Source of the DNA: an uncultured Actinomycetota bacterium
GTDB taxonomy: Bacteria > Actinomycetota > UBA4738 > HRBIN12
Direction: 5' to 3'
Assembly (NCBI GenBank): GCA_963733635.1
Contig: CAVTEH010000004.1
Span: forward strand, 259,836 to 323,835
DNA length: 64,000 nucleotides
Shown: positions 1 to 64,000 of the stretch, piece by piece
Numbering within the stretch: position 1 is the first letter of the stretch
How the letters are laid out: each line of letters opens with the position of its first letter
The notes under the pieces: generated by a model
Told to the model about the DNA's origin: nothing
Seen by the model: the letters and a program-made list of their open reading frames with translations, nothing else
Database searches by the model: none
Position numbers and translations under genes: made by a program

Positions 1-499
1 CCCGCCTCCGAGACTCTCGAAGCGTCCCGAAGCTTCGAGACCTTCTACGACGCTGAGAGTCGGACGCTGTTCCGTCATCTGTGGCTCGTCACCGGGAACC
101 GCGCGGAGGCGGAGGAGATCATGCAGGACGCGTTCCTCAAGGTCTGGGAACGGTGGGAGAAGGTCGGCGCGATGGACGACCCCGTTGGATACCTCTACCG
201 CACGGCCATGAACCTGTTCCGGAAGCGCTATCGGCGGGCTGCGCTGGCGATCCGCCGATCCATCGGGCTCGCGCCCTCGCGGGACGAGTTCGCAGATGCC
301 GACGATCGCGAAGCCGTACGGCGGGTGCTCTCGACGCTTACCGCCGCGTCAGCGCGCTGCGCTCGTGCTGACAGAGATGCTCGGGTACAGCCCCAACGAG
401 GCCGGGCGCGCGCTCGGGGTGCAGGCCTCCACGGTCCGATCCCTCTCGCACCAGGGTCGTGAGTCGTTCCGTGGAGCGATGGAGATCGACGATGCCTAG
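1..499 (+). CDS. ECF (sigma-70 family) RNA polymerase sigma factor, 5'-partial at window edge, apparent frameshift near 335-345
   Basis: Frame 1 is open from nt 1 and gives region 2 (...FRHLWLVTGNRAEAEEIMQDAFLKVWERW...YLYRTAMNLFRKRYR). The region 4 HTH (LPPRQRAALVLTEMLGYSPNEAGRALGVQASTVRSLSHQGR) lies in frame 2 (ORF 296-499). Confidence 0.8.
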
Positions 500-1650
500 G
501 GTTGCAGAACTGCTCGATCGCGAGAGCCAGACCGTCGACCTGGAGCACGGTGACTTCGAACGACTCCTCCGCCGGCGCGAGCGCAAGCAGCGGAATCGCC
601 GGCTCCGCGCTGGCGCTGTCGCCCTCGTCGTGACGCTGTCGACCGTGGCGATCTTCCTGCGCTCGTTCGCGGCGGGCCCCATCCCGGCAGATGAGCCAGT
701 CCCACCCGCGCCGATGGCCTTGGGCGCCCTCGCATACCCTGTCGACGGCGACATCTACGTGGGCGACTGGGACGGTGCGAACCCGGTCCGGATCGCGAAC
801 GGCCGTCCCGGCGGCGGCCGACGGCTGCGGCTCGTTCGGCTATTGGGCGGAGGGGCCGATGTGGTCCCCGACGGACGGTATCTCGCCTATCGAGGTGAAG
901 TCTGTGATGCGATCCCGACCGTCTGGATCAGTGATTCCGAAGGCAATATCGTCACGTCGTTCCGTGGCGAGGGCTGGCTGATCTCATGGTCGCCCGACTC
1001 CACACGCGTTGCGGTTTGGGTCCGCTGGGGCAAGACGATCGGCGTCTACGGGCTCGACGGCGTGCGCCAGACGCTACTCACGTTGCCGCCGGGATTGATG
1101 GGGGCGGGCGACTACGACCCGGTGTGGTCACCGGACGGCGCCTCGCTCCTGGTCCCCCACGGCGTCGAGGTGCCCCTCGACGGTCGCACACCACACCAGC
1201 TCCCTGCGGACGACCCGCGAACAGGCGTCATATCGCCTGACGGTTCTCGCGTCGCCTTCGACAACCGCGACGGGTCGCTCATCGTTGCCGCGGCCGATGG
1301 GTCCGGAGCCCGCGAGTTGATCCAAGCCTGGGTGGACAGCATCGTGTGGTCACCGACTGGTGATCGGATCGCCTTTTCCTATCGGACGTTCAATGGGGAG
1401 TACGCGACCGAGCTCCGCGTGATCGATCTGGCGAGTGGAGTGGTGACGCCGTTGGCCGGAATGGGGGGGACGGACTCAACCTGGGCACTCGAGTTCTCGC
1501 CCGATGGAGACAAGATCCTGTTCTCGAGAGCGGATCGGTCTGCTCGAGGAGACCTCGCTCTGGACCGTCAACGCCGACGGCTCCGACCTCCGTCGTCTCG
1601 TCCCTGGGACCTTCGTGGGCGATTGGCAAGCGATCCGTCCGACGCGCTGA
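492..1650 (+). CDS. membrane-anchored anti-sigma-like protein with TolB/WD40-like beta-propeller repeats (frameshifted as assembled)
   Basis: ATG 492 overlaps the sigma stop (ATGCCTAG). One TM segment (AGAVALVVTLSTVAIFL) and recurring WSPDG/SPDG motifs. The typical C-terminus LWTVNADGSDLRRLVPGTFVGDWQAIRPTR* appears only after a frame change near 1540. A compensating frame pair near 808/872 restores GPMWSPDGRYLAY. Confidence 0.6.
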
Positions 1651-1849
1651 GACGCTCGGGCGATGACTCCGCTCACGAGTCTGCCGACACAGCATCCTTC
1701 CACAAGATGTTCGACGAGGGACCTGCGTAGGCACATCGACCATGGAGATGCGAACGCCGAAGCGATGCTGGGCGCCAAGACCATCGGCGAGAAGTGCGCC
1801 TACTTGGAGACCTACGGGCTCGATGGACGGACCTTCGAGGAAGTTCAAG

Positions 1850-2760
1850 CACGCCGTTGGCGGAAGCCTGAACTCAAGCTGGTCTCTTGGCGGGGGCACC
1901 CTAGTAGCCGAGAGGGAAACTCAACCTGGTCAAAGGTGGTTCAAACCGACTGGTGCGATGGTGGCATCCCTCCCGAAGACGGGACGCCCTCGGTTCTCCA
2001 AAGCCGAGGGCGTTTCCCGTTCGTATGTGTCGTCAACGACGGGAACGTGGCATGAGGCCGAAAGACGTGGAGAAGGTGAGGAATGCGCTCCCGCGGCGGA
2101 ACGAGCGGGGCACTCGCGGCGTTCGACCGGATCCTTACGGAACTGGAACGGGTCGCGCTTGGACAACTACTGGGCGGGCCGTTGCAGCTGGCCAGGTCTG
2201 CATGGGCCATGCGGGGCGCAAGTCGAATCCCGCACATGCTCCAACGGCCATACCGTGGCTGCTCCTCCAACAACGCACCTGCCCGGAAACCCACCGGAGG
2301 TCTTGAGCGGGTCCTGAGCCGTCCTCAGGAGCAGCTGGCATCTCGCTCTCCCCCTACTGCGGGAGGGCTCACCGCAGCTTCATTGCTTTCATACTCCGAA
2401 CGAGCTATATGGCCCGGGACTTCGCCCTGTACTCCTTGATCAGTTGACGACGCTCGCAGGTGGCACAACCCCCAAATTCCATCGTCTTGCTTCCGCACCT
2501 GCGTTTGACGCGCGATGGCGCTGCTCAGTGATGTCGGACAGCGTGCCTGACTGTGTCGGCGAGCTCGACCCCGCCGACAACGTCCATCTGCCGCAGCTCC
2601 ATCGGGCTCCCTCGCTCCCAGCGCTTGAACCGCCGGTCCCTGCGGCGTCTGCCTGCAGATCGGTTGGCCACCTCGACGATCGCCACGCCATCGCGGATCA
2701 CCGCGAGCACTGGCTGATACCTCTGCTCCACGACGTTCAGCTCCACCAATGCTCGGGAGT
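1850..2760 (-). pseudogene. decayed IS481-family transposase remnant
   Basis: Minus-strand fragments spread over several frames. N-terminal HTH-like NVVEQRYQPVLAVIRDGVAIVEVA joins directly to RRRRDRRFKRWERGSPMELRQMDVVGG (start of the rve core), implying an internal deletion. A TNGK..RLWRT-like motif sits near 2013-2024. There is no intact ORF. Confidence 0.45.
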
Positions 2761-2863
2761 GTGTAACGGATCAGGCGGAGCCGGCGTCACCGGTCAGGTG
2801 AAGCCGTGTCACCCGTCAGCCGGAGCCGATCTGTCACGCATCAGACGGAACCAAACATTGTGA

Positions 2864-2911
2864 GTGGTGGGCCCCCGGGGACTTGAACCCCGAACCTGCG
2901 GATTAAGAGTC
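2864..2911. repeat. 48-bp direct repeat identical to the 3' part of tRNA-Lys (att-like, distal copy)
   Basis: gtggtgggcccccggggacttgaaccccgaacctgcggattaagagtc is identical to 14518-14565. Only the T-arm, acceptor 3' strand and anticodon part are present, with no 5' half. Confidence 0.9.
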
Positions 2912-2949
2912 AGCCCAACTCTACTGCTCGAGAGCAGCGCGAGCGTAGG

Positions 2950-3306
2950 TTGAGGAATCTTCCCGACCTTCGCATGGCGTTGCTGAACGCGGTCCCGGCA
3001 AACGGTTCGCCTTCCATCAAGGGTGATGTTGCCCTGGTCTTCTCCGAGCTGGCGAACAACGTCGTCCGCCACTCTGGCGTAGGACCGGATGAGCAGCTCC
3101 ACGTCCGCATGTACGGGCTCCTCGATTCGCTCCGCATCGAGGTAGAAGATCCAGGGACTGGGTTCGATCTGCCCGCCCTGCTTCCGCTCCAGGACGATGG
3201 GCGTTGGGGCCTGAGGCTCGTAGAAGCGATGGCTAGCGACTGGGGCATGAGGCCCGGGGTTCGTCCACCCACCGTCATGTGGTGTGAACTCCCGGTACCG
3301 CCATGA
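2950..3306 (+). CDS. HATPase_c anti-sigma regulatory kinase-like protein (RsbW/SpoIIAB-like)
   Basis: SELANNVVRHSG...LRIEVEDPGTGFD...GRWGLRLVEAMASDWG matches the N-box and G-box layout of RsbW-like kinases. TTG start; the frame is open back to 2887, inside the att repeat. The long antisense ORF 2809-3462 is rejected. Confidence 0.6.
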   Translation: MRNLPDLRMALLNAVPANGSPSIKGDVALVFSELANNVVRHSGVGPDEQLHVRMYGLLDSLRIEVEDPGTGFDLPALLPLQDDGRWGLRLVEAMASDWGMRPGVRPPTVMWCELPVPP

Positions 3307-3364
3307 CTCAGGTTCGCCTATTGCGCTAACATCGGGCCTGTCAACACGCAAGCGGGTGGCGAGC

Positions 3365-3571
3365 ATGGCAGCGACGGAACCGGTAGTCGAAGTGACAGAA
3401 GCGGCGCACTCATCTTCCGCCGATGCAGTGGACGCGATCGAGAAGGCTTCTAGTCTGAACAACGACCCTCAGGTGGCCGAAGCGCTCGATGAGGCCGCGC
3501 TGAAGGCCAACACCACCGTTGGCAGACTCGGGTGGCTCCGCAGTCGCTTGCGAGCGCTCTTCTCCCGCTGA
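3365..3571 (+). CDS. hypothetical small protein
   Basis: ATG-initiated part of ORF 3284-3571 (MAATEPVVEVTEAAH...). No recognisable motif. Confidence 0.25.
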   Translation: MAATEPVVEVTEAAHSSSADAVDAIEKASSLNNDPQVAEALDEAALKANTTVGRLGWLRSRLRALFSR

Positions 3572-3662
3572 CGCCGAGTCCAGCCGAAGACTTGCCAGGC
3601 CGCGATCGCGCGCGAAACCTCTTTTCGCCTGCTCCCTTGTAACGGCCACCCCGCCCTATAGC

Positions 3663-3872
3663 TCAATCGCCAGCTTTCGGAAGGACAAGGCGGATTGACT
3701 CTGCCACCTGGAGCCGCACTGTTTCGTCGATCTCCAAGTCGGTGAGCAACTCGGCGAGCCAGATCGTTCCAGCAAGGACGTAGAGCTGTCCGATCAGGGT
3801 GGCGCGGTCGCTTTCCGGTCTCGTGAGGACCTCGCAGTTCCCGGATGCACCGGGACCGCGGATGGCGACCAT
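3663..3872 (-). CDS. hypothetical small protein
   Basis: 69-aa ORF with no recognisable motif. Confidence 0.2.
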   Translation of the reverse strand: MVAIRGPGASGNCEVLTRPESDRATLIGQLYVLAGTIWLAELLTDLEIDETVRLQVAESIRLVLPKAGD

Positions 3873-3909
3873 GCGCTCGCCGAGATGGATCAGAGTGTCA
3901 TCTCATCGG

Positions 3910-5092
3910 TCAACGTTCGAGGACGACCTGGCGAACGTCGACCCGTCCCGATCGGAACCCAGCCTCGCAGTAGGAAAGGTAGTACCGCCACATCCGCCGG
4001 AACGACCGATCGAACCCCAGCGCTTCGATGCGGCTCGAATTTGAGTCGAGATTCTCCCTCCACGCGCGGAGCGTCGTCGCGTATGAGCTGCCGTAAGTGC
4101 GCTCTTCGACCCATCCAAGCCCGTGAGCTCCGGCGAGTTGCTGCAGGATCGCCCGTGCTGGGACCTGCCCACCGGGGAAGACGTACCGACGAACGAAATC
4201 GGGGTTGGCGTCTGATGCGCGCCAGTGCCGGTCCGCGACGGTGATCGCCTGCAGACCGATCCGCGCCTCCCGGACGTGTCAGCTCTGTCAAACGGCGGAA
4301 GTACGGAGCCCACACCCGCCGAGGGATCGATTCGATCATCTCGATCGAGACGACCCGATCGAACCGACCTCGCACATCCCGGAAGTCTTCGAGTCTGGCC
4401 TCGATCCTGTCCGCGAGACCACGATCCGCCACTAGCTTGTCGACCCGGTCGAACTGTTCCCTCGAAACCGTGAGGGCCGTCACATGACACCCGAGCTGTT
4501 CGGCGGCATAGATGGCGAAACCACCCCATCCGCATCCGATCTCGAGGACCGAGTCCCCCGATCCGATCCCGGTCATCTCGGCCAAGCGTCGATACTTCTC
4601 GATCTGCGCCTGTTCGAGCGTCATCTCCTCGTTGACGAACACCCCCGAGGAGTACGTCATCGTCGGGTCGAGCCAGAGGCTAAAGAACTCGTTGTCCAAG
4701 TCGTAGTGGTGGACGATGTCCTCGATCGGACCGCGCGGAGCCGAGTGGTTCCCCAGCCGTCGCCAGATCGCGCGGAGTACTCGATCGACGATCTCCGGTC
4801 GTTTGGCTCCTGTCAGTTCAACGTTCAACGCCCCGAGCTCGATCAGCGTGGTGAGATCAGGGGTGTCGAAATCACCCTCGATGTAGCCGTCCGCCAACCC
4901 GATCGCACCGACCGTCGCGATCCGCCGGAGCAGCCTCGTGTCATGCAGCCGAACCTCGGCCGAAGGTCCGGGGAGCATGCCGTCGAACCGGTGTCGGGCA
5001 CCGTCCGGCAAGGTGACCGCGAGCTGCCCGATCCGAATCCGGCTCGCGATGACTTCCAAGAGGGCTCGGTCCAACATGTCCCTGTAGGTCAT
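3910..5092 (-). CDS. cfa: cyclopropane-fatty-acyl-phospholipid synthase family methyltransferase (one frameshift near 4265)
   Basis: HYDLDNEFFSLWLDPTMTYSSG, the SAM motif VLEIGCGWGG, and after the frame change IGLQAITVADRHW...RRMWRYYLSYCEAGFRSGRVDVRQVVLER*. The start ATG overlaps the upstream stop (ATGA). Confidence 0.85.
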
Positions 5093-5902
5093 CGGCTCGA
5101 CCGTTCCTCCGTCACTGATCGATCCGCGACGATCGAGACGGGGTTGGCAGGTGGCGCTCCGCGTCGCCGATACGGTGCCCCCTTGTACCGGAGCTTGATC
5201 GCCTCCCAGTGGATTCCGCCGATCACCTTGAGCGTCAGGAGCGGAGTGCCGAAGAACGCCCGAGCGAGGGATGCGGTGGTGAGCGGTGATCGCCTGGTGA
5301 TCAGTGCCGCATCGAGCACGCGCCTCGAGGCCACCACCTCGCGGACCGTCATCGTCGCTCGCTCTGCAGGGATCACGGTGGCGAAGGCGTACCTGGCCGC
5401 CATGTCGATGAAGGGCGAGACGAAGAGCTCCTTGTCGAACGAGCTGCGGACCGTCTGGCCGGGCCATGCCGGTTCCTCGAGCGGCACGAGGTAGGCGTGA
5501 TGCTCACCGAACGTGTTCGAGACCTCGTACAACAACGCTCGTACGCTCCCATCGACATGGTGGCAGAACCACACCGAGATCGGGTTGAACACATACCCCA
5601 GGATCCGAGGCATACACAGGATCCGGATCGCTCCACCCTCCAGTTCGATGTCGGCACGATCCAGCAAGCGTTCGATCCAGGGTCGCAGGGGCGACCCGTC
5701 CCTGGGCCCGTGATCGCGCACGTGGAAGCTGACCGCTCCCGGCCCGTCGTCCGTGAAGCCTCCGACATTCCGGTCTAGCTCGCGAAGCTCATCGAGATCG
5801 ATCAGGAGGAACCACACGCGATAGGAGAGTCGGTGCCGGACCGGAGTCATGCCGCTTGTGCGTGATCGTTCCCTGATAGATCGCGGAAGAGAGGTCCATC
5901 AT
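5089..5902 (-). CDS. DUF1365 family protein (frameshift near 5840)
   Basis: MMDLSSAIYQGTITHKR then, in another frame, TPVRHRLSYRVWFLLIDLDEL...ILGYVFNPISVWFC. Start and stop overlap the neighbouring genes. Confidence 0.75.
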
Positions 5903-7197
5903 GCCCCTGCGATTATCGTTGCTTCGGGGAGCTCCGGCTCCTCGCCTCGGCTCCACCAGGGGGGAGGCGAACCGAGGGACGCCGCGACGTCGAGCCCGGA
6001 CCGCAGTGCATCCTCGTGAAAGCCGTTCCCGTGGTAGCTGCCGGAGAACCATGTCCGGCTCACGCCCTGAAGCGATGGGATCAACGAGCGAGCGGCCACC
6101 GCGCGAACATCGAACTGCGGGTGGTGGAACGTCGTCTCGTTCACGACATCCTGGGGAGCCCGCCACGGATCCAGCGTCACGATCACCGGACGGCGCGTGC
6201 GCAAGTTCTGGAGGCGGTTCATCCAGTAGGAGACGGATGGCGCCGCGCCGCCATGCGGATCGCCGTCCGCAACGTAATTCCAGCTCGACCAGACCCGCCG
6301 TCGCCTCGGCATGAAGGAAGGATCTCGGTGCAGCACCACTCGGTTCTCCCGGTAGCGGAAGGCGGACAACACGTCACGCTCCGAAGCGGATGCGCCACCG
6401 CCCAAGATCGCCAGCGCTGTGTCGGCGTGCGTGGCCAAGATCACGTGATCGAAATCCTCCGAGCATCCCCGGGCGTCCGTCACGACGACGCGATCGGGGA
6501 ACCGTTCGATCGATGCCACCCGCGTTCTGAGGCGGGCCAGGTGCTCGAACGGGGCCGAGACCCGAGCGACGTACGCGCGGCTGCCTCCTGTCACGGTTCG
6601 CCACGCCGGCCGTCCCAGCACGTCCAGGAGCCCATGATTGTCCAAGAAGCTGATCAGCGACTGAGCCGGATGCTCCAGCATCGACTCGAGATCCGAAGAC
6701 CAGATGCACGCCACCATCGGCAGCAGGAAATCGCGACGGAACGACTCCGAGTACCCTCCTCGGATCAGGAACTCTCGCGTGGTCTGCGTGTCCGGGACGG
6801 CCGCATGTGGAGCCTGCCGAGCGAATCGGAGGATGTCCAGCACCATCCGGCGGTACCCGATGTCGACCAGGTTGGTCGGTTGAGCCAGCAGCCCCATGGC
6901 GCGAGCCTGATACTCGAAGCGTCCGCCACCGACCGAGACCGAGAACGACATGTCGCTCGGTTCCGTGCGGATCCCTAGCACTTGGAACAGGCGGTCGAGG
7001 TTGGGGTAGTTCGGCCGATTGAACACGATGAACCCCATGTCCACGGCGATGGAGCGCCCTTCATCATCGACGTCCTCGGTGCACGCGTGACCACCGAGCC
7101 GGGCCTCCGCTTCGTAGACGACGACACGGTGCCGATCGGACAGCGACCACGCGGCACCCAGCCCAGCGATGCCGCCGCCGATCACCGCCACGTTCAT
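5899..7197 (-). CDS. NAD/FAD-binding amine-oxidase-family oxidoreductase
   Basis: Intact 432-aa ORF. N-terminal dinucleotide fold MNVAVIGGGIAGLGAAWSL...VVVYEA. This is the conserved partner of the cfa/DUF1365 operon. Confidence 0.85.
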   Translation of the reverse strand: MNVAVIGGGIAGLGAAWSLSDRHRVVVYEAEARLGGHACTEDVDDEGRSIAVDMGFIVFNRPNYPNLDRLFQVLGIRTEPSDMSFSVSVGGGRFEYQARAMGLLAQPTNLVDIGYRRMVLDILRFARQAPHAAVPDTQTTREFLIRGGYSESFRRDFLLPMVACIWSSDLESMLEHPAQSLISFLDNHGLLDVLGRPAWRTVTGGSRAYVARVSAPFEHLARLRTRVASIERFPDRVVVTDARGCSEDFDHVILATHADTALAILGGGASASERDVLSAFRYRENRVVLHRDPSFMPRRRRVWSSWNYVADGDPHGGAAPSVSYWMNRLQNLRTRRPVIVTLDPWRAPQDVVNETTFHHPQFDVRAVAARSLIPSLQGVSRTWFSGSYHGNGFHEDALRSGLDVAASLGSPPPWWSRGEEPELPEATIIAGA

Positions 7198-8210
7198 CGA
7201 TGACTCCGACCCTCATCGAGCGAGTGATCGCTCGGGGTCACTGACAACCAGGGCCTGGTCCAGTCGAAGCACAGCTTCCACAGCCGCCCGGCCTCGTCGG
7301 CCGAGACCCGAGTGCCAGGAAGTCGGTCGAATGGCCTGGATCTTCGGTCGAGCCACAATCGGCCGGTCGAGAGGGCGACTTCCGGGGCGGCCGCTAGCCA
7401 GATCGTGGTGTCCGCGCCTTGATCCGGGCTGCGAAGGAGCGGGGACATGACCCTACGGAATCGCGGGAGGGCGGCGTCGATGCCAGGCGTGTCGGCCCAT
7501 CCCGGGTGCATCGCGTGGGATACCACCGACGTGTTGTGCAGCCGCTTCGCCCAGATCCGCGTGAAGACCGCCTGGGCCCGTTTCGCACGCGCGTACTGCG
7601 CCGATCCTCGGTACGGCTCGTGCTCCATCTGGAGGTCATCAATGCGCAGCGCTTGGGTGTACATGCCCCCGGACACCACCGTGATCAGCCGCGCATCATT
7701 GCTCGCTGTGAGGAGCGGGATGAGCCCCTCGGTCAGAACGAATGGGCCGAGGACCATGCTCGCGAAAGTCGACTCGAAGCCGTCCACCGTTCCGGTCCGC
7801 TCACCAACGATGCCGCCCGCGTTGTGGATCAGGACATCCAAGGAAGGCTCGGCCCGTCGGATCTGGGCAACGACTCGTTGCACGGCGGTCAGGTCGCTCA
7901 GGTCGGAGAGATAGACCGCCACGTCCTCGTTGGGACTGCACCGCAGAATCTGTGCGAGCGCCGTCTCGGCCCTGCCGCGGTCTCGCGCCACGATGAGCAC
8001 GCGGGCTCCCATCGCGGCGAGGGCGGCGGCGGTCGCGAACCCGAGTCCGGATGTCGCTCCCGTCACTGCCACGACCCGGCCCTGCATCGGTAGGTCGCGG
8101 ACCGGTGTCCACTCGAAGAGTCGGCGTCGCAGTTCGCAGCCCACGCGCGTGAAGCTGGGGACGACCAGCGCTTCGGCAACGTCGTCGAGGGCGATTCTGA
8201 AATCGATCAT
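7194..8210 (-). CDS. SDR family oxidoreductase
   Basis: Intact 338-aa ORF with VVAVTGATSGLG (TGxxxGxG), NAG and YxxxK (YARAK). Confidence 0.85.
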   Translation of the reverse strand: MIDFRIALDDVAEALVVPSFTRVGCELRRRLFEWTPVRDLPMQGRVVAVTGATSGLGFATAAALAAMGARVLIVARDRGRAETALAQILRCSPNEDVAVYLSDLSDLTAVQRVVAQIRRAEPSLDVLIHNAGGIVGERTGTVDGFESTFASMVLGPFVLTEGLIPLLTASNDARLITVVSGGMYTQALRIDDLQMEHEPYRGSAQYARAKRAQAVFTRIWAKRLHNTSVVSHAMHPGWADTPGIDAALPRFRRVMSPLLRSPDQGADTTIWLAAAPEVALSTGRLWLDRRSRPFDRLPGTRVSADEAGRLWKLCFDWTRPWLSVTPSDHSLDEGRSHR

Positions 8211-8224
8211 CGGGTCTCACGAAC

Positions 8225-8236
8225 TCCATATATGGA
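8225..8236. promoter_or_regulatory. perfect 12-bp AT-rich palindrome TCCATATATGGA in a divergent promoter region; candidate operator
   Basis: Lies between the SDR start (8210, minus) and the SRPBCC-litR unit (8334, plus). A sigma70-like GTGAAC-16-TAGAAT (8254-8281) follows. Nearby direct repeats are TGAACCTA x2 (8255, 8289) and ACTCGAATCG x2 (8301, 8313). Confidence 0.35.
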
Positions 8237-8333
8237 TGCAGAGGATTTCGAACGTGAACCTACTCGCGCTCGCCCTAGAATCCGGGCATGAACCTATGCA
8301 ACTCGAATCGGGACTCGAATCGAAAGGACGCCG

Positions 8334-8798
8334 ATGACGGTGCTGCATGAAACGATCGAGGTCGACCTCTCGCCCTCGGAAGCGTTCGAGGCGGTCGCCG
8401 ATTTCGCGAACGCCGATGTGTGGGATCCGGGAGTGGTGCGGTCCGAACTGGTGCGACCGGGCGACCCGCCCCCAACCGGATCGGGGGCGGAGTACAGGCT
8501 CACGGTGTCGTTCCGGGGCCGAGATTCCGAGATGTCCTACCGCACGGTGAGGTACGACCCGCCAGGGCGGATCGTGCTCGTGGGCGAAGGCCAGCACATC
8601 ATGGCGACCGACACGATTCGGTTCGAAGCGCTAGAGGGACCGCGCACTCGGATCGTCTACACGGCGGAGCTCCGCCTCAAGGGGTTGGCACGCGTCGTCG
8701 AGCCTCTCCTCGGCAGGGCGTTCGTCGCGATGGGCGACCGAGCGATCGATGGGATGCGAGCATGGCTGGAGGCGATGGCTCGTGACCCGCGCGGGTGA
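8334..8798 (+). CDS. SRPBCC (START/polyketide-cyclase-like) family protein
   Basis: Intact 154-aa ORF with a layout typical of this fold (MTVLHETIEVDLSPSEAFEAVADF...). RBS aaagga upstream. Confidence 0.7.
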   Translation: MTVLHETIEVDLSPSEAFEAVADFANADVWDPGVVRSELVRPGDPPPTGSGAEYRLTVSFRGRDSEMSYRTVRYDPPGRIVLVGEGQHIMATDTIRFEALEGPRTRIVYTAELRLKGLARVVEPLLGRAFVAMGDRAIDGMRAWLEAMARDPRG

Positions 8799-9726
8799 AG
8801 CAGACGCCCGGTCGATCCGGGACGCTGCGACTCGACCCGCGAACCAACTCGCGATCGCAGCCGTGTCCGACATGCTCGACATCCCCATCCCAACCATCCG
8901 GTCCTGGGAACGGCGATACGGATTCCCGGCTCCAGCTCGCACGCGAGGGCGGCACCGTCGCTACTCCATACAGGACGTCGAACAGCTTCGAACACTCCGG
9001 GACACCATCACGTTGGGGTACGCAGCCGGGGAGGCCGTGGTGATCGTGCGGGCAGGTCCCGTCCACGTGCCGGCGCGCCGTCCCGCCATCGACGCCCTGC
9101 TGAAGTCGGCCATGGATTTGGACCCCACTACCGCCAGATCCGTACTTCACGAGGCCACGACGACCCTCGGCGTCGAACCCACCATCGTCGAGGTGGCACT
9201 CCCGGCCCTGCAAGAAGTCGGGTCGCGGTGGAAGGTGGGTGCGTGCGACGCAGCCAACGAGCATGTGATGACGGACACGGTGAGGGCATGGTTCGCGAGG
9301 TTGGCGACCCTCGCACCGCCTCCGACGCGCCAGCACCCCATCGTCTTGTCATGCGGTCCCAAGGAACTGCACAGCGCTGGGCTCGAAGCGTTCGGAGTCA
9401 TCATTGCCCGACGGGGCTGGCCCACCCTCACGCTCGGGGCCCTCACACCGGTGCAGGCGTTGCGGGGGACCGTGGTCAAGTCCGCTGCGGCCGCGGCCGT
9501 CGTGGTCGCGCAACGCGGGGTCAACCGGCGTAGCACGATAGAGTCGCTGGAGGCGATCCACGGTTTTCTCGGCCGGTCGACGTTCTACGCGGGTGGCGCG
9601 TTCGCCACCCCGACATCTCGCCGGGACGTTCCCGGCACGTACCTCGGCACTGATCTGGTGGAAGCCGCTTCGATTGTCGAAGCGGTGACCCATCAATCGG
9701 GCAGATCGACGATCGGCGCGGGATAG
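8749..9726 (+). CDS. litR: MerR-family, cobalamin-binding light-responsive regulator (LitR/CarH type)
   Basis: MerR HTH LAIAAVSDMLDIPIPTIRSWERRYGF. B12-binding module with W-x9-EH (RWKVGACDAANEH) and E-x-H-x-x-G (ELHSAG). Start is uncertain (ATG 8749 or GTG 8782). Confidence 0.75.
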   Translation: MGCEHGWRRWLVTRAGEADARSIRDAATRPANQLAIAAVSDMLDIPIPTIRSWERRYGFPAPARTRGRHRRYSIQDVEQLRTLRDTITLGYAAGEAVVIVRAGPVHVPARRPAIDALLKSAMDLDPTTARSVLHEATTTLGVEPTIVEVALPALQEVGSRWKVGACDAANEHVMTDTVRAWFARLATLAPPPTRQHPIVLSCGPKELHSAGLEAFGVIIARRGWPTLTLGALTPVQALRGTVVKSAAAAAVVVAQRGVNRRSTIESLEAIHGFLGRSTFYAGGAFATPTSRRDVPGTYLGTDLVEAASIVEAVTHQSGRSTIGAG

Positions 9727-11003
9727 CCGGTAGCGCGAAGGATCTCCTCGTGCCTCCAGGGCCGGAAGAGCCGATCGCCGTCGCAGCGTTCGAGCTCGCC
9801 AACGTACCGGCGGACATAGACGCCGTCGTGATCGAAGCGATGAGCCTGGCGAACCGGGTCCAGCGGCCTCCCTCGCCGAGGAGCGACGCCCGTGCCGGCG
9901 GCCCACTGCCAGTTGCCAGCGTTGCTGGATGGGTCGCCATCCACCAGATGGTGCATGAAGTGGCGAGCTCCCTCCTGCCACGGAACACCCATCCGCCGGG
10001 TGAGGAAGGAGGCGGCGACCAACCGAGCGCGATTGTGCATCCAGCCCTCCCGCTGCAGCTGACGCATCCCAGCATCCACGATCGGCACCCCCGTTCGGCC
10101 GGTGATCCAGGCTTCCAGGGCGCCTGCATCGAGAGGCACAGGCGAGGCACCTCCCGCGCGCATGTCCTGCCACGTCATCGATGGCACCTCGGCACGAAGC
10201 TGTAGGAAGAAGTCGCGCCACGCGATCTGACGCACGAACTCCTCAGCGCCCACGACGCCACGCAAGTGTGCGACCGCCTCCACGGGCGACACGCACCCGA
10301 AACGCAGATACGGCGACAGCCGGGAGGTCGCGTCGCGACCGAGTTCGTTCCTGGACTCCCCATATTCCGATGCGTCACGCGAAAGGAAGCTGCGTAGACG
10401 CTTCCTGCCGAAGACCTCTCCTCCGGGTGGAAGGTCGGTAGCGGTTGGATGGTATCGGGCGGGATCCGGCAACCGCCCGCCTCCCATTCCGACCCGGACC
10501 GGGATCGTGCGAGGGGCGGGTAGGAGTGCCCTCAAGTCGCGTTCCCACCACGCTCGCAGGTACGGCGTGAACACGCGATAGCAACCTCTGCCTCTTGGGA
10601 CGAGCTCACCGGGCTCGATGGCGGCATGTCCAGGGAATGCTCGAGCTGGGTGACAACCGTTCGCGATAAGGGCACGGTCCAGGCGTGCATCCCGGTCGGA
10701 TGCGAATGCGCCGACGTCCCGGGTCATGTAGACAGCCTTACAATCCATGTCCGCGACGGCCCTGGCGACCTCCGTTGCAACATCGCCCGTCCGCACGAAG
10801 AGCCGACCGCCTCTCTTCTGCAGCGATGCATCCAACCCAGCCAGGCACTCGGCGAGGAACCGAGCCCTGTTGGGCGATATCGCCATCAGCTGGGGATCCA
10901 CGACGAACAGAGGCACGACGTCATCGGTGACACGGCATGCTTCCCACAGTGCGGGATGGTCGTGGACCCGCAGGTCTCTCGTGAACAGGACCATCACGCG
11001 CAT
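9693..11003 (-). CDS. phr: deoxyribodipyrimidine photolyase
   Basis: Intact 436-aa ORF. LFTRDLRVHDHPAL at the N-terminus and TGVPIVDAGMRQLQREGWMHNRARLVAASFL in the FAD domain. Confidence 0.9.
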   Translation of the reverse strand: MRVMVLFTRDLRVHDHPALWEACRVTDDVVPLFVVDPQLMAISPNRARFLAECLAGLDASLQKRGGRLFVRTGDVATEVARAVADMDCKAVYMTRDVGAFASDRDARLDRALIANGCHPARAFPGHAAIEPGELVPRGRGCYRVFTPYLRAWWERDLRALLPAPRTIPVRVGMGGGRLPDPARYHPTATDLPPGGEVFGRKRLRSFLSRDASEYGESRNELGRDATSRLSPYLRFGCVSPVEAVAHLRGVVGAEEFVRQIAWRDFFLQLRAEVPSMTWQDMRAGGASPVPLDAGALEAWITGRTGVPIVDAGMRQLQREGWMHNRARLVAASFLTRRMGVPWQEGARHFMHHLVDGDPSSNAGNWQWAAGTGVAPRRGRPLDPVRQAHRFDHDGVYVRRYVGELERCDGDRLFRPWRHEEILRATGYPAPIVDLPD

Positions 11004-11151
11004 GCCTCAATGGTCCACGGTCCGTCGATCCATCCTGGCTCGCGAAGCTATGCAGTCGCGCCGTTCCGTGATCCACATGCCATCGGCGTGGGAATCACCT
11101 CTCACACGGCCGGTCACCCACGACTCGGCCACCGGATGAAAGGGAGGGACC

Positions 11152-11859
11152 ATGCGCGATACGCGCACCGCGATCCGAACGGTGATCGCAGCATCACTGG
11201 TAGTTGGCCTCATGGCTACGGCGGCCTCGGCCGGACAGCGCGGTGAGAACGCCGGTCGGCGGTACGGCCCGGCGAAGGTCACGCTCGTCCACGGGATCGA
11301 CGGGAAAGACGGGACCCCGGTCGACATCTCGCTCTGGCGACTCGGCGGCAAGATCCTGCGGTTCGAGGACGTCACCTACGGCACGGTGGCCGGTCCGCTC
11401 GATGTCAAGCCGGGCGTCTACCGCGTCGCCGTGCGGGCAGCTGACGCACCGACGTACTCGAAGCCGCTCTTGAAGCGCTTGGTCTGGCTATGGCCTGGGG
11501 CGAACAAGTCCGTCGTGGCTCACCTTAAGGCACACGGTTCACCGACACTCTCCGCATACCGGAACGATGTCAGCGAGTCCGACGCCGGAGCTCGCATCAC
11601 GGTTCGCCACAACGCAGCGGTCGGCCCGGTCAACGTCTTCGCGAACGGAACCAAGGTGATCACACGCCTTGCGAACCCACACGAGGCCGTCCTCGACATC
11701 CCCGCTGCCACGTTGCAAATCAAAGTGAGGATTGCTGGTGGACCGGAGGTGTTCGACGCCGATCTCGCGTTCGGTGAGGACACGAACACAATCGTCTACG
11801 CGACCCTGGACGCCAAGGGGAACTTCAACCCATTGCTCCAAGTCCTCCCGACGGCCTGA
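11152..11859 (+). CDS. secreted DUF4397 domain protein
   Basis: Signal-like N-terminus (AIRTVIAASLVVGLMATAASA). Repeated PGVYRVAV / LQIKVRIAG type beta-sandwich segments. Confidence 0.7.
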   Translation: MRDTRTAIRTVIAASLVVGLMATAASAGQRGENAGRRYGPAKVTLVHGIDGKDGTPVDISLWRLGGKILRFEDVTYGTVAGPLDVKPGVYRVAVRAADAPTYSKPLLKRLVWLWPGANKSVVAHLKAHGSPTLSAYRNDVSESDAGARITVRHNAAVGPVNVFANGTKVITRLANPHEAVLDIPAATLQIKVRIAGGPEVFDADLAFGEDTNTIVYATLDAKGNFNPLLQVLPTA

Positions 11860-11874
11860 CCGCTCGGCCACGCT

Positions 11875-11909
11875 GCTCCGGAGCCGTCCGCCCGTGACGG
11901 CTCCGGAGC
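11875..11909 (+). terminator. stem-loop downstream of the DUF4397 gene
   Basis: gctccggagccgtc-cgcccgt-gacggctccggagc gives a 14-bp perfect stem. No T-tract. Confidence 0.5.
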
Positions 11910-11953
11910 TCGCGATCCTGGCTCGCTAAACTTCCCCGTTTGACCAACGAACG

Positions 11954-12562
11954 TTACGGGGGCCTGGGGGTGCTCCAGCTCTCGGCGGCTTCGCGTGCGA
12001 GTCCCTTGGCCTTGGCCTCCCGCCACTCAACAGCGAACTCGTCGAACTCCTCGGGCGTGGCCATCTCCATCTCATCGGCGTACCACTGGAGGATCACGTT
12101 CGGCAGGCCATCGAGGAAAGACGGCCAATCGGTCGAGGCGTCTTCGATGCGATCCCACACGGAGTTCCAGCCGGTGACCTCACGGAGCATCTCCTCCTCG
12201 GCCTCGGTGATGGGGGGGTCGTAGTTGGGCTCGGACGGGGCGAGCATCAGGTCTACCTCCCGCCGCAGGGTCGCGTCACGGTTGAGCCAGCTCCCCACGG
12301 TTCCCTTGTCGATGCCGGCGTCACGGGCGGCGTCCGCGATGGTGAGGGACTTGTCCGGGTGGAGCTTCAGGTAGAACAAGCTCTTGAGGAACGTGGACTT
12401 GGACGGCGGCGGCTCCTTGATCGGGTAGTGGTGCAGGCCCACCATCCGGGCCTTGCGGTACAGCGCCTCGGCCATCGCCCGGTAGTCCTGCTCGATCATG
12501 GGCCAGTCGGCATCGCTTATGGGCTCACCGCCGCGTTCGCCCGCGCCTCGGCCATCTCCCAC
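11954..12562 (-). CDS. HTH-containing phage-like protein (paralog A)
   Basis: LKSLFYLKLHPDKSLTIADAARDAGIDKGTVGSWLNRD is paralogous to the next gene. The likely start is the internal ATG near 12497. Confidence 0.45.
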   Translation of the reverse strand: MGDGRGAGERGGEPISDADWPMIEQDYRAMAEALYRKARMVGLHHYPIKEPPPSKSTFLKSLFYLKLHPDKSLTIADAARDAGIDKGTVGSWLNRDATLRREVDLMLAPSEPNYDPPITEAEEEMLREVTGWNSVWDRIEDASTDWPSFLDGLPNVILQWYADEMEMATPEEFDEFAVEWREAKAKGLAREAAESWSTPRPP

Positions 12563-12963
12563 TGACGTTGGGCACGCCTGGGGTCGCTGTAGCGGCCTGC
12601 ACGGGCACGCCGTGATTCGTACTGGTAGGCCTTCTTCCAGCGGTCGGCCTCTGCCCGGAGCGCGGCGGCGTCATTCTCGACCGCTCGGGTAACCTCCTGC
12701 ACCGCCGGGGGCCTGTCGGTCTTGGCACCGATCGCCGTCGAGATGGCGACCGCGAACGACTGGTCTCTGGCCTTCCACGACCGTGCCGTGCCGGCGGATA
12801 CGCATGCGTCGGTCGCCGCGCCGGCGAGGGTCGGCTTCTCACCGGCCAGGCGAAGGTAGATCAGGGACTTGATGAGCTCGGCCTTGATCTCGTCCCGGAC
12901 GGTGTGCCGCATCCACGAGGCTTCGAACTCGTCAACCGCCCGTTGGCGTAGGGCCTCGTTCAC
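12517..12963 (-). CDS. HTH-containing phage-like protein (paralog B)
   Basis: IKSLIYLRLAGEKPTLAGAATDACVSAGTARSWKARD. ATGA overlap with the upstream gene. Confidence 0.45.
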   Translation of the reverse strand: MNEALRQRAVDEFEASWMRHTVRDEIKAELIKSLIYLRLAGEKPTLAGAATDACVSAGTARSWKARDQSFAVAISTAIGAKTDRPPAVQEVTRAVENDAAALRAEADRWKKAYQYESRRARAGRYSDPRRAQRQWEMAEARANAAVSP

Positions 12964-13232
12964 CGTGGTGCACCGCCAGCGTCCTCACCCATCACCGCTC
13001 GGACCGCGACCCGGGTCCAGTGGTGGAACGCCCCAGCCGGGAGCGGGAGACGAGAGCGGTGGAACAGGACGGCGATCTCGTCGTCGGTCTTGCCCGCTGC
13101 TCGCTCCTGGCGGACCACATCGCTGAGTGCAGCCCTCACGGCATGATTTTCAGCTCTTGCATGCCATCTAGCCCGCCTCCGCCCAGTGGTCGAGGAGCTG
13201 ACGGGCCAGCGGTTCGGAGAACTGATCCCCAC
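12960..13232 (-). CDS. small DNA-binding-like protein (recombinase-HTH-like segment)
   Basis: AAGKTDDEIAVLFHRSRLPLPAGAFHHWTRVAVRAVMG resembles the IA..LN..G.PTP.G..W motif of serine-recombinase accessory domains. The start may be GTG 13139. Confidence 0.3.
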   Translation of the reverse strand: MGISSPNRWPVSSSTTGRRRARWHARAENHAVRAALSDVVRQERAAGKTDDEIAVLFHRSRLPLPAGAFHHWTRVAVRAVMGEDAGGAPR

Positions 13233-13630
13233 GACCGAAGGCCTCTTCGACGGCCGCCTGCACCACGGCCAGCTCGTCGGAGGCGGGGAGGGCGTCCTGT
13301 TCGGGCGTCATGGCGCGGCGGAGTGCAATGCCTTCGGGGACGTACCCGCACCGTCGATCAAGGTCTGTGGCGGCAGGTGGCCTGAAGTCGTCGGAGCAGA
13401 GCGCGTGCGTAGTGCCCTGACGGCGGTGGTCGGGATGCAACCTCGACGAAGTTCACCCAGGCGCCGGGTCTGGCAGTCACCTCGTAGTCGAGGTAGCCCA
13501 GCGGTCGGCCTTCGGTGTCGCTGGCCACGATGGTGCCGTCGTACCCATCCGCGGTGGGCTCGATGGTGGATGCGAACCCGAGTTCCATCACGGCCGGTTC
13601 CCGGGTGACGCTCGTAAGCGCCCAGGTCAT
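13168..13630 (-). CDS. hypothetical, weakly GNAT-like protein (frameshift near 13430)
   Basis: ORFs 13358-13630 and 13168-13440 join as ...GAWVNFVEV/HPDHRRQG..., which resembles GNAT motif A. Confidence 0.3.
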
Positions 13631-13829
13631 CCAGCGCCTTCCGCCACTTCTTCTCAGCGGCCTGGTGGCGCTCCTCCGCGTCAGGTCCCGTACTCGGTCA
13701 GCGCCTTGACGCCTTCGCGGTCAGCCTCTCGAACCCGGGCGTAGAGATCCTCCAGCTTCGGGTCTGGAGTTGGTTCTTCCCCGCTCTTCATGCAAGCACG
13801 ATGCAACGCTTGCCTAGGGCTTCAGAGGA

Positions 13830-14069
13830 TCAGGCAGGAGGGGGTGCAGCAGGACCTGGGTGGCCGGTCCGAATCTCCAGGATGGTCCACAACTCGGCTC
13901 GGAGCTGGTCCACGAGTCCGAGGCGATCCATCACTTGGGTCGGGATGCTGTCCTTCTCGTCGAGGATGGATAGGAAGACGTGCACGACGCCGATGACCTC
14001 GACGCCAGCACCCGTGGCCACCGTGGCGGCCCGTTCCAAGACGGTATTCATTCGTGGATGATCTTCCAT
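13830..14069 (-). CDS. Clp N-terminal (Clp_N repeat) domain protein
   Basis: LERAATVATGAGVEVIGVVHVFLSILDEKDSIPTQVMDRLGLVDQLRAEL. Strong RBS ggagggagg 5 nt before ATG 14069. Confidence 0.55.
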   Translation of the reverse strand: MEDHPRMNTVLERAATVATGAGVEVIGVVHVFLSILDEKDSIPTQVMDRLGLVDQLRAELWTILEIRTGHPGPAAPPPA

Positions 14070-14279
14070 GGTCACCTCCCTCCTTAGGAGGCTAGCGCCC
14101 TCGCTCGGGCGGTGCATGATGGATGTACGCGTTGCACACGGTTACGTGCAGTCGTTGCAGGGTTTCGCTGCAAACGTTGCTTGTGGGCGGTGCAATCGAC
14201 CTCAGGCTTGCAGGAGGCCGAGTGGAGGGTCCCGGCTGGCAGCGTTTCCGCAGGTACCAGAATGATCCGAGGGCTAAGA

Positions 14280-14307
14280 GCATATGTATATATAGCTATA
14301 CATATGC
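14280..14307. repeat. AT-rich inverted repeat gcatatgta-N10-tacatatgc
   Basis: 9-bp arms around tatatagcta. A strong compositional outlier in GC-rich, apparently non-coding DNA next to the tRNA-Lys att site. Confidence 0.6.
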
Positions 14308-14517
14308 ACCCCGTCGGCCGTGTGCCCCCGCCCGGTCGCGCCCGCGTGGGGTGGTGGACGGACGGCGACTGCTGACACCCCACCAGTAGTAGTAGCCCCC
14401 CTCTACCTACCTATGTAATGTGGTGGGTGATCGTGAGCTCGGGACACGTAGGGACACGGTCAAGGTAACCAGCGTAGTGATGATGGTGAGTACACTGCCT
14501 GTAGTGCAGGCGATGTG

Positions 14518-14565
14518 GTGGTGGGCCCCCGGGGACTTGAACCCCGAACCTGCGGATTAAGAGTC
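14518..14565. repeat. 48-bp direct repeat (tRNA-proximal copy, inside tRNA-Lys)
   Basis: Identical to 2864-2911. Confidence 0.9.
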
Positions 14566-14595
14566 CGTTGCTCTGCCGAATTGAGCTAGAGGCCC
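14519..14595 (-). tRNA. tRNA-Lys (anticodon CTT), CCA encoded
   Basis: Reverse complement GGGCCTCTAGCTCAATTCGGCAGAGCAACGGACTCTTAATCCGCAGGTTCGGGGTTCAAGTCCCCGGGGGCCCACCA folds as a cloverleaf. Anticodon loop is CTCTTAA. Confidence 0.9.
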
Positions 14596-14674
14596 GCCCG
14601 AAGATAACAGCCTCGTGCGGCGCCCGCCGACGGCGGATCGCCGATCCATCGTGGACCATCTAGGCTCCCGGGCC

Positions 14675-16228
14675 ATGGGTGACCACGACGAACCCGTCGA
14701 CGACGAGCACGACGAGGAGCAGCAACACGAGAGCCAGCGCGAGATCCGGTTGGACAAGATCCGCGCGATGGAGCAAGCGGGCGTCAACCCGTATCCGTTC
14801 CGCTTCGACCCCGACCACCACGTCGCCGACATCCGCTCTGAGCACGGGGACCTGGCGCCCGGTTCGGCGACCGACGACCGCGTCACGGTGGCAGGCCGGC
14901 TGATGCTGCTTCGCCGTCAGGGCGGCTTGAGCTTCGCGACCCTGCACGATCGCACCGGATCCATCCAGCTGTTCGTGGACTCGAAGAGGATCGGCGCCGA
15001 GCGCCATCACGAGTTCGATCGCCTGGATCGTGGCGATTGGGTGGGGATCGAGGGCACCGTCATGACGACGCGCCGTGGCGAGCTGTCCGTCAACGTCGAC
15101 ACGTTCGAGCTCCTGGGCAAGGCGATCCGCCCGCTACCCGACAAGTGGCGAGGCCTTACCGACGCCGACACCCGTTTGCGCCAGCGCTACGTCGACCTGG
15201 TCGCCAACGAGCGCACACGCGAGATCTTCGAGATCCGTCGCAAGGTGCTCATCGCGATCCGTGCCTACCTGGAGGACGCAGGGTTCTACGAGGTCGAAGG
15301 CCCCATGCTCGGCTCGATCCAGGGCGGCGCGACGGCGAAACCGTTCACCACCCACCACAACGCGTTGGACCTAGACCTGTACCTGCGTATCGCGGAGGAG
15401 CTGCACCTGAAGCGGCTGATCGTGGGCGGCATGGAGCGGGTATTCGAGATCGGGCGTGTCTTCCGCAACGAAGGCGTGGACACCAGCCATAACCCTGAAT
15501 TCACGATGTTGGAGGCATATCAGGCGTACGCGGACTACCACGACATGATGGACCTCACCCAGGACCTCATCGTGCACGCCGCCAAGGAAGCCCTGGACGG
15601 CGGCCTCGAGGTCACCCTGGACGGTCAGCCTCTGGACCTGTCACCGCCGTGGCCGCGTGCACGCATGGCCGATCTCATCAAGGACGCGACAGGCGATGAC
15701 ATGAGCCCCACGATGCAGGTCCAGGACGCGCGCACGATCCTGGACGGCATGGACCTGCACTTCGAATCGGAGTGGGGCGCCGGCCGCATGATGAAGGCCG
15801 TGTACGACGAGAAGGTTCAGCGAACGGTGCGCGGTCCGCTCTTCTGCCTGGACTACCCCCAGGAGGTCTCACCGCTGGCTCGCGCACATCGGTCCGAGCC
15901 CGGCTATGTGGAACGGTTCGAGTTGATCGTGGGCGGGCACGAGCTGTGCAACGCCTTCAGCGAGCAGAACAACCCCCTGCTGCAGCTGGAAGCCTTCGAG
16001 CGAGAAGCACGAGCGAAGGCGGCCGGTGACCGCGAGTCCGGCGACGTCGACCTCGATTACGTGCGAGCGCTCGAGTACGGCATGCCGCCCACCGGAGGGC
16101 TCGGCCTCGGCATCGACCGGCTGGTGATGCTCATCGGCAGCGTCGAGTCGATCCGCGACGTGATCTTGTTCCCGACGCTTCGGCCCGAGTTCGGCGGCAT
16201 CGCCACCGACCCTGAGCCTTCGGGGTGA
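14675..16228 (+). CDS. lysS: lysine--tRNA ligase (class II)
   Basis: Intact ORF, open from 14615; ATG 14675 is preferred. NPYPFRFD, FRNEG, ELCNAFSEQN and GGLGLGIDRLVML motifs. Confidence 0.9.
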   Translation: MGDHDEPVDDEHDEEQQHESQREIRLDKIRAMEQAGVNPYPFRFDPDHHVADIRSEHGDLAPGSATDDRVTVAGRLMLLRRQGGLSFATLHDRTGSIQLFVDSKRIGAERHHEFDRLDRGDWVGIEGTVMTTRRGELSVNVDTFELLGKAIRPLPDKWRGLTDADTRLRQRYVDLVANERTREIFEIRRKVLIAIRAYLEDAGFYEVEGPMLGSIQGGATAKPFTTHHNALDLDLYLRIAEELHLKRLIVGGMERVFEIGRVFRNEGVDTSHNPEFTMLEAYQAYADYHDMMDLTQDLIVHAAKEALDGGLEVTLDGQPLDLSPPWPRARMADLIKDATGDDMSPTMQVQDARTILDGMDLHFESEWGAGRMMKAVYDEKVQRTVRGPLFCLDYPQEVSPLARAHRSEPGYVERFELIVGGHELCNAFSEQNNPLLQLEAFEREARAKAAGDRESGDVDLDYVRALEYGMPPTGGLGLGIDRLVMLIGSVESIRDVILFPTLRPEFGGIATDPEPSG

Positions 16229-16299
16229 GTGACGGGATTTGAACCCGCGGCCTCCTGGACCACAACCAGGCGCTCTAACCGAGCTGAGCTACACCCACC
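16224..16299 (-). tRNA. tRNA-His (anticodon GTG) with G-1
   Basis: Reverse complement GGTGGGTGTAGCTCAGCTCGGTTAGAGCGCCTGGTTGTGGTCCAGGAGGCCGCGGGTTCAAATCCCGTCACTCACC. Its 3' end overlaps the lysS stop codon on the opposite strand. Confidence 0.85.
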
Positions 16300-16342
16300 A
16301 TATGCCGCAACGAACCGCAGCCCTCCAACGATACCAACGGGA

Positions 16343-16672
16343 TCAGGAGGGCCAGTCGGGCTTGGCCTTCGGCGCATTCAGCAGGTCGTCCAGCGAGGGC
16401 TTGCTCTCGCGCTCAGCTTTCGCCAATTCCTCCGCGAGCCGGTCCGACGGCGGATCGTCTGCCGCCTCGAGCATCTCCTCCAGCGACTTGCCGGCGCTTC
16501 CCTTCAACCGGATGCGCAGCGCGGCCAGCACCGACTCGTGATGCTCCGAGAGGCCGTGGGCGACCTTGATCTCGGTCAGGGCTTCTTCCGCCTTCGCCAG
16601 AAGCTCCGCGTCATCCACAACCACAGTCTGCCACCGGGCGGCTTGCCTGAGGACCTCTCCATGAGGCATCAT
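16343..16672 (-). CDS. hypothetical acidic helical protein
   Basis: MMPHGEVLRQAARW...ELAKAERESKPSLDDLL. The start was chosen at the ATGATG inside the longer ORF. Confidence 0.4.
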   Translation of the reverse strand: MMPHGEVLRQAARWQTVVVDDAELLAKAEEALTEIKVAHGLSEHHESVLAALRIRLKGSAGKSLEEMLEAADDPPSDRLAEELAKAERESKPSLDDLLNAPKAKPDWPS

Positions 16673-16722
16673 TGAACGGTCGTTCAGGAATCGCTTGGAC
16701 GGCGTTCGAGGAGGCGACACCC

Positions 16723-18100
16723 ATGGCAGTGCAGGACCCGATCGAGTTCGACTTCGCGTGCATCGATTCCCTGATCGAGCGTGAGGAAGCCGAGCTCGAG
16801 CCCAAGCGGCAGGCGTCGATCGCCTATCGCGCGGTGGCCGATCGTTACGTGGCCGGCGGTGTCGCATCGAGCTGGCAGGACTCGCCGCCCCACGCGATCT
16901 TCATCGACCGTGGCCTGGGCAACCGGCTGTGGGACATCGACCAGAACGAGTACATCGACTTCCACCTCGGCTACGGCGCCATGGTGATGGGCCATGCGCA
17001 TCCCGAAGATCGTGGAAGCGATCCAAACGCAGGCCGCCCTCGGCACCCATTTCGCACAGCCCACGAAGCACCTCGACGTGGTCGGCGAGAACCTGACCGA
17101 TCGGTTCGGGCTGCCGCTCTGGCGCTTCGCCAACTCTGGCACCGAAGCCACGCTGGAAGGCGCGCGCCTGATGCGCGCCAACACCGGCCGCGACGTGATC
17201 GTGAAGATCGAGGGCACCTACCACGGGCACCACGACTCGCTGATGTTCTCGGTCGCGCCGGAAGCCGACGACATGGGACCACGCGAGCACCCGAACGTGG
17301 TCGCCCAGGCCGACGGCATCCCCGAGACGTTCGGCGAGCTCCTTCGCGTGGTGCCTTTCAACGACCTGGAAGCAGCGAGGAAGGTATTCGCCGAGAACGA
17401 GGGTGCGATCGCCGGCATGTTCGTCGAGCCCGCCATGATGAACTGCGGCGTGATCCTGCCTGAGCCCGGTTACCTGCAGGGCCTGAAGGACCTCTGCCAC
17501 GCCAATGGTGCCTACCTGGCCTTCGACGAGGTGAAGACCGGCGCGACCCTGGCCTACGGCGGCGCCACCGAAGTGTTCGGCGTGACCCCGGACATCATCT
17601 GTCTGGCCAAGGCGATCGGAGGCGGCACACCGTGCGGCGCCATCGGCGCAACCCGCGAGCTGTATCAGCCGATCATCGACGGCACCTACGACATGGCGGG
17701 AACATTCAACGGCAACCCGCTGACGATGGCCGCGTCGCGGGCGGCGCTGCTCGAGGTGCTCACGCGCGACGTGTACGAAGGGTTCAACCGCATCGACAAG
17801 GCCATGAAGGACGGCCTCAGCTCGGTGATCGAGCAGTACCGACTGCCCGCCTACGTCAGCGGCGTCGGCGCGAAAGGTTCGGTGATCTACTCGGCAACGC
17901 CGGTGCGCGAGTACCGCGACGTCGTCGGCATCGACGAACGGCTCAGCTACCTGGCGTGGCTGTTCCAGCAGAACCGAGGCGTCTTCAAGTCACCGTGGAC
18001 CAAGCAGGAAACGTGGACGCTGTCGGTGTGGCACACCGAGGACGACGCGAAACGCTACGTTGACAACTTCGAGGAGTTCGCGGCCGCCGTCAGCGCCTGA
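16723..18100 (+). CDS. class-III aminotransferase, glutamate-1-semialdehyde aminomutase-like (frameshift near 17005)
   Basis: GYGAMVMGHAHP / KIVEAIQTQAALGTHF...NSGTEA...FDEVKTG...GTFNGNP. RBS gaggagg before ATG 16723. Confidence 0.8.
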
Positions 18101-18149
18101 GGGTGGGCCGGGCTCGATCCGGCCGTCACGCAGGACCGAGGGAACACCG

Positions 18150-19531
18150 ATGAGCACCACCCAGACCGATAGGGTCGAGATCGACATCCAGCTCGTCGAG
18201 CAGCTGATCAAGGAAGAGACCGCGGCGCTCGACGCCAAGCACAGCGCGCAGTCTGTCCTACCGCGACGAGGCGGCCGTGCGGCTTCCAGGTGGCGTGTCG
18301 AGCAGCTGGCAGATGTGGCCGCCGCACCCGATCTACATCGATCGCGGTCAGGGCTCCCACGTGTGGGACATCGACGGCAACGATTACGTCGACTACCACA
18401 ACGGCTACGGCGTCATGGTCATGGGCCACGCCCACCCTAAGATCGTCGAGGCCGTGCAGCGCCGGATCGCGCTGGGCTCGCACTTCGCCCAGCCAACCGA
18501 GGACGCCCTCATCGTGGCCGAGCAGCTGTACGAGCGGACCGGCCTGCCGTTCTGGCGCTTCGGCAACTCCGGCACCGAGGCCACCTTGGACCTGGTCCGC
18601 ATCATGCGCGCCACCACCGGTCGCGACCTGCTGGTGAAGATCGAAGGCACCTACCACGGTCACCACGACGCGCTCATGGTCAGCGTGTTCCCGGCACAAG
18701 ATGTCGCCGGGCCCGTCGAGAGTCCGGCGTCGGTGCCCCAGACCAAGGGCCTGGCTCCCGGCACCACCGACTACACCGTGAGCGTGCCGTTCAACGACGC
18801 GGATGCGGCGGAGCGGCTGTTCGCCGAGCGCGGCTCCGAGATCGCCGGCATGATCGTCGAGCCGGTCATGAGCAACTGCGGCGTGGTCCTTCCCGACGAC
18901 GGCTACCTGCAGCGGCTGAAGGACATCTGTCACCGGCACGGCGCGATGTTCGCGTTCGACGAGGTGAAGACGGGGTTCACGGTGGGCTGGGGCGGCGCGA
19001 TCGAGGCGTTCGGCGTGCAGCCCGACCTGGTGGCGTTCGCCAAGGCGTTGGGCGCCGGCCTTCCGTGCGGCGCGATCGGCGGGACCGAGGACGCGTTGCG
19101 CATGGTGATCGACGGCGAGCTGGAGCAGGTGGGCACGTTCAACGGCAACCCGCTCGACAATGGCCGCTGCCAAGGTGAACCTCACCGAGGTGCTGACTAA
19201 AGACGCGTACGTTCGCTTGGACGAGATCAACACGATCCTGCACCGGTGTGAGGACGTGATCGCGAAGTACCGGCTCCCCGCATCGATGAAGACCCTCGCC
19301 GCCAAGGGTTCGATCGACTGGCGCGTCGAGCCGATCCACTCCTACCGTGATCTGTGGGAGATCGACGACCGCGTTCCGCAGCTCGGCTGGCTCTGGCAGC
19401 TGAACCGCGGAGTGTTCAAGAGCCCCGGTTCCAAATGGGAGAGCTGGACCACCTCGATCGTCATGAGCGACGCCGACGTGGAGCGCTACGTCGACAACTT
19501 CGAGAGCTTCGCCGAAGCGATCACCAAGTAG
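18150..19531 (+). CDS. class-III aminotransferase paralog (frameshifts near 18250 and 19155)
   Basis: GYGVMVMGHAHPKIVEAVQRRIALGSHF...FDEVKTG...GTFNGNP, and a C-terminus (WQLNRGVFKSPGSKWESWTTS...VDNFESFAEAI) collinear with the preceding gene. Confidence 0.8.
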
Positions 19532-19623
19532 TCCCCTCGGGGAGCGGGTGGAAGCCTGAGTCGCACGACTCGGGCGGGACGATCCGGACCGACTGAGCTG
19601 CTGCCGTCGCGTAGCCTCCCGGC

Positions 19624-20824
19624 GTGACGAAGCCCCTCGTGCTCACGAACCGGCAGGCGCGGCGCTTGTGCGTGCAGGGCCAACGGCTGTCGTCGCCGCG
19701 CCCGCCCTCGATCGTGGACGCGGTTCGTGACCTGTGGATGGTGCAGATCGATCCGACCCGGGTGGTCGCGCGAACCGAACACCTCGTGCTGTTCTCGCGG
19801 CTCGGACCGCGGTTCACCGTGGCGGAGCTGGAGCGGTTGCTCTGGACCGAGCGGTCGCTGTTCGAGTACTGGGTGCACATCGTTCCGACGTCGGACCTGT
19901 GGCAACACCGGGTGTCGATGCGCCGGTATCCGACCGGCGGCCCGTACGGCGGGCTGGCCCGAAGCGTCTACGTCCGGGACTGGTTGCAAGCGAACGCTGG
20001 GTTCCGCCGGTACGTCCTGCGCGAGCTGCGCACCAAGGGCCCGCTGCGGGCACGTGACCTGGAGGACCGCGTCGCCGACGGGTGGCACACGGGCGGCTGG
20101 AACGACCAGGGACGCAATGTGGCGATGATGCTCGACATGCTCTGGGACAAGGGCGAGGTCATGATCGTGGGCCGCGATGGACAGCAGCGGTGGTGGGATC
20201 TGGCATCGCGGAGCGTATCCATGGACGAACCGATGCGACCTCGCTCCCAGGTCGCCCTCGAGGTGGTGGAGCGACAGCTGCGCGCCCGCGGCGTGGGCAC
20301 GACCGATCAGTTCGGCTCGCTGTTCGACGGGCGCCCGGACGGTTGGGAGCGAGCGCTGAGTTCGCTGACCCGCCAAGGGGTCGCGGTGCCGGTCAGGGTC
20401 GAGGGCATCGCCAAAGGCGAGTGGTACGCACACGCAGATGTCCTGCAGCGACCGTGGCGCCCGCGCACCGTCGCGCTCTCGCCGTTCGACGATCTGGTGA
20501 GCGATCGCGACCATGCGGCGGCGTTGTTCGACTTCTTCTTCCGATTGGAGATCTACGTGCCGAAGGCCAAGCGTCGCTGGGGCTACTTCGTGCTGCCCAT
20601 CCTGCACGGCGACCGGTTGATCGGGCGCATCGACCCCCGGTTCGACCGCGACACTCGGGTGTTGCATGTCAGCGCCGTGCACGCACAGGAGCACGCCACC
20701 CGAACGGGCGATGGGCCGGCCGCCGCCAAGCGCCATAGGTGAGCTCGCGACGTGGTTGGGTGCAAAGGACGTGGCCTTCGACGGCCCCATGCCTTCTGGA
20801 TGGCGTCGAGCGCTGCAGGGCTGA
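19624..20824 (+). CDS. winged-helix DNA-binding / YcaQ-like DNA glycosylase family protein (frameshift near 20725)
   Basis: LTNRQARRLCVQGQRL...VQIDPTRVVARTEHLVLFSRL...WGYFVLPILHGDRLIGRIDPRFDR. The C-terminus AIGELATWLGAKDVAFDG...* is in another frame. Confidence 0.65.
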
Positions 20825-20861
20825 CGGATCCGCCGAGCTCCCGGCGTATCGTTCAGGCAGC

Positions 20862-21587
20862 ATGAACGCCGATGAGCCCATCGAGATCGACGCGGAGCTG
20901 CCGGGATCGCGGCGTGGGATGCCGCTGCGGCGAGCGGGTCCGCTCGGCCGATAGCTACGGGCTGTTGTTCCTGGGGCTGATCGGCGTCGTCGTGGTCAGC
21001 GCGGGCTCGGCTCCTACGAGTTCGGTCGCGCAGTCACGTTCGCGCTCATGGCGGTCGTGTTGATCTTCGCGCTCTGGACCTCGCGCGCGCCTCGGCGCGC
21101 GATCAGACTCGCGATCGCGCTCGTGCCGGTGATGGTCGCCATCGCCGTCGGAGGCGCCATCCTGAACGATCAGTCGCTCAGCGACGAGATCGTCACCGGG
21201 CTGATCGTGCTGGTGCACGTCGCCGTGCTCGTCGCGATCCTGCGACGCATGGGGACACATCTGGTGATCTCGTGGCAGACCGTGCTGGCTGCGCTCAGCA
21301 TCTACCTGTTGATCGGCATGACGTTCGCGTCGTTGTTCGCTTTCCTTGGCACGGTGTATTCCGGTGGGATCTTCGCCGGCAACCCGATCACGAACGCGGT
21401 GGACTACCTGTACTTCAGCTTCGTCACCATGACCACGGTGGGCTACGGCGATCTGGTGCCCGGCCCCGATTCGATCCGTATGCTGGCCGTGACCGAGGCG
21501 CTCGTGGGTCAGATCTTCCTGGTGACGGCCCTCGCCCTGCTGGTCGGCAACCTGGGCCGCGAGAGACGCATGCATCGACAGGATTGA
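20862..21587 (+). CDS. potassium channel family protein (Ion_trans_2); the N-terminal part needs frame changes near 20930 and 21000
   Basis: Selectivity filter TMTTVGYGD. The secure part is ORF 21048-21587. Upstream TM segments (YGLLFLGLIGVVVVSAG, YEFGRAVTFALMAVVLIF) lie in other frames. Antisense ORF 20955-21659 is rejected. Confidence 0.6.
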
Positions 21588-21611
21588 CTTAGTCCACGAC
21601 TTAGTCGTACC

Positions 21612-21854
21612 ATGGGTCCCATGGATGCGCAGGTCAACGTGCACGAAGCGAAGACGCATCTGTCGCGCCTCCTCGAGCGTGTACAGATGGGCGAAGAGAT
21701 CGTGCTGGCGAAGGCGGGACGACCGATCGCGAAGATCGTTCCGCTGCCACGCGTCGTCGAGCGTCGGGTACCCGGGAGTGCGCGCGGCGACCTACGGATC
21801 GGCAGCGACTTCGATGATCCACTTCCTGATGAGGTCCTCGACTCCTTCGAATGA
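21612..21854 (+). CDS. type II antitoxin, Phd/YefM family
   Basis: VNVHEAKTHLSRLLERVQMGEEIVLAKAGRPIAKIVP. 4-nt overlap with the PIN gene. Confidence 0.8.
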   Translation: MGPMDAQVNVHEAKTHLSRLLERVQMGEEIVLAKAGRPIAKIVPLPRVVERRVPGSARGDLRIGSDFDDPLPDEVLDSFE

Positions 21855-22237
21855 AGCTGCTCCTCGACACTCATGCGTTCCTCTGGTGGATCGCAGACGA
21901 CGATCGACTCTCGCAGCCTGCTGAAGAAGCCATCGGCGATGGGGGAAACATCGTCTACCTCAGCGCCGTCTCTGTCTGGGAGATCGTCGTGAAAGCAGGA
22001 TTGGGCCGTCTCCAGGTCCCTCAACCGGTCGATCGCTTCTTGGTCGATCAGCTTCAACGTAATGCGTTCGAGCCTCTTTCCCTGCACATCCGGCATGCGC
22101 TTGCTGTGAACGACCTGCCGCAGGTCCATCGACATCCGTACGATCGCATGCTGATCGCGCAGGCCCGCGCGGACGACCTGACCTTGGTAAGTCGCGATCG
22201 GGTGATGCACGACTATCCCGTCGGGGTGCTGTGGTGA
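21851..22237 (+). CDS. vapC: PIN-domain ribonuclease toxin (VapC family)
   Basis: MKLLLDTHAFLWW...SAVSVWEIVVK...HRHPYDRMLIAQA...LVSRD. The acidic PIN residues are in place. Confidence 0.8.
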   Translation: MKLLLDTHAFLWWIADDDRLSQPAEEAIGDGGNIVYLSAVSVWEIVVKAGLGRLQVPQPVDRFLVDQLQRNAFEPLSLHIRHALAVNDLPQVHRHPYDRMLIAQARADDLTLVSRDRVMHDYPVGVLW

Positions 22238-22239
22238 GG

Positions 22240-22254
22240 GTGACTTCAGGTCAC
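22240..22254. promoter_or_regulatory. operator-like palindrome GTGACTTCAGGTCAC
   Basis: 14 of these nt are identical to 39803-39816 in the tetR/corrinoid intergenic region. It lies about 120 nt upstream of the oxidoreductase/sox operon start. Confidence 0.5.
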
Positions 22255-22374
22255 AGGGGTTACGGTCATCCTGAACTGGGGCGTCACTACACTCGCTGAC
22301 CGCACGTTCACTCGCGCTCGGGGCAGCGCACGCGGCACTACCCACGGAGACGACCATGGCGAACGGGTCCGGGA

Positions 22375-23980
22375 ATGGCGACGAAGGGCTACGACGTCAT
22401 CGTCGTCGGGGGCGGCCACAACGGGCTCACCGCCGTCCTTCTACTTCGCGCGGGCGGGGCTTCGCACCCTGGTGCTGGAGCGCCGCGAGATCGTGGGGGG
22501 CGCCTGCGTCACCGAGGAGATCGTGCCCGGGGTTCGCGCGTCCACCACGTCCTACATCGCATCGATGCTTCGTCCCGAGGTGATCCGCGACCTGCGCCTG
22601 GGCGACCACGGACTGAAGATGGTGCCCTGCGAGCCGGGCGTGCAGAGCGCCTTCGAGGATGGGACCGTCGTGCCGTGGTGGACCGACCACGCCCGAACCG
22701 TCGAGGAGTTCGCGAAGATCTCCCCGAAGGACGCCAAGGAGTTCGACACCGTCCACGCCCGGCTGGAGAAGCTCGCGCGCTACCTGCAGCCCTACTTCCT
22801 GGAAGAGCCGCCGGACCTGTACGCCAAGGGCTGGAAGCGCGTGCACGAGGCGCGCCGCGCGTTCAAGCGGTTCCGCAGGGTCACGGGTGACGAGCGTCAG
22901 CGACCTGATCCGGTTCACGACCGGGTCGCTGGGCGACTTCGTGGAGCGCCACTACGAGACCGAGAAGATCCGCCGCATGTATCTGGCCTCCAACGTGTAC
23001 GGCATGCACGCGCCGCCGTACCGCCCCGGCACGGCGATCGGCCTGATGTTCCACATGCTCTCGGGCGGCGACGACGAGGTGCAGGGCTTCTACGGCCACG
23101 TGATGGGCGGCATGGGCTCGATCACGGCCGCGATGGCGAGCGCCGCGACAGGCGCGGGTGCCGAGATCCGCACGAACGCATCCGTGGCACGCATCGACAC
23201 GCGGGGTGGGCGCGCGACCGGGGTCGTGCTGGAGGACGGCACCGAGATCGCCGCGTCCACGGTCGTGTCCAACGCCGACCCCAAGCGCACCTACCTGGGG
23301 CTGGTCGACGCGGCCGAACTCAGCGAGGACTTCCGCGACGACATCGCCGCGATCAAGATGGCCGGTCCCTGCGCCAAGGTGAACTTCGCGCTGTCGGCCG
23401 AGCCCCGGTGGACGGGCATGCCCGCCGACGCCGATCCCAACCGCCGTTCGCTGGCCACGCTGGTGCCCACGTTCGAAGAGGCCCAGCGCAGCGTACGACC
23501 AGCACCAATGGGGAGAGATCCCCGACGAGCTCTGGGTCGACTGCGTCACGGCGTCCAACGTCGACCCGACGCTGGCGCCCGAAGGGACGCACGTGATGAC
23601 CTCGTTCGTGCAGTACGTCCCGTTCGAGCTGCGCGACGGGGACTGGGACTCGCGCCGGCAGGAGCTGGTGGACAAGGTGGTCGAGCGCATCGAACGGTAC
23701 GCGCCCGGCTTCGCCCAGCACGATCGAGGGCACGTACGTCGTCACGCCGCTGGACCTGGAGCGCACCTACGGCATGACCGAGGGCAACATCTTCCACGGC
23801 GACCTGTCGATCGAGCAGCTCTTCTTCATGCGTCCGCTGCCGGGCTGGGCGGACTACCGCTCGCCGATCCGGGGTCTGTACCTGTGTGGCGCGGGCGTGC
23901 ATCCCGGCGGTGGGGTGACGGGCGCGCCCGGCTACAGCGCGTCGCACCGCGTGCTTCGGGACCTCAAGAAGGCCCGGTAG
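22375..23980 (+). CDS. phytoene-desaturase-family (CrtI-like) NAD(P)/FAD-dependent oxidoreductase (at least 4 frame changes)
   Basis: YDVIVVGGGHNGL; LVLERREIVGGACVTEE; GFYGHVMGGMGSITAAMA; C-terminus GNIFHGDLSIEQLFFMRPLPGWADYRSPIRGLYLCGAGVHPGGGVTG. The pieces come from ORFs 22375, 22472, 22659, 23593 and 23774. Confidence 0.7.
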
Positions 23981-23987
23981 AGCCGGC

Positions 23988-24221
23988 ATGGCGCTGACGG
24001 TGCCGTGCCCGAACTGCGGCCCGCGTCCGCACACCGAGTTCACGTTCGGCGGTGAGCTTCGTCCGATCGGTGTCACCGATCCCGAGGAGGACTTCGCGCG
24101 CGTCTACCTGCCCGAGAACGCGGCCGGCCTGCAGCGGGAGCGATGGTTCCACGCGATGGGGTGCAAGCGGTGGGTGACGCTCACCCGCGACACCCGCACG
24201 AACGAGGTCACCGCACCGTGA
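23988..24221 (+). CDS. soxD: sarcosine oxidase delta subunit family protein
   Basis: Intact 77-aa ORF: CPNCGPRPHTEFTFGGE...WFHAMGCKRW. Confidence 0.8.
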   Translation: MALTVPCPNCGPRPHTEFTFGGELRPIGVTDPEEDFARVYLPENAAGLQRERWFHAMGCKRWVTLTRDTRTNEVTAP

Positions 24222-26882
24222 GCGGCGGGACGCTTCAACTTCGAAGGCGACCGCCGTGGCGTTCGAGGACGGGGACACGGTCGCCTCGGCCCTGTACCGC
24301 CACGGAGTCCGCACGTTCACCCGGTCGCTGAAGTATCACCGCCGCCGCGGCCTGTACTGCGGCACGGGCGACTGCCCGAACTGCCTGATCAGGGTCGACG
24401 GGGTGCCGGCGGTTCGTTCGTGCACGACCCCGGTCGCGGAGGGCATGCAGGTCGAACGCGAAGACGGATGGCCGAGCACCGAGTTCGACCTGATCAGCGT
24501 CACCGACAAGCTGCACGCGTTCATGCCGGTGGGGTTCTACTACAAGACGTTCGTGAGGCCCCGGTTCGCCTGGGAGGCGGCGGAGAAGGTGATCCGCCGC
24601 GCGACCGGCCTGGGGCGGCTGCCCGATGGCGCTGCCGCCGACCGCGATCGATGCGCGTCATGCCCACGCCGACGTGCTGGTGATCGGCGCCGGCATCGCG
24701 GGTCTCGCCGCGGCCCTCGAAGCCGCAGGCCGAGGCGAGACGGTGCTGGTCGCCGACGAGGCGACGATCGGCGCCGCGATCGCGCCGGGCCCGACGCTCG
24801 AGCGTCTGCAAGCCCTTGAAGCCGAGGCACGTCGCACCGACCGCATCACGATCCTGGAAGGGCACGCCGCGATCGGCGTGTACGAGGGCCCCATGGTGCC
24901 GCTCGTGGCCGCCGGCGCGGTGGTCCAGGTGCATCCGGGCCGGATCGTGGTGGCGACCGGTGCGGCCGAGGCACACGGCGTCTTCGACGGCAACGATGTG
25001 CCCGGCGTGTGGTTGGGACGCGGCGCCGCGCGGCTGGCCGGCGTGCATCGGGTCTCGCCGGGCGAGCGCGCCGTGGTCGTGGTCACGGGTGACGAGGGCC
25101 TCGAGCATCTGCGGACGCTGCGTGAGGCGGGCGTCCGGGTCATCGCCGTGGTTCCCGCAATGCTCGCCGATCGCGTGCCGGTGGGCGTGCAGTCGATCGT
25201 GGATGCCCGGGTGGTCCGCGCCGAGGGCACGACGTCGGTCACCTCGGTCGTGGTGCGAGATGGGGCGGCGACCGCAGGATCGCCTGCGACGCCGTCGGTG
25301 CTGTCGCTGGGCCTGGCACCTCGCGACGGCCTGCTCCGCATGGCGCTGCCGGACGAACCGGTCGTGGGGGCCGGTGACGTCGTCGTCCCCGGCTGTTCTC
25401 CCGAGCGAGGCCGAGGCGTCGGGCCGGGCCGCGGCGCGACGGAGAGGCCGACGCGACCTCGGATCGGCATGCGCATGACGCCGAGCTCAGCCGATGCGGG
25501 GATCGTCTGCCTGTGCGAGGACGTCGGCGTCCAAGGACCTCGAGCAGGCATGGGGCGAGGGGTACCGCTCGTCGGAGATCCTGAAGCGATACACCACCGC
25601 GACGATGGGCCCGTGCCAGGGGGCGATGTGCGGGCGTCACCTGGCTGCGTTCTGTGCCGCCCGTGCTCCGGAGGCCGACGTGGCGCGAGCGGGGGTGCGC
25701 ACCACCGCCAGGCCGCCCGCCCGGCCCGCCACGCTCGAGGCGCTCGCCGCCACCGTCCACGAGGTGATCCCGAAGCGCACGTCATTGCATCGCATCCACC
25801 TGGAAGCCGGCGCCACCATGGGGTGGTCCGGCAGCTGGCAGCGCCCGTTCACCTACGGGAACTGGCGCGAGGAGTACCGGGCGGTGCGCGAGCGCGTGAG
25901 CCTGATGGACGTGGGCACGCTCGGCAAGTTCTTGGTGCGCGGCCCCGACGCCGAGCGCCTGGTCGATCACGTGGCGCCGTGCCGGGTCGACGATCTGCCG
26001 CCGGGCCGCTCGCGCTACCTGCTGGCGCTGGGCGAAGCGGGCTACGTCACCGACGACGGCTTGCTGTGCCGCCTGGACGACGGCTTCTACGTCACGTCCA
26101 CCTCAGGCGGAGCGGCGCGCATGGACGCCGGGTTGCGCGACTGGGCCGACCGTCTCGAGCTCCGAGTGCACATCGTGGAACAGACCGCGCAGCTGGGCGC
26201 GATCGTGGTGGCGGGCCCGCACGCGCGCGACCTGCTGGCGTCCCTGTGCGATGACGGCGATGTGTCCCGCGACGCATTCCCCTACCTGGGTCACCGTGAG
26301 ATCTCGGTCGCGGGAGTCGCGTGCCGGGCGATCCGGCTCGGCTTCGTGGGGGAGCTGGCCTACGAGCTGCATCACCCTCGTCGACGGGGCCCAGCGCTGT
26401 GGCAGGCGCTGTCGATGGCGGGAGAGCCGTTCGATCTGCTGCCGCACGGGCTCGACGCGCTGGAGCTGCTCCGCCTGGAGAAGGGCCACGTGTACCTGGG
26501 CCAGGACACGCTGCCCGACGACACGCCCGCCAAGCTGGGGATGTCGTGGGCGGTGGCGATGGACAAGCCCGACTTCGTGGGCAAGGTGGCGTTGCGACGG
26601 ATGTCGGCGCTGCCCCCGGAACGCCGCATGGTCGGCCTGCGTTTCGACGGCGTCATCGGCGCGGTGGCGGACCTGCGTGGTGTGCCGCTGACCGCGGGGG
26701 ACCGGATCGTCGGTCGCATCACGTCGGCGGAGCACTCCCCGGCGGTCGACGCCGGCATCGGGCTCGGATGGATCCAGGCCGCTCGACGGCGAGTTCCCGA
26801 CGCAGTTGCACGCGAACGGTGCATCGCCACGGTCGTGCCGACGCCGTTCTACGACCCGGAAGGGGCCAGGCTCCGTGGTTGA
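24218..26882 (+). CDS. soxA: sarcosine oxidase alpha subunit family protein (several frame changes)
   Basis: FEDGDTVASALYRHGVRTFTRSLKYHRRRGLYCGTGDCPNCLIRVDG; DVLVIGAGIAGLAAA; C-terminal GcvT-like fold LGKFLVRGPDA...LRLEKGHVYLGQD. Pieces come from ORFs 24256, 24626 and 25494. GTGA overlap with soxD. Confidence 0.75.
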
Positions 26883-27325
26883 CGTTCGCGTGTCCGAGCC
26901 CACGGTGGTCCACGTCCTGCGCTCGTCCCGAGGCGATCGAGCGCCGCCGCTGGCCGTGGCGCCCGCGGCCCACGCCGCGAGGGTGGCGCCGGACGAGCTG
27001 CTCTGCTCGATCGATCCTGAAGCGGGCGATGACATCGCCGATGTCGTCACCGTCGCCGATGCGGACGGCCTCGTCCTCGACGTGAGCGACGGCTGGACGG
27101 CCTGGACGCTGAGCGGTCCGGACGCGCGAGGCGCGTTCGTCGCGGCTCTCCGAGCTCGAGCTTCCCGATCGAGGTTTCGTCCAGGGCGAGGTCGCGCGAC
27201 TCCCGGTGAAGGTGCTCGTCGACGACGACCTGGTGACGCTGCTGATCCCGGCGATGTGGTCCGACCACCTGGGTGCGCGGATCCGCGCCGGCTGTGCGGC
27301 GCTGGGTGTGCGGGAGGTGTCGTAG
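26875..27325 (+). CDS. soxG: sarcosine oxidase gamma subunit family protein (frameshift near 27140)
   Basis: Small ORF between alpha and beta. WTAWTLSGPDARGAF, then in another frame LPVKVLVDDDLVTLLIPAMWSDHLGARI. Confidence 0.5.
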
Positions 27326-28505
27326 GTGACCGGCCTGTTCCGCTCGCGGACCTACCTCACGGCTCCGAGTCGGTCGAGCCCAGCCTACGACGTGGTGATC
27401 GTGGGCGGTGGCGTGAACGGACTTGTCGCTGGCCTTCCACCTGGCCGACAAGCACGGAGTCACGAACGTCGCCGTGCTCGAGCGCAACTACATCGGTTCG
27501 GGCGGTTCGGGCCGCAACACCCAGGTGCTCCGTGCCAACTACAACACGCCCGGAGACCGTGCCGCTCTACCAGGGCGAGCCTCGGCATGTATCGCACGCT
27601 CAGCCAGGAGCTGGACTTCAACGTGCTGTTCTCCAACCAGGGCGAGCTGGACCTGTGCCACACGCAGGACTCGCTTGCAGGTCGAACGTGAGAAGTCGCT
27701 GCTCAACCGCGCCTTCGGCGTGCAGACCGACATCCTGACCCCGGACGAGGTCGCCCGCACGCAACCGCTGTCGATCTGTCCGGCGGCGGCGAGCTTCCGG
27801 TGGTGGGTGCGTCGCTGCACCCGCCGGGCTCGTTCGCGCGGCACGACTCGGTGGTCTGGGGCTACGCCGTGGCGGCGGAGCGACGCGGTGTCCACGTCCA
27901 CGAAGGCGTAGAGGTCACCGGCTTCGATGTGGATGACGGCCGCTGCACGGGGCGTCCGGACGACAGCGGGACCGATCGCAGCGGGGTTGGTCGTGTCGGC
28001 GGTGGCCGGGTACTCCAGCGAGCTGGCGCGCATGGCGGGCGTGCACCTGCCGATCGAGACGATGTGCCTGCAGGCGTTCGTCACCGAGCCCTACACGCCG
28101 GTGCTCACCGGCCTCGTGTCGTCGATGGACCTGTTCATCTACGTGTCGCAGACGGCTCGCGGCGAGCTGCTGGCCGGGGCCGAGGTCGTGCCGTACACGA
28201 CGTACTCGACGCGTTCGACCTTCGAGTTCCTTGCGGAGGCGGCGAAGCGTTCGATCCAGATCCTGCCCTTCATGGCGAAGGCCCGCGCGATGCGACAGTG
28301 GGGGGGCCTGTGCGACATGACGCCCGATTCATCCCCGATCCTGGGCGCGAGCGGCGTCGAGGGGTTCTCGATCATGGCCGGCATGGGCACGTGGGGATTC
28401 AAAGGGGCACCGATCTTCGGCTCGACCATGGCCGAGGCGATCGTCACCGGACGCACCCCCGAGCTGATCGCAACCGTTCGCGCTGAGCCGCTTCCGGCTG
28501 GATAG
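27326..28505 (+). CDS. soxB: sarcosine oxidase beta subunit family FAD oxidoreductase (several frame changes)
   Basis: YDVVIVGGGVNGL; GSGGSGRNTQVLRANYN; LCDMTPDSSPILG...GMGTWGFKGAPIFG. Pieces come from ORFs 27326, 27423, 27800 and 27927. Confidence 0.75.
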
Positions 28506-28595
28506 CATGGTGCCCGACGCGGCAAGTGCCGGCACGCACTGAGCCTCGAGTGGAGGGCCGATGGTCCGAACACGCCCGAGAGCCGAATACCTCCG

Positions 28596-30189
28596 GTGAC
28601 CACCCGGATCGACGCGACCCAACGCGCCGCAGGGTCGACCCCAGGAACCGTTCCTGCGCGCCGGATATTCGGCGCCGTGATGGGTCTGCTCGCGGCTGGC
28701 GTCGCGATCGGCGTCGCCCATCTGGTGGCGGGGTTCGTGAGCCGCGAAGCCTCACCGGTGGTGGCCGTCGGGTCGGCGGCGATCGATCTGACGCCCGAGT
28801 GGCTCAAGAGCTTCGCGATCCGAACGTTCGGTGAGCAGGACAAGCTGGTGCTGCTGGGCGGCATCGGCGTGTTCCTGGTCATCGTCGCCGTGGTCCTGGG
28901 CATCGTGTCGGTCCGCCGGAAGGTCGTCGGACTCGTCGGACTCGGTGTGTTCGGCGCCCTGGGAGTGGTCGCCTCGCTCACCAGACCCACGGCGAGCCTG
29001 GTTGACGCGTTGCCTTCCATCGTCGGCGCGGCCGCCGGCGCGTTCACCCTGATCGGGCTCCACGCCCGGTTGCCCTACGGCGAAGGTGCTGGTGAAGAAG
29101 AGGCCGCCGAGCCGATCGGTGTCGAACGGCGCCGCTTCCTGATGGGCGGGCTCGCCGCTGTCGGGGCCGCTCTGGCAGCCGGTGGTGTGGGCCAGCTGCT
29201 CTCGCGCCGATTCGCGGCGGACGAGTCGCGCGCCGCGGTCACGATCCCGCAGGCCGCCGACGTCGCCGCCCCGGCCCCGGCAGGCGCCGAGCTGGGCGTC
29301 GAAGGGCTCACCCCGTTCTACACGCCGAACGACGACTTCTACCGGGTGGACACCGCCTTGATCGTGCCGGCGGTGGCAACCGAGGATTGGTCGCTGCTCG
29401 TCCACGGCATGGTCGACCGCGAGCTCACCTTCGGCTTCGACCAGCTCATCGGCCCGAGATCTGATCGAGCGTGACATCACGCTTGCCTGCGTCTCGAACG
29501 AGGTCGGTGGCCCCTACATCGGCAACGCCCGATGGGTCGGGGCGCCGCTCGCCGATCTGTTGGCCGAGGCCGGCGTCGACCCCGGCGCGGACCAGCTGGT
29601 CTCGCGATCGGTCGACGGCTTCACGGTCGGCACGCCCACCGCCGTGGTCATGGACGGACGGGACGCCATGTTGGCCGTCCAGATGAACGGCGAACCGCTC
29701 CCGCTGGAACACGGGTTCCCCGTGCGCATGCTCGTCCCAGGGCTCTACGGCTACGTGTCGGCGACCAAGTGGATCACCGAGCTGGAGCTGACGACGTTCG
29801 ATGCCTTCGACCCGTACTGGATCCGGCGCGGCTGGGCCGAGCAGGCCCCCATCAAGACACAGTCCCGGATCGACACCCCCAAACCCCTCGCAACGGTGCC
29901 CGCCCACGGAACCGTGATCGCAGGCGTCGCCTGGGCGCAACAGCGAGGGATCGAACGGGTCGAGATCCGCATCGACGACGACCCATGGGTCGACGCTGAG
30001 CTCGCCGCGCAGGACACGATCGACACGTGGCGCCAATGGCGGTACCAGTGGAACGATCCGTCGCCCGGCAACCACACGGTGCAGGTTCGCGCCACCGACG
30101 CCACCGGCGAAACGCAAACCACCGAACGTGTCGAGCCGTTCCCGAACGGCGCGACCGGCCAACACCAACTGGTGGTGGCGGTGGCCTGA
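28596..30189 (+). CDS. membrane-anchored molybdopterin-dependent oxidoreductase (sulfite-oxidase fold; frameshift near 29455)
   Basis: N-terminal multi-TM region and a Tat-like RRRFLMGG. Catalytic part CVSNEVGGPYIGNARWVGAPL...HGFPVRMLVPGLYGYVSATKWITELEL. Confidence 0.7.
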
Positions 30190-30243
30190 CCACCCAGGGA
30201 ACGTCACCAGGTGACCGTTCCGCTCGAAGCTAGACTGCGGGCC

Positions 30244-30735
30244 ATGGCAGGGCCACTGGTCGGCGTGATCATGGGTTCGAGGTCGGACTGGGACACCATG
30301 AAGCACGCCGCCGAGACGCTTGATGAGCTCGGGGTCGCGTTCGAGACCAAAGTGGTGTCGGCCCACCGCACGCCAGACCTGCTGTTCGAATACGCGGGCA
30401 GCGCCGCGGATCGCGGGCTCTGCGTGATCGTGGCGGGTGCGGGCGGCGCGGCCCACCTGCCGGGCATGGCCGCCGCCAAGACGCACCTCCCGGTCTTCGG
30501 GGTGCCGGTCGAATCCAAGTCGCTGAAAGGCATGGACTCGCTGTTGTCGATCGTGCAGATGCCCGCCGGCGTCCCGGTGGGCACGCTCGCGATCGGTCGC
30601 TCCGGCGCGATCAACGCGGCGTTGCTCGCCGCGGCGATCATCGCGCTGCAGGACGACGATGTTCGCGAACGGCTCACACACTTCCGCGCGTCGCAAACGC
30701 GCACGGTCCTCGAACATCCAGATCCCTCCGCGTGA
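30244..30735 (+). CDS. purE: 5-(carboxyamino)imidazole ribonucleotide mutase
   Basis: [11 protein letters not shown]...VSAHRTP...[24 protein letters not shown]. Confidence 0.9.
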
Positions 30736-30745
30736 GCGGTATCTC

Positions 30746-31885
30746 GTGAGACGCGTAGGGATCGTGGGAGGCGGTCAGCTCGGCCGCATGTTGGCGCTCG
30801 CCGGCTACCCGATGGGCATCCGTTGCATCACGCTCGACCCGTCGGCCTCCTCGCCTGCGGCACAGGTCGCGCCCTCCCTCGTCGGCGACTACGACGATCG
30901 GGTGTTGCTCGCCGAGCTCGCCGAGCGATCGGATGTGATCACCTACGAGTTCGAGAACGTGCCGGTCGAAGCGGCGCGGTTCGCTCAGACACTGTGCCCC
31001 GTCCTCCCACCGCCCGAGTCGTTGGAGGTCGCACAGGACCGGCTCGCCGAGAAGCGCATGTTCGAGCGCATGGGTTTGGACGTGCCCCCCTACGAGGCGG
31101 TCGATTCGCTTGAGGACCTGTCCGGGGCCTTGTCGCGCTTGGGCACGCCCGCGGTGCTGAAATCTCGCCGCCTCGGCTACGACGGCAAGGGGCAGACGGT
31201 GATCGGCGACCCAGCGCTCGCCGAGGAAGCATGGCGGGCGATCGGACAAGTGCCCGCCCTGCTCGAAGGATTCGTCGCCTTCGAACGAGAGCTCTCGATC
31301 GTGGCGGTCCGTGGCATCGACGGTGCTATGGGGGCGTATCCGCTGGTCGAGAACCACCACCGCGACGGCATCCTGCGGCTCACACTGGCTCCCGCGCCCG
31401 GCCTCGATCCCCGGCTCCAACGAGCCGCCGAGGACGTCGCCCGGTCGATCATGGACGCCCTCGGCCACGTCGGCGTGGCGGCCATCGAGCTGTTCCAATC
31501 TGGTGGTCGGCTGCTCGGGAACGAGATGGCGCCGCGCGTGCACAACAGCGGTCACTGGACCGACGTCGGGGCTCGGACCAGTCAGTTCGAAAGCCATCTG
31601 CGAGCGATCACGGATCTATCGCTCGGGCCGACCGATGCGATCGGTTTGAGTGCCATGGTGAACATGATCGGCTCGATGCCCGACGTGGCGGCCATCGCCG
31701 CCGTGCCCGGCGCGCACCTGCATGACTACGGCAAGGAACCGAGGCCGGGGCGGAAGCTCGGGCACGTGACCGTCTGCGCCGACGACGTCGCCACGCTCCA
31801 GGCCAGATCGTCGGCGGTCCAGGCGCTGGTCGACGCCGTCCATCCGAGCCCCGGGAGGGAGTCGAACCCCCGACCCGCTGGGTAG
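30746..31885 (+). CDS. purK: 5-(carboxyamino)imidazole ribonucleotide synthase
   Basis: VGIVGGGQLGRML, ATP-grasp core and NEMAPRVHNSGHWT. The last ~39 nt of the ORF run antisense through tRNA-Arg, so the true stop is uncertain. Confidence 0.85.
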   Translation: MRRVGIVGGGQLGRMLALAGYPMGIRCITLDPSASSPAAQVAPSLVGDYDDRVLLAELAERSDVITYEFENVPVEAARFAQTLCPVLPPPESLEVAQDRLAEKRMFERMGLDVPPYEAVDSLEDLSGALSRLGTPAVLKSRRLGYDGKGQTVIGDPALAEEAWRAIGQVPALLEGFVAFERELSIVAVRGIDGAMGAYPLVENHHRDGILRLTLAPAPGLDPRLQRAAEDVARSIMDALGHVGVAAIELFQSGGRLLGNEMAPRVHNSGHWTDVGARTSQFESHLRAITDLSLGPTDAIGLSAMVNMIGSMPDVAAIAAVPGAHLHDYGKEPRPGRKLGHVTVCADDVATLQARSSAVQALVDAVHPSPGRESNPRPAG

Positions 31886-31919
31886 AAACCAGCTGCTCTG
31901 TCCGCTGAGCTACCGGGGC
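31847..31919 (-). tRNA. tRNA-Arg (anticodon TCT)
   Basis: Reverse complement GCCCCGGTAGCTCAGCGGACAGAGCAGCTGGTTTCTACCCAGCGGGTCGGGGGTTCGACTCCCTCCCGGGGCT. Confidence 0.85.
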
Positions 31920-32032
31920 GTCACCGTCTCGATGGTAGAGCACGCCGAGCGGAAATCCCACGCAGCGGCGCCCGCCCCGCTATCGTCAAGCCGGCCGCCA
32001 GGGATACCGTGCGCGGCGAGGGGGGATCGATC

Positions 32033-32458
32033 ATGGGATGGCTCGCGCAGACGACCACCACCGACAGCGACTTCGCGTGGGGTCTGTGGATCTTCATCTA
32101 TCTCGGCTTCATCGTGATCTTCGCCATCGCGTCGTGGCAGATGTACGTGAAGGCCGGGTACGAGGGGTGGAAGGCACTGATCCCCTTCTACAACTGGTAC
32201 ATCCTGTTGAAGATCGTCGGAAGGCCGGGATGGTGGCTGATCCTCTACTTCATCCCGTTCGTCAACTTCGTCATCTGGATCATCGTCATGGTGGACCTGT
32301 CGAAGAGTTTCGGGCACGGCGTCGGCTTCGCGCTCGGACTGATCTTCCTCAGCTTCATCTTCATCTTGATCCTGGGATTCGGGTCGTCTCGATACCTCGG
32401 TCCGGCCGGGCCGGAAGGTGGCTCGATGACCTCGCCACCACCACCGATGCCTGCCTGA
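32033..32458 (+). CDS. DUF5684-like small membrane protein
   Basis: WQMYVKAGYEGWKALIPFYNWYILLKIVGRPGWWLILYFIPFVNF. 3-4 TM segments and a Pro-rich tail. Confidence 0.6.
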   Translation: MGWLAQTTTTDSDFAWGLWIFIYLGFIVIFAIASWQMYVKAGYEGWKALIPFYNWYILLKIVGRPGWWLILYFIPFVNFVIWIIVMVDLSKSFGHGVGFALGLIFLSFIFILILGFGSSRYLGPAGPEGGSMTSPPPPMPA

Positions 32459-32473
32459 TCTCGAGCCCCGCGC

Positions 32474-32502
32474 GGAGCGGGTGACGGGAATCGAGCCCCG
32501 CA
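32474..32502. repeat. degenerate copy of the 3' end of tRNA-Gly
   Basis: ggagcgggtgacgggaatcga (21 nt) is identical to 33349-33369 and then diverges (gccccgca vs acccgca). No 5' half is present. Confidence 0.7.
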
Positions 32503-32751
32503 GGTGCGCTCCCTACGCGGTGGGCGCTACTTTGCTGGGCTACTCGGCGACGACCCGACGTGCCCGCCCACGCCCGCCGACCTTGCGAGGGGCGTCCCGT
32601 GGCCTGACGGCTCACCGGTCGTCTGGTACCCGAGCCCGAGGTATCCCGACGAGTGGCCCGGCTAGCTGGCCCAGGGGATCCCGCGGGCCGCGATGTGTCC
32701 TGCGGCGTCCGGGGGTCGTACTGTCGAACCCGCTACCGAGGAGGACTTGTG

Positions 32752-33321
32752 ATGCGCAGCGTGACATATTCGATGGGCGTCTCGCTTGACGGCTACATCG
32801 TCGGGCCGGACGGCGGCTTCGACTGGCCGGGGTTCGACGAGGAGGTCTTTCGCTTTTGGATCGACGAGATCCGAGGGGTCGGCGTCCACCTGTTGGGACG
32901 ACGGCTGTACGAGACGATGCTGTACTGGGAGACCGCCGACCAGGATTCATCGCTCGACGACTCAAGCCGCGAGTGGGCCGCGCTCTGGAAGCCGCTCCCG
33001 AAGGTGGTGTTCTCCGCCACGCTGTCGGCGGTGCAGGGCCATGCTCGCCTGGCCTCCGTCGGCCTGGGGGAGGAGATCGAGCGGTTGCGAGCCGAGCCGG
33101 GGGAGGGCGACATCGCGATCGGCGGCGCGACGCTCGCAGCCGAGGCGGCCACGTTGGGTCTGATCGACGAGTACCAGGCTATGGTCTACCCGGTGCTGGT
33201 TGGCGGTGGCATTCCGTTCTTTCCCCAGCGCGAGCGCCGGGTGGATCTCGAACTCGTCGAGACCCGCACCTTCAGCTCGAGAGTTGTCTACCTCCGCTAC
33301 CGCGTGGCGCGCAAGCCCTGA
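32752..33321 (+). CDS. dihydrofolate-reductase-like (RibD C-terminal domain) family protein
   Basis: MGVSLDGYIVGPDGGFDW...LLGRRLYETM...IAIGGATLAAEAATLGLIDEYQAMVYPVLVGGG. RBS gaggagg. Confidence 0.75.
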   Translation: MRSVTYSMGVSLDGYIVGPDGGFDWPGFDEEVFRFWIDEIRGVGVHLLGRRLYETMLYWETADQDSSLDDSSREWAALWKPLPKVVFSATLSAVQGHARLASVGLGEEIERLRAEPGEGDIAIGGATLAAEAATLGLIDEYQAMVYPVLVGGGIPFFPQRERRVDLELVETRTFSSRVVYLRYRVARKP

Positions 33322-33347
33322 GCGCTGCGCGAACACGTCCTGACCCG

Positions 33348-33421
<74 letters not shown>

Positions 33422-33469
33422 ACGATGCGGACCCAGCCTACCGTGTGCGCCTGGCATACTCGCGCCCTT

Positions 33470-33745
33470 GCGGGTTCCCTTCCAGCTGCTCGACGTGTTC
33501 GCCGAGTCCCGTTCGCGGGCAACCAGCTCTGCTCGGTGCTCGATCCTCCCGACGGACCGGATACCGATGCCATGCGCATCGTGGCTCGCGAGATCGGAAT
33601 CTCCGAGATCACCTTCGTGACCGCGGTCCGGCCAGATGGTACGACTGCGAAGACCCCGCGACCGGGTCGGTGGCGGTGTTCACATCGTGGGCGAAGGCGC
33701 GTTCCGGCTGACGAGCGACGACGCGGGTCCGCTCCCGACTACTAG
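33470..33745 (+). pseudogene. PhzF-family isomerase remnant (internally deleted, frameshifted)
   Basis: N-terminal PFAGNQLCSVLDPPDG...AMRIVAREIGISEITFV, joined after a gap to a C-terminal-like GGVHIVGEGAFRL in another frame. About 200 aa are missing. Confidence 0.5.
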
Positions 33746-34152
33746 GAGACCTGACCGCACCCCACCATCGGCTCGCTGACCACGTCATCGGCGCCGGCTT
33801 CTACCTGGACGACCAGGTGCCAGCCCTTGCCGGCCGCCAGCTCATCGACGCCTTCGTACGCCGTCTCACCGTTACCGAACACCGCTGTGGTGTCTCCCGC
33901 GGGGATCACCTCGCACCGGACGAACGCGGGGGCGGTGCCGGTGTTGACGACGTCGTAGCGATAGCACACAGGGACGCCGGAGTTGAATGGGCATTCCATG
34001 GGCTGGGGCAGGCCTACAGTGAGCTCCGCGGTGCGGGCCGGCGCGTTGGTGGTGAGGAACAGCAGCGCCGCGGCGGTGATGAGACCGGCGACCAGGAGCA
34101 TCGCCAGCACGTTGTACGTGGTGTTGGTGCGCGTCGCAGCCGTGGATCCCAT
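33742..34152 (-). CDS. membrane-anchored hypothetical protein
   Basis: N-terminal TM segment (YNVLAMLLVAGLITAAALLFL) followed by a Cys-containing extracytoplasmic domain. Confidence 0.5.
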   Translation of the reverse strand: MGSTAATRTNTTYNVLAMLLVAGLITAAALLFLTTNAPARTAELTVGLPQPMECPFNSGVPVCYRYDVVNTGTAPAFVRCEVIPAGDTTAVFGNGETAYEGVDELAAGKGWHLVVQVEAGADDVVSEPMVGCGQVS

Positions 34153-34293
34153 GGCTCGTCACGCTAGTCGAGCCATGTCGCACAGCACAACGGGCGGAAG
34201 TCGCAAACCGTTGGGTGGTTTGCTTGCGTGAGGTTGCAGCCGCCAGGTATGGTTCCGCCTGCAGCGTAACGTACTTCGACCAGGAGGTTCCCC

Positions 34294-35070
34294 GTGACCG
34301 TGCTTGTCACCCGCCGTGCACTCATCATCGTTATCACTGTCGCATCGCTCGTGACTGGATCGTCCATGGAGGCGACGTCGGCTGCGCCTCGCGGTTGCGG
34401 GGTCAAGAACGTCACTCAGGACACATGGTTCGGCAGGAACTCCGGCCTGGCGCTCGCGAGGGCGATCGCCCAAGCGAACGATGGTGACCGTCTGAACGTG
34501 TTCGGGACCTGTGTCGGGGGCTACACCATCAGCAAGGACCTGACGATCGCGGGAAGCTCGAACAGGCGGAGGCCCACCACGCTGAGCGGTGGCGGGGTTG
34601 CACGGGTCCTGGCGGTCAACCCCGAGGCGGTCGTGACTTTCATCGACCTCACGGTGACCCGTGGCAGCTCGGACATCGGCGGTGGCGGGGGCATCGCGGT
34701 CTCCGAGGGCACCACCGTGACGCTTCGCCGCGTCAAGGTGCTGCGCAACGTCACGACTAACGCGGGAGGCGGCATCGTGAACGGCGGCGATCTGCGCCTG
34801 ATCAACTCGCGGGTGAGCCGGAACCACTCCGGCATCGACGGCGGCGGTATCTATAACTACGGCGAGGTCTCGCTGGAGAACGTCACCGTGTACGGGAACA
34901 CCGCCGATGGCGGTGGGGGAGGCCTGTTCAACGAGGGCACCGCGACCCTGAACCGCTCGCGGGTTCGTCACAATACGGCGGCCTCCGGCGGTGGCATCCT
35001 GAGTGTGAACACGCTGGTGATCACCAACTCGGACATCAGCGACAACACGCCCGACGACTGCGCCTGCTGA
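34294..35070 (+). CDS. secreted right-handed beta-helix repeat protein
   Basis: Signal-like N-terminus. Repeated GGGI/GGGL...N.G...L...V..N units such as NAGGGIVNGGDLRLINSRVSRNHSGIDGGGIYNYG. Confidence 0.65.
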   Translation: MTVLVTRRALIIVITVASLVTGSSMEATSAAPRGCGVKNVTQDTWFGRNSGLALARAIAQANDGDRLNVFGTCVGGYTISKDLTIAGSSNRRRPTTLSGGGVARVLAVNPEAVVTFIDLTVTRGSSDIGGGGGIAVSEGTTVTLRRVKVLRNVTTNAGGGIVNGGDLRLINSRVSRNHSGIDGGGIYNYGEVSLENVTVYGNTADGGGGGLFNEGTATLNRSRVRHNTAASGGGILSVNTLVITNSDISDNTPDDCAC

Positions 35071-35087
35071 TCGGAGGCCGGCCGGAC

Positions 35088-35204
35088 ATGCGACTCCACC
35101 GAGTGTTCCAGCGGCTACCGTTGTTCCTGCTGCTCATCGCGACGGTGCTGCTGCTGGTGGGTTGTCCGAGTGACGGAAGCGGGGGGAACGGCGGCGGGTA
35201 CTGA
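35088..35204 (+). CDS. small putative lipoprotein (38 aa, below the ORF-track cutoff)
   Basis: MRLHRVFQRLPLFLLLIATVLLLVGCPSDGSGGNGGGY* with lipobox LVGC. GGAGG sits 11 nt upstream of the ATG. Confidence 0.4.
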   Translation: MRLHRVFQRLPLFLLLIATVLLLVGCPSDGSGGNGGGY

Positions 35205-35289
35205 CCACCCGAAGGTCGGATGCGGACCCATGACAGAGTCCGGACCGGAGCGTCAGAAGAAGCTGGATACGCCCTAGAATCACCACTCA

Positions 35290-35363
35290 CGGGGCGTAGC
35301 GCAGCCTGGTAGCGCACCTGCTTTGGGAGCAGGAGGTCGCGGGTTCGAATCCCGCCGCCCCGA
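35290..35363 (+). tRNA. tRNA-Pro (anticodon TGG)
   Basis: CGGGGCGTAGCGCAGCCTGGTAGCGCACCTGCTTTGGGAGCAGGAGGTCGCGGGTTCGAATCCCGCCGCCCCGA. Confidence 0.9.
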
Positions 35364-35364
35364 C

Positions 35365-36174
35365 ATGAAGAACCCAACTCGTGACGCCCGACTCGGCGTG
35401 ATCTCGCTCGTTGTGGCTGTCGCGCTCGCGCTGGGAGCCTTCGGTGTCGCCCGGGCCGGGGCGCGCAATGGCGGCGCCGCTCCCCAGTTGCTGCCCGACA
35501 TCGTGATGCGTCCGATCACCGAGACTCGGATCGTGAAGAGGAAGGGCGTCAAGCTGCTCCGGTTCTCGAGCATCATCGGGAATCGCGGCAATGGGGTGGT
35601 CGAGCTGTTCCCCCGGGAGAACGACTGCGACGGCAACGGGAACTTCAACGATGATCGCTCCGCTGTCCAACGGACCTATCGAGACACGAACGGGAGCGGC
35701 GCCTACGAACAGGGCGTGGACCAAGCAGGACCCACCCGCTTCGCCGGGTGCTCGTTCTTCCACCCGCAGCACAACCACTGGCATTTCGAGGAGTTCGCCC
35801 GGTACACGTTGTCGAGGCCGATGTCGGGACAGGTGGTGGCTTCGGCGGAGAAGGTCTCGTTCTGCGTTCGGGACAGCATCCGGTTCGCGTCCGGGCTTCC
35901 GGGGTCACCGGGCATCCCTGCTTACGGCGAATGCTCGGATAGACTCGACGAGCGGCTTGTCCGTGGGATGGGCCGACTACTACGGCTACTACCTTCCAGG
36001 ACAGGAGCTGGACATCCGGGGCCTGCCCTGGCATCGGTTCTGCCTTCGGCCTGGTGAGCGATCCGGGGAACCGCGCTCGTGGAATCCAACGATGGCAACA
36101 ACGAGCGTTCGACCCTGATCCGCATCCGGAAGCAGCAGGTGACCGACCTCGGGCGGTCCTGTTCGTCGGTGTGA
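35365..36174 (+). CDS. secreted lysyl-oxidase-like domain protein (frame changes near 35940 and 36050)
   Basis: Signal peptide MKNPTRDARLGVISLVVAVALALGA. CSFFHPQHNHWHFEEF (His-rich copper-site-like) and GWADYYGYYLPGQELDI. C-terminus ...ESNDGNNERSTLIRIRKQQV. The ATG lies 1 nt after tRNA-Pro. Confidence 0.55.
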
Positions 36175-36179
36175 GGTCA

Positions 36180-37303
36180 GGTTCGGTTCGGGCCCTCGGC
36201 CGTAGGCGGTCATGACGTCGACCAGACGATCGTGCGGCAGGGCGTGGGCGGTAACGCCGTCGATGCCGGTCATCGTCTGGGCGCCGACCAGGGCGTTCAG
36301 GATGGCTTCCTCGGTGGCCTCGATCGTGGCCCAGAACAGTGGGCTGATGGCTGCGTCGGGCAGCATCGCGACGTCCAACGGCGCGCCTGGGGCTTCGTCC
36401 TTGTAGCTCGCGAGCCGGCCTCGAGGTTCGCCGTGGCGAACGCCAGGAAGAGATCGCCGCTGGAATGCTCACCCGCTCCGCCGACGCGCGCGATGCCAAG
36501 ACCGGCGCGCTGGGCGATGCGTTCGAGCTGGTGCGGCAGCACCGGTGCGTCGGTGGCTACGATCACGATGATGGAGCCCGCTTCCGCCTGGGCGAACGGG
36601 CTGGGGATCTCGTCCGTGTCGATCGCGAGACCGACCGGCACTCCATCGACCGTCAGACGTTCCCGGTGACCGTAGTTGGCCTGCACCAGCGCGCCCACGG
36701 TCCAACCACCGTCGGCCTCGGTCAGGCGTCGGGACGCGGTGCCGGTTCCTCCTTTGAACTCGTGACACACCATGCCCGTGCCTCCGCCCACGTTGCCCTC
36801 CGGCACAGGCCGGCCGATGCTGTTCGAAGGGCTTCGTCCAGGTGCTCGGGCCGGACGTGGAAGCCGTTGATGTCGTTGAGTCCGCCGTCCCAGGTCTCGC
36901 CGACGACGGGAAGGCTCCAGAACGCAATGCTGTCGTCACGGGCTGCCATGTCGGAGGCAACGATGGCGTCGCGCACGACCCCCACGCTGTGCGTGTTGGT
37001 GATGGCGATCGGTGTGGTGAGCTGGCCTGATTCGCGCACCCACTCCAAGCCCGTGAGCTCGCCGTTGCCGTTCAATCGGTGGCAGCCCGCGAACAACGGC
37101 TGCGTGCTGATGTCGGCGTGAGGCACGATCACGGTAACGCCGGTGCGCACCGGTCCGACGCCCACCTGCAGCGGGCCTTCACCGGAGATCAGCGTGGTGA
37201 CGCCGACCAGCACGCCGTCGACGTCGGTGATGGCGTTGACCGGGCCGGTCCTGAGTTGGCCAACGGTGAGTCCGAGGTCGCGGTAGCGGGTCATCGGCGG
37301 CAC
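36180..37303 (-). CDS. DmpA/BapA-type aminopeptidase (peptidase S58; frame changes near 36790 and 36370; 3' end uncertain)
   Basis: NAITDVDGVLVGVTT...NGNGELTG...GNVGGGTGMVCHEFKGGTGTASR...SIIVIVATDAP...SSGDLFLAFATAN. The ORF stays open to 35989, but a family-typical length ends near 36180. Confidence 0.65.
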
Positions 37304-37614
37304 AGCCTACCGGGCGACGCACGGACGCTCGCGGTCACTGCGGCGGCCACGATGACGACCACGAGCAGCGGCGCCTTCAGCACGATCGCGACGGCGGCGG
37401 CGAGCACACCAGGGAGGCGTGCGTCGACCACCAGCTCTCGGTCTCCGCCCAGCGTGCTGATCGCGACCAGAGCGGCAAGGACCGCGGGCGCCAAGAGCGT
37501 GATCACCGGCCGAGCGAGCGGGAAGGGGACGACCGCCCAGCAGGATGGGCCCGAGCCCTTGATGGCGATCGTGCCGAGACCCACCGAGGGCCACGACGTC
37601 CACGTGGCGTTCAT
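37291..37614 (-). CDS. azlD: AzlD-family branched-chain amino acid transport protein
   Basis: Small, very hydrophobic protein (GLGTIAIKGSGP...LAPAVLAALVA...AAAVAIVL) directly after the azlC-like gene. Confidence 0.6.
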   Translation of the reverse strand: MNATWTSWPSVGLGTIAIKGSGPSCWAVVPFPLARPVITLLAPAVLAALVAISTLGGDRELVVDARLPGVLAAAVAIVLKAPLLVVVIVAAAVTASVRASPGRLCRR

Positions 37615-38326
37615 CGGCCGCGTCTCTCGTGGGTGCGTGCCCATCCTGATCGTGGTCGCCGCGCTTGAGTCCGAGCAGACACGCGAGGGCGGCAGTGATG
37701 ATCGGCACTCCGGGCGGCACGAACGGGGTCAGTGCGAGCGCGATCGCCGCTCCCAGGAGGGCGGCTTCCTTGGCGAGGCGCGACGTGAGGCGTGGCACCA
37801 GGAGGGCCAGGAACAGCGCGGGGAACGCTGCGTCGAGACCCCAGCTGGAGCGGGGTCACCGAAGATGTCGCCGAAGAGGACCCCTGCGACGGTGCCCGCG
37901 ACCCAGGCCGCGTACAGCACGACGCCCGAGCCCAGCAGGACATGCGGATTGAAGCGACCGTCGCGCTCGGCGGCGACGGCCCAGGTCTCGTCGACCGTGA
38001 GCTGTGCGTGTAGGAACCGTGACCATGCGTTGCCGGTCAGGGAGGGGGCCACGCTGACCCCGATCGGGGCGTACCGCAGCGTTGAGCAGAAGCGCTGCTG
38101 TGACGGCGGAGATCACGCTGCCTCCGGCGCCCAGGACGGACGCCGAGGCGAACTGCGCCGAACCAGCGAATGTGGTCGACGACATCACGATGGGGGCGAG
38201 CGAGCCCATGTCCGGCGGCCCGTGCGAGCACGCCGAAGGACACGCCGAAACCGGCACGGCGATGGCAAGCGGGGCGACGGCTCGGACGCCGTCGCGGGGG
38301 GTACGTTCGCGGGCGGGCTCGCTCAT
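37611..38326 (-). CDS. azlC: AzlC-family transporter (several frame changes)
   Basis: MSEPARERTPRDGVRAVAPLAIAV..., FAGSAQFA..., VLYAAWVAGTVAGVLFG and FPALFLALLVPRL-like segments, scattered over three frames. Confidence 0.5.
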
Positions 38327-38502
38327 CGGGTGGAGTTCAATGCTACGGGCGCTCGGCGAGCCTCTCGTTCTGCACCTGCGAGGCTTCCTCGCCTCGCCGC
38401 GCACGCACTCGTCAACGGCTTCCGGGTTCCAACCTAGGACGCGATCGTGTACCTGTTGACGAGCGACCACGAGGGAAGGGCGGCCGGGTAGCCTTCCTCG
38501 CG

Positions 38503-38988
38503 ATGCCCACGCTTGCTCAGGTCGCCTCCACCGTTGTGGGCCTCCCGGCGTCAGAGGTGATCCAGATGCTCCGCGGTCTGCCGCCGGCGCCCGACTACTC
38601 GCTGATGGTCAAGCCGCTTCGGTACCGAGAACGCGCCCATCTGTCCGCCTGGACGGACTTCGACGAGCGGTCGATCACGCTGCAGATGCCTGAGCCGTTC
38701 TTCCCGTTCGGCGAGGTGGTCCCGTATGCCGCGAAACGTCGGCAGACCGCCCGCAAGGGGGGCCCGCCACGATTCATCTGGCTCACGGAGGGCGTGACGT
38801 TCCGGACGCCGCGCGAGGTCCTTCGCTTCCTGTATTGCCACGAGTGGATGCACTGGTACCTGCGCGAGGTGTTGGGTCGCAGGTCGGCCGCTGAGACGGC
38901 GTGCGACCGGTTCGCGCTGCGTAACTACCGTCGCCGCGAGGTCACGTCCGCGGACGCGGACGCGGCGCTGGTCCGCAATGCACGCTGA
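38503..38988 (+). CDS. hypothetical protein with HExxH motif (putative metal-dependent hydrolase)
   Basis: LYCHEWMHWYL contains HEWMH. No other family assignment is possible by eye. Confidence 0.35.
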   Translation: MPTLAQVASTVVGLPASEVIQMLRGLPPAPDYSLMVKPLRYRERAHLSAWTDFDERSITLQMPEPFFPFGEVVPYAAKRRQTARKGGPPRFIWLTEGVTFRTPREVLRFLYCHEWMHWYLREVLGRRSAAETACDRFALRNYRRREVTSADADAALVRNAR

Positions 38989-39051
38989 AGTGCAGGCGCG
39001 ATGAAGAGCGACCAGCTCGGTCACTTCCTCCCCGCGTGGGTCGTATGGGGG

Positions 39052-39777
39052 CTAACGACAACGTCCTAGGACGGAACCGTTAGGGCCACAACGACCCACG
39101 CGAGCAGCACGACCACGGTGGTGCCTACCGCGCGCGCCGATGGCGCTCTCCAGCAGCGTCGTGAAGTCTTCGACACGCTGCTGTTGCCGCTCGGGTTGTG
39201 CCCGTAGCCGATGGAACAGCCCTGGGTCGAGCTCTTCGCTCACCAGTGCGTCCTGCAGGGAGTTCGAGAGCCAGTCGACCATGGACACGAGCATCTCCAG
39301 GTCGACGTCGGTGCGCACCTCGCCGCGCTCCTGGCCCCATTCCACGAACTCGAGCGTGCCGTACGGATCCTCGCTGACCAGGTACCGGTTGATCTCACGT
39401 TTCAGTGCGAGCTCCGTGCCGTAGTTGCCGATCAGGATCACACGGTTGGGGACCCAGTCCTCCTTGATCAGGTGCTCCGTGCGGGCGAGCCAGAAGCGAA
39501 GGACCGCGAAGTACCCCTGTTCGCGCACCTCGTCTGGGGCATCGAGCCAGGCGGGCAACTGAGCCACCGATCGCTTGTACGCCTCGAAGAACAGCCCCGA
39601 CTTCGACCGGAAGTGCTGGAAGATCGACCCCTTCGCGATGCCGAGCTCGCGAGCGATGTCCTCGACCTTCGTGCCGTGATACCCGTGCTCGGCGAAGTGG
39701 CGCATCGAGGATTCCACGATGCTGTTGCGCTTGGCCTGCGTGCGGACGCTGCGCGGCGTTCCAGTGATGGTCGACAT
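39052..39777 (-). CDS. TetR/AcrR family transcriptional regulator
   Basis: RNSIVESSMRHFAEHGYHGTKVEDIARELGIAKGSIFQHFRSKSGLF. Divergent from the corrinoid operon. Confidence 0.85.
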   Translation of the reverse strand: MSTITGTPRSVRTQAKRNSIVESSMRHFAEHGYHGTKVEDIARELGIAKGSIFQHFRSKSGLFFEAYKRSVAQLPAWLDAPDEVREQGYFAVLRFWLARTEHLIKEDWVPNRVILIGNYGTELALKREINRYLVSEDPYGTLEFVEWGQERGEVRTDVDLEMLVSMVDWLSNSLQDALVSEELDPGLFHRLRAQPERQQQRVEDFTTLLESAIGARGRHHRGRAARVGRCGPNGSVLGRCR

Positions 39778-39802
39778 GGCGCAAGCCAAGCGTACGACAT
39801 GA

Positions 39803-39816
39803 GTGACTTCAGGTCA
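39803..39816. promoter_or_regulatory. operator-like palindrome GTGACTTCAGGTCA (site 1, tetR-proximal)
   Basis: Starts 26 nt upstream of the tetR start codon. Identical to 22240-22253. Confidence 0.5.
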
Positions 39817-39898
39817 TGCGGGTCGCCGATGGAACCCGTCTCCACCGGATGCTGATGACCTGCCATCATGAGGTTTCTGGGCGATGCTCGGACCTCCT

Positions 39899-39911
39899 TG
39901 ACCTTAAGTCA
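39899..39911. promoter_or_regulatory. operator-like palindrome TGACCTTAAGTCA (site 2, operon-proximal)
   Basis: Its reverse complement TGACTTAAGGTCA differs at 1 of 13 positions from site 1. It ends 14 nt before the corrinoid-protein ATG. Confidence 0.45.
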
Positions 39912-39924
39912 GCGAGCGCATGCC

Positions 39925-40579
39925 ATGGATGAGGACCTCGACGTACTGAAGCGGGCCTTGATCGCGGCCGACATGGACCTGGGCGTCGCCGCGGTGCAGC
40001 GATTGGTCGACAACGGGGCCGACCCCAAGTGGATCTTGGAGGAAGGCATGGCCGTGGCCATGTTCGACCTAGGCGAGATGTGGAAACGCGGCGAGGTGTT
40101 CCTGCCGGAGGTGGTCGCTTCCGCGGAGGTCTTCAAAGCGTGCAACGCGATCGTCGAGCCGGTGCTGCTGGCGCAGAAGGACCCCGATGCCGAAGCGAAC
40201 GCCCTGGTACTGCTGGCCACCGTGAAGGGCGACCTGCACGACCTGGGCAAGAACATGGTGGGCGCCATGCTGCGTACGAGCGGCTTCGACGTGCACGACA
40301 TGGGCAAGGACGTCAGCGCCGACCGGATCATCGAGGCCATCCACGAGATGAAACCCACGATCGTCGGCCTGTCCGCACTGCTCACGACGACGGTGCCCTA
40401 CCAGGAGACGGTCATCAAGAAGCTCGTGGCCGCGGGGCTCCGTGAAGAGGTCATCGTCATGGTGGGAGGCGCACCGGTGACCCCCGAATGGGCCGAGAAG
40501 ATCGGCGCCGACGGGTATCGCGAACAACGCACCCGAGGCAGTGGAGATCGCCAAGAAGCTGGTGGGAGCGGCCCAATGA
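39925..40579 (+). CDS. methyltransferase cognate corrinoid protein (B12-binding; frameshift near 40520)
   Basis: FLPEVVASAEVFKA (B12-binding_2) and VKGDLHDLGKN (DxHxxG), SALLTTT, VMVGGAP. C-terminus ANNAPEAVEIAKKLVGAAQ* is in another frame. Confidence 0.8.
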
Positions 40580-41470
40580 GCCCAAGGGCGGCGGACGCCG
40601 GCACCACTGTGCTCTCTGGCCCGGGCGGCGAGGTCCGCATCGGCGACGAGCACCCCTTCTCCATCATCGGCGAGCGGATCAACCCCACCGGACGCGCCAG
40701 GCTCACGCAGGAGCTGACCGCCGGGGACATGACCACGGTGCAGGCCGATGCGCTCGCGCAGGTCCAGGCGGGGGCGGTGGTGCTGGACCTCAACGCCGGC
40801 ATCCCAGGGTTCGACGAGGCCGCGATGCTGTCACAGGTCGTCATGGCGGTGCACGAGGTCGTCGATGTGCCCCTGTGCATCGACTCGTCCACGCCCGAGG
40901 CGCTCGAGGCTGCGGTGCCGCTGGCGAAGGGCAAGGTGCTGATCAATTCCGTCACCGCAGAGGCGCATTCGATAGCACGCGTGCTGCCCTTGGTGAAGAA
41001 GCTCGATGCCGCCGTGATCGGCATGGCCAACGACGAAGAGGGCATCTCGATGGACCCCGGTGAGCGCCTCGCCGCCGCTCGCACGATCGTGGAGGCCGCT
41101 GCCGATCACGGGATCGCGCGCGAGGACGTCATCATCGACCCGCTCACCATGCCGATCGGCGCGGCGGGTAACGCTGCGACCGCCATGTTCGAGACCGTTC
41201 GGCTGATACGAGATCGAGCTCCGCGTCAACGTCAGCTGCGGCGCATCGAACATCTCGTTCGGCATGCCGGACAGGCAGCGGATCGACGCAGCGTTCCTGA
41301 CGATGGCGGCCTTGGCCGGCATGAATGCGGCGATCACGAACCCGCTCCACGCGCCGGTGAGGGCGGCCCTGCTCGCGAGCGACCTGTTGCTTGGACGCGA
41401 CGAGTTCGGTTCGGCGTGGATCGCCGAGCACCGCGCGAAGACCGGCGTCACGGCGCCCACTGGCGGCTAG
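40576..41470 (+). CDS. pterin-binding methyltetrahydrofolate:corrinoid methyltransferase (MtgA/AcsE-like; frameshift near 41220)
   Basis: FSIIGERINPTG...LDLNAG...PLCIDSS...INSV...DPLTMPIG, then NVSCGASNISFGMPDRQRIDAAFLTMAALAGMNAAITNP. Confidence 0.8.
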
Positions 41471-41476
41471 TCGATC

Positions 41477-43429
41477 GTGGCGGGCGGCAAGCTCGAGGTC
41501 CGCTACGAGCCGAGCGGCACCACGGCGCACGTCCCGCCCGGCACCACGTTGTTCAACGCCGCGCACTGGGCCGGCATCCCGATCGAGTCGACCTGCGGCG
41601 GGCGCGGCACCTGCGGCAAGTGCAAGGTACAGGTGCTGGAGGGGCACGCCGAGCGAACGCTGGCCGACTACCGGCACGTCTCGGACGGGCTCGACGAAGG
41701 GTGGCGCCTGTCGTGCCAGTGCGAGGTCGCCGAGGAGATGGTGGTCGACGTGCCGCGCGCGATGACGGTGCCGAAGGCCGCGACGATGGGCGTGGGCCGG
41801 TTCGTGCTGCTGGAACCCAACACATCGAAGTACCTGCTCACGATCGCGGCGCCCACGCTGGAGGATCCGCGGAGCCGCCTGCGACGCGTCACCGACGCCC
41901 TGGAGACCGAAGGGCTGGAGGTGACGCACGCCGGCTGCGTGTTGCCGCGCCTTGCCGTCGCGATCGACGACGAAGACGACTCGATCGTCACCGCCACCGT
42001 GATCGGGGATCGCCTCGTCGACGTCGAGCCGGGCGATACCACCGGGCGGCTCTTCGGGGTCTCGATCGACGTGGGCACCACCACTGTGGTCGCGACCCTC
42101 ATGGACCTTCGGGCAGGTTCCGCGGCAGCCGTGGAATCCTCGATCAACCGCCAGGCTCCGTTCGGCGCGGACGTGCTGACGCGCGTCAGCTACGCACAGA
42201 TGCATCGCGCTCAAGAAGCCGAAGGCGTAGCGCGAGGGGAAGGCGCTCAAGAAGCCGAAGGCGTAGCGCGAGGGGAAGGCCCGGATGCGCTCGAGGAGCT
42301 CCGCGCCGCGATCGTCGCCACGATCGACGGTCTGCTGGGCAGTGTGTGCGCGACCGCGGGGGTCGACCGCGACGCGATCCTGGAGGTCGTCGCCGCGGGC
42401 AACGCCACCATGCTGCACCTGCTGCTCGGCGTCGATCCCGAGTCGATCGGTCGTGCGCCGTTCACCGCGACGTTCCTGGAGCCTCAGGATCTGCGCGCCG
42501 CGGACGCGGGCATCGCAGATCCATCCGGAAGGGCCGGCTCGTGCTGTTCCCGTCGATCGGCGCGTACGTCGGCGCGGACATCGTGGCCGACATCGTGGCG
42601 ACCGGTATCCCGAGGGAACCGATCACGAGGCTCCTGGTCGACGTCGGTACGAACGGCGAGATCGTGGTGGGCAACGAAGACCGCGTGGTGACGACCGCGG
42701 CTCCGGCGGGTCCAGCGTTCGAAGGCGGCCAGATCCTGCACGGCATGCGCGCCACCGAGGGAGCCATCGAGGGCGTGGTGTTCGACGTCGCCGCGGCGGA
42801 CGTTCGACTCCAAGTGATCGGCGGCGACGTCAACCCTCGCGGCATCTGTGGCAGCGGCCTCATCGACATCGTGGCGCAGCTCCGGCTGACCGGGCTCCTG
42901 GGGGACAGCGGCATGCTCCTCTCGCCCGACGAGGCTGTCGAACGCGGCCACCCGTTCGCCGATCGCCTCCACGTTGACGACGAGGGCGTGCGCAGGTTCG
43001 CATTGACCCAAGACGTGGTCATCACCCAGCGCGACATCCGAGAGCTGCAGCAGGCCAAAGGCGCCATCGCCACCGGCATCGGGGCCGCGATGCGCGAACG
43101 CGGCCTCGCCTATTCCGACCTCGATGAAGTACTCCTCGCTGGGTCGTTCGGCACCTACGTCGACCCGCTCGGCGCTCGCGTACTGGGCTTGGTGCCGCCA
43201 GTGGCCGTCGACAGGATCCGGGCCGTCGGCAACACCGCGAGCGAAGGCGCGAAGATGGCGCTGCTGTCGTTCCGTGAACGTCAGGTAGCGTTCGAGCTGC
43301 CGGCGTTCGTCGAATACTTGGAGCTGTCGGGCGTGGAAGATTTCAACGAGCGGTTCATCGCCAACGTCGGCGTTCCCGCCGCTCGAGCTGGTGAAGCCCG
43401 GTGCCGTCGTGGGAGACCAGGCCTCATGA
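41477..43429 (+). CDS. corrinoid reductive activase (RACo type: 2Fe-2S ferredoxin + ASKHA ATPase; frame changes near 42515 and 43365)
   Basis: ESTCGGRGTCGKCKV...WRLSCQ; SIDVGTTTVVATLMDL; VAAGNATMLHLLLG; LVDVGTNGEIVVG...APAGPAFEGG...GICGSGLID...GSFGTYVD. Confidence 0.75.
42208..42279 (+). repeat. perfect tandem duplication, 2 x 36 bp, in frame inside the RACo gene
   Basis: cgctcaagaagccgaaggcgtagcgcgaggggaagg occurs twice (42208-42243 and 42244-42279). It encodes AQEAEGVARGEG twice as an insertion after the YAQMH position. Confidence 0.9.
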
Positions 43430-43484
43430 CGTCGACGGGCGCCGGGCCGAAGCACCGGCCGAGGAACCGACCAAGAACCGGCCG

Positions 43485-44088
43485 ATGAACCGAGTGGCGT
43501 TCATCGCGTGCGGCGCGGTGGCGATCGACACGAAGACCCTGATCGATCAACACGGGTGGGACGCCGACGTGCACGGCATCTCTTCGGACCTGCACATGAC
43601 GCCGCACGAGATCGCCCCGGCCGTCGAAGCCAAGCTCCAACTGCTGCTGCCCAAGTACGACCGCGTGATCGTGGTCTATGGCGACTGCGGCACCGGTGGG
43701 CGCCTGGACGAGGTGCTGGCCCGTTACCCCGCGGCGCGCCCGGCGGGCTTCCACTGTTTCCAGTGGTATGCGGGAGAGTTGTACCAGCGCTTCGAGGATG
43801 ACATCGGCATCTACTTCCTCACCGACTGGCTCGTGAACAACTGGGAGCGAGCGGTGATCAAGGGCCTGGGCATCGACCGGTTCCCGTTCACGAAGGACGC
43901 CTATTTCGGCAACATCACTCGCATCCTGTTCGTGCGGCAACACCCCGATCCCGAACGCGAGGCGAAGGCTCGCGAGATCGCGGAGTGGATGGGCAAGCCA
44001 CTGGAGATCCACGACCTGGGGATCGGCCCCCTCGACGACCTGCTGACCCCGCTCATGGAAAGAAGCGCTCAAGCAGCCGAAGGCGTAG
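43485..44088 (+). CDS. DUF1638 domain protein (no in-frame stop as assembled; reads through into the mttB-like gene)
   Basis: VAFIACGAVA...VIVVYGDCGTGG...YFLTDWLVNNWE. The expected end is near the TAG at 44086-44088, which is out of frame in this assembly. Confidence 0.6.
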
Positions 44089-44091
44089 CGC
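44066..44091 (+). repeat. third copy of the 26-nt core of the RACo tandem repeat
   Basis: cgctcaagCagccgaaggcgtagcgc matches the first 26 nt of the 36-bp unit at 25 of 26 positions. It lies at the DUF1638/mttB junction just before RBS ggagga. Confidence 0.8.
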
Positions 44092-44108
44092 ATTGGAGGA
44101 AGCCGACG

Positions 44109-45567
44109 ATGTTCGAGCATGACGCCACGCTGAAGGTCCTGTCGCCCGCGCAGGAGGAGATCATCCACCAGCAGGCGATGCGGATCCTGGAAGAGATCGG
44201 TACCGACGTCCTGCACGACGAGGCTCGCAAGCTGCTGTCCGAGGCCGGCATGAAGGTCGAGGACGATCGCGTGTATTGGGACCGCGCCTTCGTCATGGAA
44301 CAGGTCGCGAAGGCGCCGTCGTCATTCCGGCTGCAGGCGCGCAACCTCGATCGTTCCCTGACGATCGGAGGGGCGGACGGAGTACCGGCGTGGATGAACG
44401 TGGGTGGCCCGCCGTTCGCCTCGCGACCTCGACGAGGGTCGACGAAGCGGCCGCATGGAAGACCACGACCGTTTCATGAAGCTCACCCAGGCCACCGACG
44501 TCCTCAACTGCGTGCAGATCGGCGCCGCCGAGGCCACCGACCTGCAGATGGAAACGCGCCACATGGACATGGAGTACTCGGCGATCCGCTACTCGGACAA
44601 GCCGTACACCACGTACGGCACGAGCGGCCCGCGTGCGCGCGACGGCATCCGCATGGCCGAGATCGTGCACGGCGGGCGCGAGGCTATCGAGGAAACGCCG
44701 GCGCTCATGGGCATCGTGAATCCCAATTCACCGCTGATCTGGGACTTCCGAATGACCGACGCGCTGCTGGCGTGGGCGGAGGCGAAGCAGCCCATCGTGG
44801 TGACGCCGTTCCTGCTGGCGGGGGCGACGAGCGCGGTGAGCGTGAGCGGCGGGCTCGCGCAGCAGGTGGCCGAGGCGCTCAGCGGGGTCGCCCTCGCCCA
44901 GCTGGTGCGCGAGGGCGTGCCGTGCCTCTACGGGTCGTTCTTCACGGTCACCGATATGCGCACGGGATCACCCGCGTTCGGCACGCCGGAGTCGGTGCTT
45001 GGCGTCCTGGCCGGCTCGCAGCTCGCGCGCCGCTACGGACTTCCGTTCCGCGGGGGTGGAGGGCTGGCGTCGTCCCCGTCGGTCGACGCCCAGGCGGCCG
45101 CGGAGTCGCAGATGATGCTGTGGGCCACCAATCTCGCGTCGACCGACGTCGTGCTGCACGCAGCCGGATGGCTCGAGGGCGGCCTGTGCGCCTCGTTCGA
45201 GAAGTTCGCGCTCGACATCGAGCTGTTGCGCCAGTTCCAGATCCAGGCCGCCGGGATCGGGTTCACGGAGGAGGCGCTTGCCTTCGACGCCCTGAAGGAA
45301 GTCGGACCCGGCGGACTGTTCCTCTCTTCGCCGCACACGCGGGAGCATTTCAAGGAGTGGCTCTACATGAGCCCGTTGTTCATGACGCCCGACTTCGCGA
45401 CGTGGGAGATGGCCGGTTCACAGACCACCGAGGTCGCCGCCAACAAGGCGTGGAAGGCACTCCTGGAGACCTACGAGGACCCCGGACTGGATCCGGCCAT
45501 CGACGAGGAGCTCCAGGCGTACATGGCGAGCCGCCGCGACGCCGCCGACCTCTTCGTGGAGGACTAG
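44109..45567 (+). CDS. MttB-superfamily (trimethylamine methyltransferase family) non-pyrrolysine methyltransferase (frameshift near 44410)
   Basis: LSPAQEEIIHQQAMRILEEIGTDVLHDEA...; NPNSPLIWDFRMTDALLAWAEAKQPIVVTPFLLAGATSAVS; GGLFLSSPHT. No in-frame TAG. RBS ggagga 8 nt before the ATG. Confidence 0.8.
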
Positions 45568-45583
45568 TCTTTTCCAGACTAGT
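45563..45583 (+). terminator. stem-loop overlapping the mttB-like stop codon
   Basis: actagtct-tttcc-agactagt gives an 8-bp stem. AT-richer than the surroundings. Confidence 0.4.
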
Positions 45584-45669
45584 GCCTCGCCACTCCAAGC
45601 TTGCAGGGGGCAGGGATCCGGGCGACGATAGGTCATTCAGAGAGAGGGGGAGCTCTGACGTTTGACCCG

Positions 45670-46405
45670 ATGAGACCGCTTGGCCTCGGGAACCTGCACG
45701 GGAGCGCTCTGGGACCGCGAGGGATCTCTAAGCGCATCGACGCATTGAGCAGCCTCACGCCGCTGTCGGGGGAGCGGTTGCTCGATGTCGGCTGCGCTTC
45801 CGGCGAGTACACGGAGCAGCTCGCCCAGGGTTTCACGACCACCCATGGCATCGACATCGAACCCGAACGTCTTGGGATCTTCGGTAAGCGGTTGGCCGAT
45901 CATGGGATCGGCCATCGGATCTCCATCGCTGAGATGTCCGCGGAGGACATGTCGTTCGCCGACGAGACCTTCGATGTCGTCACCGCGATCGAGGTCTTCG
46001 AGCACATCGTTCGGCTCGACGTCGCGCTCGACGAGATCCACCGTGTGCTGCGACCCGGCGGTCGCTTGCTGATCACCGGACCGAATCGGTTCTTCCCGTT
46101 CGAGACCCACGGGGTCATCTTCCGAGGCAAGCGTTACCCGCCGACCCGTGCACCCTTCCTGCCGTGGATCCCTCCGTTGCATCGAAGGATGGCCGGCGCT
46201 CGAAGTTTCACGATCACCTCGCTCCGAAAGCTGATCCAGCCGCACGGGTTCCGATGCGTGGGATGGTCGCGTCTGATGCCGCCGTTCGACCGGTCACGGT
46301 TCGGCAAGCGGATCAGGCGAGCCACCGACCGGCTCGAGACGAACACCACTGGGTGTGTTCGGGATCACCGTGGTCATGGTCTTCGAGCGAAGGACCGCCG
46401 CGTAG
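45670..46405 (+). CDS. class I SAM-dependent methyltransferase (frameshift near 46340)
   Basis: LLDVGCASGEYT...DVVTAIEVFEH...LRPGGRLLITGPN. C-terminus TPLGVFGITVVMVFERRTAA* is in another frame. Confidence 0.7.
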
Positions 46406-46422
46406 GAGGCAGCGGTCGACGG

Positions 46423-46991
46423 TTAGTCCGTCCTTCGGTCGTGGCGGAAGCAGTGCGCGACGTGATCGTTCACCATGCCGGTCGCCTGCATGAACGCGTA
46501 GCACACCGTGGGTCCCACGAACCGGAACCCCCGGCGCTTCATGGTCCGTGACATCGCGCGGGACCGATCGGTCTCGGAAGGGATCTGGTCCGACCCGGCG
46601 CCAGCGGTTCACGATCGGTTGACCGCCGACGAACGTCCACAGGTATGCGTCGAGCGAACCTTCGCTGCGCTGCACCTCGAGCACGCGCTCGCGCGTTCGC
46701 GACCGTCGACTCAACCTTCAGCCGGTTGCGCACGATCGCCGGGTCCTGCAAGCAGCCGCTCGATCTTCGCGGGTGTGAACCGCGCGACCTTCGCCGGCTC
46801 GAACCCCGCGAACGCCCGTCGATAGCCCTCGCGCTTGTGCAGGATCGTGGCCCAGCTCAGTCCCGCTTGCGCACCTTCGAGCGTGAGCATCTCGAACAGG
46901 TGGACGTCGTCGTGCGACGGCACGCCCCATTCCTCGTCGTGATACGCCAGGTACGCAGGGTCATCGAGCGAGCCCACGCGCAGCGATCCAC
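46423..46991 (-). CDS. tag: DNA-3-methyladenine glycosylase I (at least 3 frame changes)
   Basis: VDRCAWA..DDPAYLAYHDEEWGVPSHDDVHLFEMLTLEGAQAGLSWATILHKRE...IVRNRLK...GSLDAYLW...FVGPTVCYAFMQATGMVNDH, spread over three frames. Confidence 0.75.
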
Positions 46992-46994
46992 GGC

Positions 46995-48150
46995 TCAGGC
47001 GCCGGCGGCGATCTGCGCCAGCACCTCGTCGACCCGCGCCAGGCCCTTCAGCGTGTGCTCGATGTCGTAGCCGAACCCGAACCGGATGCCCTTCTTCAGG
47101 CCGAACATCTCGCCGGGCACCAGCGAGCACGCTCTGTTCCGTGCGGATCCGTTCGGCTGAGCCGCGGGTCTTGCCCGGCAGTCCGACCTTGGCGTAGGTG
47201 ATCGCTCCTGCGGCGGGCCGTGCCCAGTCGAAGCACGTCGGCGTGGCTCCGCATCCACGGCTCCAGGTGCGGGTAGTTGGCGCGGATGATGGCACGCGTG
47301 CGCGCCAGGATCGACTCGCGGACGTCGGGGATCATCGCGAGCGCGGCCAGGCGGTCCGACGACGATGTTGGGGGTGAGGGTCGTGTAGTCGTGGCGTTCC
47401 CAGATGCGTTCGATCACCTCCGGCGGCGCCACGGCCCATCCGACCCGCAGGCCCGGCATCGCGAACGCCTTCGACAGCCCACTGGTGATCACCACCCGCT
47501 CGGAGCGACCCCAGAAGGACGAGCGTGGTGGCGTCGCTTCCAGCTCGGCGCCGCGGTAGATCTCGTCCGCCACGATCCACGCGCCGCGGCGCTCGGCGAC
47601 CCGGACGATGGCGTCCATCTCGTCTTCGCTCAGCACCGAGCCGGTGGGGTTGTTGGGGTTGCACACCATGATGACCTTCGTGCGTTTGCCCACGGCTCGG
47701 TCGAGCTCCTCCAGGTCCAGCGCCCATCGACCGTCGTGCAGCTTCAGCCGGAACCGGTCGGTGCCCGCGCCGAACGCCCGTCCAAGCCCCGAGCCCTGCA
47801 TGTAGTTGGGGACCATGAAGGCGAGGCGGTCCCCGGCTCCCAGCAGCGCGAACAGCGACAGGAAGTTGGCCTCGGACCCGCCGTTGACCATGGTGACCTG
47901 CTCGGCGGTCGCACCCGGGTACCACTCGGCGATCGCGGCTCGGGTCTCGTCCGAGCCCTCCGACAGCGGGTAGCCGAGCGTCGTGTACAGGAACGCCTTC
48001 GCCGTCGGCCGCCGGCCCGAGCAGCTCCCGGATCGTCATGGGCAGGACGCCGGATTCGGACAGGTCGTACTCGACCTGATGCCAGTACAGGGATTGGTAG
48101 CGCTCCATCGCGAACAGGTCGAGGTCCACGGGTTCCTCCTGGGTGGTCAC
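46995..48150 (-). CDS. class I/II PLP-dependent aminotransferase (several frame changes)
   Basis: YQSLYWHQVEYDLSESGV...; VNGGSEANFL...VCNPNNPTG...SGLSKAFAMPGLRVGW...; C-terminus PGEMFGLKKGIRFGFG. Confidence 0.7.
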
Positions 48151-48213
48151 GGCCGGGTCATCGCGAACCTAGCACCGATGACGCTGACCTCGCGCGCGCT
48201 AGGCTCCTTCGCC

Positions 48214-49183
48214 ATGACATCGGTGCGGATCCTCGACGCGGGCGACGTGCGCGATGCGCTCGACATGGCCTCCTGCATCGACGCGTGCGAGCGTGCGTTC
48301 GCGCCGTATTCGGCGGGCGATGCCGAGCTGCCGGGCGTGATCCATCTGGATGTGCCGGAGTCCGGTGGCGAGATCCACGTGAAGGCCGGTCATCTGCACG
48401 GCGAGCCGTTCTACGCGGTGAAGGTGGCGAGCGGGTTCGCTCGCGCGGAGCGGGCTCGGCCATCGATGGCCTGGTGGCGGTGTTCGACGCACGCGACGGC
48501 TCGACGGCGGCGTTGCTGCTGGACGGTGGGTACATCACCGATCTGCGCACGGGCGCTGCCGGCGGCGTCGCCGCGCGACATCTGGCGCCCGAGCGCGTCG
48601 AGCGGGTCGCGATGATCGGGACCGGCGCGCAGGCCCGGATGCAGCTCGATGCGCTCGAGGTCGTGCGACCGGGCTTCACCGACATCCGGATCTGGGGCAG
48701 GAACGCCGAGCACGCTCGGGCGTGCGTCGAGGACATGGCGGAGCGGTTCGCCGACGCCGTACGTCCGCGCGGCTTTCACGGTGGACGACGCGATCGAGGA
48801 CGCGCAGGTCGTCATCACGTGCACCGCGGCGCGCGAGGCCGCTGGTCGGTGCGGACCGGCTCGCAGCCGGCGCTCACGTCACCGCGCTCGGCTCCGACGG
48901 CGCCGGCAAACAAGAGCTGGACCCGGAGATCCTCCGCCGCGCAGACGTGCTGGTGGCCGATTCGCGCGATCAATGCGCATCGTTGGGCGAGCTGCAGCAT
49001 GCACCCGACCAGCGTGATCGAGCGGTGGAGCTGGGCGAGATCTGCGCAGGCACGGTGCCCGGTCGCACCGACCCGGCTCAGCTCACGGTCTGCGATCTCA
49101 CCGGCGTCGGTGTGCAGGACGTGGCGGCGGCGAACGTGGTCATGGCGCGCGCCGGCGACAGCGGCCGCGTGATCGACCTATGA
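48214..49183 (+). CDS. ornithine cyclodeaminase / mu-crystallin family protein (several frame changes)
   Basis: ITDLRTGAAGGVAARHLA...VAMIGTGAQARMQL...VITCTAA...GAHVTALGSDGAGKQELD...DLTGVGVQDVAAA. The alternative start is ATG 48178. Confidence 0.7.
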
Positions 49184-49199
49184 CCGGCTGCGAGCCGGG

Positions 49200-49982
49200 C
49201 TAGTCCGAGCTCGAGTCCGAGAGCCTAGCCACGATCTGCTCGTGCAACACCCCGTTGGTGGACAGCACGCTTCCACCGTCGCGCGTCGGGGACCCGTCGA
49301 ACTGCGTCATGCGGCCTCCGGCCTCCTCGACCACGACCTGGACGGCTGCGTAGTCCCAGATGTTCAGCTGGGGTTCGATCATCGCCTCACCGGCCCCGCG
49401 TGCTACCAACGCGTGGCCCCAGAAGTCCCCGAACCCGCGGCTGCGGGCCGCATCGGCGAGCAAGCGGAGGGCGCGAGGTCCCACGTCGCCGCCCTGGCGC
49501 AGCCAGGCTCCATCCCGGCGAAGAACACCTGGGAATCGCCGATCGCATCGATCCGGCTCACCTCGATCGAGTGGCCGTTCAAACGGGCGCCTCTGCCGCG
49601 CAGGGCCTCGTAGCGCTCGCCCAGCGCGGGAGCGCTCACGATGCCCAGCACCAGCTCGCCGGCCACCTGCAGCGCGATCAGCGTGGCCCATACGGGGATC
49701 CCACGGGCGTAGTTCGCGGTAGCGTCGATGGGGTCCACGATCCACACCCTGTCGGCAGCGTCGGACGAGCCGCCCTCTTCCTCGCCCAGCACGTGATCGT
49801 CGGGGAACGCGGCCGCGACCTGCTGACGCACCATGGTCTCGATCTCGGTGTCCGCCTGCGTCACGACCGTGCGGTCTGCCTTGTGGCGCACCAGCAGTCC
49901 CTCGCCCAGGAACAGTCCCATGCCGATCTCCGCAGCCCGGTCGGCCAACCCGGTCGCGAACGCCAGCTCGTGTTCGATACAT
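49200..49982 (-). CDS. inositol monophosphatase family protein (HisN-like; frame changes)
   Basis: TQADTEIE...LGEEEG...WIVDPIDATANY...; C-terminus WDYAAVQVVVEEAGG. Confidence 0.7.
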   Translation of the reverse strand: MYRTRAGVRDRVGRPGCGDRHGTVPGRGTAGAPQGRPHGRDAGGHRDRDHGASAGRGRVPRRSRAGRGRGRLVRRCRQGVDRGPHRRYRELRPWDPRMGHADRAAGGRRAGAGHRERSRAGRALRGPARQRRPFERPLDRGEPDRCDRRFPGVLRRDGAWLRQGGDVGPRALRLLADAARSRGFGDFWGHALVARGAGEAMIEPQLNIWDYAAVQVVVEEAGGRMTQFDGSPTRDGGSVLSTNGVLHEQIVARLSDSSSD

Positions 49983-50061
49983 GCACCGCAGCCTACCCGG
50001 GGCGAGTGTGCGTCCGGCGATCGAGCCCGGGTATCGGATCTCGGGTAGCCTTGATGGACCC

Positions 50062-51378
50062 ATGCAGACCACCATCGAGAACACCGACAAGCACACCGTC
50101 AAGCTCACGGTCGAGGTCGAAGCCGACGAGTACGCCAAGGAGATGGACAAGACCTATCGGTCTATCTCCAATCAGGTGAAGATCCCCGGTTTCCGCAAGG
50201 GCAAGGTCCCGAAGAAGATCATCGACGCCCAGATCGGCCGGGACGCCGTGCGGGACGAGTTCCTGCTGGCAGCCGTGCCCGGGTACTACCGGCAAGCGGT
50301 GACCGAGCACGACCTGGCGCCCATCACCGATCCCGACATCGACCTGGACGAGTTCGCCGACGACGCGCCCCTGAAGTTCACTGCGGTGGTGGAGGTTCGC
50401 CCGCGGTTGGACTTCACCGAAGACGACTACACCGGTCTGAAGATCGAACGGCCCTCCACCCGGGTGGCCGAGTCCGACATCGACGCTTGGGTCGAGAGGC
50501 TTCGCGAACGGTTCGCCGAGCTCGAGCCGGCCGAGCGGCCGGTCCAGAACGGAGACTTCGTCACGATCGACCTCAAGGCCACCGGCCCGCTGGGCCAGGA
50601 GATCGACGGGCTCAGCCGCACGGACTATCTCTACTTCGTCGGCTCGGGCGAGTTCGGTCCCGCGCTCGACGCCGAGATGCCCGGCATGAAGGCCGGCGGG
50701 ATCCTCAAGGTCACCGAGGAGATGGGCCAGGGAGCCGGCGAAGGGCTCTCCGGTCAGGCGGCCGAGATGACCGTGCTGGTCAAAGACGTGAAGGCGCGGG
50801 TGTTGCCTGCGATCGACGACGACCTAGCCAAGACCGCCAGCGAGTTCGACACGATCGCCGAGCTCCGAGACGACCTGCGAACCCGGCTCCAGGAGATGAA
50901 GGAACGGGAATCAGCGGCCGAGCTGCGGGATCGCGCGCTGCAGGCGCTGATCGATTCGGTGGTCGTCGATCTGCCTGGATCCCTCGTGGACGAGGAGACC
51001 GAGCACCGCATCAACCATGCGAAAGAACGCGCCGAGCAGAACGGCCTCACCATCGAGCAGGTCCTGGAAGCTGAAGGCTGGGACGAGGCCAGGTTGCGCC
51101 AGGATTCGCGTGATCACGCCGTGCGGGCCATCACGTCCGATCTGGTGCTCGAGGGCGTCGCTCGCGCCGCCGACATCCAGGTGGATGCCGATGAGCTGAG
51201 CAAGGAGATCGGTGTGCTGGCCCAAGCATACGAACGAGACCCCAAGGAGCTGGCCACCCAGCTCGACCGAACCGGTCAGATCGTGACGCTGGCCGGGGAT
51301 ATCATCAGGGGCAAGGCCCTCGACCTGTTGGTCGAGCGAGCCGATATCAGCGACAACGACAGCGACGACGACGACTGA
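50062..51378 (+). CDS. tig: trigger factor
   Basis: Intact [19 protein letters not shown] (ribosome-binding signature) and an acidic tail. Confidence 0.9.
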
Positions 51379-51392
51379 ACAGGAGAGCGACG

Positions 51393-52040
51393 ATGGATGA
51401 CATGCACGACGCCCGGGCCGCCTACGTGCCCTACGTCATCGAACAGACCAGCCGAGGCGAGCGCGTCTCCGACATCTACTCGAGGCTGCTCAAGGAGCGC
51501 ATCGTGTTCCTGGGCACTCCCATCGACGACAACGTCGGCAACGTGATCATGGCCCAGCTGCTGCACCTGGAGTCGGAGGACCCCGACAAGGACATCAGCC
51601 TGTACATCAACTCCCCCGGCGGGGTGATCACGTCGCTGTTCGCGATCTACGACACGATGCAGTACATCAAGCCCGACGTTTCGACGATCGTCATGGGCCA
51701 GGCTGCCAGCGCCGCGGCGGTGCTGTTGCTGGCCGGTGCACCCGGCAAGCGGTTCGCGCTGCCACACGCACGCGTGCTGCTGCACCAGCCTCACGGCGGC
51801 GCCGAGGGCCAGGCCGTCGACATCGAGATCCAAGCTAAGGAGATCACCCGATCTCGCCACCTGTTGGAGCGCATCATCGCCCAGCACACCGGGCAGGAAT
51901 TGGAGAAGGTCGCCAAGGACACCGACCGCGACTTCATCCTCACGGCGGAGGAAGCGAAGGAGTACGGTGCCGTCGACGAGATCATCACGGCTCGTGGGAT
52001 CCAGGCGGAGCTTGCTTCCGCTGGGGTCGCCGGGGCGTGA
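51393..52040 (+). CDS. clpP: ATP-dependent Clp protease proteolytic subunit
   Basis: Intact ORF: [15 protein letters not shown]...INSPGG...[11 protein letters not shown]...LLHQP. Confidence 0.9.
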
Positions 52041-52115
52041 TAATGCTGACCCAACGGAGGCCGGGGCTCGCCCCCAGGCTCCGCGAACACCTCGTCGGAG
52101 AGAGAAGGCAGGCAC

Positions 52116-53386
<1,271 letters not shown>

Positions 53387-53417
53387 AGGTCGCCGCCCGG
53401 CTCGACCTCGGATCGCG

Positions 53418-56400
53418 TCAGGCCGGATCGATCTCAAGCCTGAGCCGCGAGGCGGTTTCGACCTCGTCCATCGACCGCAACTCTTCCACCACCGGTGTTG
53501 CCGACCCGAGCGCTGCGTGTGCCCGATCGTGATCGCCGGCAGCCAGGAAGGCGCTCGCCAGGTCGAGCCCGGTGCAGGCGGCTTCCCAGCGGGCGTCCAG
53601 CTCCGTCGAACCCGCGCTCGGCGGCTGTGAGGAGCTTCAGCCCTGCCTCGTACATCGCCGTCTGCGAGGCGGACCCGCCCCTCGAGCCGATCGAACGCGG
53701 GGGCGAGTCCCGCGATGCCCGCATCGGACGCCCATGGCCGCATCTGTCCGAGGAACGCATCGACCTCGGGTCGACGCGTCGGGATCGGCGAGACGGAGCG
53801 CCCGGACTGCCAAGAGCAACGGCCAATGACCGCGATCGGGGATGTCGGCGGACCGGCGCAACGAGGCGTCGGCGGTGGCGATGTCCTCCTGACGGATAGC
53901 GACCCAGGCGCGCCAGGCGGCGACGGCCATCGCGCTGTTGGCTCCCGTGCCGCCGGGACCCGCCGCCATCCGATCGAGGATCGGGAGCACGCGCTCGAGG
54001 AGCGGTGTCCGCTGCTGCGCCGCGGCGATGACAGCCGTCGCTCCGAACACGTTCTGAGAGAAGTACGGCGGGTCCAGTCGACGCTCGCCGAGCAGCGCCT
54101 CGGCCATGGGGAACATGTCGTCCACGACATGGTTCCATGCCCCCAGTTGGAGGCCTGCGTAGCCTGCCACCCCAGCGCGTGAACCAGCAAGCCTCTGGGC
54201 GTCGGTTCCCTCCAACTCCTTGCGCCCCCTGACCGCGTAGTCCCAAGCCTGCTCGTAGTTCCCGACGAAGCCCTGCGTCCACGACGCCATGGCGTAGATG
54301 TCGCCCGTCTCCCAGGCATCGTCGATCTCATCGAGGAGCGCGAGGCGCGACTCAACGAGGCTCGAGATCGTCGCCGTAGCGACCCAGGATCATCGAGCCG
54401 GAGCTGGCCGCGTCGAGCGCCGCCGATGCGAGGTCGGAACGACCCAGCCTCTTCGCCATATCCGCCGCCTGCAGACCGAGGGACCGGCTCGCCGCGACCT
54501 CCTCGTCCGACGTTCCACGGATCGAGGCGAAGGCGAACGGCATGAACGCATGCGCCGCGAGCAAACGGACCAGCGGGATCGAATCCTCGGAGCCGGCGTG
54601 TTGCAGGCCGAGCTCCAAGCAACCGCCTGACCTCGGTTTCCGCCGGGATGCTCGACATGGAGCCCGGCCATCTGGTCGGTGACTCGATCGCCGAGTGCGC
54701 AGACGCGGGCGATTGCGAGCGCGTCATCTGGCACCGATCCCAGACCGGATCTCGGCCGCCTCGGAGAACGCTCGCCAGGCAGCGTCCCCCTCGTAGTTGG
54801 TGAGGGCGGTTCGACCGCGCTCCTCCAGCACCTGGGCTCGTTCCGTTGGTCCCTCGGCTGCGGCGTCGGCGCGATCGAACAGCACGAACGCCTGGGAGAT
54901 GCAGAACCGCGCACGAGCATCGTCGGCAGCCGAGAGGAGTGAGTGGAACGCTCGGGCGCGAAGCTCCGCCAGGCGCTCGGGGTCGCTCCGCGGGTCCTCG
55001 TGCGCAGCCCGGAACGCCTCCTCGAAGTGATAGACGAGGAGCTCACCGAAGTCCGCGCGTGCGCCCGCGGTCGACTCGATCCACTCCGCCACCGTGGCGT
55101 GGGCGCGGGCGCGGTCGCCTCGGGGCAAGCGGTCGTACGCGACGTCCCGGGTCAGGACATGCTTGAAGATGAACTCCGTTTCACCGCTGATAGCCGACCC
55201 CACCCGGGATCGCACGAGGTCTCGGGCCTCGAGCCGATCGAGCATCTCGCCCAGGCGGGCACCGGAGCCGTCGAGGAGCCCAGCGTCCTTGAGGAGTAAA
55301 GCCAAGGGCGCCGGCCAGAACACCCGGCCAACCACGGCCGCGTACTCCAGTGCCCGTCGCTCATCGCGATCCAACAGATCGATCCTGGCAGCCAGCACCC
55401 CCTGCACCGTGTCGGGGATGGTGACGGTGGCCAACGACGACCTCGCTCGCCACCGCCCTGCCGCCTGTTCGATCGCACCCTCGTCGATCAGTTGGCGAAC
55501 GATCTCCTCCAGGAAGAATGGGTTGCCTTCAGCACGAGCCAGCACGAGCTCACGGGTGTCGGGCGGGAGGCCATCGACGTCCAGCAGCAGGGTCATCAGC
55601 TGGCTCGCCTGATCCGATGTCAGGGGATCCAGTGCCAGGCTCGAGGCGTTTCGCCGTCCTCCGCCCCACGTCGGCCGGTGGTCGGCCAGTGTTGGCCGGG
55701 TTGGGCACAGCAAGAGCATCGGGCCCTCCGCTCGGTCGGCGATCACCTCCAGCAGGTCGAGCAGGGAATCGTCGGCCCAATGGATGTCCTCGATGAGGAT
55801 GATCAGCGGCAGTTCGGCTGCGAGGGCGGAGAAGAATGCCTCCCAGGCTGCGTGGATCTCGCTACGGACCTGGCGGGGGTCTCGCTCGCCCATGGTCGAT
55901 GAGGGGTCTTCGACGCCGATCGTGAAGGCGAGCGCCGCACACGTTCGGTCCAGGTCGACTCCCGAGGCCAACGCGATGCCAGAGTGCCATCGCACCTTCT
56001 CGAGACGACGTCGGAGCCGTCCCGGTCGTCGATGCCGGAGCGCTGCCTTCAGGATCTCGGCGAGCGGCCAGTAGGCGATGCGGTCGCCGTAGGGCAGGCA
56101 TCGGCCCTGGACCACCGTCACCTCCCCGACCGCTGCCGCCGAGTCGAGGAACTCGCGAACCAGGCGGCTCTTGCCGACGCCGGGCTCGCCGTAGATCGTC
56201 ACCAGGTGCGGCCGGCGTTCCAGCTGGCGTTCGTTCGAACGTCGACCGCAGCAAGTTCATCTCGCCGTCTCGGCCCACCATGGGCGCGGAGAGGCCGGGG
56301 ATCCCGCGGGGGACCTCGTCGGGCCGGTCGAGGATGACGACGGCCTGCACCGCTTCGTTCTTGCCTTTCAGCTCCAGGTTTTCGAGTGCGACCCATCGTG

Positions 56401-57050
56401 AGCCGGGCACCGAACGGACCGTTCGGGCCGACGCAAGGATCTGGCCGGGTCGAGCCGCCGATCTGCAGGCGTGCCGCCGTGTTCACCACATCTCCCGTGA
56501 CCATCGGCTCGCCGGGCACGACCTCGATCGCTGCCAGCACGTCGCCGGTGTGCACTCCGACCCGGATCTCCAGCGCGACATCGTGGATCCGCACGAGCTC
56601 CTCGTTCACCTCGTCGAGACGCGCGAGCATGCGCTGAGCTGCACGGAGCGCTCGAGCCGGATCATCCTCGTGCGCCTGCGGCGCGCCGAACACGGCCATC
56701 ACCGCATCGCCGATGAACTTCTCCACCGTGCCGCCTTCGGCTTCGATCTCGGCCCGCATCGCCTCGAAGTAGGTGGCGAGCACGTCGCGGAAGCGCTCGG
56801 GGTCGAGCTGTTCCCCAAGGGTCGTCGAACCCGTCACGTCGGCGAACAACACGGTGACGAGCTTGCGCTCCTCACCCGCCGTGGTGGCGGGCTCCGGTTC
56901 AGCGACCGGTGCACCACAGGCGAGGCAGAACCGAGCGTCCGGGGGCAGCGAGGCGCCGCAGGACCGGCAGTCCCGCGTCAAGCGGTCCCCGCAGGTCCCG
57001 CAGAACGATGCGTCGGCCGGGTTCGCCGCGCCGCAGTTCGGACAATCCAA
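53418..57050 (-). CDS. large signalling protein: zinc-ribbon + adenylate/guanylate cyclase domain + AAA/NB-ARC-like ATPase + TPR-like C-terminus (at least 5 frame changes)
   Basis: CPNCGAANPADASFCGTCG...CRSCG...CLACG; VTVLFADVTGSTTLGEQL...GDAVMAVFG...VGVHTGDV; IYGEPGVGKSRL...LIILIEDIHWAD. The C-terminal helical repeats end ...EELRSMDEVETASRLRLEIDPA*. TTG start is tentative. Confidence 0.7.
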
Positions 57051-57170
57051 TGATGTACCCCTGGTGGAGCGTACCGGTGACGCGCATCCCACGGGAACGG
57101 CCAGGGTGCTGGAACGCCAGCCGTCTGCGGTCCATGATTCCGGGTGGAAGACCGATCCGAGGGGGAACCG

Positions 57171-57755
57171 ATGGATGCTGAGATCCGGCGGGAAGCGACG
57201 GGCTTCGCGAAGAACTGGTGGCTGTTCCTGATCACCGGGCTCGCCTGGCTGCTGATCGCGATCATCGTGTTGCGGTTCGATACCGCGTCGCTGGCGACGG
57301 TTGGTGTCTTGATCGGCGTCATGTTCCTGGGCGCCGCCATGAACGAGTTCCTGGCATCGACCACCGTGTCGGGCGGCTGGAAGTTCGTGCACCTCGCCCT
57401 CGCCGTGCTGTTCGTGCTCGGTGCACTGTGGGGGTTCATCACGCCGGTGAACACCTTCTTCGCGTTGGCTTCGATCCTGGGGTTCCTGCTAGTGCTCATG
57501 GGCACGACCTCGATCGTGGGGGCCTTGCTCTCGCGTGAGTCCAATCCCTTGTGGTGGCTGGGGCTCGCGGTGGGGATCCTGGAGATCCTGCTGGCGATCT
57601 GGGTCTCGCAGCGCTACTACCCGGCCCGGGCCGCGCTGATCTTGATCTGGGTCGGCCTCATGGCGATGTTCAAAGGTTTCTCCGAGCTCTTCCTGGCGTT
57701 CGAGCTCCACCACACGAAGAAGCAGCTCGAGCAAGCCGGCGCTTCCGTTCCGTAA
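57171..57755 (+). CDS. HdeD/DUF308 family membrane protein
   Basis: Intact ORF with six predicted TM segments (NWWLFLITGLAWLLIAIIVL...). Confidence 0.65.
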   Translation: MDAEIRREATGFAKNWWLFLITGLAWLLIAIIVLRFDTASLATVGVLIGVMFLGAAMNEFLASTTVSGGWKFVHLALAVLFVLGALWGFITPVNTFFALASILGFLLVLMGTTSIVGALLSRESNPLWWLGLAVGILEILLAIWVSQRYYPARAALILIWVGLMAMFKGFSELFLAFELHHTKKQLEQAGASVP

Positions 57756-57814
57756 CCCCCGCATCTCGCCCCCGCCCCGCCGCCGCCGCGAGGCGGTTCC
57801 GTAGACTGCGCTGC

Positions 57815-60399
57815 ATGAGCATGCCCGAGAAGCCGTCGCTCGACGGCCTGGAAGACAAGTGGGGCGAGTGGTGGGAAGCCGCGGGGACCTACCGCTTCGA
57901 TCGGACGAAGGATCGCGACCGGATCTTCGCGATCGACACCCCGCCTCCCACGGCGAGCGGGTCACTGCACATCGGCCACGTGATGTCCTACACGCACACA
58001 GACCTGGTGGCGCGCTACCATCGGATGCGCGGCGACGAGGTCTTCTACCCGATGGGATGGGACGACAACGGTTTGCCGACCGAACGCCGCGTTCAGAACT
58101 ACTTCGGCGTGCGGTGCGATCCCTCCCTGCCCTACGAGCCTGCGCTGGACGTGTCGAGCCTCGAGCGTCCCGACGATCGCCCGGTTGCGGTGAGCCGACA
58201 GAACTTCATCGAGCTGTGTGAGCGTCTCACCGCCGAGGATGAGAAGGCCTTCGAGACGCTGTTCCGGCGGCTGGGGCTTTCCGTGGATTGGACCCAGACG
58301 TACACGACGATCGGTGAGGTCTCGCGCCGGGCCTCGCAGCGGGCGTTCCTGCGTCTGGTTCGTCGGGGGCTCGCCTACACGGCCGAAGCCCCCACGATGT
58401 GGGACGTCGACTTCCGCACCGCGGTAGCCCAGGCCGAGATCGAGGATCGCGAGATTGCCGGTACCTATCATCGCGTGGCGTTCGACCTCGAGGACACGAG
58501 CGGGCGTATCGAGATCGAGACGTCGCGACCGGAGATGATCCCGGCGTGCGTAGCGCTCGTCGTGAATCCCGACGACGAGCGCTACGCCCCGCTCGTCGGG
58601 AAGACGGCCCTGACACCCTTGTTCCGCGTGCCCGTGCCGGTGGTCGCGCACGAGCTCGCCGACCCCGAGAAGGGAACCGGCGCCGCCCAGATCTGCACGT
58701 TCGGTGATGTCACTGACGTGGTGTGGTGGCGTGACCTCGGTCTCCCCGCGCGAGTGATCTTGCGCCGCGACGGCACGCTCGCTGCTGGCCGCTTCGGCGA
58801 CCCTGGTTGGGATTCACGCGATGTGGAGGCCGCGAACGCCGCGATGGCCCAGCTCGAGGGCAAAGCAGCCAAGCAGGCGCGGAAGCAGATCATCGAGATG
58901 CTCAGCGACGGCGGGTGGCTCGTCGGTGAGCCCGAGCCCGTGCAGCACGTCGTGAAGTTCTATGAGAAGGGCGATCGCCCGCTCGAGGTGATCTCGAGCC
59001 GCCAATGGTTCGTGAAGACCCTTGAGCTCAGGAGCGCGTTACTCGAACGGGGCAGAGCAGATCGCGTGGCACCCGGAGTTCATGGGCTCCCGCTACGCGA
59101 GCTGGGTCGAGGGCCTCAACCAAGACTGGGCTCTCAGTCGCCAGCGATACTTCGGCGTGGCGTTCCCGGTGTGGTTCCCACTTGATGATGCAGGTGAACC
59201 TGTCTACGACGATCCGATCCTTCCTGAAGAAGCTGCGTTGCCGATCGATCCGCAGGACGACGTGCCGCCTGGGTACAGCGCCGGTCAACGAGGCGTGCCG
59301 ATGGCTTCGTGGGGGACCCCGACGTGATGGACACGTGGGCGACATCGTCACTCTCCCCGCAGATCGCTGCTCGGTGGGAAGACGATCCCGACCTGTTCCA
59401 ACGGTTGTTCCCGATGGATCTTCGTCCGCAGGCGCACGACATCATCAGGACATGGTTGTTCTACACGGTGCTCAGGGCCCATCTCGAGCACGACTCCCTC
59501 CCGTGGACGAACGCAGCCATCAGCGGGTTCGTCCTCGACCCCGATCGCAAGAAGATGTCGAAGTCCAAGGGCAACGTGGTCGTGCCGATCGACGTGCTGG
59601 AGCAGCACTCGGCCGATGCCGTGCGGTACTGGGCTGCCAGCGCCCGGCTCGGCTACGACGCCGCGATCGACGAGCAGCAGATGAAGGTCGGCCGACGACT
59701 CGCCATCAAGATCCTGAACGCCTCTCGGTTCGCGTTGTCGATGGAGCCAGCGCCGGGAGCCATCACGGAACCGCTCGACCGTTCGATGCTCGCCACGCTC
59801 GCCGGCGTGATCGACGAGGCGACGATCGCGCTCGACGCCTACGAACATTCGAAGGCGCTCGATGTCGTCGAGCGATTCTTCTGGGGCTTCACCGACGACT
59901 ACCTCGAGCTCGTGAAGCAGCGCGCTTACGGCAGGAACGGATCCGCCCCCGCCGGCTCTGCGATCGCGGCGCTGCGGGCGGCGCTGGACGTCCTGCTTCG
60001 GCTGTTCGCGCCATTCCTTCCCTACGTGGCGGAGGAGGTCTGGTCGTGGTGGCGCGAGGGTTCTGTGCATGAGTCCGAATGGCCGATGTCGTCGGGGACC
60101 CGCGGAGCGGCCGGGGCCGATGCCGATCCCACTGTCTACGAGGTGGCAGCTGCGGTTCTCACGGCCGTGCGCAAGGAGAAGGCGCTCGCAAAGGTGTCCC
60201 TCGGACCCCGGTCGACTCGGTGACCGTTCGCGACACCCAGATCCGCCTACGAGCGATCAGCCGGGTCGCATTCGACCTGCGTGAGGCGGGCAACATCCGC
60301 TCGATCGAGGAGGAGGAAGCCGAAGCCTTCTCGGTGGAGACCGTCCTCGCGGATCCCGAGCCACCTGCCCAGGCCTCGGCGACCAGTCGTCAAGCCTGA
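57815..60399 (+). CDS. valS: valine--tRNA ligase (frame changes near 59040, 59300 and 60205)
   Basis: PPPTASGSLHIGH (HIGH), KKMSKSKGN (KMSKS), WHPEFMGSRYASWVEGLNQDWALSRQRYFG. The pieces are ORFs 57551, 59022, 59309 and 60079. Confidence 0.9.
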
Positions 60400-60407
60400 G
60401 CTCGGAC

Positions 60408-61700
60408 ATGAACTTCACCGAAGCGCTCGCCGAGCTGGACGGACGCCGTGAAACGCGGATGATCCCGGACCTGTCGCGCATCCTGCGGCTGGCGACCCTG
60501 CTGGACGATCCGCAGCTGCGCTACCCCACGATCCACGTGACCGGCACCAACGGCAAGGGAACGGCCGCACGCGTAGCCACCGAGCTGGCGTGCGCGCACG
60601 GCCTGACCACCGGCCTGTACATCTCTCCGCATCTGCAGCGCGTCACCGAACGGCTGTCGATCTGCGGCCGGGACATGACCCCGGAGGAGTTCGCCGAGGA
60701 GTACTCGCACCTGGTGCCGTTCCTGGAACTGGTCGACGCCGACGCCGAGGATCGGGTCACCTACTTCGAAGCGCTCACCGCGCTGGCGTACCTGTGGTTC
60801 GCGGACAAGCCCGTAGGGCTGGGCGTGTTCGAGGTCGGCATGGGCGGGGAGTGGGATGCCACCAACCTGGTGTCCGGCGACGTGGCGGTGCTCACCCCGA
60901 TCGCGTTGGACCATCCAGAGCTCGGCGACACCGTCGGACAAGGTGGCCATCGAGAAGGCCGGCATCATCAAGGAAGGCGCGACCGTGGTGAGCCGGGAAC
61001 AGGACGCCGACGCGCTCGCCGTGATCGAGGCACGCTGCCGCCGAGATCGGCGCCGAGCTGCTGCTGGAGCTCCGCGACTGGGAGGTGGAGGAACGGCTCC
61101 AGGCAGTGGGCGGGCAGGCCCTGACGGGTCCGGGTCAGTTCGCCAGTTACGACGAGCTGTTCCTTCCGTTGTTCGGCGAGCATGCGGCGCGCAACGCGGG
61201 CGGCGGCGGTGGTGGCTTTCGAGTCGTTCGCCGGGGAAGCGCTCGACATCGGTCGCACACGGGAGGCTCTGGCGTCAGTGCGCTGGCCCGGCCGCATGGA
61301 GTTGATGGCCCGCCAACCGATCGATCGTGCTCGACGGCGCGCACAACCCTGCCGGCGCCGAGGCACTGTCCGAGGCGCTGCTCGAGGCATTCACCTGGGA
61401 GCGGCTGCACCTGGTGATCACGATCAGCGAAGGCAAGGACGTGGCGGGCATCGTGTCGGCCACCTCGCCCCGCTGGCCGAACAGGTCTACGCGCTCGTAA
61501 CGCCAGCGAGCGCAGCGGCGACGCGAGCAGGATCGTCGAGGCGTTCGCGGGCCGACGATGTGCCGGCGACCGCGTTCGACGAGTCGCGTCGGCGCTCGCT
61601 GCGGCCTGCGCGGCGGCCGATGCAGGGCGACCTCATCCTGGTGACGGGCTCTCTGTACACTGTCGCGGACGCTCGCAGGGCGCTCGGATCCGCACCGTAG
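60408..61700 (+). CDS. folC: bifunctional folylpolyglutamate synthase / dihydrofolate synthase (several frame changes)
   Basis: [11 protein letters not shown]...[12 protein letters not shown]...[10 protein letters not shown]...WPGRME...[13 protein letters not shown], spread across three frames. Confidence 0.85.
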
Positions 61701-61744
61701 ACCGGGCCTCGTGCCCGGTCCTCTCAGAGAGACCTCCACGGACC

Positions 61745-62152
61745 ATGGCCATCGAATCCACCTTGCTCATCGTCAAGCCCGACGGCGTCGCCCGAGGCCT
61801 GGTGGGCGAGGTCCTCGGACGCGTCGAGGCGAAGGGCCTCACGATCGAGCAGATGAAGCTGTTCACGATCGCGCGCGAGACCGCCGAAGAGCACTACGGC
61901 GAACATCGAGACAAGCCGTTCTTCGGCGAGCTGGTCGACTTCATCACGTCGGGCCCCGTCGTGGTGGCCGAGATCACCGGCGAGGACGCCATCACCTGCT
62001 GGCGAACGCTGATGGGTCCGACCGACCCGGTCGAGGCGCCGCCCGGATCGATCCGCGGGGACTTCGCCACCGTGATCGGCGAGAACATCGTGCACGGCAG
62101 TGACTCTGCGGCGTCGGCGGAGCGGGAGCTGTCGCTCTTCTTCGGGCGATAG
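61745..62152 (+). CDS. ndk: nucleoside-diphosphate kinase
   Basis: Intact ORF: [10 protein letters not shown]...GPTDP...GSIRGDFA...NIVHGSDS. Confidence 0.9.
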
Positions 62153-62170
62153 GACCGAGGGCGCTCACCG

Positions 62171-63832
62171 ATGCCCGGACTCGCCGAGGCCTTCGATCGC
62201 ATCGGGCTGGCCCTCGAGCATCACCTGGAGAGCTCCCACGCGGCGGGCGCCGCGCTCGCCGTGACCGACGGTGAGGAGATCCTGGGGGTCGCCGTGCGCG
62301 GCGTCGCCGATGCGGCGGCGGGCACGCCGGTGCGGCCCGAGACACGGTTCCAGATCGGTTCGATCTCCAAGTCGTTCGCAGGCATCATGGCCCTGCAGGA
62401 GGCCGAGGCGGGCCGGCTCGACCTGCATATCAGCGTCAACGAGATCCTCCCGTGGCTCGACCTGCCCGAGCCGTTCGGCCCCATCACCTGCCATCACCTC
62501 ATGACGCACACCTCGGGGCTGGCGATCGGCACCGAGGATGCGCCCACCTTGCACGGCGCGCTGTGGCTCGCGCGCACGGTGCCGCCCACGGCGCCGCCGG
62601 GAGCGCGGTTCTGGTACTCCAACGACGGCTGGAAGATCGTCGGCGCCTGCCTCGAACACGTCACCGGCACGCCGGTGCCGGACCTGCTCATGGAACGAGT
62701 CCTCGGTCCGGTGGGCATGCGATCGAGCGCGGCCTCCATCACGGACGCGGCGCGGCAGGATCATGGCGGTGGGGTACGAGCCCGCGCTCTCGGACCGGCC
62801 GGCCCAGCTGCGCCATCCGCTGGCTCCCGCCACCTGGGTGGTGACCGAGACGGCGGACGGCTCGATCGTCTCCGACGTCGTGGACATGAGCGCCTACGCC
62901 CGGCTGCTGCTGGCGCGAGGCGACGTGCCCGATGGCCGCGGCGGCCGGATCCTGTCCGATGACGATGTTCGACCTGCTCACCCGCAACGGTGTGGACGAC
63001 GGTGACGGCGGCCGCTACGCCTACGGCCTCTGGGAGGAGGAGGTCGACGGCCATCGCATGCTGATGCACAGCGGCGGCATGGTGGGCTACACGGCCCGCC
63101 TGGTGGTCTCGCCCGACGACGGTCTGGGCGCGGTGATCCTGCAGAACGGCGGAGGCTCGAAGCGATCAGGTCTTGCGGCACGCCGTCGAGGTCGTGCGCG
63201 GCCTCGCTGGGCGGGCGACGGCTTCCCGAGGTGTGGGCGCCGCCCGCGCCCACCGCGATCCCAGCGGCCGCCGACTACGTGGGCTGCTACACGGGCGACG
63301 ACGGCCGGACGCATGGAGATCGAGGCCGAGGACGATGGTCTGCGGCTCACGCTCGGCCCCCTGTCGGTCCGGCTGGAGCGCGACCCGTTGGACCGGGAGG
63401 TCGGCGATGTGTTCCTGGTTCCCCATCCCGCGCTGGACCGGTTCATGCTCACGTTCGGGCGCGACGCCGACGGGCAGGTGGTCGAAGCGTTCCATGGGCC
63501 GACCTGGTTCCGAGGCGGAGCGATACGAAGGCCCCGAACCCGAGAGCTGCCGCAGGAATGGACGCGCCTTCCCGGGCCTGTATCGCAACGACAATCCTTG
63601 GGGCGCCGTGCCTTCCGGATCGTGGCTCAGAAGGGTGGCTTGGTGCTGCAGTGGCCCCCCGACATCGGCGACGAAGTCGGCGGAGCCGCCCTGATGCCGC
63701 TGGCGGACGGGTGGTTCGCGGTGGGGGAGGAGCGCGACCCGCGCCGCATCCGGTTCTTGGGTGAGGCCGGACGGGCTCGCGATCGTGGCGGAGTTCAACG
63801 CCGGCCGTTGGTACCGTGCGTCCGAGCAGTAG
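62171..63832 (+). CDS. serine hydrolase / beta-lactamase-family protein (several frame changes)
   Basis: FQIGSISKSF (SxxK), LMTHTSGL, YSNDGW, then MHSGGMVGYTARLVVSPDDGLGAVILQNG and a C-terminal extension ending AEFNAGRWYRASEQ*. Confidence 0.7.
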
Positions 63833-63849
63833 TCTGCGACCAGACTACT
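63828..63849. terminator. stem-loop between convergent genes
   Basis: agtagtctg-cgac-cagactact gives a 9-bp perfect stem that overlaps both presumed stop codons. Confidence 0.45.
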
Positions 63850-64000
63850 CCGATGCGCTCTGCCTGTCCCGACGCGATCGGCCAGGAACGCCACGATCCG
63901 GTCCATGAGCTCCGGGTGGTCGGTGAACATCCCCGCTCCGTGGTTGTCGCCCGAGACGATCACGGGCTCGATGCCCAGCGAGCGCAGCGAGCTGGCCCAC
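63845..64000 (-). CDS. alpha/beta-hydrolase-like protein, C-terminal fragment (continues beyond the window; end inferred)
   Basis: ...LGIEPVIVSGDNHGAGMFTDHPELMDRIVAFLADRV. As assembled the frame runs on to 63166. A 1-nt shift gives a stop at 63845-63847. Confidence 0.4.
   Translation of the reverse strand: MGQLAALAGHRARDRLGRQPRSGDVHRPPGAHGPDRGVPGRSRRDRQSASE

Follow-up and report, generated by a model that had tools for sequence, protein, structure and literature searches.

Three short intergenic palindromes in a 64,000-nucleotide stretch of DNA from an uncultured Actinomycetota bacterium (hereafter the window) are probably the operators of a TetR-family regulator encoded at 39052-39777, and comparisons with related loci suggest that this regulator co-controls through them two operons lying 17.5 kb apart. 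We propose that a TetR dimer would bind each palindrome and that, when no inducer is present, it would repress its own gene along with the divergent corrinoid operon (MtgC/MtgD-like, RACo, DUF1638 and MttB/MtgB-like proteins) from a pair of sites bracketing a conserved promoter-like box. It would also control the operon for a CrtI-like oxidase and a heterotetrameric sarcosine oxidase from a single distant site, which we call site 1. Once an effector from the pathway released TetR, the first demethylation step and the later, oxidative ones would be induced jointly; the most parsimonious effector would be glycine betaine, dimethylglycine or sarcosine, its identity being a guess.

The 14-mer GTGACTTCAGGTCA occurs in two identical copies, at 22240-22253 and 39803-39816, and TGACCTTAAGTCA is found at 39899-39911; the coordinates and sequences given for all three sites in a preliminary description of this DNA proved exact. 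By our own estimate, tens of exact 14-nt repeat pairs would arise by chance in a 64-kb window of 67% G+C, and since such pairs are not rare the repeat by itself is little proof. What goes beyond chance in the window is the fit of the three sites to the consensus TGACYNNNRGTCA, which was independently confirmed from orthologous loci. This consensus has exactly three matches in the 64 kb, all of them intergenic, against 0.21 expected from shuffles, and none of 100 shuffled windows reached three. Tolerating one mismatch adds just two further matches, and the resulting total is at chance level (5 found against 5.7 expected). The preliminary description had read the sites as 6-1-6 inverted repeats; the inverted repeat stands, whereas the conserved core is not 6-1-6 but 5-3-5 (TGACY-N3-RGTCA), the T at position 6 and the A at position 8 being weak preferences of about 48% each. 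Site 1 begins 3 nt past the vapC stop codon and ends 122 nt before the ATG at 22375 (103 nt before an alternative ATG at 22356), in agreement with its earlier placement about 120 nt upstream of the CrtI-like/soxDAGB operon. Site 2 does lie 26 nt upstream of the tetR ATG at 39777, and site 3, noted previously as just before the corrinoid ATG, ends 13 nt before the start of the mtgC-like corrinoid-protein gene at 39925. That start is backed by alignment with orthologous loci, and the longer ORF from 39868 is not.

Table 1. Putative operators, candidate promoter elements and genes of the two operons and their presumed regulator, with positions in the window
Feature	Position	Strand	Remarks
Site 1, distal single operator (putative), TGACTTCAGGTCA	22241..22253	.	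Exact consensus match; upstream of CrtI-like/sox operon
-10-like hexamer TACACT	22288..22293	+	Candidate sox-operon promoter element; TACACT or TAGACT in window, L161, L162
Quasi-palindrome TGACCGCACGTTCA (5-4-5)	22297..22310	.	Just past -10-like box; kept in all three lineages (window, L161, L162)
CrtI-like FAD amine-oxidase gene	22356..23985	+	Start 22356 or 22375; at least 4 frameshifts
soxD, sarcosine oxidase delta subunit	23988..24212	+	69% identical to L163 SoxD; syntenic gene in relatives has PF04267
soxA, alpha subunit	24256..26882	+	2 frameshifts; Fer2_4, Pyr_redox_2, SO_alpha_A3, GCV_T, GCV_T_C over three frames
soxG, gamma subunit	26890..27310	+	1 frameshift; tblastn against L163 SoxG, two frames
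soxB, beta subunit, DAO family	27326..28505	+	Frameshifted; DAO domain in C-terminal half only; tblastn against L163 SoxB, two frames
tetR, TetR/AcrR-family regulator	39052..39777	-	Presumed binder of all three sites
Site 2, tetR-proximal operator (putative), TGACTTCAGGTCA	39804..39816	.	One of conserved pair at tetR orthologs
Box CTGCCATCATG	39860..39870	.	Between sites 2 and 3; candidate back-to-back -10 region
Site 3, operon-proximal operator (putative), TGACCTTAAGTCA	39899..39911	.	One of conserved pair
Corrinoid protein (MtgC-like, to about 40520) and pterin-binding methyltransferase (MtgD/MtgA-like)	39925..41470	+	B12-binding_2, B12-binding, Pterin_bind
RACo/RamA-type reductive activator of corrinoid protein	41477..43488	+	1 frameshift; Fer2, RACo_linker, Raco_middle, RACo_C_ter in two frames
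DUF1638 protein	43482..44075	+	PF07796; 78% identical to L007 ortholog
Non-pyrrolysine MttB-superfamily methyltransferase (MtgB-like)	44109..45567	+	1 frameshift; PF06253; 75-90% identical to L007 ortholog
SAM-dependent methyltransferase	45601..46551	+	Methyltransf_11/25; directly downstream; operon membership uncertain; L001 match partial only

The genes for all four subunits of the sarcosine oxidase are clustered at 23988-28505, soxD alone being free of frameshifts and soxA matching the NCBIfam soxA subfamily. Comparison by tblastn with the L072 and L161 orthologs recovered the CrtI-like gene as pieces in four frames; its homologs have an Amino_oxidase domain, and its best PDB match is CrtI (E=5e-17), with no characterised relative. 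All five Mtg components (MttB-type, corrinoid, pterin-binding, RACo/RamA and DUF1638) occur together and in order at 39925-45567 and are intact in locus L165, in which the MtgC-like and MtgD/MtgA-like proteins, seemingly fused in the window owing to frameshifts, are encoded by separate genes of 217 and 293 aa. A 1206-aa ORF at 39868-43488 was set aside as an artefact of high G+C content and frameshifts. In this assembly frameshifts interrupt all the large genes of both operons, window genes carrying about one frameshift per kb, with about 12 across the genes at 22375-28505 and 39925-45567, and these are probably assembly errors. Decay of both operons into pseudogenes was rejected as the main reading, given that other genes of the window, for a class-I aminoacyl-tRNA synthetase and two aminotransferases, are equally broken, and it is also disfavoured by the 75-90% identity of the gene pieces to intact orthologs. 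Among genome records, the closest are MAG contigs whose names have the assembler-style 'contig_' form, and for these we assume a long-read origin. The RACo/RamA-type gene further contains a perfect 36-nt tandem duplication at 42207-42280.

The regulator is a protein of 241 aa whose residues 20-66 match the TetR_N helix-turn-helix (PF00440, E=3.1e-16); its N-terminus aligns with 20 orthologs, its C-terminal 24 or so residues are extra, and its AF2 model consists entirely of helices at low confidence (pLDDT 56). There was no equivalog for it among NCBIfam models and no record in an exact look-up of the sequence, and a literature search on TetR regulators of betaine, MttB or sarcosine oxidase genes returned no paper on this TetR family. 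The subfamily seems to be undescribed. For comparison, 80 genome loci from Actinomycetota and Acidobacteriota MAGs were picked by protein similarity alone (TetR identity 59-95%). Exactly two sites lie within 300 nt of the tetR start in 66 of the 80, and the spacing of the pair at the tetR promoter region is normally 75-103 bp; four sites are seen in one further locus, one site in three and none in ten. In eight of the ten siteless loci tetR follows straight on from an upstream gene. One of the ten, L057, has its site pair upstream of the whole operon, before the corrinoid gene, with tetR at the far operon end, and another, L066, is siteless without explanation. Across 2.28 Mb of loci the motif occurs 256 times against 5.9 expected from base composition, and 232 of these sites are paired, forming 116 pairs. 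In a spacer control, 260 matches were obtained with the 3-nt spacer and 1-16 with every other spacer from 0 to 8 nt. In these loci the site pair at tetR orthologs is conserved in two phyla, and in one clade the sites overlap codons 3-7 of tetR. A palindromic operator near the regulator's own promoter is a trait of TetR autoregulation, and the pair would appear to provide it here.

The genes found within 5 kb of tetR include the Mtg system in 22 loci, a GbcA-like Rieske oxygenase in 22, the CrtI-like gene in eight and a BHMT-like gene in seven. Single-linkage clustering of all ORFs joined families by way of overlapping spurious ORFs and served solely for choosing representatives. The neighbours of tetR appear to comprise three alternative betaine demethylases, namely the corrinoid MttB/MtgBCD-type, the GbcA-like Rieske and the BHMT-like enzymes, which supports the idea of a regulon. 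The Rieske neighbour, which is absent from the window, finds its best model in NF058607 (188 bits against a cut-off of 670) and is hence related to that family without being an equivalog. Demethylation of glycine betaine by MtgB/C/D with RamA and DUF1638 has been demonstrated in the aerobic Ruegeria pomeroyi (PMC12478193). The gene content of the window is compatible with the route from betaine through dimethylglycine and sarcosine to glycine that the preliminary description had offered. The L007 ortholog of the MttB-like protein matches both D. hafniense MtgB (9yce, E=6.5e-106) and 4yyc (7.6e-112). The glycine-betaine-binding residues of D. hafniense MtgB are Y97, R312, H348 and F356 (PMC13080624); R312 and H348 are conserved in the L007 ortholog, and Y97 and F356 align with Gly, as in 4yyc.

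A promoter scan of both regions detected no canonical sigma-70 promoter, and a terminator scan and Rfam search of the same regions gave no terminator-like feature and no match. In the box between sites 2 and 3, the core ATGATGSCAG does not vary among the window and L001-L016, and L165 and L166 have it too. The end of site 1 is 34 nt short of the one -10-like hexamer conserved at its operon, so that the site would cover roughly positions -59 to -47, which, on this candidate promoter, is unusual for simple steric repression. A possible further operator, located downstream of site 1 and having a spacer of 4 or 7 nt, was considered and rejected as a TetR site, only the 3-nt spacer being enriched (the 4-nt version of the motif has 2 matches against 260).

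The distance from site 1 to the -10-like box is activator-like, and it is among the observations favouring a reading that we regard as rather unlikely, though deserving of some weight: that TetR activates at site 1, or that the regulon is real and serves another methylated compound, such as proline betaine, carnitine-type betaines, choline, creatine/sarcosine or N-methyl amino acids. Of the binding residues of MtgB, just the two that contact the carboxylate are retained in the MttB-family enzyme, scores of the Rieske and corrinoid components fall well under the GbcA and NCBIfam MtgC cut-offs, the CrtI-like oxidase offers no characterised relative as a guide, and AzlCD and an S58 peptidase are conserved beside tetR in 39 of the 80 loci. 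However, MtgB-, GbcA- and BHMT-types, which are unrelated to one another and whose characterised relatives demethylate glycine betaine, recur beside TetR together with sarcosine-oxidase-type enzymes, and glycine betaine is the simplest common denominator of these neighbours.

The connection of the oxidase operon to the same regulator was examined in L161 and L162, the two closest CrtI-like/sox relatives available (CrtI-like proteins 83% and 88% identical, respectively). Each has one site, the sole one in its locus: TGACTTGAGGTCA in L161, 124 nt upstream of the ATG (locus position 9865), and TGACCTCAGGTCA in L162, 96 nt upstream (locus position 301). The chance rate of a site is about 10^-3 per 150 nt, and the flanking intergenic DNA has diverged. 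The gene upstream of the operon differs in these relatives and site 1 is kept; despite the insertion of a vapBC cassette upstream in the window, site 1 stayed with the operon. Its interpretation as a VapB operator or a vapC terminator was rejected, since L161 and L162 keep the site without vapBC. The closest CrtI-like contig after L162 (P0122, 86% identity) has the same gene order. The site is missing from CrtI-like/soxDAGB clusters whose identity is 74% or lower (L081-85, L163, L164, L167-169), so that the site 1 link is lineage-restricted, and in one siteless cluster a MarR gene is present instead. No regulator gene was recognised among the annotated ORFs around the sox operon of the window.

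In Acidobacteriota, an orthologous tetR adjoins the CrtI-like ortholog in divergent orientation, with the same site pair. Among metagenome loci, those with tetR adjoining the CrtI-like ortholog have at least one site in all 52 cases (two sites in 44); of 27 loci without tetR, two have a site and the other 25 have none. L102 carries the pair in front of its CrtI-like gene, tetR being found 4 kb off, and in L032 a single distal site, 10 kb removed from tetR, precedes a BHMT-like/DAO operon by about 115 nt. Judged from these arrangements and that of L057, the sites follow the target promoter and not merely tetR. Hence the original suggestion that one TetR couples the corrinoid/MttB and CrtI-like/soxDAGB operons gains support from the conserved pair, from site 1 in L161 and L162 and from the adjacency in Acidobacteriota.

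The perfect site at the same place in L161 and L162 despite changed inner bases and flanks, its survival of the vapBC insertion, and the independent presence of the TetR-CrtI-like link in Acidobacteriota all argue against the view that only sites 2 and 3 are functional, site 1 being a chance or relic copy and the operons not co-regulated. We consider this view distinctly unlikely, while noting what speaks for it: at 0.21 matches per shuffled window one stray match in 64 kb is not very rare, site 1 is single, lies a long way ahead of the start codon and also precedes the -10-like box, more distant CrtI-like/sox clusters lack it, and the unpaired distal matches in other loci number about ten, close to the six or so expected by chance. 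That the palindromes belong to another factor, or form RNA or DNA hairpins such as 3'-end structures of upstream genes, is highly improbable: in L161, L162 and L018 the site's first TGA also serves as stop codon for the gene upstream, site 1 closely follows the vapC stop and the arms could form a 5-bp stem, but this stem is short and has no T-run, neither a terminator-like feature nor an Rfam match accompanies it, and the sites co-occur almost perfectly with tetR across two phyla, extend into tetR codons in one clade and keep a strict 3-nt spacer that fits protein recognition.

In soil, glycine betaine is a major osmolyte that also supplies carbon, nitrogen and methyl groups. If co-control of the two operons by this TetR is correct, a 13-bp motif would read out the betaine regulon directly from MAGs, the TetR would be a candidate biosensor for methylated glycines, and the uncharacterised CrtI-like oxidase would be flagged as a probable pathway enzyme. 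Furthermore, aerobic cobalamin-dependent betaine demethylation, whose description in marine bacteria is still recent, would be found as a single regulated operon in soil actinobacteria. More speculatively, and as something less likely than not, we suggest that in soil Actinomycetota and Acidobacteriota alike the TetR subfamily could be given over to sensing glycine betaine (or dimethylglycine/sarcosine), and that separate lineages would have coupled it to one or another of three non-homologous first-step demethylases (corrinoid MtgBCD, Rieske GbcA-like and BHMT-like). Its most faithful partner, the CrtI-like flavoprotein, might then stand in for DgcAB/DMGO as a dimethylglycine (or betaine) oxidase of a new type.

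Repression by a TetR protein at palindromic operators is a textbook mechanism, and a circuit of this kind is ordinary in bacteria. BetI, the choline-responsive TetR-family repressor of betIBA/betT in E. coli and other Proteobacteria, is likewise autoregulated from a palindromic operator in a divergent promoter region and concerned with quaternary-amine metabolism; however, it controls the synthesis of glycine betaine from choline rather than demethylation, and its operator sequence differs. The window TetR scores 34.2 bits against a cut-off of 201.3 for TIGR03384 and 28.9 against 118 for NF001978, which places it, as far as these models tell, outside the BetI subfamily. In Pseudomonas aeruginosa the AraC-family protein GbdR governs the glycine betaine/dimethylglycine regulon gbcAB, dgcAB and soxBDAG. 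The resemblance is that one regulator ties the first glycine betaine demethylation to dimethylglycine and sarcosine oxidation through several unlinked promoters; but GbdR is an activator of another protein family, and its first step is the Rieske GbcAB only, with no corrinoid system and no CrtI-like oxidase.

The Corynebacterium aconitase repressor AcnR shares the TetR fold and HTH, and it is the best PDB match of the window TetR (4ac6, E=1.5e-10), though a weak one; one JGI homolog carries its name. We rejected an AcnR identity, as the similarity is weak and no aconitase gene is nearby, and regard the name as annotation carry-over. AmtR is a global nitrogen regulator released by GlnK and its box differs; structure and NCBIfam comparisons showed no sequence relationship between it and the window TetR past family level. 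It is nonetheless an actinobacterial TetR-family protein acting on genes for methylated nitrogen compounds at several promoters, and in Corynebacterium glutamicum ATCC 14067 it is reported to regulate creatine/sarcosine utilisation genes (PMC8864220). There is a likeness in gene content with MtgBCD/RamA/DUF1638 of R. pomeroyi (PMC12478193) and MtgB of D. hafniense (PMC13080624), which present the same component set as the window operon. The aromatic glycine-betaine-binding residues of the D. hafniense enzyme are not conserved in the window-type enzyme (L007 ortholog). The mtg genes of R. pomeroyi are scattered, and the sections consulted of that account describe no TetR regulator or operator (PMC12478193), whereas in the window they form one operon with a conserved operator pair.

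The coordinates of the three palindromes in the preliminary description proved exact: GTGACTTCAGGTCA occurs at 22240-22253 (site 1), upstream of the operon formed by a CrtI-like gene and soxDAGB, and again at 39803-39816 (site 2), and TGACCTTAAGTCA is found at 39899-39911 (site 3), the latter two lying at tetR, 17.5 kb from site 1. By our own estimate exact 14-nt repeats are unremarkable in 64 kb at 67% G+C, tens of such pairs being expected by chance, and the sites therefore had to be judged on other evidence. The consensus TGACYNNNRGTCA has exactly three matches in the window against 0.21 expected, a number reached in none of 100 shuffles, and it was borne out by orthologous tetR loci in other genomes; once one mismatch is tolerated the matches fall to chance level. 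All three sites are intergenic (3/3) in a window of high G+C, actinobacterial composition.

We fetched 80 genome loci by similarity to the TetR protein only (59–95% identity, from Actinomycetota and Acidobacteriota MAGs), the closest ortholog, at 95% identity, being in MAG 'MFD05567.bin.1.91'. At a distance of up to 300 nt from the tetR start, the pattern TGACY-N3-RGTCA occurred exactly twice in 66 of the 80 loci, four times in one and once in three. Ten loci had no site there, and in eight of them tetR continues directly from an upstream gene; L057, likewise without a site at tetR, has a pair upstream of the whole operon, and L066 is the remaining site-less locus, with no such explanation. 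Across the 2.28 Mb of fetched loci 256 sites were counted against 5.9 expected from composition, and 232 of them form 116 pairs, with spacing classes of 75–80, 88–92 and 96–103 bp. A control on spacer length gave 260 matches for 3 nt and 1 to 16 for each of the remaining lengths between 0 and 8 nt. In the position-frequency table Y is always found at position 5 and R at position 9, with a weak preference for T at position 6 and A at position 8 (48% each) and uninformative flanks, which defines an inverted repeat of 5-3-5 form. The 6-1-6 repeat proposed earlier fits the three copies in the window but does not describe the family.

The layout that recurs in these loci places one operator on either side, upstream and downstream, of a promoter-like element, an arrangement that fits autorepression; a consensus promoter scan of the region of sites 2 and 3 detected no promoter. 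The starts of tetR (39777) and of the corrinoid-protein gene (39925) are backed by ortholog alignments, which sets the distance from the tetR ATG to site 2 at 26 nt and that from the ATG of the divergent corrinoid methyltransferase (mtg) operon to site 3 at 13 nt. Operators aside, the most conserved intergenic element here is the box CTGCCATCATG, whose core, ATGATGSCAG, shows no variation across the window and L001–L016 and occurs in L165 and L166 as well; it may represent back-to-back -10 elements. The clade L017–L029 has a TAGGCT hexamer between the two sites, and its tetR-proximal site overlaps tetR codons 3–7 (T-D-Q-K-S; 9975–9994 in L018), so that the same bases encode the TetR N-terminus and its own operator. 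As regards neighbouring genes, 39 of the 80 loci encode an S58 (DmpA-type) peptidase downstream of tetR; AzlC/AzlD genes stand between the two in L165 (5874–8050), as do fragments of these in the window, an arrangement that may reflect co-regulation or simply inherited synteny. In L047 a CarH-like regulator of MerR type, with B12-binding domains, is encoded beside the far end of the mtg operon (3389–4327); ORFs clustering with it occur in 16 fetched loci and have no counterpart in the window.

Coordinates of features in the window
Feature	Position	Strand	Remark
Region of the vapBC cassette and site 1	21583-22253		vapB ~21613-21924; PIN/vapC 21851-22237
TGACTT	21586-21591; 22241-22246		at the two vapBC junctions
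Paired palindrome GACTTAGTC	21587-21608		two copies, 13 nt apart
Quasi-palindrome TGACCGCACGTTCA	22297-22310		5-4-5; within block 22272-22310
CrtI-like FAD amine-oxidase gene	22356 or 22375 to ~23985		downstream of site 1
soxD, soxA, soxG, soxB	23988-28505		in this order, after CrtI-like gene
S58 peptidase gene with AzlC/AzlD fragments	36722-38470		downstream of tetR
tetR	39052-39777	minus	PF00440; divergent from mtg operon
Box CTGCCATCATG	39860-39870		between sites 2 and 3
Corrinoid protein	39925-~40520		mtg operon
Pterin-binding methyltransferase	ends 41470		mtg operon, after corrinoid gene
RACo/RamA-type activator	41477-43488		mtg operon
DUF1638	43482-44075		mtg operon
Non-pyrrolysine MttB-family methyltransferase	44109-45567		mtg operon
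SAM methyltransferase	45601-46551		possible last gene of mtg operon
tRNA genes (five)	14522-14595; 16224-16298; 31847-31919; 33351-33421; 35290-35363		three between the two operons

Four lines of evidence speak for site 1 as an operator. Of the CrtI-like homologs whose DNA could be retrieved, the closest two carry one perfect site apiece at the equivalent position, the only one in each locus: TGACTTGAGGTCA, 124 nt before the ATG, in L161 (83% identity) and TGACCTCAGGTCA, 96 nt before it, in L162 (88%). Given a background of at most 16 matches in 2.28 Mb, a chance match in a 150-nt upstream region is expected in about 10^-3 of loci. A three-way alignment of these loci with the window revealed only two conserved islands, namely site 1 and a box about 35 nt downstream. 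This common block (22272-22310) contains TACACT (22288-22293) or TAGACT, gave no match in an Rfam search, and may serve as a promoter/TSS region or as a further regulatory site. The conserved -10-like hexamer lies 34 nt downstream of the end of site 1, a geometry atypical for simple occlusion, and the site might conceivably work by cooperation with another element or even by activation. An ion-channel gene ends within the site in L161 and L162, its stop codon being the operator's first TGA; in the window a vapBC cassette is inserted between that gene and site 1, which begins 3 nt past the vapC stop and stays on the sox side. The TGACTT at both junctions of the cassette may be a target duplication, and the two copies of GACTTAGTC immediately upstream of vapB are a candidate VapB antitoxin operator. 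The contig of an 86%-identical CrtI-like homolog has the same order of ion channel, CrtI-like, SoxD, SoxA, SoxG, SoxB, PurE and PurK, and full synteny with the window, running from the mtg operon as far as soxB, is seen in L165, whose TetR is 90% identical and which comes from the JGI sample series that also yielded L161; the L165 contig stops short of the CrtI-like gene.

An independent link is found in Acidobacteriota, where the orthologs of tetR and of the CrtI-like gene are divergent neighbours; genes for a SoxB-like DAO and a BHMT-like protein come after the latter, and a Rieske oxygenase lies downstream of tetR. With the CrtI-like protein as query, 80 metagenome loci were retrieved. Wherever tetR adjoins the CrtI-like gene (52 loci), one or more sites lie upstream of the latter (two in 44), whereas the site is absent from 25 of 27 loci without tetR, the exceptions being L118, with only 200 nt of upstream DNA, and L148. 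L102 retains a site pair with tetR 4 kb away, and a second pair is present in L055, where it separates a solute-binding-protein gene from an ABC permease gene. The architecture around site 1 finds a supporting parallel in L032, where a pair lies at tetR beside a Rieske oxygenase and, 10 kb away, a lone site precedes a BHMT-like/DAO operon by about 115 nt. Taken together, the sites in L161 and L162 and the Acidobacteriota counts (52/52 versus 2/27) offer comparative support for the predicted single regulon. CrtI-like/soxDAGB clusters at 70–74% identity (L081–85, L163, L164, L167–169) have no site, one of them having a MarR gene upstream instead; the sox-TetR wiring would therefore be recent and lineage-restricted in Actinomycetota.

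Nearly all long genes of the window are frameshifted, at about one per kb (22375-28505, 39925-45567, 16994-19200, 57551-60223): four times in the CrtI-like gene, twice in soxA, once in soxG, at least once in soxB, twice in mtgC/D and once each in RACo and mttB. Two aminotransferase genes in other parts of the window are broken too, as is the gene of a class-I aminoacyl-tRNA synthetase. The fragments are 75–90% identical to intact orthologs, and L165, a close relative, has these genes unbroken. The frameshifts look like indel errors of the assembly, which we take to be long-read, rather than decay into pseudogenes. Relative to its orthologs the window TetR is longer by about 24 residues at the C-terminus (...RGRHHRGRAARVGRCGPNGSVLGRCR; 39052-39125), probably through a further frameshift that removed the native stop. 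The RACo gene contains a perfect 36-nt tandem duplication (42207-42280; 2.1 copies) that doubles the peptide AQEAEGVARGEG.

The neighbourhood of the 80 tetR orthologs, out to 5 kb, contains the Mtg system and a Rieske oxygenase (best NCBIfam match GbcA, with a score far under the cut-off) in 22 loci each, the CrtI-like gene in eight and a BHMT-like gene in seven. The Mtg, Rieske and BHMT-like enzymes are of three unrelated types whose characterised relatives take the first methyl group off glycine betaine, and they adjoin sarcosine-oxidase-type enzymes. In the aerobe Ruegeria pomeroyi, the set of MtgB, MtgC, MtgD, RamA and DUF1638 was shown to demethylate glycine betaine (PMC12478193). For the window's MttB-like protein, the intact ortholog in L007 was compared with D. 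hafniense MtgB (9yce): the match has E=6.5e-106, and of the four betaine-binding residues of MtgB (Y97, R312, H348, F356; PMC13080624) the ortholog keeps only the two carboxylate binders. The substrate is likely to be a carboxylate-bearing quaternary amine, with glycine betaine as the simplest candidate. The gene most faithfully tied to this TetR, and to the sox, BHMT and Rieske genes, is that of the CrtI-like FAD amine oxidase (about 535 aa; 22356-23985 in the window, 8197-9822 in L072, 10001-11605 in L161). No close relative of this oxidase has been characterised (best PDB match CrtI, E=5e-17; all NCBIfam matches below cut-off), and it is a candidate for a new dimethylglycine- or betaine-oxidising enzyme.

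Comparison at the sequence level establishes that conserved palindromes of a specific spacer co-occur with tetR at the apparent promoters of functionally linked operons. We propose that TetR dimers bind these palindromes, that the pair of sites 2 and 3 would repress tetR and the divergent mtg operon, that site 1 would put the CrtI-like/sox operon under the same control, and that a pathway metabolite would release TetR. Comparative genomics thus supports, with the corrections noted, reconstruction of a TetR repressor regulon, whose regulator family is widespread in uncultured soil bacteria and ties together three alternative betaine demethylases, and which flags a CrtI-like oxidase lacking an assigned function.

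The window TetR was assigned to its family by the HTH domain; an NCBIfam search gave no equivalog, with BetI, AcrR, RutR, FadR and others far below their cut-offs, and the best relative of solved structure, AcnR, reached only E=1.5e-10. A full-text literature search, with most subscription journals outside its scope, returned no paper on this TetR family and no TetR operator at MttB or sox genes. GbdR of Pseudomonas is an AraC-type activator that co-ordinates the betaine, dimethylglycine and sarcosine steps; the predicted regulon resembles it in having one regulator over these steps, but that regulator belongs to the TetR family. In function the window TetR is also akin to BetI, the TetR repressor of the choline-to-betaine genes.

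Follow-up and report, generated by a model that had tools for sequence, protein, structure and literature searches.

A predicted cobalamin-dependent demethylation operon with a non-pyrrolysine MttB homolog in an uncultured actinomycete

The 64,000-nucleotide stretch of DNA that was analysed (the window) contains, between 39.1 and 45.6 kb, the five parts of a corrinoid methyl-transfer system and a divergent TetR-family gene. This composition had been given in a preliminary description of the sequence, and every part was matched by Pfam once the frame breaks had been spliced. We consider it probable that, in an aerobic uncultured actinomycete of soil or sediment, these genes form a catabolic operon under TetR repression, serving the cobalamin-dependent demethylation of a quaternary amine, and that the operon is functional, its frame breaks being assembly errors.

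Gene order and origin of the frame breaks

None of the six genes has an intact frame as sequenced. The breaks correspond to eight single-base indels, at about 39129 (TetR C-terminus), 40518, 41214, 42516, 42534, 43368, about 44060 and 44420. The open reading frames 39868–43488 and 43401–45665 are high-GC run-throughs that follow the true frames only in parts. The TetR-family regulator is encoded on the reverse strand (39127–39777; Pfam TetR_N, E 3e-16). Its open reading frame as sequenced, 39052–39789, includes a false C-terminal extension of 26 amino acids resulting from the 1-nt deletion near 39129, and the protein shares 95% identity with its intact 217-aa counterpart in the nearest relative, locus L004. 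The other five genes lie on the forward strand. The first one (39925–40579) encodes a corrinoid (B12-binding) protein of the MtgC/MtbC type, matching Pfam B12-binding_2 (PF02607) and B12-binding (PF02310) with E 4e-29; its DxHxxG motif reads D-L-H-D-L-G. It is 96% identical to the L004 protein, and its last 20 codons are thrown out of frame by the 1-nt insertion near 40518. It scored below the NCBIfam cut-offs of TIGR02370 (182.6 versus 215.3), NF047995 MtgC (178.8 versus 310) and NF041607 MtbC (190.3 versus 350). The ATG of the second gene overlaps the mtgC stop (ATGA). This gene (40576–41470, 1-nt insertion near 41214) encodes a pterin-binding, MtgA/AcsE-like methylcorrinoid:tetrahydrofolate methyltransferase, in which the Pterin_bind match spans positions 1–244 of 244 (E 4e-27) and which passes NCBIfam PRK07535 (304.9 bits for a cut-off of 259). 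A RACo-type ATP-dependent reductive activase follows (41477–43429, 1-nt insertions near 42516, 42534 and 43368), then a DUF1638 protein (43485–44088) and an MttB-superfamily methyltransferase of 485 aa when repaired (44109–45567, 1-nt insertion near 44420). The five-gene operon is not unusual, as the same gene order was found in about 45 of 60 loci from metagenome-assembled genomes (MAGs) of uncultured Actinomycetota. In L004 the operon is intact, with overlapping stops and starts.

All six genes bear at least one frame-breaking indel, as would be expected of a decaying pseudogene cluster in which the frameshifts are real and the system is dead in the organism. An insertion in the activase gene, described below, is shared with no relative and also points in this direction. 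The errors are mostly single-base insertions located outside homopolymers, which is not the textbook signature of Nanopore sequencing. However, the breaks occur at a similar density throughout the 64-kb window, where they affect genes flanking the operon as well as others, with examples in those for an S58 peptidase, AzlC, adenine glycosylase, an aminotransferase, ornithine cyclodeaminase, CFA synthase, an Aminotran_3 protein and also a class I aminoacyl-tRNA synthetase and ClpX. The dN/dS ratio is 0.05–0.12 on either side of every break, and neither an in-frame stop or other nonsense mutation nor a large deletion was found in the operon. Among the relatives, split-frame matches were confined to Nanopore assemblies, with 16 of the 26 loci from Microflora Danica Nanopore MAGs (PMC12313526) as compared to 0 of the 34 short-read loci. 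We thus read the breaks as, most likely, consensus errors of long-read assembly, which implies that the operon would be functional. The dead operon that the preliminary description had offered as an alternative is very unlikely, the breaks being window-wide and tracking the sequencing platform. A practical lesson is that, in long-read MAGs rich in indels, what looks like a gene fusion or a pseudogene can be an artefact.

The MttB homolog and its active site

The repaired MttB homolog matches the Pfam MTTB profile with E 7.7e-163 (profile positions 27–497 of 500) and is colinear with 485-aa homologs of up to 92% identity. The preliminary description had called it a non-pyrrolysine member devoid of an in-frame TAG, and indeed neither TAG nor another stop is present in its frame segments. 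Three proteins with solved structures were used as anchors: the glycine betaine:corrinoid methyltransferase MtgB of Desulfitobacterium hafniense, the putative trimethylamine methyltransferase 4YYC of Sinorhizobium meliloti and the pyrrolysine (Pyl) enzyme MttB (7XCL). Pyl334 (X334 of 7XCL) aligns with Leu319, encoded by CTG, which answers a check proposed earlier; a leucine at this position is invariant in the clade and is also found in MtgB and 4YYC. The similarity is much closer to these two proteins (E 1e-104 to 1e-110) than to Pyl-MttB (1e-32). The score of 264.2 bits misses the cut-off of the Pyl equivalog TIGR02369 (525), and the window contains no tRNA-Pyl. Homologs are automatically annotated as "trimethylamine--corrinoid protein Co-methyltransferase", as expected if the catalytic subunit were a true Pyl-type trimethylamine methyltransferase whose amber codon had been lost or mis-assembled. 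Such an origin is contradicted by Leu319, by the non-Pyl similarity and by the TIGR02369 score, and we give it almost no credence.

The best match among solved structures is 4YYC, from an aerobic soil bacterium (E 1e-110, 43% identity), whereas MtgB (2QNE, 9YCE; PMC13080624), of the same TIM-barrel family, is 39.9% identical over the full length. In D. hafniense MtgB, the residues Y97 and F356 hold the trimethylammonium group by cation-pi contacts, R312 and H348 bind the carboxylate, and the Y97A and F356L variants show a Km increased several hundred-fold; R312 is conserved in all characterised members with acidic substrates (PMC13080624). The two carboxylate ligands are kept in the MttB homolog, as R314 and H350, and are invariant in the clade. 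The aromatic pair is missing, being replaced by G99 and G358, which are likewise invariant across the clade, and the MtgB segment AGILQYF reads AGWLEGG. The 4YYC protein has AGWLEGG, the leucine and the R and H ligands in common with the MttB homolog, but a Tyr in place of Gly at the position of MtgB Y97.

From the retention of the carboxylate residues together with glycines at the aromatic positions, the substrate is probably an acidic quaternary amine. The single best guess would be glycine betaine, whose binding, if any, would have to use a different aromatic cage, since both cation-pi residues are glycines. Neither a betaine transporter nor a dimethylglycine dehydrogenase was found to adjoin the operon, whether in this window or in its relatives, and we agree with the earlier statement that the substrate is unreadable from the sequence. 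The non-Pyl enzymes MtpB, MtcB, MtyB and MthB of Eubacterium limosum, which were compared by description, act on acidic quaternary amines (proline betaine, carnitine, gamma-butyrobetaine and the phosphocholine/choline pathway) and conserve the R312 equivalent (PMC13080624). They belong to anaerobic gut acetogens, in which many paralogs share one corrinoid protein.

The activase, DUF1638 and a repeated element

The activase shows the Pfam domains Fer2, RACo_linker, Raco_middle and RACo_C_ter, corresponding to an N-terminal 2Fe-2S ferredoxin with the Cys motif CGGRGTCGKC...C, a linker, a middle domain and an ASKHA domain. This four-domain architecture is common with the RACo of Carboxydothermus hydrogenoformans (3ZYY), with which the protein is colinear in two stretches (E 5e-102). 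In its anaerobic host, the latter has as its client a protein of the acetyl-CoA pathway, CoFeSP. The cut-off of the methanogen-type RamA model TIGR04270 was missed (122.6 bits versus 500), the ASKHA part alone giving a match. An in-frame insertion of 72 nt (42207–42278, forward strand) comprises a 36-nt unit twice over, in perfect tandem, and adds AQEAEGVARGEG twice. It was found in none of the related loci, and the corresponding 24 amino acids, absent from 3ZYY, map to a loop of that structure flanked by residues 254 and 256. The insertion could impair the activase.

The 36-nt unit contains a 27-nt palindromic-ended element, GCGCTCAAGCAGCCGAAGGCGTAGCGC, of which another copy lies at the DUF1638/mttB junction (44065–44091, forward strand) and supplies the DUF1638 stop codon. 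A comparison of this junction with six related loci (L006, L008, L010, L013, L014 and L063) revealed the element in all of them, short-read assemblies included, and exact copies were present in four unrelated metagenome contigs. The apparent in-frame DUF1638–MttB fusion is produced by a 1-nt insertion at about 44058–44064; the DUF1638 gene actually ends with a TAG at 44086–44088.

The DUF1638 protein matches its profile with E 8e-23 and is 95% identical to that of L004. Its AlphaFold2 model reached a pLDDT of 96.8, with no PDB fold match above a TM of about 0.3. The whole family keeps the residues C9, H37, C68 and C91 without exception. The role of DUF1638, described earlier as not known, is not a complete blank: it has been shown by genetics that a B12-dependent split methionine synthase needs DUF1638 and a RamA-like protein, P. 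inhibens depending on both to make methionine (Price et al. 2018, PMC5764234). The tight RACo–DUF1638 pairing observed here makes a clean system for working out the function of DUF1638.

Operator, aerobic context and proposed methyl flow

The 147-nt intergenic region between the TetR gene and mtgC contains two operator-like palindromes TGAC-N5-GTCA (39804–39816 and 39899–39911) and a one-mismatch copy (39856–39868). At least one such site was present within 260 nt upstream of mtgC in all 43 testable related loci, with pairs 88–92 bp apart in 37 of them. Altogether 88 sites were located in mtgC promoter zones, as compared to 4 in 790 kb elsewhere. The conserved operator pair is new here. We infer from this footprint that TetR represses the operon through TGAC-N5-GTCA. 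The regulator missed the cut-off of the BetI equivalog TIGR03384 (34.5 bits versus 201.3).

The exact operator sequence of the site at 39804, TGACTTCAGGTCA, recurs as a single site and not a pair at 22241–22253, 122 nt upstream of a CrtI-like gene; we calculate a probability of about 3e-4 that an exact 13-mer would occur a second time within 64 kb by chance. The region 22375–28469 (forward strand) is headed by this gene, for a CrtI-like FAD oxidoreductase, and continues with soxD, soxA, a possible soxG and soxB family genes (Pfam Amino_oxidase, Fer2_4, SO_alpha_A3, GCV_T and DAO; NCBIfam soxD, soxA and soxB family models). This cluster, of the heterotetrameric sarcosine-oxidase family, is heavily frame-broken. 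The same palindrome precedes the orthologous CrtI-like gene in L072, L074, L075 and L076, and in L074 and L076 it is adjoined by a TetR orthologue of 58% identity. In other genomes the TetR orthologue and the operator stand beside CrtI-like, Rieske-oxygenase, DAO and homocysteine S-methyltransferase genes. The identical operator suggests that the methyl-transfer operon and the CrtI-like/sox cluster share one regulon.

The oxygen-dependent neighbours reported earlier are real. Besides the CrtI-like and sox family genes, Pfam identified a photolyase (FAD_binding_7, 9702–10349) and an amine-oxidase-family gene (6079–7209) in a CFA-synthase/DUF1365 cluster. The aerobic, light-exposed gene context is borne out. 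The preliminary description set this context against characterised non-Pyl homologs mostly studied in anaerobes. This contrast has been overtaken, as betaine demethylation by a corrinoid system that includes RamA and DUF1638 is already known in aerobes: the glycine betaine demethylase MtgBCD, RamA and DUF1638 work in the aerobic Ruegeria pomeroyi and are widespread in marine aerobes (Mausz et al. 2025, PMC12478193). The R. pomeroyi system comprises the same five functions (PF06253, PF02310, pterin-binding transfer to tetrahydrofolate, ATP-dependent activase and DUF1638) and, as here, an aerobic host and downstream steps of the dimethylglycine/sarcosine type (PMC12478193). Its genes are scattered in a proteobacterium, whereas the actinomycete has one compact, translationally coupled five-gene operon under TetR, and no MtgE partner was seen. 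In D. hafniense, the cognate corrinoid protein MtgC and the tetrahydrofolate methyltransferase MtgA are encoded adjacent to MtgB, as here; the present system differs by its aerobic host and by the presence of DUF1638 and RACo inside the operon.

In the scheme that we propose, the MttB homolog would take one N-methyl group off the substrate and load it onto the Co(I) corrinoid protein, from which the pterin-binding methyltransferase would hand it to tetrahydrofolate. The corrinoid cofactor, when oxidised to Co(II), which would likely happen often in an aerobe, would be re-reduced by the activase by means of its 2Fe-2S domain and ATP, DUF1638 being a putative accessory to the corrinoid system. 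The demethylated product would continue through the candidate co-regulated sarcosine-oxidase-family cluster. The methyl group could also flow differently. The corrinoid protein and the pterin methyltransferase might mainly, or additionally, operate as a split methionine synthase, from methyl-tetrahydrofolate to cobalt to homocysteine, as MtgC and MtgD do in Ruegeria and Phaeobacter; several methyl donors would then exist, the MttB homolog being just one of them. In R. pomeroyi, MtgC and MtgD work in both directions, and methionine cannot be made without them (PMC12478193); the P. inhibens requirement cited above is in agreement with this, as is the homocysteine S-methyltransferase gene in the orthologous-TetR/operator cluster of L074 and L075. 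However, a homocysteine-binding gene is absent from the operon, from the window region examined and from 10 kb around about 45 related loci, and the TetR control and the tight coupling to mttB suit an inducible catabolic unit. We regard the methionine role as unlikely and favour catabolic demethylation.

A broader and more tentative possibility is that the clade with the invariant glycine pair takes a novel quaternary or N-methylated substrate. It might belong to a cross-phylum TetR/TGAC-N5-GTCA regulon that links oxygen-dependent enzymes (CrtI-like and sarcosine-oxidase-family here, Rieske-oxygenase elsewhere) with an initial demethylation dependent on B12, with DUF1638 as a Cys3His metal-binding partner of RACo keeping the corrinoid reduced in air. 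The clear operator in a compact TetR-controlled operon offers a handle for finding the inducer, and hence the substrate. If the operon works as proposed, B12-dependent betaine demethylation would reach beyond marine Proteobacteria to uncultured Actinomycetota that abound in soils and sediments, and the known environmental demand for cobalamin would widen.

Gene content and conservation of the operon

The region 39052–45583 contained a TetR gene on the minus strand and five genes on the plus strand. In the unrepaired sequence, two very long ORFs (39868–43488 and 43401–45665) covered the plus strand, and in the translations of both, good protein sequence alternated with arginine-rich nonsense. 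A three-frame translation of the plus strand showed that the true coding sequence jumped between frames. On the basis of this translation and of tblastn with intact homologs, the reading of the 1206 and 754 amino acid ORFs as fusion proteins was rejected: they were high-GC run-through ORFs extending across frameshifts. Frame calling by GC3 and Viterbi put too many frameshifts at gene junctions and served only for picking in-frame Pfam blocks; the frames were spliced by hand before the Pfam search. In the spliced frames, the corrinoid protein matched B12-binding_2 and B12-binding, with DLHDLG as its DxHxxG motif, and Pterin_bind was found in the THF methyltransferase gene. The activase showed the succession Fer2, RACo_linker, Raco_middle and RACo_C_ter, and aligned colinearly with 3ZYY, the solved structure of C. 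hydrogenoformans RACo (E 5e-102). The DUF1638 domain was recognised, the last gene matched MTTB (E 8e-163), and TetR_N was present on the opposite strand, so that every part of the five-component system and the TetR listed in the preliminary description was recovered by Pfam after splicing. With the NCBIfam models, the pterin-binding protein scored above the curated cut-off for methyl-THF:corrinoid methyltransferases, and the corrinoid protein, the activase and MttB each fell below their equivalog cut-off. Cobalamin and other riboswitches were searched for and none was found, and a promoter and terminator consensus scan was uninformative.

The MttB homolog had 7478 relatives in the database; the best 120 were all at least 69% identical and nearly all from uncultured Actinomycetota. 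The order corrinoid protein, THF methyltransferase, RACo, DUF1638 and MttB was found in approximately 45 loci (one genome per species), all labelled Actinomycetota or Actinomycetes except one labelled delta proteobacterium (L056), and the closer clade also had the divergent TetR. RACo was missing from the usual position in a few loci (L029, L031, L033 and L049), which kept the other four genes.

Frame breaks and repeated elements

The nearest relative, a Microflora Danica MAG locus (L004) whose DNA was 85.7% identical across 18 kb, had six intact genes out of six, with overlapping stops and starts, and intact versions of the operon were present in metagenome contigs and MAGs. DNA alignment with L004 and two other related loci (L001 and L003) placed single-base insertions at approximately 40518, 41214, 42516, 42534, 43368 and 44420, and a one-base deletion at approximately 39129 which falsely lengthened TetR. 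An extra base at approximately 44060 falsely joined DUF1638 to MttB. The breaks were not confined to the operon. In the flanks, the genes for an S58 peptidase, AzlC, an adenine glycosylase, an aminotransferase, an ornithine-cyclodeaminase-family protein and an inositol phosphatase were likewise broken. Elsewhere in the window, Pfam profiles were split across frames for CFA synthase, two class III aminotransferases, the amine-oxidase-family gene, the sox genes and even the essential ClpX and class I aminoacyl-tRNA synthetase. Frame-breaking single-base indels occurred every 0.5–1 kb or so across the window (for example at 4279, 16990, 19159, 46589–47995, 52198, 59030 and 59298). Among 60 related loci, protein matches were split over at least two frames in 16 of the 26 from Microflora Danica MAGs versus none of the 34 from short-read assemblies. 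The Microflora Danica MAGs were assembled from Nanopore reads only and polished once with Medaka (PMC12313526). To either side of each break, the window codons showed a dN/dS of 0.05–0.12 relative to L004 and zero stop codons. A public gene call of 296 amino acids, which matched a stretch of the window at 100% identity, was a fragment of a protein of approximately 530 amino acids, which fits the annotation of an indel-fragmented MAG. The breaks are very probably consensus errors, the operon being intact in the organism, although the errors counted against L004 (30 insertions and 13 deletions) were mostly insertions outside homopolymers, a pattern that this reading does not explain. Because the window belongs to an indel-rich assembly, tools that allow for frameshifts are needed whenever its ORFs are interpreted.

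Three copies of a 27 nt element with palindromic ends, GCGCTC[A/G]AG[A/C]AGCCGAAGGCGTAGCGC, were present in the window. The element (GCGCTCAAGMAGCCGAAGGCGTAGCGC) carries a TAG. Two copies formed a perfect 36 nt tandem at 42207–42278, in frame in a loop of RACo, and added 24 residues, an insertion unique to the window among the related loci. The third copy (44065–44091) lay at the DUF1638/mttB junction and provided the DUF1638 stop codon. A DUF1638–MttB fusion was rejected, as DUF1638 terminates with its TAG in relatives that have the same junction element, and immediately before the element the window carries a single additional base. The junction copy was common to six related loci, near position 9950 (L006, L008, L010, L013, L014 and L063, with two tandem copies in L014), and was missing from others, L004 among them. 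Exact copies were also found in four unrelated high-GC metagenome contigs (L064–L067), one of them forming the C-terminus (“ALKQPKA*”) of a SURF1 gene. An adapter or assembler artifact was rejected, the same junction copy being present in short-read assemblies of relatives. Rfam searches, folding and plasmid BLAST gave no identification, and it is possible that the element is a small REP-like repeat or mini-element. The RACo–DUF1638 spacer (43445–43492) held approximately four copies of another repeat, the 12 nt tandem GGCCGAAGAACC, corresponding to an insertion of approximately 26 nt relative to L004, in which the RACo and DUF1638 genes overlap.

The MttB homolog, its partners and known systems

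The closest solved structure to the MttB homolog was the S. meliloti MttB-like protein 4YYC (43% identity, E 1e-110). D. hafniense MtgB showed 39.9% identity (E 1e-104), and the Pyl-containing M. barkeri MttB was a distant match (E 1e-32). Pyl334 of MttB aligned with Leu319 (CTG) in the window, leucine being also found in MtgB and 4YYC. An amber codon lost from a Pyl-type enzyme, a scenario named in the preliminary description as fatal to its proposal, was excluded because Leu319 is invariant in the clade and there is no tRNA-Pyl in the window. A 2026 structure-function study of MtgB assigned R312 and H348 to the carboxylate of glycine betaine and Y97 and F356 to its trimethylammonium group; the variants Y97A and F356L raised the Km several hundred-fold, and R312 was kept in all characterised members, every one acting on acidic quaternary amines (PMC13080624). 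In the window homolog, the carboxylate ligands were conserved (R314 and H350), and Y97 and F356 were replaced by G99 and G358, both clade-invariant, so that the protein failed the test of MtgB-specific binding residues. The substrate is thus probably a quaternary amine that bears a carboxylate or is acidic in some other way, and any aromatic cage around it would have to be built differently. The conserved W95 and W354 are candidate cage residues.

The operon would work like the MtgB/MtgC/MtgA systems of anaerobes, and its composition and lifestyle match those of the aerobic marine system MtgBCD, RamA and DUF1638, for which glycine betaine demethylation was shown in 2025 (PMC12478193). It differs in having an actinomycete host, in forming a single compact operon under putative TetR control, and in combining a RACo-type rather than a RamA-type activase with a non-MtgB binding pocket. 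The aerobic context and the obscure role of DUF1638, which had motivated the initial interest, are both partly covered in the literature (PMC12478193 and PMC5764234). DUF1638 was induced on N-osmolytes in Ruegeria (PMC12478193). Genetics showed that the B12-dependent split methionine synthase of Phaeobacter needs DUF1638 and a RamA-like activase, which co-occur across Alphaproteobacteria (PMC5764234).

The DUF1638 family comprised approximately 1060 representative clusters, with C9, H37, P40, C68 and C91 invariant and H90 nearly so. A sequence search of the PDB returned zero matches. The AlphaFold2 model was very confident (pLDDT 96.8), and a fold search of solved structures with it found nothing similar (best TM approximately 0.3); a weak likeness to transcarbamoylases was not taken as homology (TM approximately 0.3, rmsd above 11 Å). 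In alpha/beta folds, cofactors are usually bound after strands such as the first three beta strands of the model, and the invariant cysteines and histidines come there. A metal or cluster site at these residues is a reasonable guess.

Predicted operators and a putative regulon

The 147 nt TetR–mtgC intergenic region contained two operator-like palindromes, TGACTTCAGGTCA at 39804 and TGACCTTAAGTCA at 39899, with a one-mismatch copy between them. Each of the 43 related loci that could be tested had the motif TGAC-N5-GTCA no more than 260 nt before the corrinoid gene, and 37 of them had it as a pair spaced by 88–92 bp. Promoter zones held 88 occurrences versus 4 in the remaining 790 kb. In L034, where the operon is split, each part kept one operator site. 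The loci devoid of RACo at the usual position (L029, L031, L033 and L049) had four palindromes instead of two.

A gene for a B12-binding regulator of the MerR family, resembling the CarH/LitR light sensors (8779–9666, plus strand), adjoined the photolyase gene (9702–11006, minus strand), and in L001 and L002 the operon was directly followed by a homolog. From its domains, this regulator is a predicted second B12-using function, tied to light. The amine-oxidase-type enzyme of the preliminary description was indeed present but belonged to a minus-strand cluster (3916–8216) of CFA synthase, DUF1365, amine-oxidase-family flavoprotein and short-chain dehydrogenase genes, and probably has no role in amine catabolism.

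Only one further perfect operator was found in the window, at 22241–22253, identical to the 39804 site; by our calculation, a second exact 13-mer is expected by chance in 64 kb with a value of approximately 3e-4. Directly upstream (21612–22237, plus strand), ORF translations indicated a Phd/YefM-like antitoxin and PIN-domain VapC-like toxin pair. The operator preceded by 122 nt the CrtI-like FAD oxidoreductase gene that heads a cluster (22375–28469), in which genes of the soxD, soxA and soxB families come next. The palindrome was also found upstream of CrtI-like orthologues in four other contigs (L072 and L074–L076), in three of them beside a TetR 58% identical to that of the window. The neighbours at CrtI-like/TetR loci in other phyla were Rieske oxygenase, amidohydrolase, DAO and homocysteine S-methyltransferase genes. 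The predicted TGAC-N5-GTCA operator pair and the putative shared regulon are new in this analysis. The pattern of sites points to the operon and the CrtI-like/sox cluster forming one putative regulon for an N-methylated compound, and lends indirect support to a route that would lead from betaine to dimethylglycine, sarcosine and glycine.
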